This document shows, piece after piece, positions 1 through 64,000 of a stretch of 64,000 nt of DNA (the stretch's first letter is position 1; each line of letters starts with the position of its first letter). The position numbers and the translations under genes were made by a program. The DNA lies in assembly GCA_030390025.1 (NCBI GenBank), contig CM059432.1, positions 61,754,001-61,818,000 on the forward strand. Reading direction: 5' to 3'. The notes beneath the pieces were generated by a model. It saw only the letters and a list, made by a program, of their open reading frames with translations. It did no database searches and was not told where the DNA came from. The DNA comes from Squalus acanthias. Its lineage: Eukaryota.

Positions 1-369
1 CGTGTTACACTCTTAATGGATTGGGGTACTTAGAACAGCATTTATAAGGTGTACCTGTTGCCAGGATCAGCTGAAACTGGCAGAAATGAGGACTTTTTAA
101 GCCTGGAGAGTACAGAAACTTTGTCTATGGATTACTGGAGCTTAAAAGAATTTTTGGAGTGGTTCTTTTTTGATTTTCATCTAGCCAGTGCTGGACTTGG
201 GATCTCCAGGCTAATTTTGCCCCCATCCATCGTGAGAGGTTCACTGGACTAAGTACGGAATTCCCAATGGACGTTCCTTTGTTAGCCATTATAATGGAGG
301 TGGAGGTGCAGCAGAAGAGTGTGGAAGAAAGGAGAGTGAGGTATTGGAGGATGTGCCCTTCAAGATATG

Positions 370-376
<7 letters not shown>

Positions 377-418
<42 letters not shown>
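377..418. repeat. (CA)n microsatellite
   Basis: Uninterrupted CA run of about 21 units. Confidence 0.97.
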
Positions 419-420
<2 letters not shown>

Positions 421-647
421 GAATTTACAGGCTACACCAATCCTTAGTAAGGTCCTCTGTGTTTGAGGAATTGTTTCATCATACGGGCTATAGGAGAACT
501 GCACCAGCTACTACATAAAGACCTGTGGCAATGTCTAATCTACCTGCCCAGTTCTGTCTATGGCTGTGAATGTCACGAGCTCACTCAACTTTTATGCCAC
601 CAGGCCATTTCAGGCAGCCATGGTGGATCCGCGCTATATCAGCCAGG

Positions 648-946
648 ATACCATTTGGGCACGCCTTCATCAGGTAACTGACACCATTTGGGCCGCCTTC
701 ATCAGGTAACTGATACCATTTGAGCACACCTTCATCAGGTAACTGATACCATTTGGGCACACCTTCATCAGGTAACTGATACCATTTGGGCACACCTTCA
801 TCAGGTAACTGATACCATTTGGGCACACCTTCATCAGGTAACTGATACCATTTGGGCCGCCTTCATCAGGTAACTGACACCATTTGGGCCGCCTTCATCA
901 GGTAACTGACACCATTTGGGCACACCTTCATCAGGTAACTGACACC
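648..946. repeat. Minisatellite, 32-33 bp unit, about 9 copies
   Basis: Unit ATACCATTTGGGCACACCTTCATCAGGTAACTG; CAGGTAACTGA recurs 9 times at 32-33 bp spacing with no spacers. Confidence 0.95.
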
Positions 947-1619
947 TTTGTCAGACTTGTGAATCTTACGAGCAGGTACAAAACAACTTCGGTGTTAATA
1001 GACCAAATTCGTAATTGTCATGGCAACCTAGGGAGCTTTAAACAGTAAGCATGATATTAAACAGGCTTCCTTTCAACATAGAGTAGAATATTGTTTATAA
1101 ATAAATGGTAAATACTGTAGTTTAGATTTTAAAATAATTAATGCAAAACATTATACTCTAGTTTTGCCATGACAGCAAACTTATTTAGATGCATGTGATG
1201 TAAGTTTTTCCAACAAATTAATAATGGTTTATTCTATTAGCTTTTATTCTTTATACTCCACTGTGTAGAAGATGAGAGGAACATTGAGTATCTTTTGATT
1301 GTAAGCATTGAACAATCTTTTTGTATTTATACAAAGATGCAGATGACACATATAAATGTGCTTCCATTAGGTGATAATAGGTGACCCACCTGAACTGTGC
1401 TAGGGTATTGATAGGCGGGTCTCTTTGATCATCCTATTCTATTCCCTGATACAGTACAGTTAGAGTCTTCTTTAGTATTTCTGTTGTTTTTTGAGTCCCT
1501 GACTTGTGTTTTGATATGCATCTTTTAGCATTCACTGACCAGCTCAAAATACTAACAGTCCATTGCCAGTGATATGTTGAAGGAAGTGAGTAGCTAACAG
1601 TCCTTCAAGGATTTTAACA

Positions 1620-2000
1620 TTGGGCTCAGTTGGTAAATGCATTCTGTGGTGTGGTACTCAGTTGTATAAACCAAGAATGTTTCAGGTTTGATCCCTAGTT
1701 ATTGATGCATTAAACTGATCTTGGGCAGGATACCAGTGTGGTGGTAAAATGGCCCTGTGTTCCCCAAGTCTGAGGAGAAAAATCAGACACTGGTTCCCGC
1801 TCCTGGTTGCTATTCAGTTACCCATACTGTTGGGAGAGGTCAAGATCGCTCGGTTGTGATGCCCTCAACAGTCAAACAGTCTGCTAATATGCACTGTCTA
1901 ATTTTTCATATGAGGAATGATCACTTGAAAAAGTACTGAAGGGCTGTTGGCACCCATGGAAATGTATCCCAATGTGCGACACTACCTTCAGGAGACAGGA
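1620..2000 (+). mobile_element. Possible old tRNA-derived SINE
   Basis: A-box-like TGGGCTCAGTTGG at 1621 and B-box-like GGTTTGATCCC at about 1685; degenerate, extent uncertain. Confidence 0.35.
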
Positions 2001-2203
2001 AAGGGGAAAGAAGAAGAAATCTAGGGGGTTATTTTTCAAGCATCTTAAAAGGCTACTCTCAATTGTCGTAACAGTCCTCTATTGTAATTGAATGGATGGC
2101 ATTTTGTCACACACTGTGATCTAATGGAGTTTAAACAATCCTAAACAGTTAAACTGCCTCCACAAAAATATTATTTCAAAATTAATATTTAATGTGCTTT
2201 GCT

Positions 2204-2961
2204 CGCCAGGATTTTGTGGTCAGCAGTGAAGTGATGGCGCTCACCGCTGACCTTGAACAAAGCCGCCCACAGAGATTTAACGATCTCTTTGACATGGATT
2301 TCATCTTTCCCGACGTTAATTTCATTCTGGCGCCCCCTAAAGGGGATCTCTGGTGTCCAGCAACAATGATGTCAACAAGCAGGCTAAGCAGCCAATCATA
2401 TTGATGAATTCTCACAGAGAGCAAACCAGGAAGTAAAAAAGCACTGATTATCCTTCACTTTTTAATCATTTTACAGAGAGCGAAATAAGATTGGGACATA
2501 CACATGGGGTTAAGGTAGAAGTTGAAATATCATAAACAAACTTAAAAATTATTTAAAAAATCTATGTAATCTTTTTCATAATGGAGAAATTTGACATTCC
2601 AAAAATATAAAATTAGTTTTTCAGTGTCAGAGAGGTTGTTCGGTAGCAATTATGACTTATTACACCGTTAAAAACCCAGTTACACTTCATTCAACGGGGC
2701 TTACTATTTTCGGGGGTTTTTACAGTGAGATTAGAGTGTAAAAAGCGGAAGTTGACATCAGGTAAATTGATTTCTAAGATTTACATCTGCGAGGACGTCA
2801 ACAGCGCACCCAGTGGAGGAGCGGGGAATCACTGACAGCAACTTCTGGATTTCCGTGTTTAATTGCGCATGTGCGGATGCCAGAAGTTGCTGTCAGTTTC
2901 ATAGGGTAATGACGGTGAATGCTGACAGTTTCACTGTCATTACAAACGCAAAATACGGGCC
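2204..2961 (-). mobile_element. Non-autonomous TIR element (MITE, PIF/Harbinger-like), family A copy 1
   Basis: Ends CGCCAGGATTTTG / CAAAATACGGGCC; the reverse complement of its right end aligns with the left end of 3259-3998 and 42546-43757. Confidence 0.75.
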
Positions 2962-3258
2962 AATGTTTCACCAAAAAAGTTGTGTGATAAAAAGGAGCAA
3001 CTGTAACATTAGAACTTTTCCTGCCTATAGTGGTGAACAGTGAAACTAAAAATTATCTTTTCATAAAGGATCATTTGAGTAGAATGTGCATAGAGAGTTC
3101 ATCTACAGAATATAATTTCTCTTAAGCTGTTCAACTATTTCTCACCTTTGCCCCCCTGCATTCTTATAGATGAAACAATTTTACTTGGTACAAAAGCTCA
3201 GACGAAAATTTGGTATTTTGATCCTGTATTTTTCTAGCAAAGCTTGTTTAAAGAAAAT

Positions 3259-3998
3259 GGCCTGAATTTTGCTGTACTAATAAAGGCGAGGCTGTCAGTG
3301 CTCATCCTTATTACTGGGGTTATTACTGGGTTAAACAGCAACTTCCGGCGTCCACACTGACGCAGTTAAACTTGCTGTCAGTGATAACCTGCTCCTCCAC
3401 AGGTTGCGCTGTTGCAGTCTTCGCCAATGGAATCGGCACAGAAATCAAGTTAAGGCATGAATTTAGGCTAAATACCCACTATTATCGCACTAAAGACCAA
3501 TGAAATTTTTAAGCCTTGTTCAGTCAGGAGTAACTGAGTTTTTAACAACATACTAAGTCATAATTACTGCTGAACAACCTCACTGGCCATCAAAAATTAA
3601 TTTTTGTAAGTGTGGAGTCTCATTCCCTCAGAAGAAAATTAATGTTGCAGATTTTACAATTTTTAATATAGTTTTTGTGTTTTGCTCTCATGCCTTTCCC
3701 TCAATCCCATGTGTATGACCCAATCTTTATTTTGCTTCCTGTACAATGATTTAAATTTAATTTGTATTTACTGTTTTTTACTTCCTGCTTTGCCGTCTGT
3801 GAGGATTCTTCAATCTGATTGGTTGAACAGCTTGCCTGCTGCTTGACCTGCTCACAGATTTCACAGATCGCCTGTAGAGGGCACCAAATTCAAACAGAGT
3901 AGAAATCTCCACTGATAAGCCCGCTAAAAGTCCGGACAACTGTACGCGCGGTGAACGACAAAAGCCGTTCCTTTGCTGCTCACAGCAAAATCTGGGCC
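3259..3998 (+). mobile_element. MITE family A copy 2 (PIF/Harbinger-like)
   Basis: TIRs GGCCTGAATTTTGCTGT / ACAGCAAAATCTGGGCC; 3-bp TSD AAT (3256-3258, 3999-4001). Confidence 0.8.
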
Positions 3999-4244
3999 AA
4001 TCAGTTTCAGAATGTAGATGAAATGGAAAAGATATTTTAATTATTTAGTTAACCATTAAATCTACTGCACTATGCTGCTTAAATCGTAACTGTAACATCG
4101 GAAACTCATCCTTACTCCACTTCAGTAACTCTAAGAAAAGGAGATTTGTCCTTGAATATATATTGGATTTAAACATGAATGGCATGTTCTACAGTTAATT
4201 ACCTGTATTTTCTTACAAATTGTTTTGCTTTTGTTGCTGCACAG

Positions 4245-4256
4245 AAATGAGTATGG
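4245..4256 (+). CDS. DTNA: Candidate DTNA 12-nt microexon (phase 2-2, adds N-E-Y-G), positional equivalent of the mammalian vr2 'DTW' microexon
   Basis: Pyrimidine tract TTGTTTTGCTTTTGTTGCTGCACAG|AAATGAGTATGG|GTAAGC; frame-preserving, no stop, phase fits the exon at 24134. Confidence 0.6.
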
Positions 4257-4908
4257 GTAAGCATTGTTTTTAATATTTATTTAAGTACTTTATAGTATGT
4301 TCAAAATCTGAAATATACAATAACCAACATTAGTGTAGAGTAAAGAAATAACTAATCACTAATCAGACTAAACCTGAAATAATGTAACTCATTGGTTGTC
4401 TATCAAATCCTTCAGACATGTAGGGCAGTTATTGTGGTTAGTCACTTATATAATCAATACATTCTGATTTAAAAAGCAAAAGCTACAGATTACAAAAACA
4501 TTTTAGATTTTGCACAAAATGTGCAGTTTATTTTGATACACAACCCAAAAAATCATTGAAGCAAACTTCAATGCTTTTATACTAAAAGGTAGTATGAAGA
4601 TAGTAACATCTTTAATTGTTGGCTAACCATGATTATTCTGAATTTAAAAGATTCTGCAGCTCCATTGTGCTATATATGTAATTTTCTGTTTGTTCTAATT
4701 TCCACATTTGAATCAAAATATACAGTGTAAACCTTGCAATTAGATTCACTACCTGGCAAAAAGCTTTTGATTTAAAAAATTTTAAGAACTGTATTATAAT
4801 TTTTGTTGTGTGATCTTGATAGAAGTCTGAAACATTTGCTCCCTTTCCTTCCTGAAAAATAACATGGTATCAGGTCACTTTCCACATATATCAATGACAC
4901 CCATTTCC

Positions 4909-6057
4909 TAGAATCATAGAATGATACAGCACAGAAGGAGGACATTCATCTCATCGTGCCTGTGCTGGCTCTTTGATAGAGCTATACAATTAATTCCACT
5001 CCCCTGCTCTTTCCCTATAGCCCTGTAATTTATTTCCCTTCGAGTATTTATCCAATTCTCTTTTGACTGTTACTATTGAATCTGCTTCCACCACCCTTTC
5101 AGGCAGTGCATTCCAGATTACAACAACTCGCTGTGTAAAAAAATGTTTCCTCATGTCGCCTCTGGTTCTTTTGCCAATCACCTTAAATCTGTGTCCTCTG
5201 GTTACCAACCTTGGCCACTGAAAACAGTTTCTCCTTATTTACCCTTATCAAAACCATTCAGGATTTTGAACAACTCTATCAAATCTCCTCTTAACCTTCT
5301 CTGCTCTAAGGAGAACAACCCCAGTTTTTCCACCTAACTGAAGTTCCTCATCCCTGGTGCCATTCTTGTAAATCTCTTCTGTACCCTCTCTAAGGCCTTG
5401 ACATCCTTCCTAAGGTGTGGTACCCAGCATTGAACACAATATTCTAGCTGAGGTCTAACCAGTGTACTATAAAGGTTTAGCATAACTTCCTTGCTTTTGT
5501 ACTCTATTCCTCTATTAATAAAGCCAAGGATCCCATATGCTTTTTTAACAGCCTTCTCAACTTGTCCTGCCACCTTAAAAAAAAACGTGTGTATGTACAC
5601 TCCCAGGTCGCTCGATTCATGCACCCCCTTTAAAATTGTACCATTTATTTAATATTGCCTCTCCTCATTCTTCCTATCATAATATATCACTTCACACTTC
5701 TCTGCATTAAAGTTCATCAGCTATGTGTCTGCCAATTTTACCAGTCATTCTATGTCCTCCTGAAGTCTGTTACTATCCTCTTCATTGTTTACAACATTTC
5801 TGAGTTTCGTATCATCTGCAAACTGTATACCCAAGTCCAGATCCTTAATATATATCAAAAAGAGCAGTGATCCTAATACCAACCCCTGGGGAACACCACT
5901 GTATACTTCCCTCCAGTCTGAAAAACAACTGTTCACCACTACTCTCTGCTTTCTGTCCCTTAGCCAATTTTGTATCCATGCTGCCACTGTCCCGTTAATC
6001 CTATGGGCTTTAATTTTGCTATCAAGTCTATTATGTGGTACTTTGTCAAACACCTTT
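4909..6057 (-). mobile_element. CR1 LINE 3' part (degenerate RT and C-terminus), interrupted by L2
   Basis: KVFDKVPH, GVPQG, FADDTK, LVRPQLEYCVQ, FFTQRVV motifs in ORFs 5745-6074, 5334-5624, 4990-5208; CR1-type tail at 4909. Confidence 0.92.
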
Positions 6058-8995
6058 CTCAGGGTCCCAGACACAGGGTCCCAGCGCTGACCCTGTGGAC
6101 ACTGGCAGTGGGTTTGCCATCACCGACTCTCTCCCCATCTCCCTCCAGAATGTCCAGTCACTTGCGAATAAGGCCGTTGCCATCCAAGAGCTTATCGTGG
6201 ATGATTGCATCGATATCATGGCCCTGACGGAAACTTGGTTGATGACAGCTCACCCTTAAATGAAGCCTCCCCGCCCAGACCGCCATGGTGGTGGTGTGGC
6301 TCTCATCACCAAATCAAACCTTAGTCTGACCCCATCTCCTCTGGCACTTTCTCCTCCTTTGAGCATCTCACCTTATTCCACACCCTCACCTCTCATTCTC
6401 GTTCTCTACCGCCCACCCAAGTACCATAAAAATGTTGTTATCGCGATATCTTCACTGCTTTCCTCCCTTAGCCTCTTCTCATCCTCGATGATTTCAACCT
6501 CCATCTCAATTCATCATGCTCTCTCTCCTCTGAGTTCACGAGCCTCCAATCCTCCCTTAATCTCTCCCTCCATGTAAACTCCCCAACCCATATTCACGGC
6601 CACCCCCTCGACCTTGCCATCTCTCGTGGCCTTGCTACTCCCATCGTGTCAATTGCAGATAAGGCCATTTCTGACCACTTCCTCATATCGCTCTCCACCT
6701 ACATCCGCTTTCCGCCCCCACCCAACCCTACTTCCTTCTGTGTCCGCCACTTGAAAAAACTCTCTCCCAACTCTCTTACAACTGCACTTACGAAATCCCA
6801 AATGTCCAGCCTTTGGCCCTCCACTCACCACGACATTTCTGCAGCTACTGATCTGCTGCACCACACCCTCACCACCACCTTCGATGCCCTAGTCCCTATT
6901 AAAACAATTACTCTCTCTCACCCTGGTCGTTCCCCCTGGTCACGGCCCTCATCTTCACTCCCTTAAGTCACAGGGACGCAGACTTGAACGGATATGGCAG
7001 ACAACTGGTTTAGCCATTCACCGCCAGATCTGGCTGGACCACATAAAGCATTTTCGGATCCTGCTCTTGTCTGCCAAAATTGTTCACTATTCCAGAATCA
7101 TCCTGTAATGCAAAGATAACGCCCGGCTCCTATTCGCCACTGCTAACCGTCTTCTTAAACCTCTCTCCCCTGTCTCCTCCACCCTCACCTCTGACAACAA
7201 GTGTAAGGAGCTCATGGACTTCATTGTCTCTAAGATTAAGACCATCCGTTCAGATGCCTCTGCCACTTCCCTTTCTTCCCCTAGCCCACCAGGCCAAACT
7301 TCCTCTAAGGCTCCCCCCTGCTCTAGCCCTGAACTCACACCTTTCTCCAGTTTCTCTCTGAACTCCCCTCATGATCTCTCCGCACTCATCTTGTCCATGA
7401 GACCCACTCCCTGCTCCCTTGACCATATTCCCACTAAACTGCTGACCACCCAACTTCCTTTTCTGGCTCTGATGTTAGCTGACATTCTTAACGGTTCTCT
7501 CTCCTCAAGTACTGTCCCCCTCTCCCTCAAGTCTGTCATCATCACCCCTCTCAAAAAAACAACCCTTGACCCCTCCGTCCATGCAAACTACTGGCCCATC
7601 TCCAACCTCCCTTTCCTCTCCAAAGTCCTTGAACGTGTTGTCGCCTCCCAATTCCGTGCCCATCTTTCCCGCACTTCCATGTTTGAATCCCCCCAATCAA
7701 GTTTCCGCCCCTGCCACAGTACCGAAACAGCTCTCATCAAGGTCACAAATGACATCCTTTGTGACTGTGACAAAGGTAAACTATCCCTCCTCGTCCTTCT
7801 TGACTTGTCTGCAACCTTTGACACAGTTGACCACTCCATCCTTCTCCAACACCTCTTCACCGTCGTCCAGCTGGGTGGGACTCCCCTTGCCTAGTCCCAT
7901 TCTTATCTATCTAATTGTAGCCAGAGAATCAACTGCAATGGCTTCTCTTCCCACTCTCGCATTGTTACCTCTGGTGTCCCCCAAGGATCTATCCTTGGCC
8001 CCCAACTATTTTTCATCTACATGCTGCCCCTTGCTTTCCACATGTACGCTGACGACACCCAGCTCTACCTCACCACCACTTCTCTCGACCCCTCCACAGT
8101 CTCTAAATTGTCAGACTGCTTGTCCGACATCCAGTTCTGGATGAGCAGAAATTTTATCCAATTAAATATTGGGAAGACCAAAGCCATTGTTTTTGGTCCC
8201 CGCCACAAACTCCGTTCCCTAGCCACCGACTCCATTCCTCTCCCTAGCATCTTTCTGAGGCTGAACCACACTGTTCGCAACCTTGGTGTCATATTTGACC
8301 CTGAAATGAGCTTCCGACCACATATCCACAGCATAAGTAAGACTGCCTACTTCCACCTCCTTAACATCGCCCGTCTCCGCCCTTGCCTCAGCTCATCCAC
8401 TGCTGAAACCCTCATCACTGCCTTTGTTACCTCTAGACTGACTATTCCAATGCACTCCTGGCTGGCCTCCCACATTCTACCCTATGTAAACTTGAGGTCA
8501 CCCAAAACTCGGCTGCCCATGTTCTAGCTCGCACCAAGTCCCGTTCACCCATCACCCCTGTGCTCGCTGATACATTGGCTCCCATTTAAGCAGCGCCTCG
8601 ATTTCAAAATTCTCATCCTTGTTTTCAAATCCCTCCTTGGCCTCGCCCCTCCCTATCTCTGTAATCTCCTTCAGCCCCACAACCCCCTGAGATATCTGCG
8701 CTCCTCTAATTCTGCCGGCTTGAGCATCCCTGATTATAATCGCTCAACCATTGGTGGCCGTGCCTTCTGTTACCTAGGCCCTAAGCTCTGGAATTCCCTG
8801 CCTAAACCTCTCCGCCTCTCTACCTCTCTTTCCTCCTTTAAGATGCTCCTTAAAACCTACCTCTTTGACCTGCCCTAATTTCTCCTTATGTGGCTTGGTG
8901 TCAATTTTTTGTCTTATAATACTCCTGTGAAGCGCCTTGGGACATTTTACTACTTTAAAGGCGCTATATAAATACAAGTTGTTGTTGTTGTTGTT
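6058..8995 (+). mobile_element. L2-clade LINE (APE endonuclease + RT, frameshifted), inserted into CR1
   Basis: LQNVQSLANK and LTETWL endonuclease motifs, LLDLSATFDTVDH, GVPQGSILGP, YADDTQLY; 3' tail GGCGCTATATAAATACAA(GTT)n. Confidence 0.92.
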
Positions 8996-9365
8996 TGAAA
9001 GTCCCGATACCCAACATCAACACACTACTCTCATCAACCCTCTATGCTACTTCATCAAAGAACTCGATCAAGTTAGTCAAACATGATTTGCCTTTAATAA
9101 ATCCATGCTAACTTTCATTTGTTAGCCCATACTTTTCCAAATGCCAATTAATTTTGTCCCGTATTATTGTCCCTAAGAAATGTTCCCACCACCAACATTA
9201 TGCTGACTGGACTGTAGTTGCCAGGTTTATTCCTTTCACCTTTTTTAAACAGGGGCGTAACATTTGCAATCCTCCAGTCCTCTAGCAGCACTGGAGGATT
9301 GGAAGATTGTGGCCAGAGCCTCTGCCCTTCCCTCAGTAGCCTAGGATGCATTCCATCCGGACTTT
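8996..9365 (-). mobile_element. Continuation of the CR1 at 4909-6057
   Basis: Resumes at the DFQ/KVFDK junction (TTGAAAGTCC); DWRIANVTPLFKKG...PGNYSPVS in ORF 9148-9351. Confidence 0.85.
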
Positions 9366-9387
9366 TTTACTTGTAAGGACTATCTCA

Positions 9388-12018
9388 GGAACGGTAGCAT
9401 TGTGGTTATGTTACTGGACTAGTAATCCAGAGGCCTAGACTAATAATCCAGTGACGTGAGTTCAAATCCTACCACACCAGCTATGGAATTTAAATTCAGT
9501 TAATTAAATAAATCTGGAATAAAAAGCTAGTATCAGTAAAGGTGACCATGAAACTACCGGATTGTTGTAAAAACCCATCTGGTTCACTAATGTCCTTTAG
9601 GGAAGGAAATCTGCCATCCTTACCTGACTCCAGACCCACAGCAATATGGTTGACTCTTAACTGCCCTCTGAAATGGTCTCAGTTACAACAAATCACTAGG
9701 AAAACCAATAAGAATAAAACCGGATGGATTGACCTAGGCACCGGATTCAGACACGGCAAAGGCACACCCAGCCCAGTCAACCCTGCAAAGTCCTCCTCAC
9801 TAACATCTGGAGACTTTTGTCAAAATTTGAAGAGCTGTCCCACAAGCCTGACATAGTTATACTCGCAATCATATCTTTCAGCCAACGTCCCGGACTCCTC
9901 CATCACTATCCCTGGGTATGCCCTGTCCCACCAGCAGGACAAACCCACCAGGGGTGGCGGCACAGTGGTATACAGTCGGGAAGGAGTAGCCCTGGGAGTC
10001 CTCACCATTGACTCCGGACCCCATGAAGTCTCATAGCATCAGGTCAAACATGGGCAAGGAAACCTCCTGCTGACGACAGCCCTCCCTCAGTTGATGAATC
10101 AGTATGCCTCCATGTTAAACACCACTTAGAAGAAGCACTGAGGGTAGCAAGGACACAGATTGTCTTCTCGGATGGGAACTTCAATGTCCATCACCAAGAG
10201 TGGTTCAGTCGCACCACTACTGACCTTGCTGGCCAAGTCCTGAAGGAAATAACTGACAGTCTGGGTCTGCGACAGGTGGTGAGAGAACCAACATGAGGGG
10301 AAAAACCTACTTGACCTCATCCTCACCAATCTACTTGTTGCAGATGCATCTGTCCATGACAGTATTGGTAGGAGTGACCACTGCACAGTCCTTGTGGAGA
10401 CGATGTCCCATCTTCACACTGAGGACACCCTCCATCGTATTGTGTGGCACTACCACCGTACTAAATAGGATAGGTTCAGAACAGATCTAGCAGCTCAAAA
10501 CATCCTGGCTTTAGCGCTGAAGACTTGTGCTCCAGAACTTGCTATGCCTCCAGCCAAGTTGTTCCAGTACAGCTACAACACTGGCATCTACCCGACAATG
10601 TGGAAAATTGCCTATTTATGTCCAATCCACAAAAAGCAGGAGAAATCCAAACCGGCCAATTACCGCCCCATCAGCCTACTATGAATCATCAGCTATGGAT
10701 GGTGTCGTCGCCAGTGCTATTAATCGGCACTTGCTCACCAATAACCTGCTCACCAATGCTCAGTTTGGGTTCCGCTAGGACCACTCAGCTCCAGACCTCA
10801 TTACAGCCGTGGTCCAAACATGGACAAAAGAGCTGAATTCCAGAGGTGAGGTGAGAGTGACTGCCCTTGACATCAAGGCAGCATTTGACTGAGTGTGGCA
10901 TCAAGGAGCCCTAGTAAAATTGAAGTCAGTGGGAATCGGGGATAACTCACCACTGGCTGGAGCCATACTGAGCACAAAGGAAGATGGTTGTGGTGATTGA
11001 AGGTCAATCATCTCAGCATAAGGACATCGCTGCAGGAGTTCCTCAGGGCAGTGTCCTAGGCCCAACCATCTTCAGTTGCTTCATCAACGACTTTCCTTCC
11101 ATCATAAGGTCAGAAGTGGGGATGTTCGCTGATGACTGCAAAGTGTTTATTTCCATTTGCAACTCTTCAGATAATGAAGCAGTCTGTGCTGCCATGAAGC
11201 AAGACATGGACAACATTCAGGTTTGGGCTGATGAGTGGCAAGTAACATCCGCGCTACACAAGGGCCAGGCAATGACTATCTCCAACAAGAGAGAGTGTAA
11301 CCACCGCCCTTGACATTCAGCAGGATTACCACCACCATCAACATTCTGGGGGTCACCATTGACCAGAAACTTAACTGGACCAGCCACATCAATACTGTGG
11401 CTACAAGAGCAGGTCAGAGGCTGGGTATTCTGTGGTGATTGACTCTCCTCCTGACTCCCCAAAGCCTTTCCGCCATCTACAAGGCACAAGTAAGGAGTGT
11501 AATGGAAATTCTCCACTTGCCTGGATGAGTGCAGCTCCAACAACACTCAAGAAGCTCGACACCATCCAGGACAAAGCAGCCCGCTTGATTGACACCCCAT
11601 CCACCACCTTAAACATTCACTCCCTCCACCACCGGTGCACCGTGGCTGCAGTGTGCACCATCTACAAGATGCACTGCAGCAACTCACCAAGGCTTCTTCG
11701 GCAGCACCTCCCAAACCCGCAACCTCTACCACCTAGAAGGACAAGGGCAGCAGGTGCATGGGAACACCACCGCCTCCAAGTTGCCCTCCAAGTCACACGC
11801 CATCCTGACTTGGAAATATATCGCCATTCCTTTATTGTTGTTGGGCCAATGTCCTGGAATGGCCTAATTAACAGCACTATGGGAGTACCTTCACATCACG
11901 GACTGCAGTGGTTCAAGAAGGCAGCTCACCACCACCTTCTTGAGGGCAATTCGGGATGGGCAATAAATGCTGGCCTTTGCCAGTGACGCCCACATCCCAT
12001 GAATGAACAAAAAAAAAA
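9388..12018 (+). mobile_element. LINE (CR1-group, EN+RT, degenerate) with tRNA-like 5' head and no visible ORF1
   Basis: A box TAGCATTGTGG 9395-9405, B box GAGTTCAAATCC 9458-9469; endonuclease motifs (GNFNV, LDLILTN, SDH), RT motifs ALDIKAAFD, GVPQGSVLGP, FADD; 3' end CATCCCATGAATGAAC followed by an A-run. Confidence 0.85.
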
Positions 12019-12374
12019 ATTCAACCGCGGAAATACATACAGAGCCAGCGTACTATAGGTCAGACGGTACTATTCTCGCATTGCCCCAGTTTTGGTCAGT
12101 TTTATAAATGATCAGAAAATCTGGTCCATTGAATCAGTTGTGTGTATGTGCAAGTGCATGAAATTTCTGTCCATTCTCTGCCTGTCCACTAGATGGGGTC
12201 TTTCACCATTGAAAAATTTATGATGTTCATATTTTCTGCCTCCCTTTCCATGGAGTGAGGTGGACATTATAAAATTGGATAGCAAAATACTGCGGATGCT
12301 GGAAATACGAAATAACAACAGAAAACGCTGGAAAAACTCAGCAGGCCAGGCAGCATCCGTGGAGAGAGAAACAG

Positions 12375-12411
12375 AGTTAACGTTTCAGGTCGAAGACCTT
12401 TCGTCAGAACT
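12375..12411 (-). ncRNA. Minimal hammerhead ribozyme motif in PLE terminus
   Basis: Reverse complement reads AGTT-CTGACGA-A-AGGTC-TTC-GACCT-GAAA-CGTT-AACT. Confidence 0.75.
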
Positions 12412-14124
12412 GGAAAAAAGCAGGAAATTAAACAGATTTTAAAGTAAGTTTAGGGCTGGGAAAAGGGGGAGGGGATGAAAGAACAAAAGGGAAGGTCAAT
12501 GGTAGGATAGAAAGCAGGAGAGATTAAGAGACATTGAGAGACATTAAGAGATATTCAAGGCAAGAGGAGGTGGAAATGGGACAGGTTGAGGAACAAAGGA
12601 TGGCTCTAGATGAAGTGTGAACTGCGCTGGCAGAATGGAGGACAGCTGCCAGCTTCTGGGAGGGAAGAAAAAAAAGGCCAAACAAAAGTGTGGATAAAAA
12701 AATAAAATAAAAAAATATATATATATATGTGATAGGGGCCGAGGTTATGATCTGAAATTGTTGAACTCTATGTTGAGTCCAGAGGGCTGTAGAGTGCCTA
12801 ATCGAAAGATGAGGTGCTGTTCCTCGAGTTTACGTTGAGCTTCCGTGGAACAATGCAAGAGGCCGAGGACAGTGAGGTCTGAGTGGGAATGGAGCGGTGA
12901 ATTAAAGTGACAGGCCACCAGGGAGCTCGGGGTCCCCCTTACGGACTGAACGGAGGTGTTCCGCAAAGCGGTCACCCAATCTGCGTTTGGTCTCCCCAAT
13001 GTAGAGGAGACCACATCGTGAGCAGCGAATACAGTGTACTAAATTGCAGGAAGTACAAGTAAATCGCTGTTTCACCTGGAAGGGGTATTTGGGGCCCTGG
13101 ACATTGGGAAGAGGGGAGGTATAAGGGCATGTGTTGCATCTCCTGCGCTTACACGGGAAGGTGGCGGGTGAAGGGGAAGGGGTGCTGGGGGTGGTAGAGG
13201 AGTGGACTAGGGTGTCGCGGAGGGAGCGGTCCCTGCGGAATGCTGAAAGGGGAGGTGAGGGGAAGATGCGTTTGGTGGTGGGATCACGCTGGAGGTGGTG
13301 GAAATGGCGGAAGATGATCCGTTGAATGTGGAGGCTGGTGGGGTGAAAGGTGAGGACAAGGGGAACTCTATCGTGGTTCCGGGAGGGAGGGGCAGGGGTG
13401 AGGGCGGAAGTGCGGGAGATAGAGCGGACACGGTCGAGGGCCGTGTCAACCACAGTAGAGGGGAATCCTCGGTTGAGGAAAACGGAAGACATGCCGGAAG
13501 CACTGGTATGGAAGGTGTCATCGTCAGAGCAGATGCGGCAGAGATGGAGAAACTGGGAGAATGGAATAGAGTCCTTACAGGAGGTGGGGTGGGAGGACGT
13601 GTAGTCCAGGTAGCTGTGGGAGTCAGTGGGCTTGTAGTGAATGATTGTCAATAACCTATCCCCAGAGATGGAGACGGAGAAGTCGAGGAAGGGAAGAGAA
13701 GAGTCGGAGATGGACCATGTGAACATAAGAACATAAGAACATAAGAAATAGGAGCAGGAGTAGGCCAATCGGCCCCTCGAGCCTGCTCCGCCATTCAATA
13801 AGATCATGGCTGATCTGATCCTAACCGCCAATCTACTATCTATCACAGAACCATCTCCTGCATCTAACAGAATTGCACACACGAAATAGGAGCAGAATCA
13901 GGCTACACAGTCCCTGGGCCCGCTCCACTACCCACAGGGCCATGACCGGATCCGAACCTAGACTCATGTCCAAATTCCTGCCCGCTCCCCGTAACCCTTA
14001 ATGCCCTTTACTTCTAGGAAACTGTCTATTTCTGTTTTAAATTTATTTAATGATGTAGCTTCTACAGCTTTTTGTGGCAGCATATTCCATGGACCTACCA
14101 CCCTCTGAGTGAAGTAGTTCCTCC

Positions 14125-15978
14125 TCATCTCAGTTTTGAAAGAACAGCCCCTATTCTAAGACTATGTCCCCTAGTTCTAGTCTCACCCATCATCGGGAAC
14201 ATCCTCCCCGCATCCACCCGATCCAACCCCTTCACAATCTTATATGTTTCAATAAGATCGCCTCTCATTCTTCTGAACTCCAATGAGTAGAGTCCCAATC
14301 TACCCAACCTCTCCTCATATGACCACCCCCTCATCCCCGGGATTAACCGAGTGAACCTTTTTTGCACTGCCTCGAGAGCAAGGATGTCTTTCCTTAAGTA
14401 AGGACACCAAAACTGTATGCAGTATTCCAGGTGCGGTCTCACCAATACCTTGTACAACTGAAGCAATACCTCCCTATTTTTATATTCTATCCCCCTAGCA
14501 ATGAAAGCCAACATTCCATTTGCCTTCTTAATCACTTGCTGCACCTGCATACTAACCTTTTGAGTTTCGTGCACCAGGACCCCCAGATCCCTTTGCACTT
14601 CAGTACTCTCCAGTTTCTTGCCATTAAGATAATAAATTGCTCTAGGATTTTTCCTGCCAAAGTGCATCACCTCACACTTTCCAGTGTTGTATTCCATCTG
14701 CCAAATCTCTGCCCACTTACTTAGCCTGTCTATGTCCCCTTGCAGGTTTTTTATATCCTCCTCACTCACTACTTTCCCTCCCATCTTTGTATCATCTGCA
14801 AATTTTGATATGTTACACTTGGTCCCTTCCTCCAAATCGTTAATATAGATTGTAAAGAGTTGGGGACCCAGCACTGACCCCTGTGGAACACCACTAGTTA
14901 CTGATTGCCAGTCTGAGAATGAACCATTTATCCCAACTCTTTGCTTTCTGTTAGATAGCCAATCCTCTATCCATGCCAGAATATTACCCCCAATCCCGTG
15001 ATTTTTTACCTTAAGCAATAATCTTTTGTGTGGCACCTTGTCAAATGCCTTTTGGAAGTCTAAATACACTACGTCCACTGGTTCCCCTTTATCCACTCTA
15101 TATGTTACTTCCTCAAAGAACTCCAGCAAATTTGTCAAACATGACTTCCCCTTCGTAAAACCATGCTGACTTTGTCCTATTAAATTATGATTATCCAAAT
15201 GTCCTGTTACTGTTTCCTTAATAATGGACTCCAAAATTTTACCTACCACAGATGTTAGGCTAACCGGTCTATAGTTACCAGCCTTCTGTCGACTGCCCTT
15301 TTTAAATAAGGGTGTTACATTAGCAGTTTTCCAGTCTGCCGGGACCTTAGCGGAATCCAGGGAGTTTTGAAAAATTATTACCAATGCATCTACAATCCCT
15401 ACCGCCACTTCCTTCAAGACTCTAGGATGTAAGCCATCAGGTCCAGGTGATTTATCCGCCTTGAGTCCCATTATTTTACCGAGTACCACTTCCTTAGTGA
15501 TTTTGATCGTGTTTAGCTCCTCTCCCCCTATAGCCCCCTGTTTGTCCAGTGTTGGGATATTCTTAGTGTCCTCTACTGTAAAGACTGATACAAAATATTC
15601 ATTCAGTGTTTTTGCCATCTCCATATTTCCCACCATTAATTTCCCGGTCTCATCCTCTAAGGGACCAACATTTACTTTAGCCACCCTTTTTCTTTTTATA
15701 TAACTATAAAAACTCTTACTATCTGTTTTTATATTTTTTGCTAATTTACTTTCATAATCTATCTTCCCTTTCTTAATCAATCTTTTTGTTATTTTTTGCT
15801 GCCTTTTAAATTTTTCCCAATCTTCTGTCCTCCCACTAGATTTCGCTACCTTATATGCCCTTGTTTTTAGTCGAATACTATCCTTAATTTCTTTACTTAG
15901 CCACGGATGACTATCCTTTCTTTTACACCCTTTTCTTTTCAGTGGAAGTTGTAAAATAACTCCTTGAATGTACACCAC
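14125..15978 (-). pseudogene. CR1 ORF2 reverse transcriptase part (frameshifted from the endonuclease part near 15940-15978 and again near 14130)
   Basis: KSPGPDG, NYRPVSLTS, LDFQKAFDKVPH, GVPQGSVLGP, FADDTK. Confidence 0.92.
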
Positions 15979-16898
15979 TGATCATGTGTCGTCTTACCCT
16001 TTAATCTATTTTCCCAATCCACTCTACTCAATTCCGCTCGCATACCTTCATAGTCTCCTTTATTCAAGCTTAGCACGCTTGTTTGAGATCCAACCTTCTC
16101 ACCCTCTAATTGAATATGGAATTCAACCATGTTATGGTCACTCATTCCAAGGGGATCCTTTACTAGGACATTTTTAATTAATCCTGTCTCGTTACACAGG
16201 ACCAGATCTAAGGTTGCTTGCCCCCTGGTCGGTTCAGTTACATACTGCTCAAGAAACCCATCCCTAATACACTCAATGAACTCATCCTCAAGGCAGCCCT
16301 GCCCCATTTGATTTGTCCAATTAATATGATAGTTAAAATCCCCCATAATTATAGATGTTCCCTTATTACATGCCTCAACTATTTCCTGATTGATACTCCG
16401 TCCAACAGAGTTGCAACTGTTCGGAGGCCTATAGACTACGCCCACTAGTGTTTTTTTCCCCTTATTATTCCTTATCTCCACCCAAACTGTTTCATTATCA
16501 TGATTTTTTGACCCAATATCATTACTCTGTATTACAGTGATTCCTTCCTTTATTAACATAGCCACCCCACCTCCCCTTCCTTCCTGCCTGTCCTTCCTGA
16601 TCGTTAAATAACCTGGTATGTTTAATTCCCAGGCATTGTCACCCTGCAGCCATGTTTCTGTAATGGCCACAATATCATAACCATATGTAGTTATTTGTGC
16701 CATTAACTCGTCTATTTTGTTACGAATGCTACGTGCATTCAGATAGAGAACTTTCAAATATGCTTTGTGGCACTTAGTTCCTGCTTTTTCACTTTTTACC
16801 ACTTTACCTTTTACTCCACACACTCTGTCCCTTCCTGCCACGCTCTGATTTGTGATTCCCCTACTGCTACCTATGTCTATGACCCTCTCTGTTGTCAT
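15939..16898 (-). pseudogene. CR1 ORF2 AP-endonuclease part
   Basis: YLNARSIRNK, ITETW, GDFN, LDLVL, SDH motifs. Confidence 0.92.
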
Positions 16899-16936
16899 TT
16901 TTATTTTTTGCTCTCTTGAAACCTCCCCCCCACTAA

Positions 16937-17893
16937 TTAGTTTAAAGCCCTCTCCACAGCCCTAGTTATTCGATTCGCCAGGACACTAGTCCCAGCACTG
17001 GCCAAGTGAAGTCCGTCCCAACGGAACAGCTCTCTCCTGCCCCAGTACTGGTGCCAGTGTCCCAAGAAGCAAAACCCATTTTTCCCACACCAGTCTTTGA
17101 GCCACGCATTCAACTCCCTGATTTTATTTACCCTAGCCAAATTTGCTCGTGGCTCAGGTAGTAATCCAGAGATTATTACCCTCGAGGTTCTGCTTTTTAA
17201 TTTGGCCCCTAGCTGCTCAAACTCCCTCAGCAGAACCTCTTTCCTTGCCCTATCTATGTCATTGGTACCAACATGGACCACGACAACTGGATCCTCCCCC
17301 TCCCACTCCAAGTTTCTCTCCAGCCCAGAGGAGATGTCCTTAACCCTGGCACCGGGCAGGCAACACAGCCTTCGGGACTCTCGCTCTTGGCTGCAAAGAA
17401 CCCTATCTATCCCCCTAATGATACTATCCCCTACCACTACAACATTTGTTTTTACTCCCCCCACTTGAATGGCCCCCCTTACCACGGTGCTGTGGCCAGG
17501 TTGCTCATCCTCCCTGCAGTCCCCGCTCCTATCCACACAGGGAGTAAGAGCCTCGAACCTGTTGGACAAGAGCAAGGGCTGCGGCTCCTCCAACACTGCC
17601 TCCTGGATCCCTGTACTTGCCTCACTCATAGTCACACCTTCCTGTCCCTGACCACGGGCTACTTCTGAATTAATTACTCTAATTGGTGTGACTACCTCCT
17701 GAAACACGGAGTCCAGGTAACTCTCCCCCTCCCTGATGTGTCGCAGTGTTTGAAGCTCGGACTCCAGCTCATCAACACGGAGCCGGAGTTCCTCGAGCAG
17801 CCAAAACTTACTGCAAATGTGTTCACTGTGAACATCAATGGTGTCCACCAGCTCCCACATATTGCAGCAGTAACACATCACCTGCTCTCCCAT
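16937..17893 (-). CDS. CR1 ORF1p: zinc finger / coiled coil + SGNH-type esterase domain (318 aa, open)
   Basis: CxxC start, LRLRVDELESELQTL coiled coil, VVGDSIIRG, VHVGTND and DGLHL blocks typical of esterase-bearing CR1 ORF1. Confidence 0.9.
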   Translation of the reverse strand: MGEQVMCYCCNMWELVDTIDVHSEHICSKFWLLEELRLRVDELESELQTLRHIREGESYLDSVFQEVVTPIRVINSEVARGQGQEGVTMSEASTGIQEAVLEEPQPLLLSNRFEALTPCVDRSGDCREDEQPGHSTVVRGAIQVGGVKTNVVVVGDSIIRGIDRVLCSQERESRRLCCLPGARVKDISSGLERNLEWEGEDPVVVVHVGTNDIDRARKEVLLREFEQLGAKLKSRTSRVIISGLLPEPRANLARVNKIRELNAWLKDWCGKNGFCFLGHWHQYWGRRELFRWDGLHLASAGTSVLANRITRAVERALN

Positions 17894-18107
17894 TCTATGT
17901 AATTAATTAAAAATTTATTATTTACCCTTCAGTTAATTTATGCCAGCAGTCTCCGCTACATCACAGATACCCGAGAAACTATAAACTATAGAATTGAAGT
18001 TTTGTATAAAAAAAAGAGAAATACTCACCAACCAATCACTTACCTGCTTTCTGGTGACGTCACACTTCGATTATTTTTACCTCTCTCCTGCTCTCGGCTT
18101 GGTGAAA

Positions 18108-18406
18108 GCCTACCTGGTCGCTGCCGCCTTTTACCGCCGCCGCCTCGCCGCTGTTGCTCCACCCAGGTCCGCCGCCTCTGTGGGCCTACCTGGTCGCTGC
18201 CGCCTTTTACCGCCGCCGCCTCGCTGCTGTTGCTCCACCCAGGTCCGCCGCCTCTGTGGGCCTACCTGGTTGCTGCTGCCTTTTACCGCCGCCGCCTCGC
18301 CGCTGTTGCTCCACCCAGGTCCGCCGCCTCTGTGGGCCTACCTGGTTGCTGCCGCCTTTTACCGCCGCCGCCTCGCCGCTGTTGCTCCACCCAGGTCCGC
18401 CGCCTC
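18108..18406 (-). repeat. 76-bp GC-rich tandem monomers (4 copies) at the CR1 5' end
   Basis: Units start at 18108, 18184, 18260 and 18336; the last is truncated at the element boundary. Confidence 0.93.
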
Positions 18407-19208
18407 ATAGTCCGTAAGGGGGACCCCGAGCACCCAGTGGCCTGTCACTTTAATTCACCGCTCCATTCCCACTCAGACCTCACTGTCCTCGGCCTCATAG
18501 TGAATGAAATTTTCTAGTTCAGGGCGAGAGCAGGACTGGAACAAAGAGTGTTCCACATATCCCACGAAAAGGCAGGCATAGCTAGGACCCATGCGGGTTC
18601 CCATAGCAACACCTTTGATTTGGAGGAAATGAGTGGACTCAAAGGAGAAGTTGTTCAATGTGAGAACAAGTTCAGCCAGGCGGAGGAGGGTGGTGGTGGA
18701 TGGGGACTGGTTGGGCCTCTGTTCAAGGAAGAAGCGGAGCGCCCACTGGCCATCCTGGTGGGGGATGGAGGTGTAGAGGGATTGTATGTCCGTAGTGAAA
18801 AGGAGGCGGTTGGGGCCGGGAAACTGGAAACTGTTAAAGTGGCGGAGGGCGTCGGAAGAGTCGCGGATGTAGGTGGGAAGAGACTGAACAAGGGGAGAAA
18901 AAAAATAGAGTCGAGATAGGAAGAGATAAGTTCCGTGAATTTCATTCACTATGCTTCCAATTTCCACCCTTCCCTCAACTGCCCATGGTCCATCTCCGAC
19001 TCTTCCCTTCCCTTCCTCGACTTCTCCGTCTCCATCTCTGGGGATAGGTTATTGACAAACATTCACTACAAGCCCACTGACTCCCACAGCTACCTGGACT
19101 ACACTTCCTCCCACCCCGCCTCCTGTAAGGACTCTATTCCATTCTCAGTTTCTCCGTCTCCGCCGCATCTGCTCTGATGATGCCACCTTCCATACCAGTA
19201 CTTCCGAC

Positions 19209-19955
19209 ATGTCTTCCGTTTTCCTCAACCGAGGATTCCCCTCTACTGTGGTTGACACGGCCCTCGACCGTGTCCGTTCTATCTCCCGCACTTCCGCCCT
19301 CACCCCTGCCCCTCCCTCCCGGAACCACGATAGAGTTCCCCTTGTCCTCACCTTTCACCCCACCAGCCTTCACATTCAACGGATCATCTTCCGCCATTTC
19401 CACCACCTCCAGCTTGATCCCACCACCAAACACATCTTCCCCTCACCTCTCCTTTCAGCATTCCGCAGGGACCGCTCCCTCCGCCACCCCCTAGTCCACT
19501 CCTCTACCACCCCCAGCAGCCCTTCCCCTTCGCCCGCCACCTTCTCGTGCAAGCACAGGAGCTGCAACACCTGCCCTTATACCTCCCCTCTTCCCACTGT
19601 CCAGGGCCCCAAATACCCCTTCCAGGTGAAACAGCGATTTACTTGTACTTCCTGCAATTTAGTATATTGTATTCGCTGCTCACGATGTGGTCTCCTCTAC
19701 ATTGGGGAGACCAAACGCAGATTGGGTGACCGCTTTGCAGAACACCTCCGTTCAGTCCGTAAGGGGGACCCCGAGCTCCCGGTGGCCTGTCACTTTAATT
19801 CACCGCTCCATTCCCACTCAGACCTCACTGTCCTCGGCCTCTTGCATTGTTCCACGGAAGCTCAGCATAAGCTCGAGGAACAGCACCTCATCTTTCGATT
19901 AGGCACACTACAGCCCTCTGGACTCAACATAGAGTTCAACAATTTCAGATCATAA
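19209..19955 (+). pseudogene. PLE ORF C-terminal part: RT thumb/linker + GIY-YIG endonuclease
   Basis: CxxxxCxxC linker, LVYCIRCSRCGLLYIGETKR, and a QPSGLN ending typical of Penelope ORFs. Confidence 0.88.
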
Positions 19956-20271
19956 CCCCGGCCCCTATCACTTATATATATTTTTATTTTATTTTTTTAT
20001 CCACACTTTTGTTTGGCCTTTTTTTCTTCCCTCCCAGAAGCTGGCAGCTGTCCTTAATTCTGTCAGTGCAATTCACACTTCATCTAGAGCCATCCTTTGT
20101 TCCTCAACCTGTCCCATTTCCACCTCCTCTTGCCTTGAATATCTCTTAATGTCTCTTAATCTCTCCTGCTTTCTATCCTATCACTGACCTTCCCTTTTGC
20201 TCTTTCATCCCCTCCCCCTTTTCCCAGCCCTAAACTTACTTTAAAATCTATTTCATTTCCTGCTTTTTTCC

Positions 20272-20308
20272 AGTTCTGACGAAAGGTCTTCGACCTGAAA
20301 CGTTAACT
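20272..20308 (+). ncRNA. Minimal hammerhead ribozyme motif in PLE terminus
   Basis: CTGACGA (20276-20282), stem II AGGTC/GACCT, GAAA (20297-20300), palindromic ACGT stem III, stem I AGTT/AACT. Confidence 0.78.
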
Positions 20309-20689
20309 CTGTTTCTCTCTCCACGGATGCTGCCTGGCCTGCTGAGTTTTTCCAGCGTTTTCTGTTGTTATTATAAAATTGGAGTTTTTGATCTTGCTCC
20401 ATCTGCCATCGGGAAGTGAAGAGGGTTGAAAATATACAACAATGAAAGAACTGAAATAAAAATGGGAAAAGGATGAAAATAAAATATCTGTATTGATAAG
20501 AATGCTCAATAATATCCCTCTGTACATGAGAGAGTATCATTATTTGTAATAAGCTACAAAATCTGTTATAAATTAGTCTTTCTTTTTGTAGATTCATGAC
20601 ATCCAATAAGTAACACCTTAATTTGTACTAACTGTGCCAGTTAACTGGAGCTGTTGGTTCCATTATCATAAATCTGTTATTTAAAACTT

Positions 20690-21838
20690 GGCTTTTCAGA
20701 AGGCATTCGATAAGGTGCCACACAAGATTAGGATTGAGGATTAGCTAATGGACAGAAATCAGAGAGTAGGAATAAATGTCTCATTTTCGGGATGGCAGGC
20801 TGTAACTAGTGGGGTGCCACAAGGATCAGTTCTTGGCCTCAGCTATTTACAATCTATATCAACGACATGGATGAAGGGACCGTGTGTAATGTTTCCATGT
20901 TTGCTGACGATACAAAGCTAGGTGGGAAAGTAAGCTGTGAGGAAGACACAAAGAGGCTACAAAGAGATAAAGACCGGTTAAGTGATTGGGCAAAACGTTG
21001 GCAGATGGAGTATAATGTGGCTAAGTGTGAAATTATCCACTTTGGTAGGAAGAATAGAAAAGCAGAATATTTTTTAAAAGGTGAGAGACTAGTAAATGTT
21101 GGTATGCAAAGGGATTTGTGGGTCCTTGTACATGAATCACAGAAAGTTAACATGCAGATACAGCAAGCAATTAGGAAGGCAAATGGTATGTTAGCCTCTA
21201 TTGCAAGGGGGTTGGAGTATAAGAGTAAGGAAGTCTTGCTGCAATTATATATGGCATTGGTGAGACCACACCTGGAGTACTGTGTACAGTTTTGGTCCCC
21301 TTACCTAAGGAAGGATATATTTGCCTTGGAGAGGGTGCAGCAAAGGTTCACTAGATTGATTCCTGGGATGTGAGGGCTGCCTATGAGGAGAGACTGAGCA
21401 GAATGAATCTACATTCTCTGGTGTTTAGAAGAATAGGGGTGATTTCATTGAAACGTATTAAATTCTTAGAGGGCTTGACAGGGTAGATGCCAAGAGGCTG
21501 TTTCCCCTGGCTGGGGAGTCTAGAACTAGGGGTCATAGTCTCAGGATAAGGGGTCAGCCATTTAAGACTGAGATGAGGAGAAATGTCTTCACTCAGAGGG
21601 TTGTGAATCTTTGGAATTCTCTACCCCAGAGGACTGTGGATGGTGAATCATTGACTATATTCAAGACTGAGATTGATAGATTTTTTTTACTAGGGAATCA
21701 AGGGATATGGAGATAGGGTGGAAAAGTGGAGTTGATGTAGAAGTTTAGCCATGATTTTATTGAATGGTGGAGCAGGCTCAAGGGGCATATAGCCTACTCC
21801 TGCTCCTATTTCTTATGTTTTTCTTATGTTCTTATGTT
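20690..21838 (+). mobile_element. 5'-truncated CR1 LINE
   Basis: FQKAFDKVPH remnant, FADDTK and LVRPHLEYCVQFW in ORF 20867-21373; (TTCTTATG)n tail. Confidence 0.92.
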
Positions 21839-23174
21839 TTCAATAATCTCTACTGCCTCCTATTCTTTAAATTTTTAAATAAGAATGCGAAGAATGATTC
21901 AATTGATCTGCAATTTAGGCAGACTAAGATGGGAAGAATTCATTTTCCATAGTATTGGTTTACGTAGTCTTATTAAGAACATCTGTTTCATCTTCAATAC
22001 ACATGTATGTGTTAAGCAATATTTCCACTACTTTATCAGCATTGACAAGGTGATACAGATATATGTGGTCTTTAAAAAAACTATCTTCTCCTATGACTTC
22101 ACAGTAATTTGTTTTTAATTCAAATCGATTAACATAGAATCATTCTATGCAATGAAAAATATAAAACAGTCAATGACACACAGTCCTTCAAGCAACTTCT
22201 GATGTACTAAGTGTGAGGCAATGCATTTTGGCAAAAATTATAACAGCAGTAATTGAAGTAGGTTCGGTGCTATGGAAGAGCAGAGGGACTTGGGGTTACA
22301 AGTTCACAGAACACTGAAGGCAGCAAAAGCAGTTCAGTAAAAAGGAGTTCTGCTACTTGAAAATTTTCAATCAATTCAATTGTTATTGAAACTGGAATTT
22401 TGTTAACATTTTATTGGGTTAAATGTTTTTAAATTTCATTTTTTTAGTCAAACCTCATTTTGGGGTAAAGTAACATTACTGGCAAAATTGAACAGTGGGT
22501 GCTCGAAAACATTTACTGTTTAAATTTAAAGGTTATAATTGAGGTTAATGGAAATCAAAATCGGAAGAGATCAATGTCATCCGTTTTACGCTATCGTCCA
22601 AAGTCAAACTTACCACCCCCCCCTCCCCCCACCCCCACAATGATATTAGTTTGACATTACTCCTGAATAACTTGAGGGGCATAAAAACTGCAGACCAGCT
22701 GCTGCAGTATTGGTTCCTCCTTTTTACTGCCATGCTCCAAATGGAATTCCCGCACTCGGGAGAGAGCTCATTGCATGCATCCTTAGGAAGTACAGAGGAC
22801 TCCATGTGGTGCCAAACCCAAAAAGTGTGAGCCTGTCTCCTGCCAGGGGTCTCGCCACAGGACCTTACTCTGGAACCTGCTTTGCAATGATACCAAAGTT
22901 GCTATATAAATGTGCCATAAGTTATAGTAATTGTGTCTTTAATACAGGATTAACAATGTGAACATTGTAATGTACTTGCCCACACTCTGGGTAATATCTG
23001 ATGGAAATTATATCCCGATAATGTAGTAGTTGAGGTAGAAGCTGCTATTGCCATCAATGGCTACCAGAGGAAGTCATAATGAGCAGCAATAAAATGAAGA
23101 AAACAAAACCTGGAGACATGAGAGGTGTTCAAGGAATACATTTATTGATCCAGTTGGAATGCTATGGGAATCAA

Positions 23175-23690
23175 AATTAGGAAGGATGTTAAGGCCTTAA
23201 AGAGGGTGCAGAAGAGATTTACTAGAATGGTACCAGGGATGCGGGACTTCAATTACATGGAGACTGCAGAAGCTGGGGTCATTCTTAGAGCAGAGAAGGT
23301 TGAGGGGAAATTTAATAGAGGTGAATAAAATCATGAACGGTTTTGATAGAGTAAATAAGGAGAAGCTGTTTCAAGTGGCAGAAGGGTCAGCAACCAAAGG
23401 ACACAGATTGAAGGTGATTGGCAAAAGAACCAGAGGCGAGATGAGAAGAATTTATTTTACACAGCTAGTTGTTATGATCTGGAATGCACTGCCTGAAATG
23501 GTGGTAGAAGCAGATTCAATATTAACTTTCAAAACACAATTAAATAAATACCTGAAGAGGAAAATACTTGCAGGACTATGGGGAAATGGCAGGGGAGTGG
23601 AACTAATTGGATACTCTTTCAAAGAGCCGGCACAGGCACGATTGGCCGAATGGCCTCCTTCTGTGCTGTATCAACCTATGATTCTATATA
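23175..23690 (+). mobile_element. CR1 3' fragment
   Basis: RGNLIEV..GHRLKV..WNALPE in ORF 23300-23758; CR1 3'UTR GGCCGAATGGCCTCCTTCTGTGCTG. Confidence 0.88.
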
Positions 23691-24133
23691 ACCTTTTTAA
23701 AAAACTGCAAATAATAGCACATGAACGCTCAGTGAATTTCCTTTGTCCATTATTTTAATGGAGATATTAAGCCACTTGAAATAGCAGACAAATGAATTCC
23801 ATCTGAATGTTAGGCACTGATTCCCTAATATTTGTACAACATAATTTCAAGGGCAGAGTTTTTTTTGTCATAAAATTATTCAGTCCTTCAAAAAGTACTT
23901 TAGGGTGAAATCCATTAGAACATCTTAAGCATTTTACAGAGTTTTCAGATTGAGAGTAGGAAATTAATATAGCTGTTTTGTCACATTAATCTGTTTAATT
24001 ATGGGCTATCTTTTATTTTGTCTTGCAGAAGATTGTACTTTGTAACAGTGTCGTTGAAGAATTAAGCATTGGAAATGTACAATAAGCTATAGCTAAAACA
24101 TAATTATAAACTATGGTTTCTGTGCCTTCTTAG

Positions 24134-24217
24134 GCCTTCAAGACCTCCTCCTAACATGAATGACACAATGTTCTCCCATTCAGTAATAACCTCAGGAAGC
24201 CCCAGCCCTAACAAGAG
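24134..24217 (+). CDS. DTNA: Alpha-dystrobrevin exon (mammalian exon-10 equivalent): PSRPPPNMNDTMFSHSVITSGSPSPNK
   Basis: TTCTTAG|G...AAGAG|GTAAGT, 84 nt, phase 2-2; resembles recalled human PPRPVTSMNDTLFSHSVPSSGSP. Confidence 0.92.
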
Positions 24218-25145
24218 GTAAGTCGATCTGTTCAATGCATCTTGGAGAGGTAAGAATAAAATAAAAAGTTAGAACTTTGATGTAAGGGACATACTATTCA
24301 ATTCTCTTTGTAATAAGCACGGCTGACCAATTCTCTTTGTAGTAAGCATACTTCAGTTGAAAGTGTGTTACTTGTACACCTAATTAAAAATGGTGCATTT
24401 AATTTATATTTTGCAAATGGTATGTTGTTATCAACGAGTAGCATAAAAGGCTTCTTAGGGTAGAATTGAGGATTTTTGATAAACAGTAGCAGAAATACCA
24501 GCAAGAATTGCACCACAAAAATGTTGTCATGAAGTAACTTAATAGCAAAAAAATTTACATTTGCAAGCTCTAAATTCACACAAAAAGTGTGTTTGATCGA
24601 ATGTATTAATGTGGCCCCCATTTTGAATTTGACGTGATGCTTCAACACTTCAAAGGTGCTGGGACGTGCAGTTTACTGTTACAAATTAATTTAACATTAC
24701 AAAACAATTTAACATTATTATTAATTTTATAAGTAATTAAACTTCACTGAAGCAAATTCTAAAACTTTTCCATTGAAACTGACCTTACAGTGAACATCTT
24801 CAAATTGACATGAGAATTTACAGACTCTCAGAAGACGTTGCAACTTTTCCTTGCTAATTATAGAAGCTGTTAAACTGTCTTAATATTTTTGCAGTAAAAT
24901 TATAGTTCTCTGTCTTGTCTTTCATGTGCTATACACCATTCCAATACTAAGGAAGTAAACAAGTGACCTACTTCCAGAGTTGCCCTAGTGCTAAAGGTAC
25001 TCTGTCTGATAGGAGGTGCCTTTATCCTTTTTAAAAATTTCTCTCTCCCTGTCATCCAGTCTGCAAATCATTCTAAAGCATTGATGAGATTAGGAACTCA
25101 CAGTGGGAAGTCATAAACACAAGTTCATGTACTCTAAGAAAGATA

Positions 25146-26902
25146 GGGCTAGAAATTCGGTATCGCCCCGGTTGGGGCGCTAAATTTTAAAAAGTTGGAG
25201 AATTAGCGCCAGGCACTAATCCTTCTGACCAAATTGATTGTTAGCGCTCCAAGAAAGAACTGGGGCGCTAAATCAAGCGTTAATCACCTAACTTAGGGCA
25301 CAGAGGTGGAGATGGACAGATTTTTGAACTATAAGGGAGTCAAGGGTTATGGGGAGCAGGCAGGAAAGTGGAGTTGAGGCCAAGATCAGATCAGCCATGA
25401 TCTTATTGAATGGCGGAGCAGGCTCAAGGGGCCAAATGGCCTACTCCTGCTCCTATTTCTTATGTCCTTATGAGAGCGGGGCGCTACCCACAGAGCGATA
25501 ACCAATTTCAGGTGCACTCCAATCGGGACTCATCATTCACACTGGCTCCTTCCAGTTCTTAAAGGGAAGGTTCAATCATTCTGCACAACCTCATTCTCAA
25601 CATTGCTGGCTCTGAAGACGACCTCCAAACAACTCAACAGCTACAGCTCTTATCCTCATGGCTGATCCCAGTCCCAGGGAGAGAGCTCACCATTTCACTG
25701 ACCAGGCATTGGAGGCATTGGTCGCAGCAGTCAAAAGAAGGAGGGCAGTGCTGTTCCCGGCCACTGGCAGGAGGCCATTGCCCCAGGTCTTCAGGGCAAT
25801 GTGGAGGGAAGTGGCCCAGGATGTCTTGGCCAGTAGTGTGGTCCTCACTCAGGTGGTCAGGGTGAGTACATGCTTCAACAAGTCCTACATACCAGCATCT
25901 GAACCTCAGTCTGTACACACTGCATAAACCCCCACACCCCCAGCACTCACTCACCAAGCATCTCCACCTACTAAAACTCACATCCACATCTCACGCCTTG
26001 CCTACAATCACAGCTATTCAACTATGGCAGGCACATCTCCCAAACACACAGCTGCACATTCAGTCACACACTTTCCTTTCTCTTGCAGGCCAAGCTGGGC
26101 CACAATAGGAGGGAGCAAGAACGAACAGGCGGAGGTGAAGCGGATATCCAACAGCTTACAGACCTGGAGGAGCGAGTGCTGAGAGTCATTGGGCGCCGTG
26201 GTCGTCAGCGACGTCGATCCATTTGGGAGCAACAAAGGTATGTTCATCCCCTCTCCTTCTCTCATCCCACTTCCCCCTCACACCACAAGCCTTTCCCACT
26301 TTCCAGCTCATTGTACTGTCTGCATTCCTTGCTCCCTTCCTGCCTCCCCCTGCCCTCACCTTAACACGAGTCTTGTGCCTTTATGCTTTCAGGTAATCAG
26401 TAACCAGCTGACCAGCCTGTCCCTGAGCCTCCCAGTGAGAGTGAGGCGGGAGAAGAGGAGGAGGAAGAAAGCACCACGTCACTGCCTGTCTCACCCGCAG
26501 GCACCACCTCAGATACTGGGACTACGCGATCTTTAGAGGCACGTTTAGTAGAGGGATCTGCACTGGGTGATGCACTGAGCACGAGCGGGCTGCAGCAAGG
26601 CCAGGGGGAAAGGGTAGCTCGGGAGCCAGCTCCCCGGAGGGCGAGGACTCGCGTGCGAGTTCTGCTGCACAGGACTCGGATGTGGACCTTGATGGGGTGA
26701 CGTTCACAAGAAGGGTGATGTGCATGCACACCGAGATGATAGGCGCAATGGCAAGGGTGCCCGAGAGCCTATCGGCAATGGTAATGGGTCCGCCTCCAAC
26801 ATTGCACAGAGCTCTGTGCGCACCATGGAGCCCATCCTTGGCAGTCTGCAAAGGATGGTGGACTCCCTGAGAGACCGTGGGGACCCAGACCTCATGCTGC
26901 GC
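25146..26902 (+). mobile_element. PIF/Harbinger relic with a spliced Myb/SANT-like DNA-binding gene (exons about 25658-25861, 26089-26237, 26393 onward); CR1 tail inserted at about 25300-25472
   Basis: FTDQALEALVAAVKRRRAVLFP..WREVAQDV and ERTGGG..LTDLEERV motifs; GT-AG introns; left end GGGCTAGAAATTCGGTATCGCCCC is shared with 62939-63828. Confidence 0.8.
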
Positions 26903-29186
26903 GTCATGGCTGGCTTTTGTGTGGCGCGAATGTTACTTGCCACTTTTCAGCCTTAGCCTGGATGTTGTGCACGGACAGCTTCATTATCTGAGGATTCATG
27001 AATGGAACTGAAAACTGCAATTATCAGCGAACATCCCCACTTCTGAACATATGATGGAGGGAAGGTCATTGATGAAGCAGCTGAAGATGGTTGGGCCTGG
27101 GACCCTGCCCTGAGGAAATCTTGCAACTATGTTTTGGGGCTGAGATGATTGGCCTCAACAACCGCAACCATCTTCCTTTGTACAAGGTATAACTCCAGCC
27201 AGTGGAGAGTTTTCCCCCTGATCCCCATTGACTTCAATTTTACTAGGGCTCCTTAATGCCACACTCAGTCAAATGCTGCCTTGATATAAAGGGCAGTCAC
27301 TCTCACCTCACCTCTGGAATTCAGCTCTTTGTGCATGTTTGGACCAAAGCTGTAATGAGGTCTGAAGCTGAGCAGTCCTGGCGGAACCCAAACTGAGCAT
27401 TGGTGAGCAGGTTACTGGTGAGTAAGTGCCGCTTGATAGCACTGTCGATGACACCTTCCATCACTTTGCTGAAGATTGAAAGTAGGCTGATGGGGCGGTA
27501 ATTGGCCAGATTAGATTTGTCCTGCCTTTAGTGGACTGGACATACCTGGGCAATTTTCCACTTTGTTGGGTAGATGCCAATGTTATCTCTGCTGGAACAG
27601 CTTGGCTAGAGGCGCGACTAGTTCTGGAGCTCAAGTCTTCAGCACTACAGTCGTGATGTTGTTGTGGCCCATAGCCTTTGCCGTATCCATTGCGCTCAGC
27701 CATTTTTGATATCAAGTGGAATGAATCGAATGGGCTGAAGACTGGCATTTGTGATTGTGGGGCCTCAAGAGGAGGCCGATATGGATCATCCACTCGGCAC
27801 TTCTGGCTGAAGATGGTTGCAAATGTTTCAGCCTTTTCTTTTGCACTCACATGCTGGGCTCCGCCATCGTTGAGGATGGGGATGTTCATGGAACCTCCTC
27901 TTCCTCCCGTTAGTTGTTTACTTATCCACCACCATTCACGACTGGATGTCACAGGGCTGCAGAGCTTTGATCTGGTCTGTTAGTTGTAGGATTGCTTAGC
28001 TCTGTCTAAAGCATGATACTTCTGCTGTTTAGCATAACTGTATTCCTGTGTTGTAGCTTTACCAGATGGGAACCTCATTTTTTGGTGCTGCTCCTGGCGT
28101 GCTCTTCTACACACTTAATTAGACCAGGGTTGGTCACCTGGTTTGACGGTAATGGTATGAGCAATATCAGGGCCATGAGGTTACAGATTGTGGTGGAATA
28201 CAATTCTGCTGCTGCTGATGGCCGACAGCATCTCATGGATGCCCAGTTTTGAGCTGCTAGATCTGTTCTGAATCTATCTCATTTGGCAAGGTGGTCGTGC
28301 CACACAACACGATGGAGGGTGTCCTCTGTCCACCCTTCATCTGAACCCATATCTCTGGATCATTAGTCCAGGCTTCTGGATTATTAGTCCAGTAACATAA
28401 CCACTATACTACCATACCCACAATTACATTTTGCACTTCGTCTCCACAATGACTGTACGGTGGTCACTGCTACCAATGCTGTCATGGACAGATGTGTCTG
28501 CGACAGGTAGATTGGTGAGGACGAGGTCAAGTCGGTTTTTCCCTTGTGTTGGTTCTCTCACCACCTGCCGCAGGCCCAGTCTGACAGCTATGCCCTTCAG
28601 GACTCGGCCAGAAGTGGTGCTACCAAGTCACTCCGATGGACATTGAAGTCCCATACCCAGAGTATATTCTGTGCCCTTGCTACCCTCAGTGCTTCTTCCA
28701 AGTGGTGTTCAACATGGAGCAGTACTGATTCATCAGCTGAGGGAGGACAGTAGGTGGTAATCAGCAGGCGGTTTCCTTGCCTGTGCTTGACCTGATGGGG
28801 TCACGAATCAACTTTCAGGACTCCCGGGGCTACTCCTTCCCGACTGTATACCACTGTGCTGCCACCTTTGGTGATGGTAGAGACTGGGATGTTGGCTGAA
28901 ATCTTTTTGAGTATGACTGTGTCAGGTTTGACGAGTCTCTGGGACAGCTCTCCCAAGTTTGGCACAAGTCCCCAGTGATTAGTGATGAGGATTTTGCAGG
29001 GTCGAAAGGAACAACATACAACAATCTGATAGCTTTATTACAGATTATTTTTTATTCCAGATTTATTTAATCAACTGAATTTAAATTTCCAAAATGCTGT
29101 GGTGGGATTTAAACTCATATCTCCGAATCATTCGTCCAGGCTTCTGGATTACTAGTCCAGTAACATAACTACTATACTACCATACC
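26903..29186 (-). mobile_element. Second copy of the tRNA-headed LINE (3'-truncated, internally deleted)
   Basis: Reverse complement matches the RT and endonuclease regions of 9388-12018; the tRNA-like head is at about 29030-29186. Confidence 0.85.
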
Positions 29187-29499
29187 CACAATGACATTTT
29201 GCACAAAAGAAGTTGAACGTAACTTCTTTATAATCCTAACTTCCTAATGTTCAATGTGTATCTCCTGGTATTTGAACCCTTTACCACAGTGAACAATTTG
29301 CACAGATCAATTTTGTGGCTCAGTGCATTGTACTCCAGTGTGCTTTATCTCCTTGCCACCTGATGTGCTACCTTTTATTTAGTTAAATTTTAAGTAAATA
29401 AAGTTTCAGATAACTTGGCCTAATTTATCTAATAACATTAGAGATTGAACTCCATAGACTGCTACCCTGTCCATATCTAATCTAGTTTACTTGTCGCTA

Positions 29500-29906
29500 T
29501 GCCCCTTCTACAGCAGCACTTCAAATTTAAAATCATTGCCCTCATGTTTAAATTCCTCCATGGCCTCTTCCCTCCCTACCTCTAACCTAATCCAGCACTA
29601 CAACTCCCCCCACACTCTGTTCCTCTGAATCCAGCCTCTTATGTATCTCCCCGCCCTTCGCCCTACCATTGGCGTTCATTCCTTCCAGCTGCCTAGGCAC
29701 CATGCTCCGGAATTCCCTCCCTAAACTCCTCCACCTCTTCACCTCCTTCTCCTCCTTTAACACCCTCCTTAAAGCCCACCTTGTTAACCAAGTTTTTGGT
29801 CACGTCTCCTAATATTTCCTCCTTTAGCTCAGCATCCATTTTTTTTTCTTATGCTTCTTGTGTTTTTCTATGTTAAAAGCACTTTGGCAATGCAAGTTAT
29901 TGTTGT
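29500..29906 (+). mobile_element. L2 3' fragment
   Basis: Aligns by eye with the L2 3' end at 8600-8995 (GGAATTCCCTCCCTAAAC; GCAAGTTATTGTTG tail). Confidence 0.8.
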
Positions 29907-30071
29907 TTTTCATCACACATCCTTTATGTAGATATTTATTGATCTATTTATCATGTTACTGAAAATTGTCAATTATGTAACAAGGAACACACTGGAGATT
30001 AAATTATCACTTGCTCCATATAATAAACTTAAGTGGTTAATTCCCAATCTTAATTACATCTCACCTATGTA

Positions 30072-30365
30072 CAGTAAAATCTTTCTTATCCGGCATCTAT
30101 GGGACCAGGATGGTGCCGGTTGATGAAAAATTCTGGATAACAGAGAGGTATACCTACCAAAGCAATTTTTAACACAAACAAAAATAAAAAATCAAGAAAT
30201 GTACTGTATAATTGGGTACTCACCTACAGAACGTTCCATTAAATGTATGGTAGAATCGGCAAGATTACCGGTTATTGAGGTGTTGTTTTGTATTGAGATA
30301 TATCTATTTTGCCGGTTATTAAAGTATTCCGGATGATAAAGTGCCGTTTAAACAAGAGTTTACTG
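30072..30365. mobile_element. Tc1/mariner-pogo (Tigger-like) MITE
   Basis: TA|CAGTAAA ... TTTACTG|TA termini with TA TSD; internal CCGGTT/CCGGAT repeats. Confidence 0.7.
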
Positions 30366-30429
30366 TAGTTATGAAACAGATTATGGGACATACATAAAAT
30401 ATGTAAACTAAAGACTAACCAGAGCTATT

Positions 30430-31173
30430 GGCCCAGAAATTGATCTCGCTCTGTTCCCGCGGGGGTAAGCCTTCCCCGCGATGTCTCACCTCGCTTATGC
30501 TTTTTCTGATCCAGCTCGCACGAACTTGATGTTCCAGACAGCTGCTGTGCTGGGCTTGCGTATCCCAGCGGCGTAGTGAATTCGTGCGAGCTGTGGGATC
30601 ACGTGACTCAGTTAGAGCCAATGGCAGCACACCATCTTCCATTCATAAGTCTCACAGCATGGCTGTGAGACTTATGAATCTTACACCCCCCCAAAATAAC
30701 AGCTAAACCTCAATTAAATTTTAAAAAAAAACCATCACATTAATAAAATAAGTATAGTTAATTAAATTAACCATTTTAAATAAAAAATTAAATTTTTGAA
30801 AAAATTTAAAATCTTTTAAAAAGTTATAAAAATAAACTTACCTGTCTTTAAAGTCTATAAAAAAGATATACCTGTAAAAAAAAATTCAAAAAAATACTTA
30901 ATTCACTACTTACCTTCTTAAAAGCGGGTCTTACTCCTCCTTTTTACATTTCCAAAATCTTCCCTACTTACCTGCGCATCCAAAGCATGAAGTGCACAGC
31001 GTGCGCGCAGCCTGTAGCGCGCACGCGATGCACCCAGGCCCCGCCCCCTTTTCGGAAGAGCAATTGCCGGTTTTCAGCGCATGCGCAGGGCATGCAGAAA
31101 ACCGGCAATTGGAGTGGGAATACGCGAGAGTATGCAGTGCGTACTCTCGCGTCCCGGGATCAATTTTCGGCCC
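30430..31173. mobile_element. Harbinger-like MITE
   Basis: TIRs GGCCCAGAAATTGATC / GATCAATTTTCGGCCC; GC-rich ends, AT-rich core. Confidence 0.75.
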
Positions 31174-31884
31174 AATATATGGGTACCTATTTATCCAAAT
31201 CTGCCCTGTCAGGGATTTTTGCACAGCAGGAACAGAGAGAGAAAAAATACATTTTTAAAATCATAAGAGGATGGAAGCAATGTCATACTGTCCTATTTTG
31301 ATAGTTCTTGGCGAATACTTCACAATAAGGACATAAAGGAAACATGGTCAATAAGAGAAAAGAATATAAAAGATGTCACAAAAGTACAAAAAAAGCCAAT
31401 TAATGCATCTGCAATTATTCCAAATTTGCTTACAGTGGTCTTGCTTAGTTTACATTTTTAACTAGTTCAACTGCAGTCACAACACATTCTAATGTTGTGC
31501 AGTTTTATAAGTGGAGCATATAGTTGGATAAGCATTACTTAACGTAATGTATTTGCACCGTCACTCAGACTTGCTTATTTGAATGAATGTTTTACATAAC
31601 ACATTTATTTTTACATGTCAACTATATATTGTAAAAAATATTATACTTATGTTGTAAAGTTATGGTACTGCACGTTTAAAAATTGGTGATCAATTATTGG
31701 GGGATGTACTATCAGGTTATCGAGGCAAAGAAAATTGCAATGCTCTGCATTCTTAGAAGTAGCAGATATAAATAATTGATCTTTCTACAAGTTTTATTAC
31801 TGTTGTACATTTTAACCATCCATGCAAACAGTGACTGTTTGCCTAAGTGTCTCCTTTATCATTCTACACATTTCATACACACAG

Positions 31885-31942
31885 GACATCTGTGGCTATA
31901 GAAATTGGTTTCCGTAAGGCTGAACATGGGCATTGTCTTTGA
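31885..31942 (+). CDS. DTNA: Candidate alternative terminal exon (alpha-dystrobrevin-3-like): (R)TSVAIEIGFRKAEHGHCL*
   Basis: Pyrimidine-rich acceptor ...TTTCATACACACAG|G in phase with 24217; stop at 31940-31942; non-repetitive AT-rich sequence downstream with ATTAAA/AATAAA. Confidence 0.45.
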
Positions 31943-33169
31943 CTTGCCAAAATTCATGAATTCCAAATGTATTTAAATTTTCACAGTTATGTGTCGGGGA
32001 GTTTCATGACCACAGCATATTTCAAAGCTCTCACAATGGGCACTAAATGTCGCAGTACTACTGTCTGTAAAGAGCCTTACACGTACGATCATGATTTGTA
32101 TTCTGTCAGAATAGAGAAAGAAATCAAATTGATGATGGTAAAAGTAGGGGAAATCCAAACTGCTCCATGTAAAGGAGCAGATGAGTTAATGGATCATTCT
32201 GATGCTTTCTGCCTGTCACAAGCACACTGTGTCCTGCCTCCACACCTTTGTTTGTTGCACAAATTCTGGTAAGCGAAAGTATCATATTGAATGTCTTTCA
32301 TTAAAATTAAAGTGTAGATATTATTTCTATATAATATATGAATTAATTTATCTGCTTATATGCAAAACATTAGTCTACTGTATTTACTATTGCTAACAAT
32401 AGTAATTGAGTTGTTGAACTGTGATAACCATTACATGGGCAGATTGATTAGAAAATTTCCATATAAAATATATGATGCCCTGAGGACCTGTTCATGATTT
32501 ATTTAACTTTATATGTTCAGAATTTTCTGGCTGCTTCCTGCTACCTGCTAAACATTTTCCTCTTAGGCTAATGAATGCTTTGGGAAAGAAAAAATAAAAG
32601 TCAAAAGAAAAAAGGTTAAAAATTAATATAACATCTTTTGAGCTGCACGTGCAGTGAAAAGAATCAGCCATGTGTGCTTAAACCAGTCACTCTACCTTGA
32701 TTTTCTTGATAGCAATATTTAATTCCTTACATAATTGCACTTTTCAAAAACTGCTAATTTTGTGAGAAAGAATCAAGAGCAGCCTCAGTGTAAAGGAATT
32801 CCTGATTGCAGGTCCCAATTTCATTTTCTGTTAAATCTCCATTTGTCCAATGGGATCTGTTGTAATGCTGCACTTGATCAAAGGGCACACATGGTGGGGA
32901 ATTTTAACCTACAAAAATGGGTGGGTTGGGGTTGTGTGGGAAGTTAAAGTGTTAGAAACCTGAATCCCGACCAGAACCCACCTCCAACCCTCCCACTTCT
33001 GGTTTTAATGGAGGTGGGACAGGGGCGGGCGGCCAAGCCGCTCGCAGGAGGTGGATCGTCTATTTAAGTATTATAATGAGGCTGGAAGCCTCTGCTTTAA
33101 CCTTCATTTTGAATTTAATTCTGGCTGGTCGGGTTTTGCAGGCCTCGTGAAACCCGCCAGCTAATATAA

Positions 33170-33930
33170 GAGCTTAAGAAATAGGAGCTGGAGTAGGCCA
33201 TTTGTCCCTTCGAGCCTGCTCCGCCATTCAACAAGATCATGGCTGATCTTCTACCTCAACTCCACCTTCCCGCACTATCCCCATATCCCTTAATTCCCTT
33301 AGTTCCCAAAAATTTATCGACCTCTGTCTTGAATATATTCAACGACTGAGCATCCACAGCCCTCTGGAGTAGAGTATTCCAAAGATTCACAACCCTTTGA
33401 GTGAAGAAATTTCTCCTCATCTCAGTCCTAAATGGCCGACCCCTTATCCTGAGACTGTGACCCCTGGTTCTAGACTCCCCAGCCAGGGGAAACATCCTCC
33501 CGGCATCTACCCTGTCAAGCCTCTTAAGAATTTTATATGTTTCAATTAGATCACCTCTCATTCTTCTAGACTCCAGAGAATATAGGCCTAGTCTCCTCAA
33601 TCTATCCTCACAGTCAGTCCCCTCATCCCAGGAACCAGTCAAGTGAACCTTCATTGCACTCCCTCTAAGACAAGTATGTCTTTCCTTAGGTATGATGTGG
33701 AGATGCCGGTGTTGGACTGGGGTGGACAAATGTGAGAAGTCGCACAACACCAGGTTATAGTCCAACAGCTTTATTTGAAATCACAAGCTTTCGGAGCGCT
33801 GCTCCTTTGTCAGGTGACGAAGGAGCAGCGCTCCGAAAGCTTGTGATTTCAAATAAAGCTGTTGGACTATAACCTGGTGTTGTGCGACTTCTCACATTTT
33901 TCCTTAGGTAACGAGACCAGAACTGTATCT
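33170..33930 (-). mobile_element. CR1 3' fragment carrying a PLE hairpin insertion
   Basis: ORF 33256-33765 RGDLIETYK..FFTQRVVNLWN; tail at 33175. Confidence 0.88.
33693..33898. mobile_element. Short palindromic PLE-terminus-derived element with hammerhead-like motifs and 12-bp TSD
   Basis: 85-bp arms 33728-33812 / 33815-33899 with one mismatch; TSD TTTCCTTAGGTA at 33681-33692 and 33899-33910; (C)TGACGA-A-GGAGC-AGC-GCTCC-GAAA-GCTT core. Confidence 0.85.
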
Positions 33931-34489
33931 AATGCAAGATGAGGACTGCTGGATCCAGGAGCTAAGTGCCTTTACACTTACCTCCTGGATCCACTGTCCC
34001 TGGCTAACCCAGCCCCCATGATCAGAGAACCCTCACCAGGCCTCCGATCCCCCCCTCAAGGCCTTCCCCGCCCCCCCCACCCCCATGCTCCTCCGGCCGC
34101 TGATCGTTCCCTATCCGCTGCCCCCCCACTCCTCCGGCCCCCAATCCTCACTGGACCCACCCCCGCTCCTCCAACTTCCCCCCAGCCCCTGTGCTGTTCC
34201 CAGCTTGCAATCTTCACCCGAGCCCCTACCATGCTGCTCCTGACCGCTCCCGGCCCCCGATCTTCACCCGACTCCCTCTCCGTGCTGCTCCCAGCCCCTG
34301 ATCTTCACCCCATTCTCCCGGCTTTCCCAACCACTTCAGAGCCCCCCTGCTCCAAACCCACCTTCCCCGTTATAATTCAGCCTATTATGTCCAACTCATT
34401 TGGTCTGGCGGGGAAGGGGGTTACTGCGTGCTTGGATCCAGAAACTGGCCTCCAAGCATCTGTGTTGCCCTTGTTTGTGCTAACTTAAT

Positions 34490-37400
34490 CAACAACAACT
34501 ACTTGTATTTATATAGCACCTTTAATGTAGTAAAACGTCCCAAGGCGCTTCACAGGAGTATTATAAGACAAAAAATTTTACACTGAGCCACATAAGGAGA
34601 AATTAGGGCAGATGACCAAAAGCTGAATCAAAGAGGTATGTTTTAAGGAGCATCTTAAAGGAGAAAAGAGAGGCGGAGAGGTTTAGGGAGGGAATTCCAG
34701 AGCTTAGAGCCTAGGCAACAGAAGACACGGCCACCAATGGTTGAGCGATTATAATCAGGGATACTCAAGAGGGCAGAATTAGAAGAGCGCAAATATCTCA
34801 GGGTTGTGGGGCTGGAGGAGATTACAGAGATAGGAAGGGGTGAGGCCATGGAGGGATTTGAAAACAAGGATGAGAATTTTGAAATCGAGGCGTTGCTTAT
34901 CCGGGAGCCAGTGTAGGTCAGCGAGCACAGGGGTGATGGGTGAACGGGACTTGGTGCGAGTTAGGACACGGGCAGCCGAGTTTTGGATGATCTCAAGTTT
35001 ATGTAGGGTAGAACGTGGGAGGCCAGTCAGGTGTGCGTTGTAATAGTCAAGTCTAGAGGTAACAAAGGCACGGATGAGGGTTTCAACAGCAGATGAGCTG
35101 AGGCAAGGGCGGAGATGTTACGGAGGTGGAAGTAGGTGGTCTTAGTTATGCCGCGGATATGTGGTCGGAAGCTCATTTCAGGGTCAAATATGACACCAGG
35201 TTGCGAACAGTGTGGTTCAGCCTCAGACAGATGTTAGGGAGAGGGATGTAGTCGGTAGTTAGGGAACGGAGTTTGTGGCGGGGACCGAAAACAATGGCTT
35301 CGGTCTTCCAAATATTTAATTGGAGAAAATTTCTGCTCATCCAGTGCAGGATGTCGGACAAGCAGTCTGACAATTTAGAGACCGTGGAGGGGTCGAGAAA
35401 AGTGGTGGTGAGGTAGAGCTGGGTGTCATCAGCGTACATGTGAAAACTGACGCAGTGTTTTAGAAATAGGAGGGGGCCAAGGATAGATCCTTGGGGGACA
35501 CCAGAGATAACGATGCAGGAGCGGGAAGAGAAGCCATTGCAGGTGATTCTCTGGCAACGATTAGATAGATAAGAATGGAACCAGTCGAGTGCAGTCCCAC
35601 CCAGCTGGACGATGGTGAAGAGGCATTGGAGAAGGATGGAGTGGTCAACCGTTTCAAAGGCTGCAGACAAGTCAAGAAGGATGAGGAGGGATAGTTTACC
35701 TTTGTCACAGTCACAAAGGATGTCATTTGTGACTTTGATGAGAACCGTATTGGTACTGTGGTGGGGCGGAAACCTGATTGGAGGGATTCAAACATGGAGT
35801 TGCGGGAAAGATGGGCACGGATTTAGGAGGCGACAACACATTCAAGGACTTTGGAGAAGAAAGGGAGGTTGGAGATGGGGCGGTAGTTTGCGAGGACAGA
35901 GGGGTCAAGGGTTGGTTTTTTGAGGAGCGGGGTGATGACGGCAGATTTGAGAGAGAGGGGGCAGTACCTGAGGAGAGAGAACTGTTAACAATGTCAGCTA
36001 ATATGGGATCCAGAAAAGGAAGTTGGGTGGTCAGCAGTTTGGTGGGAATAGGGTCGAGGGAGCAGTAGGTGGGTCTCATGGACAAGATGAGTGTGGAGAG
36101 GTCATGAGGGGAGATCGGAGAGAAACTGGAGAAAGATGTGAGTTCAGGGCTAGGGCAGGGGGGAACCTTAGAGGAAGTTTGGCCCGGTGGGCTAGGGGAA
36201 AGAAGGGAAGTGACAGAGGTAGCTGAACGGATGGTGTCAATCTTAGAGACAAAGAAGTCCATGAGCCCCTCACACTTCTTGTCGGAGATGAGGGTGGAGG
36301 AGACAGGGGAGAGGGGTTTAAGAAAATGGTTAGCCGTGGAGAATAGAAGCTGGGGTTTTATCTTTGCATTCCAGAATGAATCTGGAATAGTGAGCAATTT
36401 TGGCAGACGAGAGTAGGACCCGCTAATGCTTTATGTGGTCCAGCCAGATCTGGCGGTGAATGGCTAAACCAGTTGTCCGCCATATCCATTCAAGTCTGCG
36501 TCCCTGGGACTTAAGGGAGCGAAGATGAGGGCCGTACGAGAGAGAGTAATTGTTTTAATAGGGACTAGGGCATCAAAGGTGGTGGTGAGGGTGTGGTTGA
36601 GCAGATCGGTAGCTGCAGAAATGTCGTGGTGAATGGAGGGTCAAAGGCTGGACAGTTGGGATTTCGTAAGTGTAGTTGTAAGAGAGTTGGGAGAGAGCTT
36701 TTTCCAGGGGCTGACACAGAAGGAAGTAGGGTTGGGGGGTGGAGAAGGGGGATTTGGGTGGTGAGCGATACAAGGAAGTGGTCAGAGATGGCCTTACCTG
36801 CGATTGACACGATGGGAGTAGCGAGGCCATGAGAGATGGCAAGGTCGAGGGGGTGGCCGTGAATATGGGTTGGGGAGTTTACATGGAGGAAACTTCCTCT
36901 AAGGTTCCCCCCTGCCCTCGCCCTGAACTCGCATCTTTCTCCAGTTTCTCTCCGATCTCCCCTCATGACCTCTCCGTGCTCATCTTGTCCATGAGACCCA
37001 CTTCCTGCTCCCTCCACCCTATTCCCACCAAACTGCTGACCACCCAACTTCCCTGCATCCTTGGGTTTTAAAAGAGGTAGCTGCAGAGATATTAACCTTC
37101 CAGAATTCCCTAGATTCTAGAACAGTCATCAAGGATTGGAAGGTAGCAAACATAACCCAGCTATTTAAGAAAGGAGGAAGAGAAAAACCGGGGAACTATA
37201 GGCCAGTTAGCCTGATGAATTGAGTTGGAGGTTGAAATTACCGAGGATGAGAAGTCGCTCGGTGCTGAGGGAGGAAAGCAGTAAAGATATCTCGGAAATA
37301 ACATTTTTATGGTACTTAGGTGGGCGGTAGAGAGCGAGAATTTTAAATGAGAGGTGAAAAGGGTGGAATAAGGTGAGATGCTCAAAGAAGGAGAAAGTGC

Positions 37401-37910
37401 CGGAGGAGTAGGGGGACAGACCAAGGTATGATTTGGTGATGAGAGTCACACCGCCACCACGGCAGTCTGAACAGGGCAAGTGGTGGAAGGTATAGCCAGG
37501 CGGAGAGGCTTCATTTAAGGGTAAGGTGTCATCACCCCTCAACCAAGTTTCCGTCAGGGCCATGATGTCGATGCAATCATCCACGATAAGCTCATGGATG
37601 ACAAGGGCCTTGTTCGTAAGTGAACGGACATTCTGGAGGGAGATGCGGAGAGGGTCGGCGCTGGGAGGGGGGAGTTGGACGGGGAGGAGATTGGCAAGAT
37701 TTGCCCCCAGTGGGCGCGCTGGGCAGGAAGGTCGGCGAGAGAGTAGGATGGGACAGTTGGGGTTGCTGCTCGTAATGAAGCAGTGACAAGTGTCTCGATG
37801 GGCCCTTCGTAGGAAGCCAAGAGAGGCACAGAGGGAAGCTGTAGGCTTATCTAAGAGGGAGTCAAGCCTGGGACGGCGGCAGGAGAGTAGGAAGGTTGAA
37901 GAGTAATGCT
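34490..37910 (-). mobile_element. L2-clade LINE (same family as 6058-8995), rearranged at about 36890-37215
   Basis: DIMALTETWL, AAFETVDH, GVPQGSILGP, YADDTQLY on the minus strand; (CAA)n tail at 34490. Confidence 0.92.
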
Positions 37911-38731
37911 TGGAGGCATTCTAAATTATCGGTTAAAAGCAAAGTGCCATTTTATGCACACAGTCCAAAATATCTAAAAATAAATACATCTAACCTTGTT
38001 TAATATTGTGGAGCTTTAGTTCTTTGTCATGAGAGAATTTTATCTGCATTCTAGAAACTAATCCAATCTTCTCTTTTGAAGCAGACGTATTTCACCAAAC
38101 CATTTTTTGATGTTAGTTCCTTTATAAAACATTTTTTATGACACACAGACTGGGTTTCTGTGACATGTGTAAAATTCCCATCTTGATGGAATTAATGTTT
38201 TGTGCAATTTGTGTTGAATTGGATTGGTTTCACAGTCACGCAGTATGGAACCAGAAGTAGAAAACCATGGCATAAATCTATATATATGCTAGCTAGAAGG
38301 CAATTCTTAAATAGATTAATGAAAGGGCTAATTAGGATTATGAAGTACTATATTTATATGACAGCACAGTTTCATGACAGTATTTCCCTAAGTATTTTTG
38401 ACAAGCACTTGTTCTAAAACAAATTATTTTAATTTGATAAAGATGGCTCATGGGCTGTAAAAAATGTAGATGATACTGAACGGATGGAAGTCAGAAAACC
38501 AAACAAGGGGGTCAGAGGACAGATCACCAAGACTGGATTTCTGTTTTGTAATTCACTACCATCCTTTCAATATTTTACTTTAATTTCTTATTATTATTGG
38601 CTATGTTTTCCTGCAATTGCTAAAGTTAACAAAAAAAGTAATTGAGTATAAAATAAGGATTTAATACTTGTGCTGACTATTTCTCTTTTTTTTTTCTTTT
38701 TCACCAAATCGGGTGATGCAGATCCTTGCAG

Positions 38732-38773
38732 AATTCTGCAAGAATCAGTATCCCTTTACTCGTGCAAACAAAG
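38732..38773 (+). CDS. Candidate 42-nt DTNA cassette exon: (R)ILQESVSLYSCKQ(R)
   Basis: Branch-like TGCTGAC (38671), long U-tract, TTGCAG|...AAAG|GTTTGT; phase 2-2 and open; no homologue recognised. Confidence 0.3.
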
Positions 38774-39537
38774 GTTTGTGCTAAAAGAAAGAGGATATTT
38801 CTTCTATTTAAACTACTTTGGTGATATTTTATATGAACTTTATGATTTTTAAGGTATGCACCCAGTCATAAATTGGCATTTAATAGAATTTAAGATGTGG
38901 TTTTTTTACTTTTACACTTATTTTAAGAATGTGAATGGATAATATTAATTTTGGACATTTTTTCAAATTGTATTTACTGTAACAAAGATTTCCAAGTTTT
39001 AACCCTAATTAGGCACCATATAGATGTGAATCCAGCGTGTTCACTAGGTTAAGGTGCATTGCTACAGATGTTGGCTTAGGTGCATTTTCCCACATTGGGC
39101 AAAGTCTCAGAAGCCTGTACATATATTAGTGTCTGATGCATAACAACAGTATGCTAACTTTAACTTTGTAAATTCAATTGCTAAAATTCTTTGGGTACTT
39201 AATTTAAGCCTCATTGCTTAAGTGTTAACAAATGGAGATATCAAGCTGTATGTCTAACCATGTAATTTGTGCAGATGTTTAATCTGTGTTTCATCTTGTG
39301 TTTTATTGAGCTTTTCTGATGTCTTAATGTTGCATAAGAAGCAAACAAACCATTTTGCTGTGGGCCCTTGGGATTCACAAAGTTATACAACAATCATGGA
39401 AATATTAAGGAATGTTTTAATGGATGTATGTTTCTCAAAAAAAAATCCCACATCCCACATATAATCACAGTCTGCGAAAGAAATTGTTTTCTATTTCCTA
39501 AATCAATTACCCTTTATCCCTGGTTTAACTTATTCAG

Positions 39538-39609
39538 GTTACTAGATGGGATGCATGATGAACATACTGTCATTCAGCTGTATGTAAATGAGCTTGTGAA
39601 CAACTCCCG
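39538..39609 (+). CDS. DTNA: Alpha-dystrobrevin alternative syntrophin-binding exon (11b equivalent): (R)LLDGMHDEHTVIQLYVNELVNNS(R)
   Basis: TTCAG|G...CCCG|GTCAGT, 72 nt, phase 2-2; resembles recalled human EEHSLIKLYVNQLDHGAR. Confidence 0.85.
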
Positions 39610-42545
39610 GTCAGTAACAGAGACCAAACTTTGATCTTATTGAGTAGACTCTGATACTGAGCCAACTGCTTAATAGGATGTATTTAGTCCATTTAGATTG
39701 CATTAGTGCTGGGTCTGTGAGTTTAACAATTAATGCGTGAGTATCCTTTTTGTTGGCTTGAAGTAACATAGCTTTCTAATTACTGTTATATTATCTAATG
39801 AATGTGGAAAAGGATCACCTAATCAAAATACCATGTGGTATAGGAAACGATGTTCAAAAATTCTATACAATCCCAAGGGGTCAAGTCATTTTACAGAACA
39901 ATTTGGAAATCCTATAGTCTTAAAAGTAAATATATTTTATAGATTTAATATTCCAAAATAATATCAAAATATCATTGACTATTCTTAAAAGGAATGAATT
40001 AAGGATAATTTGAACCATATCTTTACTTTCATTGGAGCATCCCCATTAAAAGGTAGTATGATAGTGAAGAGCAATTGTATTTCAATACCATGGGATGTGG
40101 GTTCCAGATGCTTCCCATAGGGAGCAAACAGATACTTGCAGACTCTGAGCCACTTGTTCAGCTGAATAATGCTGCATGGAATGGGGGGAATAGCATCAAA
40201 CATTACATAGTTTAACAATGTGCAAGTGTTCATGCAGTGTAGGGACATACCAACTGATAGATTGTTAAAATAAATTTATCCCAAGCTATCACATACTGAA
40301 ATTATTAATCAAATATTAAGTTGTGTCAAACTATCAGCAAAATGAGGGAATTCAGCGTTTTGCACATGAATATGTTAATTTCACTCTACAAACCACTGCT
40401 CATTTGGATGGTGTATTTTAATTTGTACATGGGATAGTAGCATTGTTAATGAACTAAAGTTGCTAAGTCCCTCCAGTACTTGTTTTACTGTCCCAAAGAA
40501 TATCTACTGTCTCTATCGTGCAGGATGTGAGTAACCAAACCAAATATTCACTTGGCTTTATTGTTCATCTCAGTGACATGTCTGTTAACCGATAGGTTAC
40601 AATCCTGATGATTAAGAGGTTAAACATCAGTTGACACAGTTCTTGCATTATTTCATTACCTCACAAAGGACACTTTCAGTATTAATTGATAGTAGGTGAA
40701 TTAATGTTTAAACCCACAGACTCTGCTGCTTGCTCATTAGTTTGGTTAGCATTCTTCCCACATTTATAAATGAATAAGAAGGTGATACTCTCACTGTAGG
40801 GACAGTAGAATTGTAGTAAGTAACAAAAGTGTATATGTTGCCAGCTAACGCCAGATACAGCAAGGGAATTGGCAAGAAATTCCAAATATTAATCTGATCT
40901 CATGCTTCATGAATTAGTTCCTTAAATGTTTGTATTGCCTAAATAGATTTTAAGGATCATACTTGTGGCTGCAGCAAGATAGAATCCCTGCAAAAGATTA
41001 TCTTAAATGTCTGAACAAGTGGTGAAGAATGTTTCCTGGGGGCTTGCTAGAGATTTAATCAAAAATGATGGGACCTAGCGCTTACCTTCTTGCCTCGAGC
41101 TTTATCTGTAGTTTGTGAATATGCATAAATGGGTAGCTTTGATAAAATATGGCAGTTACTTGCCTGTTATGTAGAAATTAATTGTTGCTTATTTACATTT
41201 AATAGCTATGCAGTGGTAATTAATGAAAATTCATACCAGGACAAATAAATAAAATACAAATAACACCTTTAAGAGACTAAGGAACTAAAGTTCCTGAGCG
41301 TGGAGGGTGCATCTAGAGTAGATCAGCCACGTGAGGGGAGGCAGGCTTTGGGACAGAATCCGGATAGATCCATCTTCTGCTCCATTTCCACTCCATCCTG
41401 AATTCCAATTGGGTGGGTGGTCAAGGGATGGTTCCACCTGCTCCACTTGTATCTGGGCTGAGACTTTGGGGGGGTGTCTAGGCACATTCTCAGACTACTC
41501 CAGGAGTTCTGCCCAATATGCCATCCAGTAGGCCCACATGACTTGTTGTTCTTTATACCCCAGAGAGCTGGAGTATGTCCCATACTGGGCCTTGGGAAAG
41601 TCCCAAACTGACCAAAACAAAGGTAATTGACCCTAGAGGGGACCAATTACCTTTCAAATGATGGCCTTTTGCTTGCTTAAGAACATTGCAAAACATTATG
41701 GCCCCTTTTTTCTTTAGCCTTAGCTGGGCCTCAGTGTCCCTGGTGGGATTGTCAGGTGCCACACCGACTACCGCCTCTCTTCAGGATGGGGCTCTGTTGC
41801 ACCTCTGATAAAATTTCACTTTGAAAATCTGATTTGTGCTGTGCAGGTAAGAAGTTATATATTGATTCTTGTGCCTCCTTCAAAAGATAATCTGAGGTGT
41901 CTCGAGTATTGAGCATTTGCAGATTGCAGTTCTTTGTTCTAATCTCCAGTTTGAATTGTTGTTCTAAAATTTATTTGTTTAATTAAAAAGGAGATAATTA
42001 TACCAAGCTGGTGTGAACTTGTTAGATGATGCCATTGTAGTTATTTACAAAATGGACAAGAAACCTCCAGGGGTTAAAGTTTTTATATGTGCTATTTTTA
42101 GCGCTTCCTCTCTCCGCTATTTTAACATAGCTGCTGACACATATATTGTAAATGGGTTAACAAGTGCATCAAACTAGCACAGGTAGGATCACATTAATCA
42201 GTGCACTAAAAACAGTAAAATTAAACAACGTTAAAACCTCCTAGGTATAGTATGGTTTACACTTGTGATGGTCAGTCAGCAAACTCCTCACCTCAGTCAC
42301 AATGATTGTTTTTTGTTGATGAAGGCAATTTAACAGTAATAGTTAAAGCAAAAAACACATGTGCACACAGCACTGAAAAACTGACAAATGGAGTATTTGT
42401 CATGTATTGAAGCAGCTGGATTGCTAGATTTTTTTTTAAATTAGTTTATTACACATTTTTTATTAATTTAATGTCCAAACCTTTTTATGGGATGAGGGTT
42501 TTGGTGCCTGTTTTAGGTTTATTTGGTTTTTCTCATTTAGATATT

Positions 42546-43757
42546 GGCCCGGATTTTGCAGTAGGGATAACAGTGAGGCTATCAGCACTCACCATTATAA
42601 TGGAGTAAATCGGACAGCACATGGGCAGTTAAATGCGGAAATCAGGAAGTTGCTGTCCGATTTGCCTTGCTCCTCCACAAGCTTCACTACACGCCGGGAG
42701 ACTCTGCATGAAATACATGTGAGGGCGTGAAGTTACTGTACTTCCCCACTAGATACCCACGAAGCACACCAGAAAAAGTTAGGGCTTGTTCATTCAAGTT
42801 TAAGTGAATTTTTAATGGTGTGCTAAGTCTTAATTACTGCCAAACAACCACTCTGGCATTCCTTCCAATTTTAATTAGTGTTTTAAAAAATGTAAAAACT
42901 AAAATACTTTTTTTTAACTTTTTTTATTCCTTTCTCTTAATCCCATCTTTCTTTCCCTCCTTTATTTTGCTTTCTGTACATGATTTTACATTGAATTAAA
43001 CATTCTAACTTACACTTCCTGGTTTAGACTCTGCAGGGGGAGTTTTAACATAGGAGTGGGTGGGTGTGCTTGCGGATGGTGGGTTAAATGGGGCAAAATT
43101 GGAAGCGTGTCGCGAAACTGGCACAAACCCGCCGACTTCCAAGTTTTACCTGAGGCGGAACAAGGAGTGGGCAGCCAACCTGCTCCCAGGAGGCGGGTTG
43201 GCACTTCAAATATTATAATGAGGTTGGAAGCCTCAGATTTAATATGCTTTGCAGGTTTAACTGTGGCCGGCCAGGGTTCCTGGGCCTCGGGATTCCCAGC
43301 TGCTGCAGCGAGGTGAGGACAGCCTTGGGGAGCTCTTCTTATGGACCGGGAGGAGCAGGAGTGCATCTTCCCACCCCCCTAAGCTCCTCCACCATCAGCA
43401 CCCATACTTAAATCTCCACAGCATGCGGGGAAACCCAGAAGTCTGGGTTTTCCACACGCTACTGGATCTCCCCCCATCCCCTCTCCACCCCCGACCTCCC
43501 TGCTCCCAGTGGGTCTGCAGGTAAGATTTTGGCCTGCGTGTCTCAGTAAGGATTCTTCAATCTGATTGGTTAAAGAGACACGCTGTTGCTTGGCCTGCTC
43601 ACACAGGCCCCAGATCCCCTGTAGAGGGCACCATGCTGAAATGGCTCTCTAATTACCGTAAGTTGTTACGCAAAAGCCCATAAAATGTCTGTGGGCCACT
43701 GTAAGCATAATGAATGGCGAGTGCCATTTGTTCCTCTCTGACTGTAAAATCCGGGCC
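42546..43757 (+). mobile_element. MITE family A copy 3, with a nested GC-rich element at about 43037-43535
   Basis: Perfect TIR GGCCCGGATTTT / AAAATCCGGGCC; 3-bp TSD ATT; the host element resumes after 43535. Confidence 0.82.
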
Positions 43758-44651
43758 ATTGTAAAACGTCATTTAATTTAAAAGTGCAGTGAGGAGCACT
43801 GATATTATATTCAGAGCTTTGTAACTGGCAGTAATATAAAGATATTCAACAATGAATGTCTGCCACTCACTCACTGTGGAAACCTAACTGTGAAGAAGAA
43901 ACTGGAAACTTGGCACCATACAGAGGAAATCGGTATGCGCGACAACGATCATGAGATGTTTTAATTCTTATTTGCCAATCTGAGGTTGGTATCCTTTTTT
44001 CAAACCATAAAAACTCAATTTCACTGTTAGCTGAAAATGATACAGAACAAGGCTAGTATTGGTTTGAAACATGAAACTTAGGGCAGGAATTTCCTCCGAG
44101 CTGCTCCCGTTCCAACGCTGTTACTTCGCCGGAAGTGCAGCAGAAAAACCATTTGGCACGTGAATGGGGTTTGCAGCGAAGTTACGGCAGCGGGCCGAGA
44201 ACAGCTCCGAGGACATGCCAGCCGAAGCTACTGCTTCAACAAGAAGTTTACAGACTCTAAGTCCAGGAGACAGAAGAGGGTTTTTCTTTTCATTTCAAGT
44301 TCTCTCCCCAGCACGTTAGCCTTTCTTGAATAGTGCACGTGGAATTGCTTGTGAGAAAGTACCACTTGTAACTGGCCCGAACTATTATCACTCATGTCTT
44401 TTAAGATCCTATCTAAGCAAAGTTACTATTTTGATCAGTCTTATTTTGAGTTTTCTTACAAACCATATTTTTTTTTTATTTCCGATATATCCATGTCTTT
44501 CTCTATAATTTTAATCATATATAAGCTCTTTCAGTTTATTGTTTTTTTGGCATGTGATTACATTATAAATGCTGTTCACAGTATTGCTTTAAACCTGTTT
44601 CCCCAGTATTATTGCGTATTCTTTGTTTAGTCTTCTTATCTCATTAAATAG

Positions 44652-44729
44652 CTTTCCTGATGAGATCAGTGAAGTAGAGCAGAACAAACAACTGGCTAGG
44701 GCTGCTCCAGCTTTGCTGAAGGGCAAAGG
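44652..44729 (+). CDS. DTNA: Alpha-dystrobrevin vr3 exon (exon-12 equivalent): FPDEISEVEQNKQLARAAPALLKGK(G)
   Basis: ATAG|C...AAAGG|GTGAGT, 78 nt; resembles recalled human SEVEQNKLLARAAPAFLKGKG. Confidence 0.95.
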
Positions 44730-45215
44730 GTGAGTATTGAGGAGAATGTGCAGTATCTGGCATGCGCTAATAACACTACAAAATGAATAATTTTGTTACA
44801 TATCATGCTAACAAAAAACATAAATACTTATAGATATCTTAGGTTTCCAAATATCTTAGAACAGAATTTCAAGCAGTAAGGCTTCACATCTGTAGAAACA
44901 TTTCTGCTCTTACAAATTTAGTATTAGAAGTATTGCATGTATTTTTAGTTTCATAGATTAGACAGTCCTATTCATAAACAGCACATTCAGCTTTTTTAGT
45001 CCCATCCCATGCTCCAATCATGAGCTAGCTAACATCCTGGTGGAAAAGTATAGTAAATTATGGATTGAATATCTTGAAGCAGAAGAGACAATGGTGTGTG
45101 TGTGTAAAGATATATCATTCCTTTTGCTTCCTTTTTAATTTCTCATTTACCTTTTACAATGTTTTCTTTTTTATTCTTTGTTTTGTTTTGTTTCCTTACA
45201 TTTCCATTCTTCTAG

Positions 45216-45308
45216 GTTACAGTACAGCCTTGATATTGCTGATAGACTGGGTGATGAGCATGTTCTGATTGGGCTATATATCAACCTCCTCCTGAACAAT
45301 TCCTCACG
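45216..45308 (+). CDS. DTNA: Alpha-dystrobrevin vr3 exon (exon-13 equivalent, syntrophin-binding site): LQYSLDIADRLGDEHVLIGLYINLLLNNSS(R)
   Basis: TTCTAG|G...CACG|GTTAGT, 93 nt; resembles recalled human IQYSLNVADRLADEHVLIGLYVNML. Confidence 0.96.
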
Positions 45309-46334
45309 GTTAGTCGAGGTTTCTTTTACCCAATATGGAAATAATTATGTTTGGAGGAACATCTTTTAACAATCTGTCAGTTCCATTGATGTAAAAATAA
45401 CTAAGACACAGATCACATGAACGTGGTTTATTTATTAAATATCCACGTGGCCTTGTGCCTACACTGCTTTATGGGAAGGCTGATGGACTGCAGATTTAGA
45501 TGTTTATTGGTAAGATAAAATACAAATTTAAAATATGTGGAGTCTTCTGTGTATGAACTACTACAAGAAAATCTGTTGTGGTCAGACTCAACTTCTCCTG
45601 TAAGTTTACCTGGTAAAATATGAGTTTCGATCTATGTTAAATATCATCGTAACCTGCCTGATCTCTGATCATTGGATTTCTCAATTTGTCATTCCATTTC
45701 ATTCTCTCCCAACTATTGAGGAAGAGATTATAACAACATTTAAAAAGGTAATTGGATGAGTATTTGAAAATGAAGACTATAAATGGATATGTGGAAACAG
45801 TGGGAAAATGGAATTAGAATAGGTAGCTCCAGTTGCAGAGATAGCTTCACTAGCAGGCTCGATGCCGGCTCTGCTCAGGTCAGCCCAGTTTGGCAAAGGG
45901 GTCCTAAAACAAGCGTTAGGCCCCTCATTTGCATATGCCTGTTTCATGTGGCCGCAAGGAGGTCCGATTTCTACCCAATATAGGCCCAGTGGGATGTAAT
46001 CTATGGCAGATCAAGGTTTGAGAGCAGAAGGATCCAGCTGGGGCTACAAAAAAGCAGGACATAGAGATGCTTGGTCATCCATGTGGGGGAGAGTTGCAGC
46101 CAGAGCCACAGGCTATTATTGCAGAGGTACAGTTAAGTAGGTAGCACTGTGAGGGATTGTGCCACAGCAGCACCTACTGCCAGAAGATGAAAAGGTAAGT
46201 AAAATGGTAAGCGTACTGTCACAGCATAAAACTAACACCTGAGTGTAACGGAAATAACACAACAGCCAAGTCATTACACAGAAGTGATGGTGACAGAAGT
46301 CGCAAGTCTGAAAACTTTTAATATATAAATTGAG

Positions 46335-46630
46335 TCCAAAAATGTGCGGGTTAGGTTGATTTGGCTATGATAAATTGACCCTTAGTGTTAGGGGGGATTA
46401 AATATGTGGGGTTACGGGGATAGGATGGGATATGTTAGGGGGAATTAAATACGTGGGGTTACGGGGATAGGGTGGGATATGTGTCGGTGCAGGCTCGATG
46501 GGGATTCTGTGTGGGAAAGCAGGGACAGGGTACTGGATTTGGATGATCAGCCATGATCGTATTGAATGGTGGAGCAGGCTCGACGGGCCGAATGGCCTAC
46601 TCCTGCTCCTAGTTTCTATATTTCTATGAG
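46335..46630 (+). mobile_element. 5'-truncated HE1/V-SINE-like body followed by a CR1 3' tail
   Basis: TCCAAAAATGTGCGGGTTAGGTTGATTTGGCTATGATAAATTGACC resembles the V-SINE core; CR1 tail GGCCGAATGGCCTACTCCTGCTCC(TTTCTAT). Confidence 0.7.
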
Positions 46631-47134
46631 TCCTGTGACACCGCACAAAAACAAAAAAAATGTAGTCTTCAGTCGGAGCGAGGTTAGAGAGTGAGGAAAG
46701 TTGGACTAGGGTGCATAGACATAGTTTAGTCACCATTTAAAAAAAGTCAAACATTCTGTCCTTATTTTTATACAATAGTTTGATTTTATATTATTTATAG
46801 TTAAATAGCTAAATGTATAGCAATTTGGGAAGCAGAGCAGTAGAGTATAGTTGGATCATAGCAATTTCTCTGCAGTACAAGCTAAGAGGGCGAAACCAAA
46901 CTGCTGCAGTGCCAACAGTGGCAGGAAGATGTAATTATAGTGTGACAAGATACATGGGCAGTTTCCATTATAATTATGGACATAAGAATTTATAATGGAA
47001 AAGGTTGACAGCATGTATACTCAAACGTAAGATTTAAAAAATATAACTAGTTTCTCTCCCGTGGCATTATACACGGGGTCTCGAGATCAAGTGCAGTATG
47101 CAGCTTTAGAGGGTGGGAGTATAATTCGACCCAT

Positions 47135-47345
47135 ATGGGGGAAAGGGAAGGGGGAGGAGGGCAGGGTGTGGAAGGGATGAGAGAGATTGGGAGGAGGGGG
47201 AGAGGCAGAAAGGACAGGAGAAGGTCGAGAGAGAAAAAGATAAGGCAGAAAGTGGGAGAGGAGGATGATGGGATAAGATGAATGGAAGAGGGGAGGGGTA
47301 AAGGGGAAGAGACTGGGGAAGGAAGAAGATTGATAGAAGGGGTAT
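47135..47345. repeat. Purine-rich (G/A) low-complexity tract
   Basis: Almost only G and A on the + strand. Confidence 0.8.
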
Positions 47346-47904
47346 GCGTTCAGCGTAGCCTCAGCAGGGAAGAGTGTCCTGCAATTTCATTTCAGCGGTG
47401 TTAGGGGGAGAATAGTCCTTTACTCCACACAAGCCCCAAGTATGGGGAGGGTGAAATTTCCCTTCCTACTGGGCCCTGTTTTGGTCACAACGGCATGGGG
47501 AGTGCTTCTGTTAGTAAAACGCAGTTTAAAAAATGTGCAGGTGAGGTAAGTTTCTTCTTTTCACCAGTTTCACATGCGCAGTGGCCGAAAAACAACTGGT
47601 GATGTCGGTGTTTAAACAGTCGGCAATAACAGCTTCCTAAAGGGAAGGGAAGGGTGCTTAGAATGGTTTTCAGATTTGTCAGGATTTAAAAGGGATGAAG
47701 TATGAAGCATTAAACCAGGCATCCACCACTCTTCTTGTGAACTCCAGACAGTCTCTCACCTCCTATGGACGGCGCCATTTGGCTGCCAGAGACCCCATTT
47801 TGGACACATGACAGGATTTTATCAAAATTTCATGAAATGGCTTTCCATTCAGATGGATTTGGGCACTGAGTGAATTCTGCTGTCCAAGAGCCAACAGACA
47901 CTGT

Positions 47905-50310
47905 GGGCTAAATTGGGCTCTGTAGCGCCCATTTTTTAGGCACTATGAGGCCTCTGAAAGTGCAAAAATGGTGTCCACAATGCGCGTACACACTTCCGAC
48001 GGGAAATGTGCTGGACGCCATCTTGGTCAAGGGGTTTGCACGTGCGAACCTAATGACCTCTGGCAGCATGCAGAGCAGGCAGATTATGATGTCAAGCAAC
48101 GCTGATTTGATGCCAGCGCTGCCATTTTCAAACGCCATGCTCCAGCCTACGCTCTTTCTTTAACCTCGCACAGCTGAACATGACGTTAAAATGCATGACG
48201 GACCCTCCACCAGCACTACTTAAAGGGATCATGACTACTTACAGGTCACTACGAGCAGTACAAACTGCTAGAAGAAGGAGGAGGGGGAGAAGGTCTCTCA
48301 GCAGGAGGCCGTATCCATAGAGGGTCTTTAGGGAGCAATTCTCTTACCTCAACTTCAGCGATGACCAATGCTTGAGATGTCTTCGCTTCACTAAAGAAGT
48401 CATGACTGAAATCTGCCAACTGCTGCAGTCACAACTGCAACCTCAAAGCAGGGCAAGGAGTGAATTGCCTGTGGCTGTGAAGGTGACCATGGCTCTTAAC
48501 CTTTATGCGTCTGGCTCCTTCCAGGCTGCTGCTGGAGATATGCCACTCTCCGCAATCCTGCTGATCTGTTGGAGAACAGATTGGTGGACTGCTGTGATGC
48601 CCTGGAAGCCCCTTTGAACAGTGGTATCCAGAGCCATGAGGGCAGCAGTCTGAGCTTGCAACGCACCAGCCTGAGATTGCATGGCAGTAGTCTGAGCTTC
48701 CACTGCAGCACTCAGACCTTTGATGGAAGCTGTTTGTGCTGCAATGGAAGCCGTTTGTGCTGCAATGGAAGCCATTTGTGCTGTGATTTCGACCATCAGA
48801 CGCTGCATCATGGTGGGTTCCACAGATGTGGTGATGGAAGTGATCACCTGTTCCATGTTGGAAAGGATGGGCTCCAAGCACTGCATAAAGCTTGTTCCAA
48901 TTTGGTGCTGGACTCCTCCATGCTCTTTGACATTGAGCGCATGCTTTCTGGCAGGCTTTCCAGTGCACCAAGCATTTGGTTATGTACACCCATCAGCCTT
49001 CTTCTCTAGCCTGGCCCATCAAAGTCCTCATCTGAGCCCTCTGCAACAGAACTAGTGTGTGATCTCGCCCTCCGCTCAGCTGGCACCTGCGCTATCCTTT
49101 CCTCCGCCCTGGCTCCTGCGCACTTGTGGCCGGTGTGTTAACCCATGCAGATTCCTCCTCTATCCTAGCCTCTAAAATACATGCAGTTTCAGTCTCTGAG
49201 CTGGTGGTTGCAAGTATAAGATCGAGTGATGGTGTCTGCTCATCTTCACTTTCTTCTTCCTCCTCCTCCACTGACTGGGCAGGTTCCAGTTCTTAGGTAC
49301 CTAAAATTAAAAAGGAACAAGGGTTGGGTTGTGGTGAGGGGAGAGGAGAAGGTAAGTAGTTACACCCTCTACAGCTTCTCAGTTAGAAGCGATTGATGGA
49401 TGAGGGAGAAGTGGGATGAGAGATGGAGCATTATGTATGCTGACACCCTCATCATCGATCCCTCCAGTGCCAGCAGTGGCCACAGCCTTAGTGATGCCCC
49501 TTCCCATGATGGCCAGAACTGTCTCCTCCATGGGGGTTAAAACATGCAGGCACACTTGTCCTCCTCCAGTTCTTTCCTGCTGCCTGTTGTTATGCACCAC
49601 CTTCCCCTGCATGAAAGAGGGAATGTGTCAGTGAGTGTCCTGCCATATGTTTGGGTGATGTGGCTGTCATAGTTAAATAGCTGCCATTGTGTGTGGGTTA
49701 TGAGTGTGAGGCTTGCAACAGTGATAAGTATGTGAGGGTGAGGTAAAGCATATGAATGGGAGGGTTGAGTCCTGATTGATAGAGATTGTTGGTAGGTGAG
49801 TGATAGGGGTATAATGAATTGAGTAGTGGATGATGCTAGTGGTGCAGTTGGTAGGATATGCCATTTGAGATGACCTTGACAACTCGTGTGAGATCATTGA
49901 ACGTCTTCCTGCACTGTATCCATGTTTTAGGATCAACACTCCTGGCATTGACCTCCGCCGTTACTTCCTGCCACTGCCTCCTGAGTATGTGGAGGGCCTC
50001 CTGCCCCCTTGCGGATACTGGGCATCTGTCCTCTCCAGTGCAGTGTCTGAAAACTTTAGTGCACACTCTCTCACATGGTCAGCCATTCTTCACTCTTTCA
50101 CAGGACAGATTCACTTCTGAAATGACTCCTCCCACTTCCTGCAGCCACAATGCCCCTCCCATTTAAGAGGTGCAGGCTGCTTTTAAGTAGCGCTAGCCAC
50201 TCGCTATTTCGGGCCCCCTGCTGAAGCATGTAGCCAATGAACAGTGCGGGAAGCGCTGGCTGCACGCAGCAATCATGTAAAACAGCAGTCAGCACGAATT
50301 TACAACACAG
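47905..50310. mobile_element. Internally deleted PIF/Harbinger transposon: transposase N-terminal fragment (+, about 48290-48540) convergent with a spliced Myb/SANT gene (-, about 50086-48540)
   Basis: LRFTKEVMTEICQLL..LPVAVKVTMALNLYASGSFQ (HARBI1-like); WQEVTAEVNA..KTWIQCRKTFNDL and ERTGGG..LTPMEE (Myb/SANT-like). Confidence 0.85.
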
Positions 50311-50767
50311 GGTCCACTTCAAAAATGCTGATATCACACCCTTCCACAAAAAGCCCACCCTCAGCACCTCTGTCCTTGCACACTATCACCACAGTCCCAA
50401 AAACTCTGAATACTATTTAATAAGAACACAATTTGTTTTGCTCACTGCAAATCAGCAGCCCTCGCAATGATACATTGTACATGGTATAACAACTCCTTTG
50501 TTATAAAATAGTGCATCCTCCAACTGACAGTGAACAATGGCATGGGAGATCCACTTATATATTATCTAAATACCTGTACCTTATTGAGAAAGAGAGAAAA
50601 ACAAATATAAGAGAAGTGGGCAGAGAAACTATGAGTGAAATGACAGAAGCAAAGAGAAAAGCAACATAAGTTAATATTTTAAGCACTGACCTAAAATAAA
50701 TGCACCTTAAGTAAATAATTTACCATTACTGATTTTTATTCATAGCTAACAAAGGCCTTTGTTACTA

Positions 50768-51871
50768 ATACAAAAGCAAAATACTGCGGATGCTGAAACT
50801 CTGAAATAAAAACAGAAAATGCTGGAAATACTCAGCAGGTCAGGCAGCATCTGTAGAGCAAGAAACAGAGTTAACATTTCAGGTCGATGAGTTCTGATGA
50901 AGGGTCATCGACCTGAAATGAAGGCTGCGATTTTGCCGGAGCTCAGAGAGGCGGGTCAGATGTTAAAGTCCTTTTGATTGACGGCGGGTCCCGAACCCGC
51001 CGTCAACCCGCCTCCAAACAACGTTCCCAAGTGTCGGGTCCCCAATTTGCGAATGGACCCGACACGTAGCAGCGGGAAACAGATTAAAGGCAATTACCTG
51101 CATATTAACAGGTACTTGTCAGTAGTTTTCAGCCTGTTTTTGGATTTTCCCGCTTCTGGGTCGGGCTTCACGACGTCCAGACAACAAGCCAGGCAAGTGT
51201 GGCGTGTTGTGAATCTGGTGTAATGTTTGTGAAAAGATGACAGCTGCAGAAGTGGTGTGAAGGATGCAATGTTGCACATGGTGAGTTTCAGAGCAAAGAA
51301 AATGTTGGTTACTGCATTTTTAAACATATACAGATTTCTTTAGCTTACAAGTTTTTAAATCCAGCTATATGTCCAGTGCCACCTCATTGGGAGAACCTCT
51401 CTCACCAGTGACAGATTGCTTCTGTCTCTCACCTGCAGCTGCCATCTATTCCAGCAGATGAGGGAGTCATTGGAGAGTCTGGGTGCAAGAGTTCACCTTT
51501 GTGCAGTGATTGTCAGTGTTTTCAGCACCTCAATGCTGTCAAACGCACAGAAATCAACTGTCAAAATAAAATTGTGCATGGTCCCTTTAAGGAAACTGGC
51601 AGATGACGCGTCATCAAATGACGTCATCAGACCCGCTTCCTGTTAAATGACCGGCAAGCCCGTGGGCGGGCTTAACAAGGCCAATCAAAGGGAAAATCAC
51701 ATCTGTGGAGCTGAGGCAGCTGGGGGTGGGACTGGAACCCGGAAACCAGCTGACCCCCCCACCCCCGCCCATCCCGACACCGAACAGAAAATCGCAGCCA
51801 TTAACTCTGTTTCTCTCTCTATAGATGCTGCTTGACCCGCTGAGTATTTCCAGCATTTTCTGTTTTTATTT
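50768..51871. mobile_element. Short inverted PLE-terminus element (same family as the 12280/20369 termini), interrupted by a MITE
   Basis: GCAAAATACTGCGGATGCTG.. left arm; CTGATGA-AGGGTC-ATC-GACCT-GAAA at 50894-50918; right arm resumes at 51801; TSD-like CCTTTGT(T/A)ACTA at 50756-50767 and 51872-51883. Confidence 0.82.
50923..51799. mobile_element. Harbinger-like MITE
   Basis: TIR GGCTGCGATTTT / AAAATCGCAGCC. Confidence 0.8.
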
Positions 51872-52315
51872 CCTTTGTAACTATGGTTCTTTCACATTTG
51901 CACAAGGAAAAGTGATCATATATTCTGACAGCCACAAGTAACATCAGCTTCACATAAGGATATGAGAACTTTGAGTAACAGGAAAAACCTCTGGTTGCCA
52001 CATCCTACTGACTGATCAGGCAAGATCAGAAGCTCATGTTGATGTACTATCAAACACAAGAGTGAGAACACATCCAAAAGTGCATTTATCCAAGAAATCT
52101 CCATTTTCATACGTCAACCACCCCACCGCCCCCTCCCCACCCACCCACCATCACACTTTTCACAATATTCCTCAATCCCATCGCTCTCTTCCCAGATCAG
52201 TTTGATGTAAATATCGCAAATTAACTTGGTGGTATACCCATTCTAAAAAATTTTTTTAATCAAACTAATTTAAACGTAATACTGCTGCAATAGTGAAACC
52301 TAAGGAAAGAACTAT

Positions 52316-53498
52316 ATGGACTTTAGCAAGGCTTTTGATAAGGTTCCACATGGCAGACTGGTCACGAAGTTAAAAGCCCATGGGATCCAGGGCAAAGTGT
52401 CAAGTTGGATTCAAAACTTTCTCGGAGGCAGGAAGCAGAGGGTACTGGCTGATGGGTGTTTTTGTGACTGGAAGGCTGTTTCCAGTGGGATTCCGCAGGG
52501 CTCAGTACTAGGTCCCTTGCTTTTTGTGGTATATATCAATGATCTAGACTTGAATATAGGGGGTATGATTGAGAAGTTTGCAGATGATACTAAAATCGGC
52601 TGTGTGGTTGATACTGAAGAAGGAAGCTGTAGACTGCAGGAAGATATCAATAAATTGGTCAGGTGGGCAGAACAGTGGCAAATGGAATTCAGTCCAGAGA
52701 AGTGTGAGGTAATGCATTTGGGGAGGGCTAACAAGGAAAGGGAATACATGTTAAATGGTAGGACACTGAGTAGTGTAGAGGAACAAAGGGACCTTGGAGT
52801 GCATGTCCACAGATCCCTGAAGGTAGCAGGCCAGGTAGATAAGGTGGTTAAGAAGGCATACGGAATGCTTGCATTTATTAGCCGTGGCATAGAATACAAG
52901 AGCAGGGGGGTTATGCTTCAACTGTATAAAACACTAGTTAGGCCTCAGCTAGAGTACTGCGTGCAGTTCTGGTCACCACATTACAGGAAAGATGTGATTG
53001 CACTAGAGAGGGTACAGAGGAGATTTACAAGGATGTTGCCGGGAGTAGAGAATCTTAGCTATGAGGAAAGACTGGATAAGCTGGGTCTGTTTTCCTTGGA
53101 ACAGAGGAGGCTGAGGGGAGACCTTATTGAGGTGCATAAAATTATGAGGGGCCTAGATAAAGTGGATAGAAAGGACCTATTTCCCTTGGCAGAGGGGTCA
53201 AAAACCAGGGGGCACAGATTTAAAGTAACTGGTGGAAGGTTTAGAGGGGATTTGAGGGGAAATTTCTTCACCCAGAGGGTTGTGAGGGTCTGGAACTCAC
53301 TGCCTGAAAGGGTGGTAGAGGCAGAAACCCTAACCACATTTAAAAAGTACTTGGATGTGCACTTGGGATGCTGTAACCTGCAGGGCTACGGACCAAGAGC
53401 TGGGAAGTGGGATTAGGCTGGATAGCTCTTTGTTGGCTAGCGCGGACACGATGGGCCGAAATGGCCTCCTTCCGTGCTGTAACTTTCTATGATTCTAT
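52316..53498 (+). mobile_element. Young 5'-truncated CR1 with an uninterrupted 366-aa RT C-terminal frame
   Basis: DFSKAFDKVPH, GIPQGSVLGP, FADDTK through YGPRAGKWD*; tail TTCTATGATTCTAT. Confidence 0.95.
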
Positions 53499-54411
53499 AA
53501 AAAGATAAATGCATCTTTCAGGCACTAATGAAAATCTTATTACTTAAATTATTCTCTAAAACATACGCCATGTTCATAGTTTGCATTACTTAGTTATTGT
53601 CTGTGAATTGTGTAACCTTGCAATGTAATAAAATATAACAAATCAAGGCCCATCATGTTACTAAATTTACAAATTTATTCCAGTAACCAGTAGTGCCATG
53701 TCATAAAAGTAGCATACTGAAACTTTGTTGCCATAAACATTCTAGCCAACTATATTAGATAGTACATTTAAAATTTGTGACCATAAACATTTCATTGTAG
53801 ACTAGCTAGCTGTGATGGGTATGTAGATTGTGTGTCTGTACAAAAGCTCTTTCTTTGCCGATTAGTAAATTGCATTCTCAGGTTGATCTTGATCACAGTG
53901 ATATTTCAGCTATATTGCAGTAATAGTTTAAGGTGACATTGAAAACCCCCAGCATAAAGGACAATGTTGGTAATTAGAGTTACTATAAGAAAACTCTTGA
54001 CATATTCTTACTGTAAAGCATCAGCGCTCTGCTGAATTCAGCAGTTTCATTTTGGAAGTATATTATTTATACAAAATTAAATGAACAGCCAAGACAATCC
54101 ATTAAAAAAAATCATTAGTCCATCTAGCCGTGAAATCATAATAAAAAGACATTCTGACTACAGAAATGAACTGACAATTTTCTTGATGGCTATCCTCTTT
54201 GGTGTAAGAGCGATGGAATAGTGGATATAAAGCATTGGTATATTTTTACTCAACATATTTTGTTACTACGAGTTCATGCAGCAAAATGAGCCACTTTTAT
54301 ATTTTTAAGTTTATGGTTTGTAAGTACATATTTAAACCATACAGCCATGGATGCTATTGTTCAAAAAGATGACGCCAATGAAAATGTGGATTAATGACAG
54401 ATTTACAGAAA

Positions 54412-55167
54412 GGGGTGATTTTGCCAATGGGGGCGCGTTGGAGGCGGGACTGCTGCTTGTCGGTCGTTGTCCCGCCTCCAACGACTTGTGGCCAACCCAC
54501 GCTATTTTCCCGTGATTGACATTGTTAAGCCCGCCCAGCGGCCTTAGCAGGTCAATTAAGGGAAAGCCGGTGAGAAGCTGTCAAACACTGGCATCCTCTG
54601 TTGTTTGGTGAGTTCTTGTACTCGAGCCTCACCAAACCTATTTCCTGAGCAGAAATCAGATGGCTGTTGCATCGGAGAATGCAGCAGCCATTCTGCCATC
54701 TCTGCCGTGGAGATGCCGGAGCCTCCGGATCCCCAACGATTGAAGCCTGCAGGAAGAAACAAAGGTAAGGAAACTTTTTCTAACACTTTTCACTCACCTC
54801 ACATACTTATCTCTCCATACTTGCACCCATCACTCACCTCCACAGCGCACTTTTGGACCCCTCTCACCCTTGCAGACCCACTGCTCGCCTCGCTGACCCT
54901 GGCGGGGTTTCCCGACGTCGAGAAGCCCGCACCTCTGCTGGAAAAATGGGGATAATCTTCTTAACTGCCTGTTAACTACCTGTTAACAGGCAGTTAAGTG
55001 GCTGTAATCCCCTTCCCGCCTCCAGGAGATGGGACCCGGCGCAGGTTGGGTACCCGCCTCCTGGGAAGATGGCACGGAGGCGGGTTGGGGGCGGGATGAG
55101 TACCCACCCCCAGATTCTGCCATTTTCCCGGCAGTCCCGCCTCCCCAGGGCTGGCAAAATCGCCCCC
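54412..55167. mobile_element. Harbinger-like MITE
   Basis: TIR GGGGTGATTTTGCCA / TGGCAAAATCGCCCC. Confidence 0.8.
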
Positions 55168-55559
55168 AAAGTCTCACATCTCTGGATGATGACAGTTCTA
55201 CTACAAGTATAAAAGAGCTATATTTAGAGTATGTGAAAATCTGCTGAGTTCCATTCGTATCCATGAAGCCCTTGCATTGAGTTCAAAAAGTTTGGTTTCA
55301 TTACTGCATACAGAATAGAGCAGTTTGAAGTACATGCAGAGGAATTGATTGTAGCTTAAATCTCAGTCTATTTGCAGCAGGCAGCTTTGGTCACCGTTTT
55401 GAGTATGGTAGCAGCTATTTTGGGGACGTGGAATATTCATGGTCGAAGCTTAACACCCCAACAAAGGAACAAATGAAGACTAGTAGACTTTTAAAATGCA
55501 ATTGTTTTAAGTTTTAGTTAGACACTGACTGGTGTTCTTTTGACTTCCTTGATTGAGGA

Positions 55560-56916
55560 AGAAAAAAAAAGTTTGCATTTATATAGTGCTTTTTTCACAT
55601 TCTCATGACCTCCCAAAGTGCTTCACAACCAATGAGTTACTTTTGAAGTGTTGTCACTGTTGTTATGTAGGCTAACATCGTAGCCAATTTGCACATATCA
55701 AACAAGCAATGAGACAATGGGGTATAAATTAGTTGGCGCCCAGTTTCGGTGCGAAGGTGACGATGGGGCTAAAATGCACTCCTGAAATGGGAGGCCCGAG
55801 GCCGACCCAAAATTGGGCCTCGGGCCTCATTAAAGCCTTCACGCTTCCAGGCAGCTCACCCATTTGAAGAAATGAGTATCAGGCCACTTGCTGGGCCAGC
55901 AGCGACCCAACGCTAAATCCTGGGAGGAGGGGTTTATGCGGCAACGGGTGGGATCGGGATACTGTGGAGTTAAGGAAGTACTCCTGCTCCGCCTGGCTTC
56001 ACTGAAATCATTTATTTATTTATTTTTAATATTTACCTTTTGGTCGAGGTCACCTAGTGACCACTTAAGAATCCTGAGCAGAGCTGGCCCAGCAATATCG
56101 AATGTGGTAGAGGGTGCATAAAGCAAGTGTTAGGGCCCTCATTTTTTCTTGTAAGGGGCACAATGTCTTTTTTAGTCGGTCACCAGGGACGCCTGAAAAG
56201 TCACCCTACCCAATATCAAGTCAGATGTCTTTCAGTCATCCCTTGGTGTGGCATGTTGTTTTCCGAAATTGACCTCCTTGTTCCCGTTTTACACCTGTAA
56301 TACAAGGTCCAATTTCTACCCCATGACTAGTTCAGTGTTATCCAGTACATTAGCCACTAGCCACATGAGGCTAATTTCATTTCTGATTAGTAAATACAAG
56401 ATGAGTAATAAACACAGTCGTTGAGCGTGTGATCTCAGTACTCATATTCGCAAGGCAGATGCACGTGTACTTTAACCTTTAGTGCATTTGTTTGTAAAAG
56501 GGTAAGACAATAAGTAGAGTGCAAGTGCTTTTAGATCATTGTGAGTGCTTTACTTCCTTGGTTACTGAATGGTAAGTAAATATACACGTGAACTACATTT
56601 GTCTGTATTGTGTGAATGTATGTAAAGCACGTTTTACTAAAATTAATGCATGTGGCTAAAACAGTGTTGCCATAGTCACACATGTGGCTAGTTGGCAATT
56701 TCTATGGGACAACACTGCACTAGTTAATCTGTTTTGGTTGTGTTGGTTGAGGGAGGAATGTTGGCCAGTACACTTTCCCTGATCTTTTTTGAATAGTGCC
56801 ATAGGATTTTTTATGTTCAAATGAACAGCTGAGCCTCAGTTTAATAACTCATCCAAAAGTTGGCTCCTTTTGCATTTGACAATGTAACACTCCCTTAGTC
56901 GGAAGTGTGAGCCTAG
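55560..56916 (-). mobile_element. Deu-SINE (SacSINE1/AmnSINE-like) split into 55560-55715 and about 56715-56916 by later insertions
   Basis: Reverse complement resembles recalled Deu-domain and tail sequence (TGCAAATTGGCT..ACAACAGTGAC..CTTCAAAAGT..TATATAAATGCAA; TGGCACTATT; CCCTCAACCAAC). Confidence 0.7.
55719..56282. mobile_element. Harbinger-like MITE nested in the Deu-SINE
   Basis: Ends GGGGTATAAATT / AATTTCTACCCC. Confidence 0.65.
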
Positions 56917-57189
56917 AAGCAACTACCTGTAATATTTGCAGTAGGTCTGGCAGACATTTTGACCCTGACATTTACTCGGCCATAGCGAGGGTGGGAGAAG
57001 TCGGAGATCACGGGTGAGGGTGAAGGGAGCCGGAGATCGTGAGTTCCGATCAAGGGTCTGTAAAGAAGTAAGCTTGGTAAGCACTCCTGCTCCTCCTGAT
57101 CCACAAGCAGTGAATCACCAGGAACTAGTGTGCAGGAGCTAGGGTGGAAGGTAGGACGGCATAGTAGCCAGCTCGTCGGCGGGCGAGAT

Positions 57190-57900
57190 CGCATCCTAGC
57201 CCTGCTGCAGAGGACTCAGATGTTGACCTCAAGGACCCAGACGATCGACGAAATCTGATAGTCATTCACCAGGAAATGCTAAGTACCCTGGCCTGCCTGC
57301 CAGTGAACTTGCACACAATGGCTGGGAGAATGGAAGAGTCCAGTTCCAACTTTTGTTGGTGCTTCGCGCAGAGCATAGAGACCATGCTGTGAACCATGGA
57401 GCAAGTGGTCAGTTCCACGAACACGGTAGTGGGGCCTACCATGACAGATCTTCGGGTGACAGTTCTGACAGCTTCCATGGAAACTCAGACTGCTACTATT
57501 TTAGCTCTGGGGTCCAGGATTGACCGGGGCTACCATAGCGTCATATCACTCCTGCACTCTCTTCTCCGGCAGAGCCGTAGGAGTTCTGAGACACAGCTCC
57601 AGGAGAGTTGCATTGACTCCATGGGAGAGGCCCCTGCTGTCCTCTCTCAGGATGACAGTATGCCTACTTCCCCCGCCATTCACTTCACCAGTGCCCTTGT
57701 CAGTGCCACACAGCCAGCTGGGCCAGACTGCCTTGGCCCACGCAATATGCCACAGACTGCAGATGAGCCCTAAGGCCCAGAGCAGCTAGAGGTTGTCCCC
57801 CATAGCCATCTGAAGTGCCCTTAATGGAAGCTCAGCAGCCTTTCACCTTCCAAGCTGTAGCCACTGGGGGTAGACTTCATAGGTACACTAGGATATGTAA
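57190..57900 (+). mobile_element. Degenerate Harbinger Myb-gene 3' exon fragment
   Basis: CTGCAGAGGACTCAGATG..GAGTCCAG..CCATGGAGCAAGTG resembles 26660-26830 and the reverse of 48800-49050. Confidence 0.55.
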
Positions 57901-58207
57901 ACGAGCACAGATGAGAGGTACTAATGGTTTGCAGAAGGGTGATTCTTAATTCTGCAAGTTGATCTGTAATCCAACTATGAAGTGAGTTTTTGCAGTAAAT
58001 TTTTTTCCTGGATTCGGAGTTGGTGTTAATATTTGTACTCAAGCGAGGCCTGAGGCCTCCCTGCCCAGCCCTGATTCCGGACCCAAAAACGAGCCTTGAC
58101 GAATTTCCACCCTTGTGAGTCAGGCGAGGATAGTTCTTGCATTGTTTTGCTTCTGAGTGGCTGCAACATTTCAATGTCATACAGGTCACATGCAGAAGCC
58201 AGCACTT

Positions 58208-58612
58208 CATAGAATCACAGGATCTAACAGCACAGAAGGAGGCCAATCGCCCAGTCGTGCCTGTGCTGGCTCTTTGAAAGAGCTATTCAATTAGTCCCAC
58301 TTACCTGCTCTTTCCCCATAGCCCTACAAATTGCTCCAATTCAAGTATTTTTCTAATTCCGTTTTGAAAGTTACTATTGAATCTGCTTCCACCACAACTT
58401 GCTGTGTAAAAGAAAAAATCTCTTCATCTCCCCTTTGGCTCTTTTGCGAATTATCTTAAATCTGTGTCCTCTGATTACTGACCCTCCCACCAGTGGAAAC
58501 AGTTTCTCCTTATTTACTCTATCAAAACCCCTCATCATTTTAAATATGTGTATTAAATCTCTCCTTTACCTTCTCTGCTCTAAAAGAAGAACAATCCCAG
58601 CTTCTCTAGTCT
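58208..58612 (-). mobile_element. CR1 3' fragment
   Basis: Parallels 4909-5330 (CATAGAATC..CAGCACAGAAGGAGGCC). Confidence 0.85.
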
Positions 58613-59237
58613 TTCAGATCAAAATTTTCAGCCCTATTAATATAAACTAGTATAAGATTTCACAAAAGGCCAGATAACATGGCCATTCTTATTTAACTCC
58701 TAAGGTCTTATTACAGAATTATTATTGGAAAAGAGTTACAAATGGAATTTTAAGAGATAAGATAAACGTAATCATGCTCCGAAATGTACTGCAGTCTCGA
58801 GGAAATTTATCAGCAGATCAAACATGTTTTAGAACATAAGAAATAAGAGCAGGAGTAGGCCATACGCCCCCTTGAGCCTGTTTTGTGTGTTGAGCTATAA
58901 AATCAACCAAATGGTGAACAATGTGTAGCAAATCTTGATTTTGCTGTAAGTGTTCTGCTTGAAGTGTACAATGGGAGCAAATAGTAAGTGGTTTGGTACA
59001 GTGTCATTCTGTTATGGATCTTGCCACCTACTTTATACAGAGTGGTTATATAAATGTAAAGAAACAATAATTAACTTTCACACTGTAAGTGGGAATTGCC
59101 AGTATTGAGTTTGAAATAAATGTTGCTATAGCAACAATATCCAGGAAAAAGCATAAAAACAAATTTGAACTTCAGTGAGATTGAGAACTATAAAATGAAT
59201 GGACCCAGTTTGTTGAGGTTTTATCCTTTCTTAATAG

Positions 59238-59325
59238 TGTCCTTGACAGTCCAAGCCGACTAGATGAAGAACATCGTTTGATAGCACGATATGCAGCACG
59301 ACTCGCTGCTGAGGCAGCGTCTTCA
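59238..59325 (+). CDS. DTNA: Alpha-dystrobrevin constitutive syntrophin-binding exon: [29 protein letters not shown]
   Basis: AATAG|T...TTCA|GTAAGT, 88 nt; dystrobrevin signature [19 protein letters not shown]. Confidence 0.97.
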
Positions 59326-59744
59326 GTAAGTAGCGAACCAAATAGTCTGGTTTCTTTCAGTTTCTTTTTTTAATATGTTGAGCTGATAACCAAATTTAGT
59401 TGCTGTGGAACAGCTCAGTATTACCTGCAGCATCACAAGTATATACATTTTTAAAAGTTTCTTCAAAGCATGCAGTACAATGCTGGAGTCCACTCTTCAG
59501 TGTATCCTGCTTCTGCAACTTGATTTCATGGTATAATCAGCAGTTTAAAAAATGAAAACATTTTATGAATTGAATATTTTAGAAGGTTAAGATATATTTT
59601 TGCATGGATTTGTTATAGGATGAAGAAGTACATTCGCAGATGATTGTTACTGTTTTGGGGTCATAAAACTGCTGTGTCCCATAAACTGAATTTTTTTTTA
59701 ATTTTAAATAATCCACTGGAGTCTGATTTACCCTATTCAAGCCT

Positions 59745-60438
59745 ACCCACCCCCTCCCAGGCCACTGTCTCAGGTTAAACCAGACTGTTTGCAATCTTGG
59801 CATCCTATTTGATTGATCTGAACTTCAAATCCCGTATAGCTCCATCAAAATTACCACCTACTCCAATGTCCTAACATCGCCCATCTGCTGCTGAAACCCT
59901 AATCCTTGCCGTTGTCACCTCCTGACTCAAGTATTCCAATGCTCTCTTGGCCAGCCTCCCATCTTCCACTCTCCGTAATATTTAGTTCATTGAAAACTCT
60001 TCACCAAGCCCCATTCAGCCATCACCCCTATCCTCATGGATCCTGTTCCCCAATACATCTAATTTAACATTTTCATCTTCATGGCCTCACCATTTCCCTA
60101 TCTCTGTGACCTCCTCCAACCCTACCATCCCCCAATCTGCATTCCTCCAGCTCTGGGCTCTTGCGGATTCCCCATTCCCTTCGCCCCACCATTGGCGGCC
60201 GTGTCTCCAGCCATCTAGGCACTATTTCTGGAATTCCCTCCCTAAATCTCTCCGTCTCTCCACTACCCTCTTCTCCTTCAAGACCTTCCTTAAAACTCAC
60301 CTCATTGACCAACTTTTTAGTCACTCTTCCTAATATCTTCTTTGGCTCGGCATCCACTTTGGTCAGATTACGCCTCTGTGAAACACCTTGGGACGTTTGC
60401 CTATGTTAAAGGCACTATATAAATGCAAGTTGTTGTTT
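59745..60438 (+). mobile_element. L2 3' fragment
   Basis: Parallels 8240-8995; tail GGCACTATATAAATGCAAGTTGTTG. Confidence 0.85.
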
Positions 60439-60762
60439 GATATCTGGCCTATTCTGGTGCATTCATTTTAAATTCAGCTTTCTACAGATATTTTGTGGTA
60501 CACCATTAACAAAATATACTTCTTTCTGTATTTTGAATTGCTAAAAATAAATGGTTCCTTTTTAAGATGTTAAGTGTTTTTATACTTAATCCCAATTTCC
60601 TTTGCATGACCAGATTCATTTAATTACCTTCTGGAACATTTTTTGTAAATTATAACTGCCCGTCTCAGAGTGAAGACTAATTATGGCAAGAAGGCTTTCC
60701 CAGTGTGCTCAGCCTTTAAATTAGAACTTCTATTTAAATCAAACAAGTAAACAAAAACTAAA

Positions 60763-61377
60763 GCCTCGATTTTAAACCTGCCTGCCTGGCAAGAGCAGCA
60801 CATGTGTGGGCATTAAAATCGGGTTTTGGAACATACCGCACCGTTCCCGAACTGTTTATGCTGTCTGCCATTTTGAATGGTAATCATTCTCGCTTTGGGC
60901 AGGCGTCTGCCCAAGGCAAGCTTGGCCTAATTACATACTCGATGACGTCATCCAGACACACTCGCCATTTTAACTGCAAAGTCCCTGCAAAGTCCCGCGC
61001 AGTCCCAGACCTGCCAGTAAAACCTGCCAACAGATTTTTTAAAGGTTTCCTTGTGGACGTGGAGCTCAAGGAAACCTTGGCCCTCATCTACCTTAGGCTG
61101 CCCTCTCTCTCCCCTGACTGTGATCGCCTCAGGACACCCACCTCCCAGACCAACTTACCTGGCTGCTGGGAACTGTCCCCGGTGGCTGCATCCTATCACT
61201 CAAACTCCGGCTCCCGTCGACTGGCCTACACATTATTCCCACCTGGTTTGGGCGGGAGATCCATTTAAATCATTTCAGTAAGGTAAGGCAGTTAAAATCT
61301 CCCAGGCCTCACGCTGCGGGGAGCCAGATGGATTGCCGGCCGCATCGGCTTCCGTCCCAGGTTAGAATCGGGGTTCA
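60763..61377. mobile_element. Probable MITE
   Basis: Imperfect TIRs CCTCGATTTTAAACC / GGTTAGAATCGGGG; GC-rich relative to flanks. Confidence 0.55.
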
Positions 61378-61887
61378 AGTCTTACTCACTTCAAAAACTG
61401 CTCTGTCGGCAGGTAGCAAATTTAAATAAAATTGTTAATGGTCTCTAATGCCGTTCTCACTGCAATATCCTTGGCACCTTGTTTGTCTTCGTAAAGTGAA
61501 AATTAAATCAAATCGCTCTAAGCCTACTGCTGCAAACAGAATATTTTGAAGCTTCATAGTTTTTCCTTCAAAGTAACTTGTATTGCAATGAAAATGTTAA
61601 AGAGTGTGCTGATATCACTGCTGAGTAGTCTGACAAATCCATAGCCACTTCCATAGTTGACTCCAATCTCCAATGCTTTCTACTGATCTGCAGTTAGAGT
61701 TCATAATTTGTTCTGTTACCACACTCTCAAGGTGCTCGAGCAAAGAAAGCAGCTTCTCGGCGATAGATCTGTGAAGGAATACCAATTTTTTACTGAGCGT
61801 GAAAGAAAAAAAAGTTTGTGCATTGGTCCACTTGAAAAACAAATGTTTGATGCAGCCTAAAAAAAAAATGTTTCTAAACCTTTCTAG

Positions 61888-61976
61888 CAACAGCGTGCTC
61901 CCTCTGATATCTCCTCTACCATAGATGCAAATAAACAGCAGCGGCAGTTGATTGCTGAACTTGAAAACAAGAACAG
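61888..61976 (+). CDS. DTNA: Alpha-dystrobrevin exon starting coiled-coil helix 1: QQRAPSDISSTIDANKQQRQLIAELENKN(R)
   Basis: TTTCTAG|CAA...AACAG|GTAAGT, 89 nt, phase 0-2, in frame with 59325. Confidence 0.97.
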
Positions 61977-62170
61977 GTAAGTAATGCAATCTTAATTTCA
62001 TCTTTATGTTCCTTTCATTCGTTAACCAGTATGTTCAGGTTCAACAAGAAAGGACGCAGTGCTAGGTCTGATTCTGGGTAATTAGGAAGGATAGTAAGCA
62101 ATCTCAAGGTAAGAGAACATGTGAGAAATAATGACCATAACTTAATCAGCTAATTTCAGTGGGATGAAAG

Positions 62171-62537
62171 TAGGATTTTCAACCTTCCAGGACTACCCTG
62201 GAGTCTCCAGAAATTAAAAACTAATCTCCAGGACACTGCTGCGAGCAACCCAGGAGAAAAATCATAGCGGCAAAAAAATATATATTTTTTTTGAACATTT
62301 TTGTTAATTAGTTATAAAATATTGGATATGGGGAAAAAAGGCTGTTGACTGACAGTTAAGAATCATCATCAGGAAATGAAGAGTCTATTCACTTTCCGAT
62401 TGGCATGAGTATGGGAGCTCCATGAGGATGGACATGTCGGGTGACCAATGGTGTGAGTATAGGAGCAGGGCAGTTGGAGGCAGGAGGTCATGTGATGAAA
62501 CCTCCAGGAATATGTCCAACCAGAGTTGGCAACCCTA
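62171..62537. mobile_element. hAT-type MITE (TAGGGTTGCCA terminus class)
   Basis: Ends TAGGATTTTCAAC / GTTGGCAACCCTA; exact 8-bp TSD GATGAAAG at 62163-62170 and 62538-62545. Confidence 0.85.
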
Positions 62538-62659
62538 GATGAAAGGCAGCCTAGCTCAGACTCATTGGATAGAAAAAATGACAGATCAAAATGGAAACGT
62601 AGTGGGAGATATTATTTAAATATGAGATACATAAGATACAGGTTAAATGCATACCAGGA

Positions 62660-63960
62660 ATAAATTGGTGTGTCAAAGACTGGGGCTCAGTTGATAAATA
62701 GAGAGATATGAGCAAAAGTGAGGTTTAATAGAGGCATATGTTAAATATAAGGAGAAAAATATTGAATAAACACTGACAAAGACACAAGTATAGAAGTGAA
62801 ACAAAGGGGAGATTGGAAGGCTAACAAAGTATGAAAGAAGATTGGTAGTTAGTATAAAGGGAAATAGCAAGGGCCTTTGTAAGCACATAAGAAGTAAAAA
62901 GGAAAGATGAAGGGTGGGTTGGACCACTTAGAGACATGGGGGGAAAAATTCAGTTGGTTGCGCCTCCCGTTAACGCCTTAAGAGGGCGCTAATGGGGCGC
63001 AAAGCATCTAGCGCCCAGGCGCGGCGAAGTTTGCGCCGCTCGCGAAATTAACTAGACATTTTGTGGCGGCGCTAAACACTACCGCCACGATCTCCTGCGC
63101 CGGCAGATCGTGACGTCAGTCGAGTGCGCAACGCCCCGGTATCGCCCCGTAGCGGATATTGAGTGGCGCCCCCTGCCTTACCGCCTGACGCTAGCAACGA
63201 CAGTTTGAGTGGAGCGTTCTGCAGTCATGAAGGGAAAGGGGGAGCGCTATTTAAAGGTGACCGCTTCCTGCCTTTTATTGTTGGTGCAATTTTTGAACTA
63301 CGCATTCTGAGAGAGAGAGAGAGACTTCTGGAGAGTTTCAACGTTGTGTGAAGGAGTTTTGGGTACTGAGCAGCACTTTGCAGGTTCAATTTGATTTGCC
63401 ATTCCTTGTATCGATTTAGAAGAGACTGTGGGGGCTGCACTCTCAGCTCTTTGCCTGGTACTCTCCATTGTTCTTTCCAGCAGATTTGATGTGCAGGTCT
63501 CTCCAGGCCGAGATTCAAGGCTGCAATTAGCAGGATGTGGATGGAAAGTGAGATTAATCATCCCCCTTAAGAACTGGCCCATGCCATTGTGTGTGTGTTC
63601 CATTGCTGACTGACATTACATGAGCTTCGCCAGCGCTCTGAGGTAGCGCCTCGCTCCTCGGCCTTTGCGCCTTAAGACAGGTGTGAAGCGCCTGATTTAG
63701 CGCTCCAATCACCTCCGGGGCGATAAAAGTCAAGTTTGCAGTCGGTGGCGATAATTAGTGCCAGGCGCTAATCTTTGCGCCCGGCCGATAATTGCGCCCC
63801 AAATGGGGCGATACTGAATTTCTCCCCCAAAGAGCTTTCTTGTATTTGAGGGAATGGCAGAGATACCTAATAAGTATTTTGCTTCAGTTTTCACAGAGGA
63901 AGGTGAAGTATATCTGAGGAAATGTGGTAGTTCCATTACTAGTGATACATATTCAGAACA
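62660..63960 (+). mobile_element. Old CR1 ORF2 fragment split by a MITE
   Basis: IKGNSK..IRSKK..VGPLRD before 62937 and EMAEIPNKYFASVFTEE after 63835. Confidence 0.65.
62939..63828. mobile_element. Harbinger-derived non-autonomous element
   Basis: TIR GGGGGAAAAATTCAG / CTGAATTTCTCCCCC; subterminal GTATCGCCCC..GGGGCGC shared with 25146. Confidence 0.82.
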
Positions 63961-64000
63961 CTGAAGAGGCCTGGGGAGAAGCTGGGAATAAATAAAGCAG

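Follow-up and report, generated by a model that had tools for sequence, protein, structure and literature searches.

The window analysed, which is the whole 64-kb stretch of DNA, contains three insertions, E1 (12266–20383), E2 (33681–33910) and E3 (50756–51883). In all three, two copies of an element lie head to head as inverted arms, one arm carries an extension (tail) of 31–36 nt, and the whole is flanked by a 12–14 bp TSD. The RNA 3′ side faces the target in both copies of each insertion, and the overlap of element with target at the tail-less end is 3 nt in E1 and 1 nt in E2 and in E3. The sequence-only reading had proposed this combination of inverted arms, one-sided extension and TSD, and its head-to-head joining of two copies is supported as well. 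It had placed the extension on the left arm; the one-sidedness stands, but the side label is arbitrary in an inverted structure. No host exon or host gene was identified within the window in 79 open frames from its non-repeated, mostly low-GC parts, of which three had weak Pfam matches, all below cut-off; the intron setting given in the sequence-only reading is therefore putative.

E1 is bounded by an exact 14 bp TSD (12266–12279 and 20370–20383, both plus strand), and the first 3 nt of the right TSD, ATT, also match the element and form the overlap. The tail (12280–12310, minus strand), delimited by arm comparison, is found on the left arm only and is 31 nt long, or 34 nt if the 3 nt common to arm and target are assigned to the target. 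The outer part of the left PLE copy (12311–13722, minus strand) includes the terminal repeat with a hammerhead, a GIY-YIG endonuclease and the RT thumb. The inner part (18497–18937, minus strand), assigned by protein comparison, contains the RT core, from which an in-frame deletion has taken out the YIDD motif, and 18513–18937 form an unpaired loop. The right PLE copy (18938–20369, plus strand) is 5′-truncated and tail-less. The arms, 12311–13719 and 18984–20372, are 95.5% identical across 1,409 columns. A contig from sequencing run X1, which may be the source sample, spans 12112–12301 across the left junction with no differences, and an assembly artefact was rejected.

The two parts of the left E1 copy are separated by a nested, near full-length CR1-type LINE (13723–18408, minus strand), delimited using Pfam domains, 3′ end comparison and junctions. 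Its RVT_1, Exo_endo_phos and Lipase_GDSL_2 matches represent RT, AP endonuclease and an esterase ORF1, domains by which we take it to be a CR1. Its 3′ end, which carries an 8-nt repeat, recurs at five other places in the window, and there are 76-nt repeats in its 5′ UTR. The 4.7-kb CR1 takes the place of approximately 25 nt of the left PLE copy, and no TSD was seen at its junctions. An 88-nt templated insertion at its 5′ junction (18409–18496, plus strand) was copied from the PLE arm and is 97.7% identical to 19754–19841 and 96.6% to 12859–12947 inverted.

The E1 protein has 43 relatives at E ≤ 1e-20, the best at 62% (Stegostoma) and 60% (Chiloscyllium), and 5/43 relative rows list both RT and GIY-YIG. 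In tblastn with four full or partial PLE relatives, fragments of the RT core, thumb and endonuclease were found in order across E1. The Pfam GIY-YIG match (E = 2.7e-4) is below the curated cut-off; both cysteines of the CCHH motif, between GIY and YIG, and the downstream histidines align with relatives. A CCHH motif with two cysteines in this position is described as a feature of EN+ PLEs (PMC8557442). Both E1 copies have the linker Zn-finger motif CX4CxxC, which defines the Neptune (or Nematis) clade according to the same source and does not tell the two apart, and in the available text of 10.64898/2026.07.22.740005 only Neptune and Poseidon are reported from the vertebrates covered.

E3 is a short insertion of the E1 family (87.9% identity over 116 nt). 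Its 12 bp TSD (50756–50767 and 51872–51883, both plus strand) has one mismatch. The left copy (50768–50889, minus strand) consists of a tail of 35–36 nt (50768–50803) and an arm truncated within hammerhead helix II. The right copy has an inner part (50890–50921, plus strand) that begins with the 5′ strand of helix I and includes the hammerhead core, and a tail-less outer part (51801–51871, plus strand). The outer arms, 50803–50874 and 51801–51872, are 93% identical. Approximately 14 inner nt of the right copy are absent from the left, and the tail of the left is absent from the right; neither arm is thus a plain copy of the other. The parts of the right copy are separated by a nested, presumably Harbinger-like element of 877 bp that ends in 12-bp terminal inverted repeats (TIR; 50923–51799; repeat and junction comparison). 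Its insertion point is the TTA predicted as the cleavage triplet of E3, and the 3-bp duplication there is imperfect.

E2 lies in an old CR1 fragment. An exact 12 bp TSD (33681–33692 and 33899–33910, both plus strand) flanks a 35–36 nt tail (33693–33728, minus strand; arm comparison) and a palindrome (33729–33898) with arms at about 33729–33812 and 33815–33898, which measure 84 nt. The separate family claimed for E2 is upheld, as the hammerhead core is the sole sequence that it has in common with E1 and E3. It has no coding part and no longer relative within the window, and the PLE origin claimed for all three insertions is shown for E1 and E3 and rests on architecture for E2. One integration pattern of arms, tail and TSD is common to two families.

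Random window pairs were used as a control for chance TSDs. With 3 nt of slack, an exact match of at least 12 nt was found in 1/1,500 pairs, a 20-mer that is probably a repeat, and none was found with one mismatch allowed in a second set of 1,500. The E2 TSD sequence is single-copy at both paralogous CR1 sites (ending at 21302, minus strand, and 14400, plus strand), and these empty sites confirm the target duplication. On both counts, chance matches were rejected.

With nested elements removed, E1 is 3,316 nt, E3 225 nt and E2 206 nt. The spans of 8.1 kb and 1.1 kb first given for E1 and E3 are correct as coordinates but not as PLE sizes, being mostly nested foreign elements. Most of the size spread arose because the CR1 later entered E1 and the TIR element entered E3, and the proposed size continuum reduces to one long and two short insertions (n = 3). 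In MITEs of DNA transposons, the terminal inverted repeats are symmetric and the TSD is short and of fixed length; with their one-sided extension, 12–14 bp TSD and retroelement ends, the palindromes were rejected as MITEs. We consider it probable, for the explanation as a whole and with two-end priming included, that E1–E3 are real, dead remnants of endonuclease-bearing PLEs in a cartilaginous-fish genome, E1 and E3 belonging to a Neptune-like family and E2, a PLE by architecture, to a second.

Hammerhead motifs and the positions of element ends

Our own minimal type I hammerhead descriptor matched both arms of E1, and also the left arm of E2 if one mismatch in the core is accepted. There were no matches in 20 Markov shuffles, a control that applies to the exact core only. 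The same descriptor found no match in E3, where the motif is interrupted, or in the truncated right arm of E2. Rfam at E ≤ 5 returned three chance-level matches and no hammerhead. The predicted left E1 hammerhead (12376–12411, minus strand), for which helices I and II fold, has the 5′ strand of helix I at 12411–12408 and a predicted cut after 12379; in the right arm the core is at 20276 and the predicted cut after 20304. The left copy of E2 includes a whole minimal hammerhead with one core change and a predicted cut after 33785. Minimal type I hammerheads are accordingly predicted in the PLE terminal repeats of E1 and E2. In E2 and in E3, only one of the two copies has the core, and the longer copy begins at the 5′ edge of helix I. 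This is the left copy in E2, where the right copy begins within the core.

The tail-side ends lie 99, 92 and 105 nt downstream of the predicted cut in E1, E2 and E3, respectively, and the tail-less ends 65–68, 56 and 69 nt downstream. In the sequence-only reading, both target ends were primed at RNA termini, for example hammerhead-cut ones, and random truncation gave a smooth continuum. Hammerheads do lie within approximately 130 nt of each end, 5′ truncation is general in PLEs (PMC8557442), and the E1 copies are truncated at ordinary coding positions. However, all ends are 56–105 nt from the predicted cut and not at it, the sizes are one long and two short, and ribozyme mutants are described as inserting normally in vitro (PMC11167929). 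We hold this combined reading to be very improbable. Folding of the terminal RNAs gave no clear gain over shuffled sequences (z −0.9 to −1.9), so we claim no stem-loop at the start sites.

Element ends across the family

Family-wide ends were surveyed in contigs of sequencing runs. The listing comprised 24 loose-end rows (out of 3,802), 15 joints (out of 301) and 40 letter rows (out of 409). In raw counts over the rows listed, two runs each have approximately 200 contigs that end at the 5′ edge of helix I. Also among the rows listed, contigs depart from the reference into unrelated flanks before 12281 (237 in X1, 160 in X5 and 280 in X6) and before 12309/12310 (535 and 574 in X9). Both piles adjoin letters private to E1 and so gather ends from several bases, which overstates their sharpness. 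The listed loose ends before 12281 carry approximately 8–10 more conserved letters, and the E1 tail stops approximately 7 nt short of the usual end in the family. No empty site turned up for E1 or E3, although part of the E1 flank has low-depth coverage in runs X9 and X6. A 9- to 20-fold fall in depth at 12416 was set aside, as it is confounded by a variant of a subfamily after 12417. Two metagenome matches to a 20-nt motif from the tail were both due to chance, with no further similarity, and neither this motif nor the E2 motif had a viral match.

There was no strand-changing joint among the 15 listed of 301, and the listed loose ends behind 12410 continue into unrelated sequence; many short copies are thus not palindromes. 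This bears on the possibility that the 0.2-kb palindromes are non-autonomous units, MITE- or SINE-like, that are transcribed and re-inserted whole, their size being inherited. The near-equal sizes in two families (206 and 225 nt) would fit, as would the reported movement in trans of pLTR-bounded cargo by PLE proteins (PMC3846280) and the reported origin of non-autonomous retrozymes from PLE termini (10.64898/2026.07.22.740005). Besides the listed joints, several points speak against whole-unit movement: the centres are asymmetric and unlike between E2 and E3, neither centre has a second copy within the window, and the one-sided tail and 12–14 bp TSD are the same as in the kilobase insertion E1. 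We regard it as unlikely.

The E1 arms carry the same letter at 27/35 family-variable sites tested, and at 6 of 11 sites where more than 75% of the family depth has another letter. The arms therefore appear to come from one source lineage.

Joining of the two copies

We infer that two-end priming is the likeliest mechanism, and hold it, with the rest of the explanation, to be probable. The GIY-YIG endonuclease would nick both strands of an AT-rich target 12–14 nt apart, a stagger deduced from TSD length. Each freed 3′ end would then prime reverse transcription internally on the element RNA, starting from either of two favoured sites that lie 31–36 nt apart and 56–105 nt downstream of an uncut hammerhead; the two start sites would leave the tail on one arm. 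Each cDNA would extend until truncation or until a boundary at the 5′ edge of helix I, and the cDNA ends would be joined head to head with 0–3 nt overlap and the gaps filled. Short products would give 0.2-kb palindromes and long products kilobase arms, with the CR1 and the TIR element entering later. The RNA 3′ sides of both copies face the target, as target-primed first strands would show, and the private sequence in each E3 arm favours two separately primed cDNAs. The contig ends before 12281 and before 12309/12310 and the ATT at the E1 junction are further points in its favour. Against it stand the lack of strand change in the 15 joints listed of 301 and the many short copies that are not palindromes. 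This mechanism is read from three final products, and the E2 family is known without its RT. The in vitro data behind it come from a Poseidon-clade element (PMC11167929).

Alternatively, priming on RNA would take place at a single target end, and the inverted arm would be copied from the cDNA, or else from an antisense RNA, after it had folded back; this arm would stop 31–36 nt short and be joined to the second target end. Palindromic junctions have been read as self-priming on an antisense template (PMC3846280). The single source lineage of the E1 arms is also what fold-back predicts, and the tail and the longer inner part are on the same arm in E1 and E2, which counts against two-end priming and which fold-back explains equally well. 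On the other hand, each E3 arm holds sequence absent from the other, and extension from both strands with start sites at both tail borders is described in PMC11167929. We consider fold-back rather doubtful. The E3 asymmetry could also stem from later deletion at the palindrome centre. In L1 twin-priming, the inverted part and the direct part come from separate regions of one RNA, with no overlap between them; that type of inversion was rejected, as both arms here repeat the same terminal sequence and only the priming of two ends is similar.

The short PLE derivatives might form a discrete class whose 5′ boundary is fixed at the opening bases of helix I, a suggestion that we make tentatively and hold to be less likely than not. 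The boundary could be the 5′ end of the element RNA, and its context in E1 fits, we presume, an initiator consensus. It could also be a splice acceptor, being preceded by a pyrimidine run and AG like the intron end in D. virilis, which maps to the 5′ end of helix I (PMC4209133). In either case, reverse transcription from the tail sites of an upstream terminal repeat would run off after 100–135 nt, like retroviral strong-stop DNA. Two run-offs from two target ends would give a palindrome of fixed size (206–225 nt), and one a solo unit.

Relation to known elements

Extensions and TSDs of this regularity were already known: the published layout of endonuclease-bearing PLEs includes an inverted pLTR, a 30–40 bp tail and a TSD (PMC3846280, PMC8557442), with TSDs of 8–10 bp around inverted pLTRs. 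Pen2a_Av and Pen2_Av of Adineta vaga (Arkhipova et al. 2013, PMC3846280) likewise have a head-to-head inverted pLTR, a 31-bp tail at one end and an 8–10 bp TSD proven by empty sites. Unlike them, as far as they are described there, the shark insertions have TSDs of 12–14 bp and lack both a complete ORF and a pair of direct pLTRs, two of the three are reduced to approximately 0.2 kb, and the inverted arm of E1 reaches far into the ORF. The EN+ scheme (Craig et al. 2021, PMC8557442) also has an inverted 5′-truncated copy and a 30–40 bp extension that is often one-sided, and D. virilis Penelope has inverted repeats of variable size and a 34-bp repeat (PMC2377424). Variable arm size and a hammerhead in the terminal repeat are common to these and our insertions, but there is no partial tandem here and the shark family is Neptune-like, not Penelope. 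The available parts of PMC12910113 and PMC8969392 give the general PLE scheme only.

For the lizard element PAc, a Poseidon of Anolis carolinensis (Frangieh et al. 2024, PMC11167929), the tail is described as the stretch between two internal reverse-transcription start sites, with initiation on uncut RNA and two-strand cutting in vitro. As here, there are two ends approximately one tail length apart and downstream of the hammerhead, and the target is AT-rich; ATT, seen at the E1 junction, is the motif most often cut. PAc belongs to a different clade, E1 having the linker Zn-finger motif, and the main text of that study models neither inverted double insertions nor 5′ ends.

The metazoan PLE minimal hammerheads (Cervera and De la Peña 2014, PMC4209133) share the short helix I and palindromic helix III, and Schistosoma has hammerhead pairs 100–700 bp apart on opposite strands. 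Preferential copy ends at helix I, as in the shark contigs, are not reported in the available parts of that paper. Non-LTR retrozymes, which also occur in a chondrichthyan (10.64898/2026.07.22.740005), are likewise short, non-coding and derived from PLE termini, and they carry type I hammerheads. They are described as direct tandem arrays with a whole hammerhead per unit, whereas E1–E3 are inverted pairs with tail and TSD. With one core-bearing copy of two in E2 and E3, retrozyme membership was rejected.

The architecture of E1–E3 is that of a textbook PLE insertion in a shark family and adds little by itself. For annotation, PLE palindromes may be taken for MITEs, and nested insertions may fake a size series. 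These loci bear on the formation of the inverted copy and of the 5′ junction, and they offer two handles. The asymmetry of the E3 arms favours two separately primed cDNAs; the accumulation of 5′ ends at helix I suggests a fixed short cDNA intermediate and is possibly a new lead. If true, the helix I boundary would tie the tail, pseudo-LTR formation and the mass of solo hammerheads in vertebrates to a single intermediate, which could be tested by counts in shark genomes, where junctions of this kind are extremely numerous.

Common layout of E1, E2 and E3

The three insertions derived from Penelope-like elements (PLEs) have the layout described in the sequence-only reading: inverted arms, an extension of 31–36 nt on the left arm only, here called the tail, and a 12–14 bp duplication were found in each. 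E1 (12280–20369) is bounded by an exact 14 bp duplication, and its arms are 95.5% identical over 1,409 columns with an extension of 31–34 nt. E2 (33693–33898) has an exact 12 bp duplication and 84 nt arms, and E3 (50768–51871) has a 12 bp duplication with one mismatch and outer arms of 72 nt that are 93% identical; the extension is 35–36 nt in both. Extensions are given as ranges because 3, 1 and 1 nt at the tail-less ends of E1, E2 and E3, respectively, are compatible with both element and target. Of 1,500 random pairs of window positions, one returned an exact match of at least 12; a further 1,500 pairs returned no match when one mismatch was allowed.

E1 and E3 belong to the same family (87.9% identity over 116 nt), while the hammerhead core is the only sequence that E2 has in common with them. 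The host sequence of E2 is an old CR1 fragment, and an empty-site check was positive, as the 12-mer region occurs once in both of the paralogous CR1 sites found within the window. One contig from sequencing run X1 spans the left junction of E1 (12112–12301) with no differences. As X1 may be the source sample, this is not independent support. A purpose-built minimal type I descriptor predicted hammerheads in the two arms of E1 and in the left arm of E2, the latter with one change in the core. No exact-core match was returned from 20 Markov shuffles, and an Rfam search returned no match for hammerheads. Small near-perfect hairpins at 30641–30679 and 33950–33993 have arms of 18–19 bp and lack a hammerhead match.

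PLEs with an endonuclease are already known in print by this layout. An inverted truncated copy and a 30–40 bp tail, frequently at a single end, are typical of PLEs (PMC8557442), and an inverted pLTR with a 31 bp tail and 8–10 bp TSDs was reported with an empty-site check (PMC3846280). Inverted repeats that differ in size from copy to copy (PMC2377424) and hammerhead pairs on opposite strands spaced 100–700 bp apart (PMC4209133) are also described. A 2026 preprint traces tandem retrozymes to PLE termini (10.64898/2026.07.22.740005), but they form direct arrays, whereas E1–E3 contain inverted copies. With nested parts removed, the PLE-derived lengths are 3,316 nt (E1), 225 nt and 206 nt. One long and two near-equal short insertions do not form the proposed size continuum down to MITE-like palindromes, and three examples neither show nor exclude one genome-wide.

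Coding content and nested elements

E1 carries fragments of PLE coding sequence. Among 3,737 candidates of 484–2,000 residues, the right copy has 43 relatives at E ≤ 1e-20, the best from Stegostoma (62%) and Chiloscyllium (60%), and RT and GIY-YIG are both annotated in 5 of the 43. These relatives make a cartilaginous fish the most likely host. The Pfam GIY-YIG match in E1 is weak on its own (E = 2.7e-4, under the cut-off). Alignment with the relatives revealed the CCHH cysteines and the CX4CxxC linker motif, which is described for Neptune and Nematis in PMC8557442. As the left copy has lost the YIDD motif to a deletion and both copies are 5'-truncated, the E1 locus is dead. A predicted ATG-initiated frame begins just 3' of the hammerhead in E1 (12280–12356, minus strand, 25 codons) and E3 (50768–50850, minus strand, 27 codons), crosses the tail and extends as far as the end of the element. 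The tail may be positioned at an ORF start, like in other PLEs.

The left copy of E1 is interrupted by a near full-length LINE (13723–18408, minus strand) with RT, AP endonuclease and esterase domains, a set from which we take it to be a CR1. Its esterase ORF1 is a 321 aa frame, ORF2 is broken into two frames near 15950, and the 5' UTR includes about four repeats of 76 nt (18108–18406). Approximately 25 nt of the PLE copy has been lost and replaced by the LINE, and there is no TSD at the junctions. At the 5' junction is an 88 nt copy of PLE arm (18409–18496), flanked on each side by the same 9 nt stretch, which looks like templated end-joining repair. The left copy continues from 18497, and its junction with the right copy is at 18937/18938. 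In E3, an 877 bp non-coding insert with short terminal inverted repeats (50923–51799) sits at the TTA of the triplet where cleavage is predicted. Similar ends were seen on non-coding segments with short terminal inverted repeats at 42545–43758 and approximately 54500–55170.

Elsewhere in the window, two copies of another LINE family (6117–8821 and 34667–37664), about 90% alike, in opposite orientation and approximately 26–31 kb apart, account for most other long inverted repeats. Degenerate nested inverted arms (71–81% alike) across about 1.5 kb at 2373–3841 are probably an old DNA-transposon derivative. A GC-rich segment at 48432–49009 has long open frames with a coiled-coil-like translation and weak Pfam matches under the cut-off.

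Origin of the inverted arms

The tail-side ends lie 99 (E1), 92 (E2) and 105 nt (E3) downstream of the predicted cut, and the tail-less ends 65–68, 56 and 69 nt downstream. At 56–105 nt from the cut, the element ends are not ribozyme-made termini, and the earlier suggestion of priming from RNA termini is not supported. For a lizard Poseidon element, PMC11167929 describes cutting and extension of both DNA strands, a preferred ATT cut motif, reverse transcription that begins RNA-internally at two sites, with the tail as the stretch between them, and normal insertion by ribozyme mutants. Under such a scheme, the target would be nicked on both strands 12–14 nt apart, each start site would be used by one primer, and the two cDNAs would then be linked via their far ends. 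We consider this two-end priming the probable mechanism for E1–E3. Each arm of E3 holds sequence absent from the other, which supports separate templating unless the centre was trimmed later. This argues against fold-back, in which the inverted arm arises from self-copied cDNA or an antisense template and not from a second priming; self-priming on an antisense template is the preference of PMC3846280, and we regard fold-back as unlikely here.

An alignment of the two E1 arms has 44 substitutions, 10 of them CpG-type transitions, and 20 gap columns. At the family-variable sites listed (35 of 40 rows, leaving out two flank rows, two tail rows and 12452), the right arm has the left arm's letter at 27 and the family's other letter at 8. 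At the 11 listed sites with more than 75% of the other letter in X1 as well as X5, it shares the left letter at 6. Both arms thus come from a single source lineage, a pattern as compatible with fold-back as with sister RNAs from one master.

Recurrent ends and the helix I boundary

Contigs from four of 24 listed runs (two from organism A, one each from B and D) were aligned to 12110–13129 at 80% likeness, with 46,379 to 139,061 contigs per run. Among the rows listed, loose ends (raw counts) piled up before 12281 (X1, 237; X5, 160; X6, 280) and before 12309 and 12310 (X9, 535 and 574). As these piles coincide with the two element ends, tailed and tail-less respectively, both ends recur family-wide; the tail pile is from X1, X5 and X6 and the tail-less pile from X9 only, and E1-private letters adjoin both positions, collecting nearby loose ends into the piles. 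These five rows and two behind 12410 (below) make up the 7 of 24 loose-end rows listed, from a total of 3,802, that continue into long unrelated flanks. The left flank of E1 (12110–12245) has low-depth cover by contigs from two other organisms, with two differences listed in X9, and so may be exonic or conserved non-coding sequence; no frame in it matched any family.

Loose ends also piled up behind 12410 (X1, 209; X6, 237, raw counts among the rows listed), in a selection of 24 of 3,802 rows. Helix I has its 5' strand at 12411–12408, with 12410 as the second base. This pile is not accounted for by a private mismatch, since E1 matches the family through 12417. The loose parts consist of unrelated flanks and not of mirror copies, and no change of strand occurs in the 15 joints listed, from a total of 301; many of these short copies are therefore solo units. 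In E3, the longer copy begins (50890) at the counterpart of 12411 or 12410, and in E2, from the other family, the start of the longer copy is no more than 3 nt away from its helix I strand. At the boundary, a pyrimidine run precedes CCAG, a context that fits the consensus motifs of an initiator and a splice acceptor alike. In D. virilis, the 5' end of helix I is reported to coincide with the end of an intron (PMC4209133), which is located 46 nt past the start site (PMC2377424). A fixed short run-off cDNA that ends at helix I is a possibility that we advance tentatively. The literature covered, with the 2005/2006 subscription papers that define the tail outside its scope, yielded no account of 5' ends clustering at helix I or of PLE twin priming. 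A putative preferred 5' boundary at hammerhead helix I may be a new detail of these elements.

Follow-up and report, generated by a model that had tools for sequence, protein, structure and literature searches.

A 206-bp hairpin in Squalus acanthias consists of two head-to-head termini of a Penelope-like element

Architecture and host sequence of the insert

The window, a 64,000-nucleotide stretch of Squalus acanthias contig CM059432.1 (assembly GCA_030390025.1, positions 61,754,001 to 61,818,000 of the forward strand), contains an insert of 206 bp with a mirror-image layout, located at 33693–33898 between the two copies of a target-site duplication (TSD). The insert is made up of two pseudo-LTRs (pLTRs) of a Neptune-type Penelope-like element (PLE), placed head to head. 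Positions within the arms are numbered with the hammerhead C3 as 0, and the features of the locus are as follows.

33681–33692, no strand: left TSD, 12 bp of CR1 sequence (direct repeat; present singly in other CR1 copies)
33693–33727, minus strand: 35-nt PLE 'tail', found on one arm only and corresponding by alignment to the parent stretch immediately 5' of the ATG (tail concept from the available text of PMC3846280 and PMC11167929)
33728–33817, minus strand: tailed pLTR arm, extending to -4 relative to the hammerhead C3, with stems I and II intact and the core CTGACAA (G8 to A at a CpG)
33813–33817, no strand: head-to-head junction, GG centre plus a 3-nt microhomology (TGA); same centre in 463 genome copies
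33815–33898, plus strand: short pLTR arm, +1 to ~+84, without C3 or the 5' half of stem I, retaining stem II, the GAAA box and a palindromic stem III
33899–33910, no strand: right TSD (direct repeat; present singly in other CR1 copies)
33175–33927, minus strand: host CR1-type LINE 3' fragment, split by the insert (two further copies in the window are 84% and 72% identical)

Arm 33728–33812 pairs with arm 33815–33899 at 84 of 85 positions, the sole non-canonical position being a T.G at 33808/33819, and the hairpin is centred on the GG at 33813–14. RNA folding gives a z of approximately -23 on either strand, with none of 200 shuffles folding equally well. The 35-nt extension (33693–33727) is unpaired and one-sided, and the direct repeat flanking the insert is a perfect 12 bp (33681–92 and 33899–910). 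Two other CR1-type copies within the window contain this 12-mer once and then run on into the sequence of the right flank; the repeat is therefore a true TSD. A first-pass annotation had described the 85-bp hairpin with its one-sided 35-nt extension, the 12-bp TSD and the insertion into a CR1, and all of these were recovered, the host being the 3' fragment of a CR1-type LINE with two related copies in the window. Approximately 20 bp to the right of the TSD, the CR1 is cut by another repeat, which opens with a 19-bp inverted repeat around a 6-nt spacer (33950–33993). Tandem arrays are located at 647–949 and 18108–18406, with units of ~66 and ~76 bp respectively.

Exons encoding EF-hand_3, of the dystrophin/dystrobrevin family, lie on the plus strand 27 and 10 kb upstream of the window, and exon-like frames on the same strand at ~45256 and ~59269 presumably fit dystrobrevin motifs. 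Taken together, these upstream exons and downstream frames make it likely that the insert sits in an intron of a dystrobrevin gene. The insert had previously been placed inside DTNA; a dystrobrevin gene, of either the alpha or the beta type, remains the likely host. Contigs from 4 of 23 runs were placed at the locus and show the repeat family to be abundant, and no locus-spanning piece, empty site or RNA end was found among them.

Parent element and hammerhead cores

A family search with the left arm returned 849 candidates, and among the 40 that were scored the matches were nearly all identical. Long copies continue into an RT/GIY-YIG reading frame. Stop-free frames of 920–931 codons were found in 14 of 150 scored protein matches, and 12 regions with such frames were taken for study. 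In one copy, L106, a tail-less pLTR in inverted orientation is accompanied by a direct pLTR, an 891-aa ORF and a further pLTR that has the tail and is 97.6% identical to the window arm. The L106 ORF matches RVT_1 above the cut-off (E=1e-8), and the homologous L006 fragment gives a GIY-YIG match just below the cut-off (E=3.6e-4, 21.2 bits compared to 22.6) with the motifs visible in the translation. The parent has the organisation of an EN+ PLE, with a single ORF in which the RT is followed by a C-terminal GIY-YIG endonuclease, and its pLTRs occur in both direct and inverted orientation (L106, L110–L113), as is also characteristic of EN+ PLEs. The Penelope origin proposed for the terminus is supported by a parent that carries the same terminus. 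A CX4CxxC linker is located directly upstream of the GIY-YIG motif. According to the available part of PMC8557442, a CX2-5CxxC linker between RT and EN marks the Neptune/Nematis clade, and this motif, rather than an RT tree, points to a parent of Neptune/Nematis type. The tail ends at the ATG of the parent, 120 nt past the hammerhead C3. A very young subfamily (L109–L113, L115–L117) has the core CTGAGGA, a different loop II and the same TATA/initiator position, and includes palindromes up to 99.97% self-identical and several intact 921-codon frames.

The family hammerhead has a 4-bp stem I, a 5-bp stem II, an extra A and a stem III with the palindrome AGCU. All 179 arms scored have T or C at position 17, N7 and loop II differ among subfamilies, and the CUGANGA and GAAA boxes are constant. 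With these boxes, stems I and II, the palindromic stem III and the NUH triplet, the family conforms to the minimal type I hammerhead consensus, although the Rfam models give no match. The minimal PLE hammerheads described in the accessible text of PMC4209133 likewise have a short stem I, an extra nucleotide before stem II, a G10.1-C11.1 pair and a palindromic stem III. By genome pattern count, at least 11,441 tailed termini contain an intact CTGACGA core and 341 contain the CTGACAA variant, with reversed-pattern controls giving 0 in both cases. The minimal hammerhead with a palindromic stem III that had been predicted for these termini is therefore present in the family, both boxes included. 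An apparent systematic asymmetry between dead-core and live-core arms, seen in loci L001–L030 that had been selected for the variant of the window, disappeared with the genome counts and was rejected.

The insert itself does not retain C3 and G8 on either arm. Its minus-strand core is CTGACAA, with A at position 8 and stem I intact, and its plus-strand core is without C3 and without the 5' strand of stem I; alignment of the cores bears out both defects as first annotated. Both hammerheads of the insert are broken. Changes at C3 and G8 abolish cleavage in PAc, the Poseidon element of Anolis carolinensis (PMC11167929, available text). The CTGACAA core is most simply read as CpG decay following insertion, because the change falls in a CpG and other arm CpGs differ at 3–7% of pairs. 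An Rfam scan of the insert gave no hammerhead match at E≤10 and returned miRNA-hairpin models only, below their gathering scores; as these matches mirror only the hairpin shape, a miRNA identity was discarded. When the insert is folded alone, the hairpin has energies of -170 and -157 kcal/mol compared to ~-11 for the hammerhead fold, and by this modelling the long hairpin would be favoured over the ribozyme fold by >140 kcal/mol.

Hairpin stubs across the genome

The first 30 copies on contig C1, for which the sole requirement was a tail together with an intact core, were taken as a sample. Head-to-head pairs account for 23 of these, 16 of which are ≤250 bp in length. Flanking repeats of 9–16 bp (mode 12) were found for 22 of the 23 pairs, using a search that allowed offsets, and the 23 hairpins have 19 different centre geometries. 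Genome-wide, ~3,800 loci contain two cores ≤30 nt apart and correspond to short hairpins. The element is thus present in multiple copies, as anticipated; of the further expectation that copies share both TSDs and hairpin centre, the former holds and the latter does not. The exact centre of the window insert is common to 463 loci. Among the 33 of these examined, seven haplotypes are seen at four marker sites and the outer ends are variable; 20 copies have the tail on the +1 arm and 13 have it on the -4 arm. With several subfamilies and both tail polarities represented among them, the same-centre hairpins were formed repeatedly and do not represent a clonal retrozyme family.

The first-pass annotation had offered two readings of the insert: a 'minimal PLE insertion product', which agrees with the head-to-head pLTRs, tail and TSD found, and a tiny non-autonomous 'hairpin retrozyme'. 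A self-propagating retrozyme, in which the 206-bp unit would be transcribed, self-cleave and be reinserted whole by the enzyme of the parent, we consider highly improbable. It would account for the recurrence of the exact centre in 463 copies; pLTRs are the source of animal retrozymes (10.64898/2026.07.22.740005, in part) and are able to act in trans (PMC3846280, in part). However, the centre is a natural 3-nt microhomology that deletes C3 from one core, and the sampled 33 same-centre copies already point to scatter among pLTR subfamilies. Both cores are broken and sequestered in a hairpin in which the arms pair with each other, and the promoter-like TATA lies outside the unit. Non-LTR (animal) retrozymes resemble the insert in being pLTR-derived, hammerhead-bearing and non-coding (available text of 10.64898/2026.07.22.740005 and PMC7229834), but they consist of direct tandem repeats with a complete, intact ribozyme in each unit (10.64898/2026.07.22.740005), whereas the two units of the insert are inverted and neither core is functional in sequence. 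Accumulation as circular RNA is a further hallmark of non-LTR retrozymes. Nor do the copies trace to one master with shared length, centre and diagnostic bases, as would a non-autonomous element of fixed structure, and a clonal 206-bp family was ruled out by the variety of centre geometries and marker haplotypes together with the two tail polarities.

An inverted pLTR accompanied by a tail and a TSD is a published PLE pattern (PMC3846280, PMC8557442 and PMC2377424, each in its available text). Insertions of EN+ PLEs, as described for Pen2a of Adineta vaga (PMC3846280) and in overview (PMC8557442), are like the insert in their inverted pLTR, one-sided tail beside the ORF start and TSD, and have a TATA and initiator-like motif in the pLTR as observed here. 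Their optional tail at one end is 30–40 bp, compared to the 35 nt of the insert with its 12-bp TSD; across the family the tail offset has a median of 40 nt by alignment (59 pairs). The Penelope element of D. virilis has a 34–37-bp repeat and, unlike the pLTR here, a TATA-less internal promoter (PMC2377424). Pairs of minimal hammerheads on opposite strands, ~100–700 bp apart, were attributed to truncated PLEs in PMC4209133, whereas the cores of the insert are both broken and only a few bases apart. In contrast to these EN+ PLEs, the minimal ORF-free form dominates in the present family, and a defined start of the RNA is what the statistics of the junctions suggest. The locus itself is ordinary, a dead stub of a known kind of PLE insertion and one among thousands.

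The head-to-head layout recurs in copies of every size, and atypical copies were also seen. L112, L113 and L115 are palindromes of 4–7 kb with 99.5–99.97% self-identity, a one-arm tail being present in L112 and L113. L009 has a tail on both arms, with no TSD found. L070 and L081 extend 70–80 nt into the coding sequence, after which a short direct tandem copy begins near -7 to -11; L074 also extends beyond the ATG. The window also contains a second PLE family with the same layout (12266–20383, ~8.1 kb), with 1.4-kb inverted arms of 95% identity, a hammerhead-like core in each arm, a ~30-nt extension on the left arm only, other repeats nested between the arms and a 14-bp flanking repeat (12266–79 and 20370–83).

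Junctions and proposed integration

Inner ends were determined for 65 head-to-head pairs from 87 non-redundant loci, 60 of the loci having been chosen because their tailed arm covers the core. Of the 130 arms, 92 end within -12 to +7, with a mode at -7 (23 arms) and a second mode at -4 (15 arms); outer ends are bimodal, at ~+120 and ~+83. In 13 of 13 pLTRs compared, which came from 8 of the 9 loci tried and were included only if an upstream TATA was present, an initiator-like motif has its A at position -7, and TATATA is located 30–33 nt upstream (starting at -37 to -40). A non-C base precedes -7 in 4,265 arms genome-wide. A hand count of the first 100 gave 58 G, 28 T and 14 A, compared to 19 G in the first 100 of 2,530 at the control one position later (Fisher p=2e-8), with T-bearing subfamily variants entering both the test and control lists (5 of 30 loci inspected at -7 were such variants and not junctions). 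G is present in 18 of 23 junctions for which the script did not assign the base to the partner arm, some of these being ambiguous by eye. In full-length L1 insertions, an extra G is a signature of cap reverse transcription (PMC11702581, in part). Because arm ends peak at the initiator A ~30 nt below the TATA, with an excess of G before it, we infer from the genomic junctions that the stub join point likely marks the capped RNA start of the element, at -7. The G excess could derive in part from microhomology with a G-rich partner arm, and the control position is imperfect. Near position 1500, four separate copies (L166, L167, L172 and L175) have one junction in common, in which the partner arm ends in stem II and an untemplated TG precedes -7, consistent with slippage following a base derived from the cap.

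We attach very little weight to the notion that the junctions cluster through stalling of the RT at the folded hammerhead, or on ribozyme-cut templates, rather than at the RNA start. The cluster does adjoin stem I, with the second mode at -4, and junctions at the predicted cut (+29) are ~2–3 times as frequent as at a single control position (+32). Junctions made up ~22 of 30 loci inspected among 616 matches at +29 and 17 of 30 among 258 at the control, following reclassification by eye of four test loci and one control locus from script junctions to small indels; the estimated totals are ~450 and ~150 respectively. However, the main peak at -7 lies upstream of the entire fold and cut site, on the initiator A and with the G excess, and the -7 class (~3,500 by estimate) is roughly eight times the +29 class. 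Furthermore, PAc uses uncleaved RNA in vitro (PMC11167929, available text). A 4-nt microhomology accounts for 5 of the 22 junctions at +29, and these junctions would form at most a minor class, not established, and would give a weak genomic hint of self-cleavage. In a single case (L187, near position 1500), three extra A's are found exactly at the predicted hammerhead cut, with the template continuing on either side.

The two arms agree at +44 in 86 of 89 pairs, where random pairing would give 42 differing, and at +28 in 85 of 88 pairs. Both arms therefore come from one source lineage, and random pairing from the whole subfamily pool was ruled out by the agreement at +44. This agreement is also compatible with fold-back of a single cDNA, whereby a cDNA reaching the RNA 5' end would self-prime and be copied back, and the endonuclease would resolve the second end ~35 nt short; self-priming is argued in PMC3846280 and an EN-mediated tail in PMC8557442, both in the available text. 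The same route is compatible with the tailed arm reaching further 5' in 41 of 61 pairs as against 13 (4 of 65 left out, the sample being mostly selected for a long tailed arm), and the junction of the insert could be folded into a 3-bp stem enclosing a 2-nt loop. We nevertheless judge fold-back unlikely. The short arm holds bases missing from the tailed arm at 8 of 35 clean (insert-free) junctions, 7 of the 35 imply a loop of ≤1 nt (one being a natural palindrome), and the tail sits on the shorter-reaching arm in 20 of the 33 same-centre copies. In addition, a 1-nt indel in loop II is discordant between arms in 11 of 87 pairs, compared to a background arm-to-arm substitution of 61/5,853 (1.0%), although this discordance could include assembly errors. 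On account of the extra bases of the short arm, the tiny loops, the mixed tail polarity and the loop II indel, and by analogy with PAc, which extends both target strands in vitro from two adjacent internal starts and is a predicted dimer (PMC11167929, in part), dual priming would be the best reading of the junctions.

With dual priming as the preferred reading, we consider it probable that the insert, a head-to-head pLTR pair of an abundant Neptune-type PLE, derives from one dead-end integration in which both cut target strands were extended by the RT. The architecture, parent ORF, copy numbers, variable centres, 12-bp TSD and broken cores are observed, and the integration steps, which are inferred, would proceed as follows. 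The GIY-YIG domain of the element would make a staggered cut, ~12 nt apart, and each 3'-OH would prime cDNA inside the RNA, at ~+120 (beside the ATG) and ~+83, leading to the one-sided tail. With the transcript of the pLTR TATA/initiator starting at -7, the cDNAs would run off after ~90–130 nt, often gaining a base opposite the cap. The cDNA ends would then join via 1–4 nt of microhomology prior to fill-in; in the insert this would involve 3 nt, with the arms trimmed to -4 and +1. A later CpG transition would have damaged the remaining core. Full-length copies and long palindromes may arise by the same reaction, primed at the downstream pLTR.

In PAc, two internal RT starts flank the tail, like the bimodal outer ends seen here, both target strands are cut and extended, and the pLTR hammerhead is dispensable for insertion, to which the present family can be likened. 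Unlike PAc, the parent has the Neptune/Nematis CX4CxxC linker, and its ATG is found where the tail ends, 120 nt beyond the core, and not within the ribozyme (PMC11167929, in the part available). L1 twin priming also involves priming at both target ends, an inverted product, a microhomology join and an extra G at complete 5' ends. In L1, however, the second cDNA is primed internally on the same RNA, yielding segments that do not overlap, whereas here both primings would copy one short segment (PMC11702581, in part). A literature search, thin on subscription papers and supplements, found no account of twin priming in PLEs or of PLE hairpins anchored at a TSS.

In a wider proposal, to which we assign about an even chance of being correct, the hairpins would constitute a fossil record of unresolved PLE integration. 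A dimeric RT-endonuclease would copy two separate templates of capped, pLTR-initiated RNA, and the resulting cap-copying 'strong-stop' cDNAs would be joined head-to-head, such that the junctions map the TSS to one base; the template in vivo would be mostly uncleaved, with a minor class at the hammerhead cut. How PLEs complete their integration, and why the copies come out inverted and tailed on one side only, are questions on which the family bears. To the published PLE pattern it makes a modest, testable mechanistic addition, in the form of the cap-like G and of junctions that suggest two templates. The junctions predict that transcripts start, capped, at -7, that the RT begins at ~+83 and ~+120 and that two templates are used, in a family that retains intact ORFs. 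The suggestion that the insert acts as a source of intronic dsRNA or small RNA, an idea from sequence alone, is plausible and would hold equally for thousands of copies. If transcribed within introns, these thousands of near-perfect hairpins, ~85 bp or longer, could supply much dsRNA.
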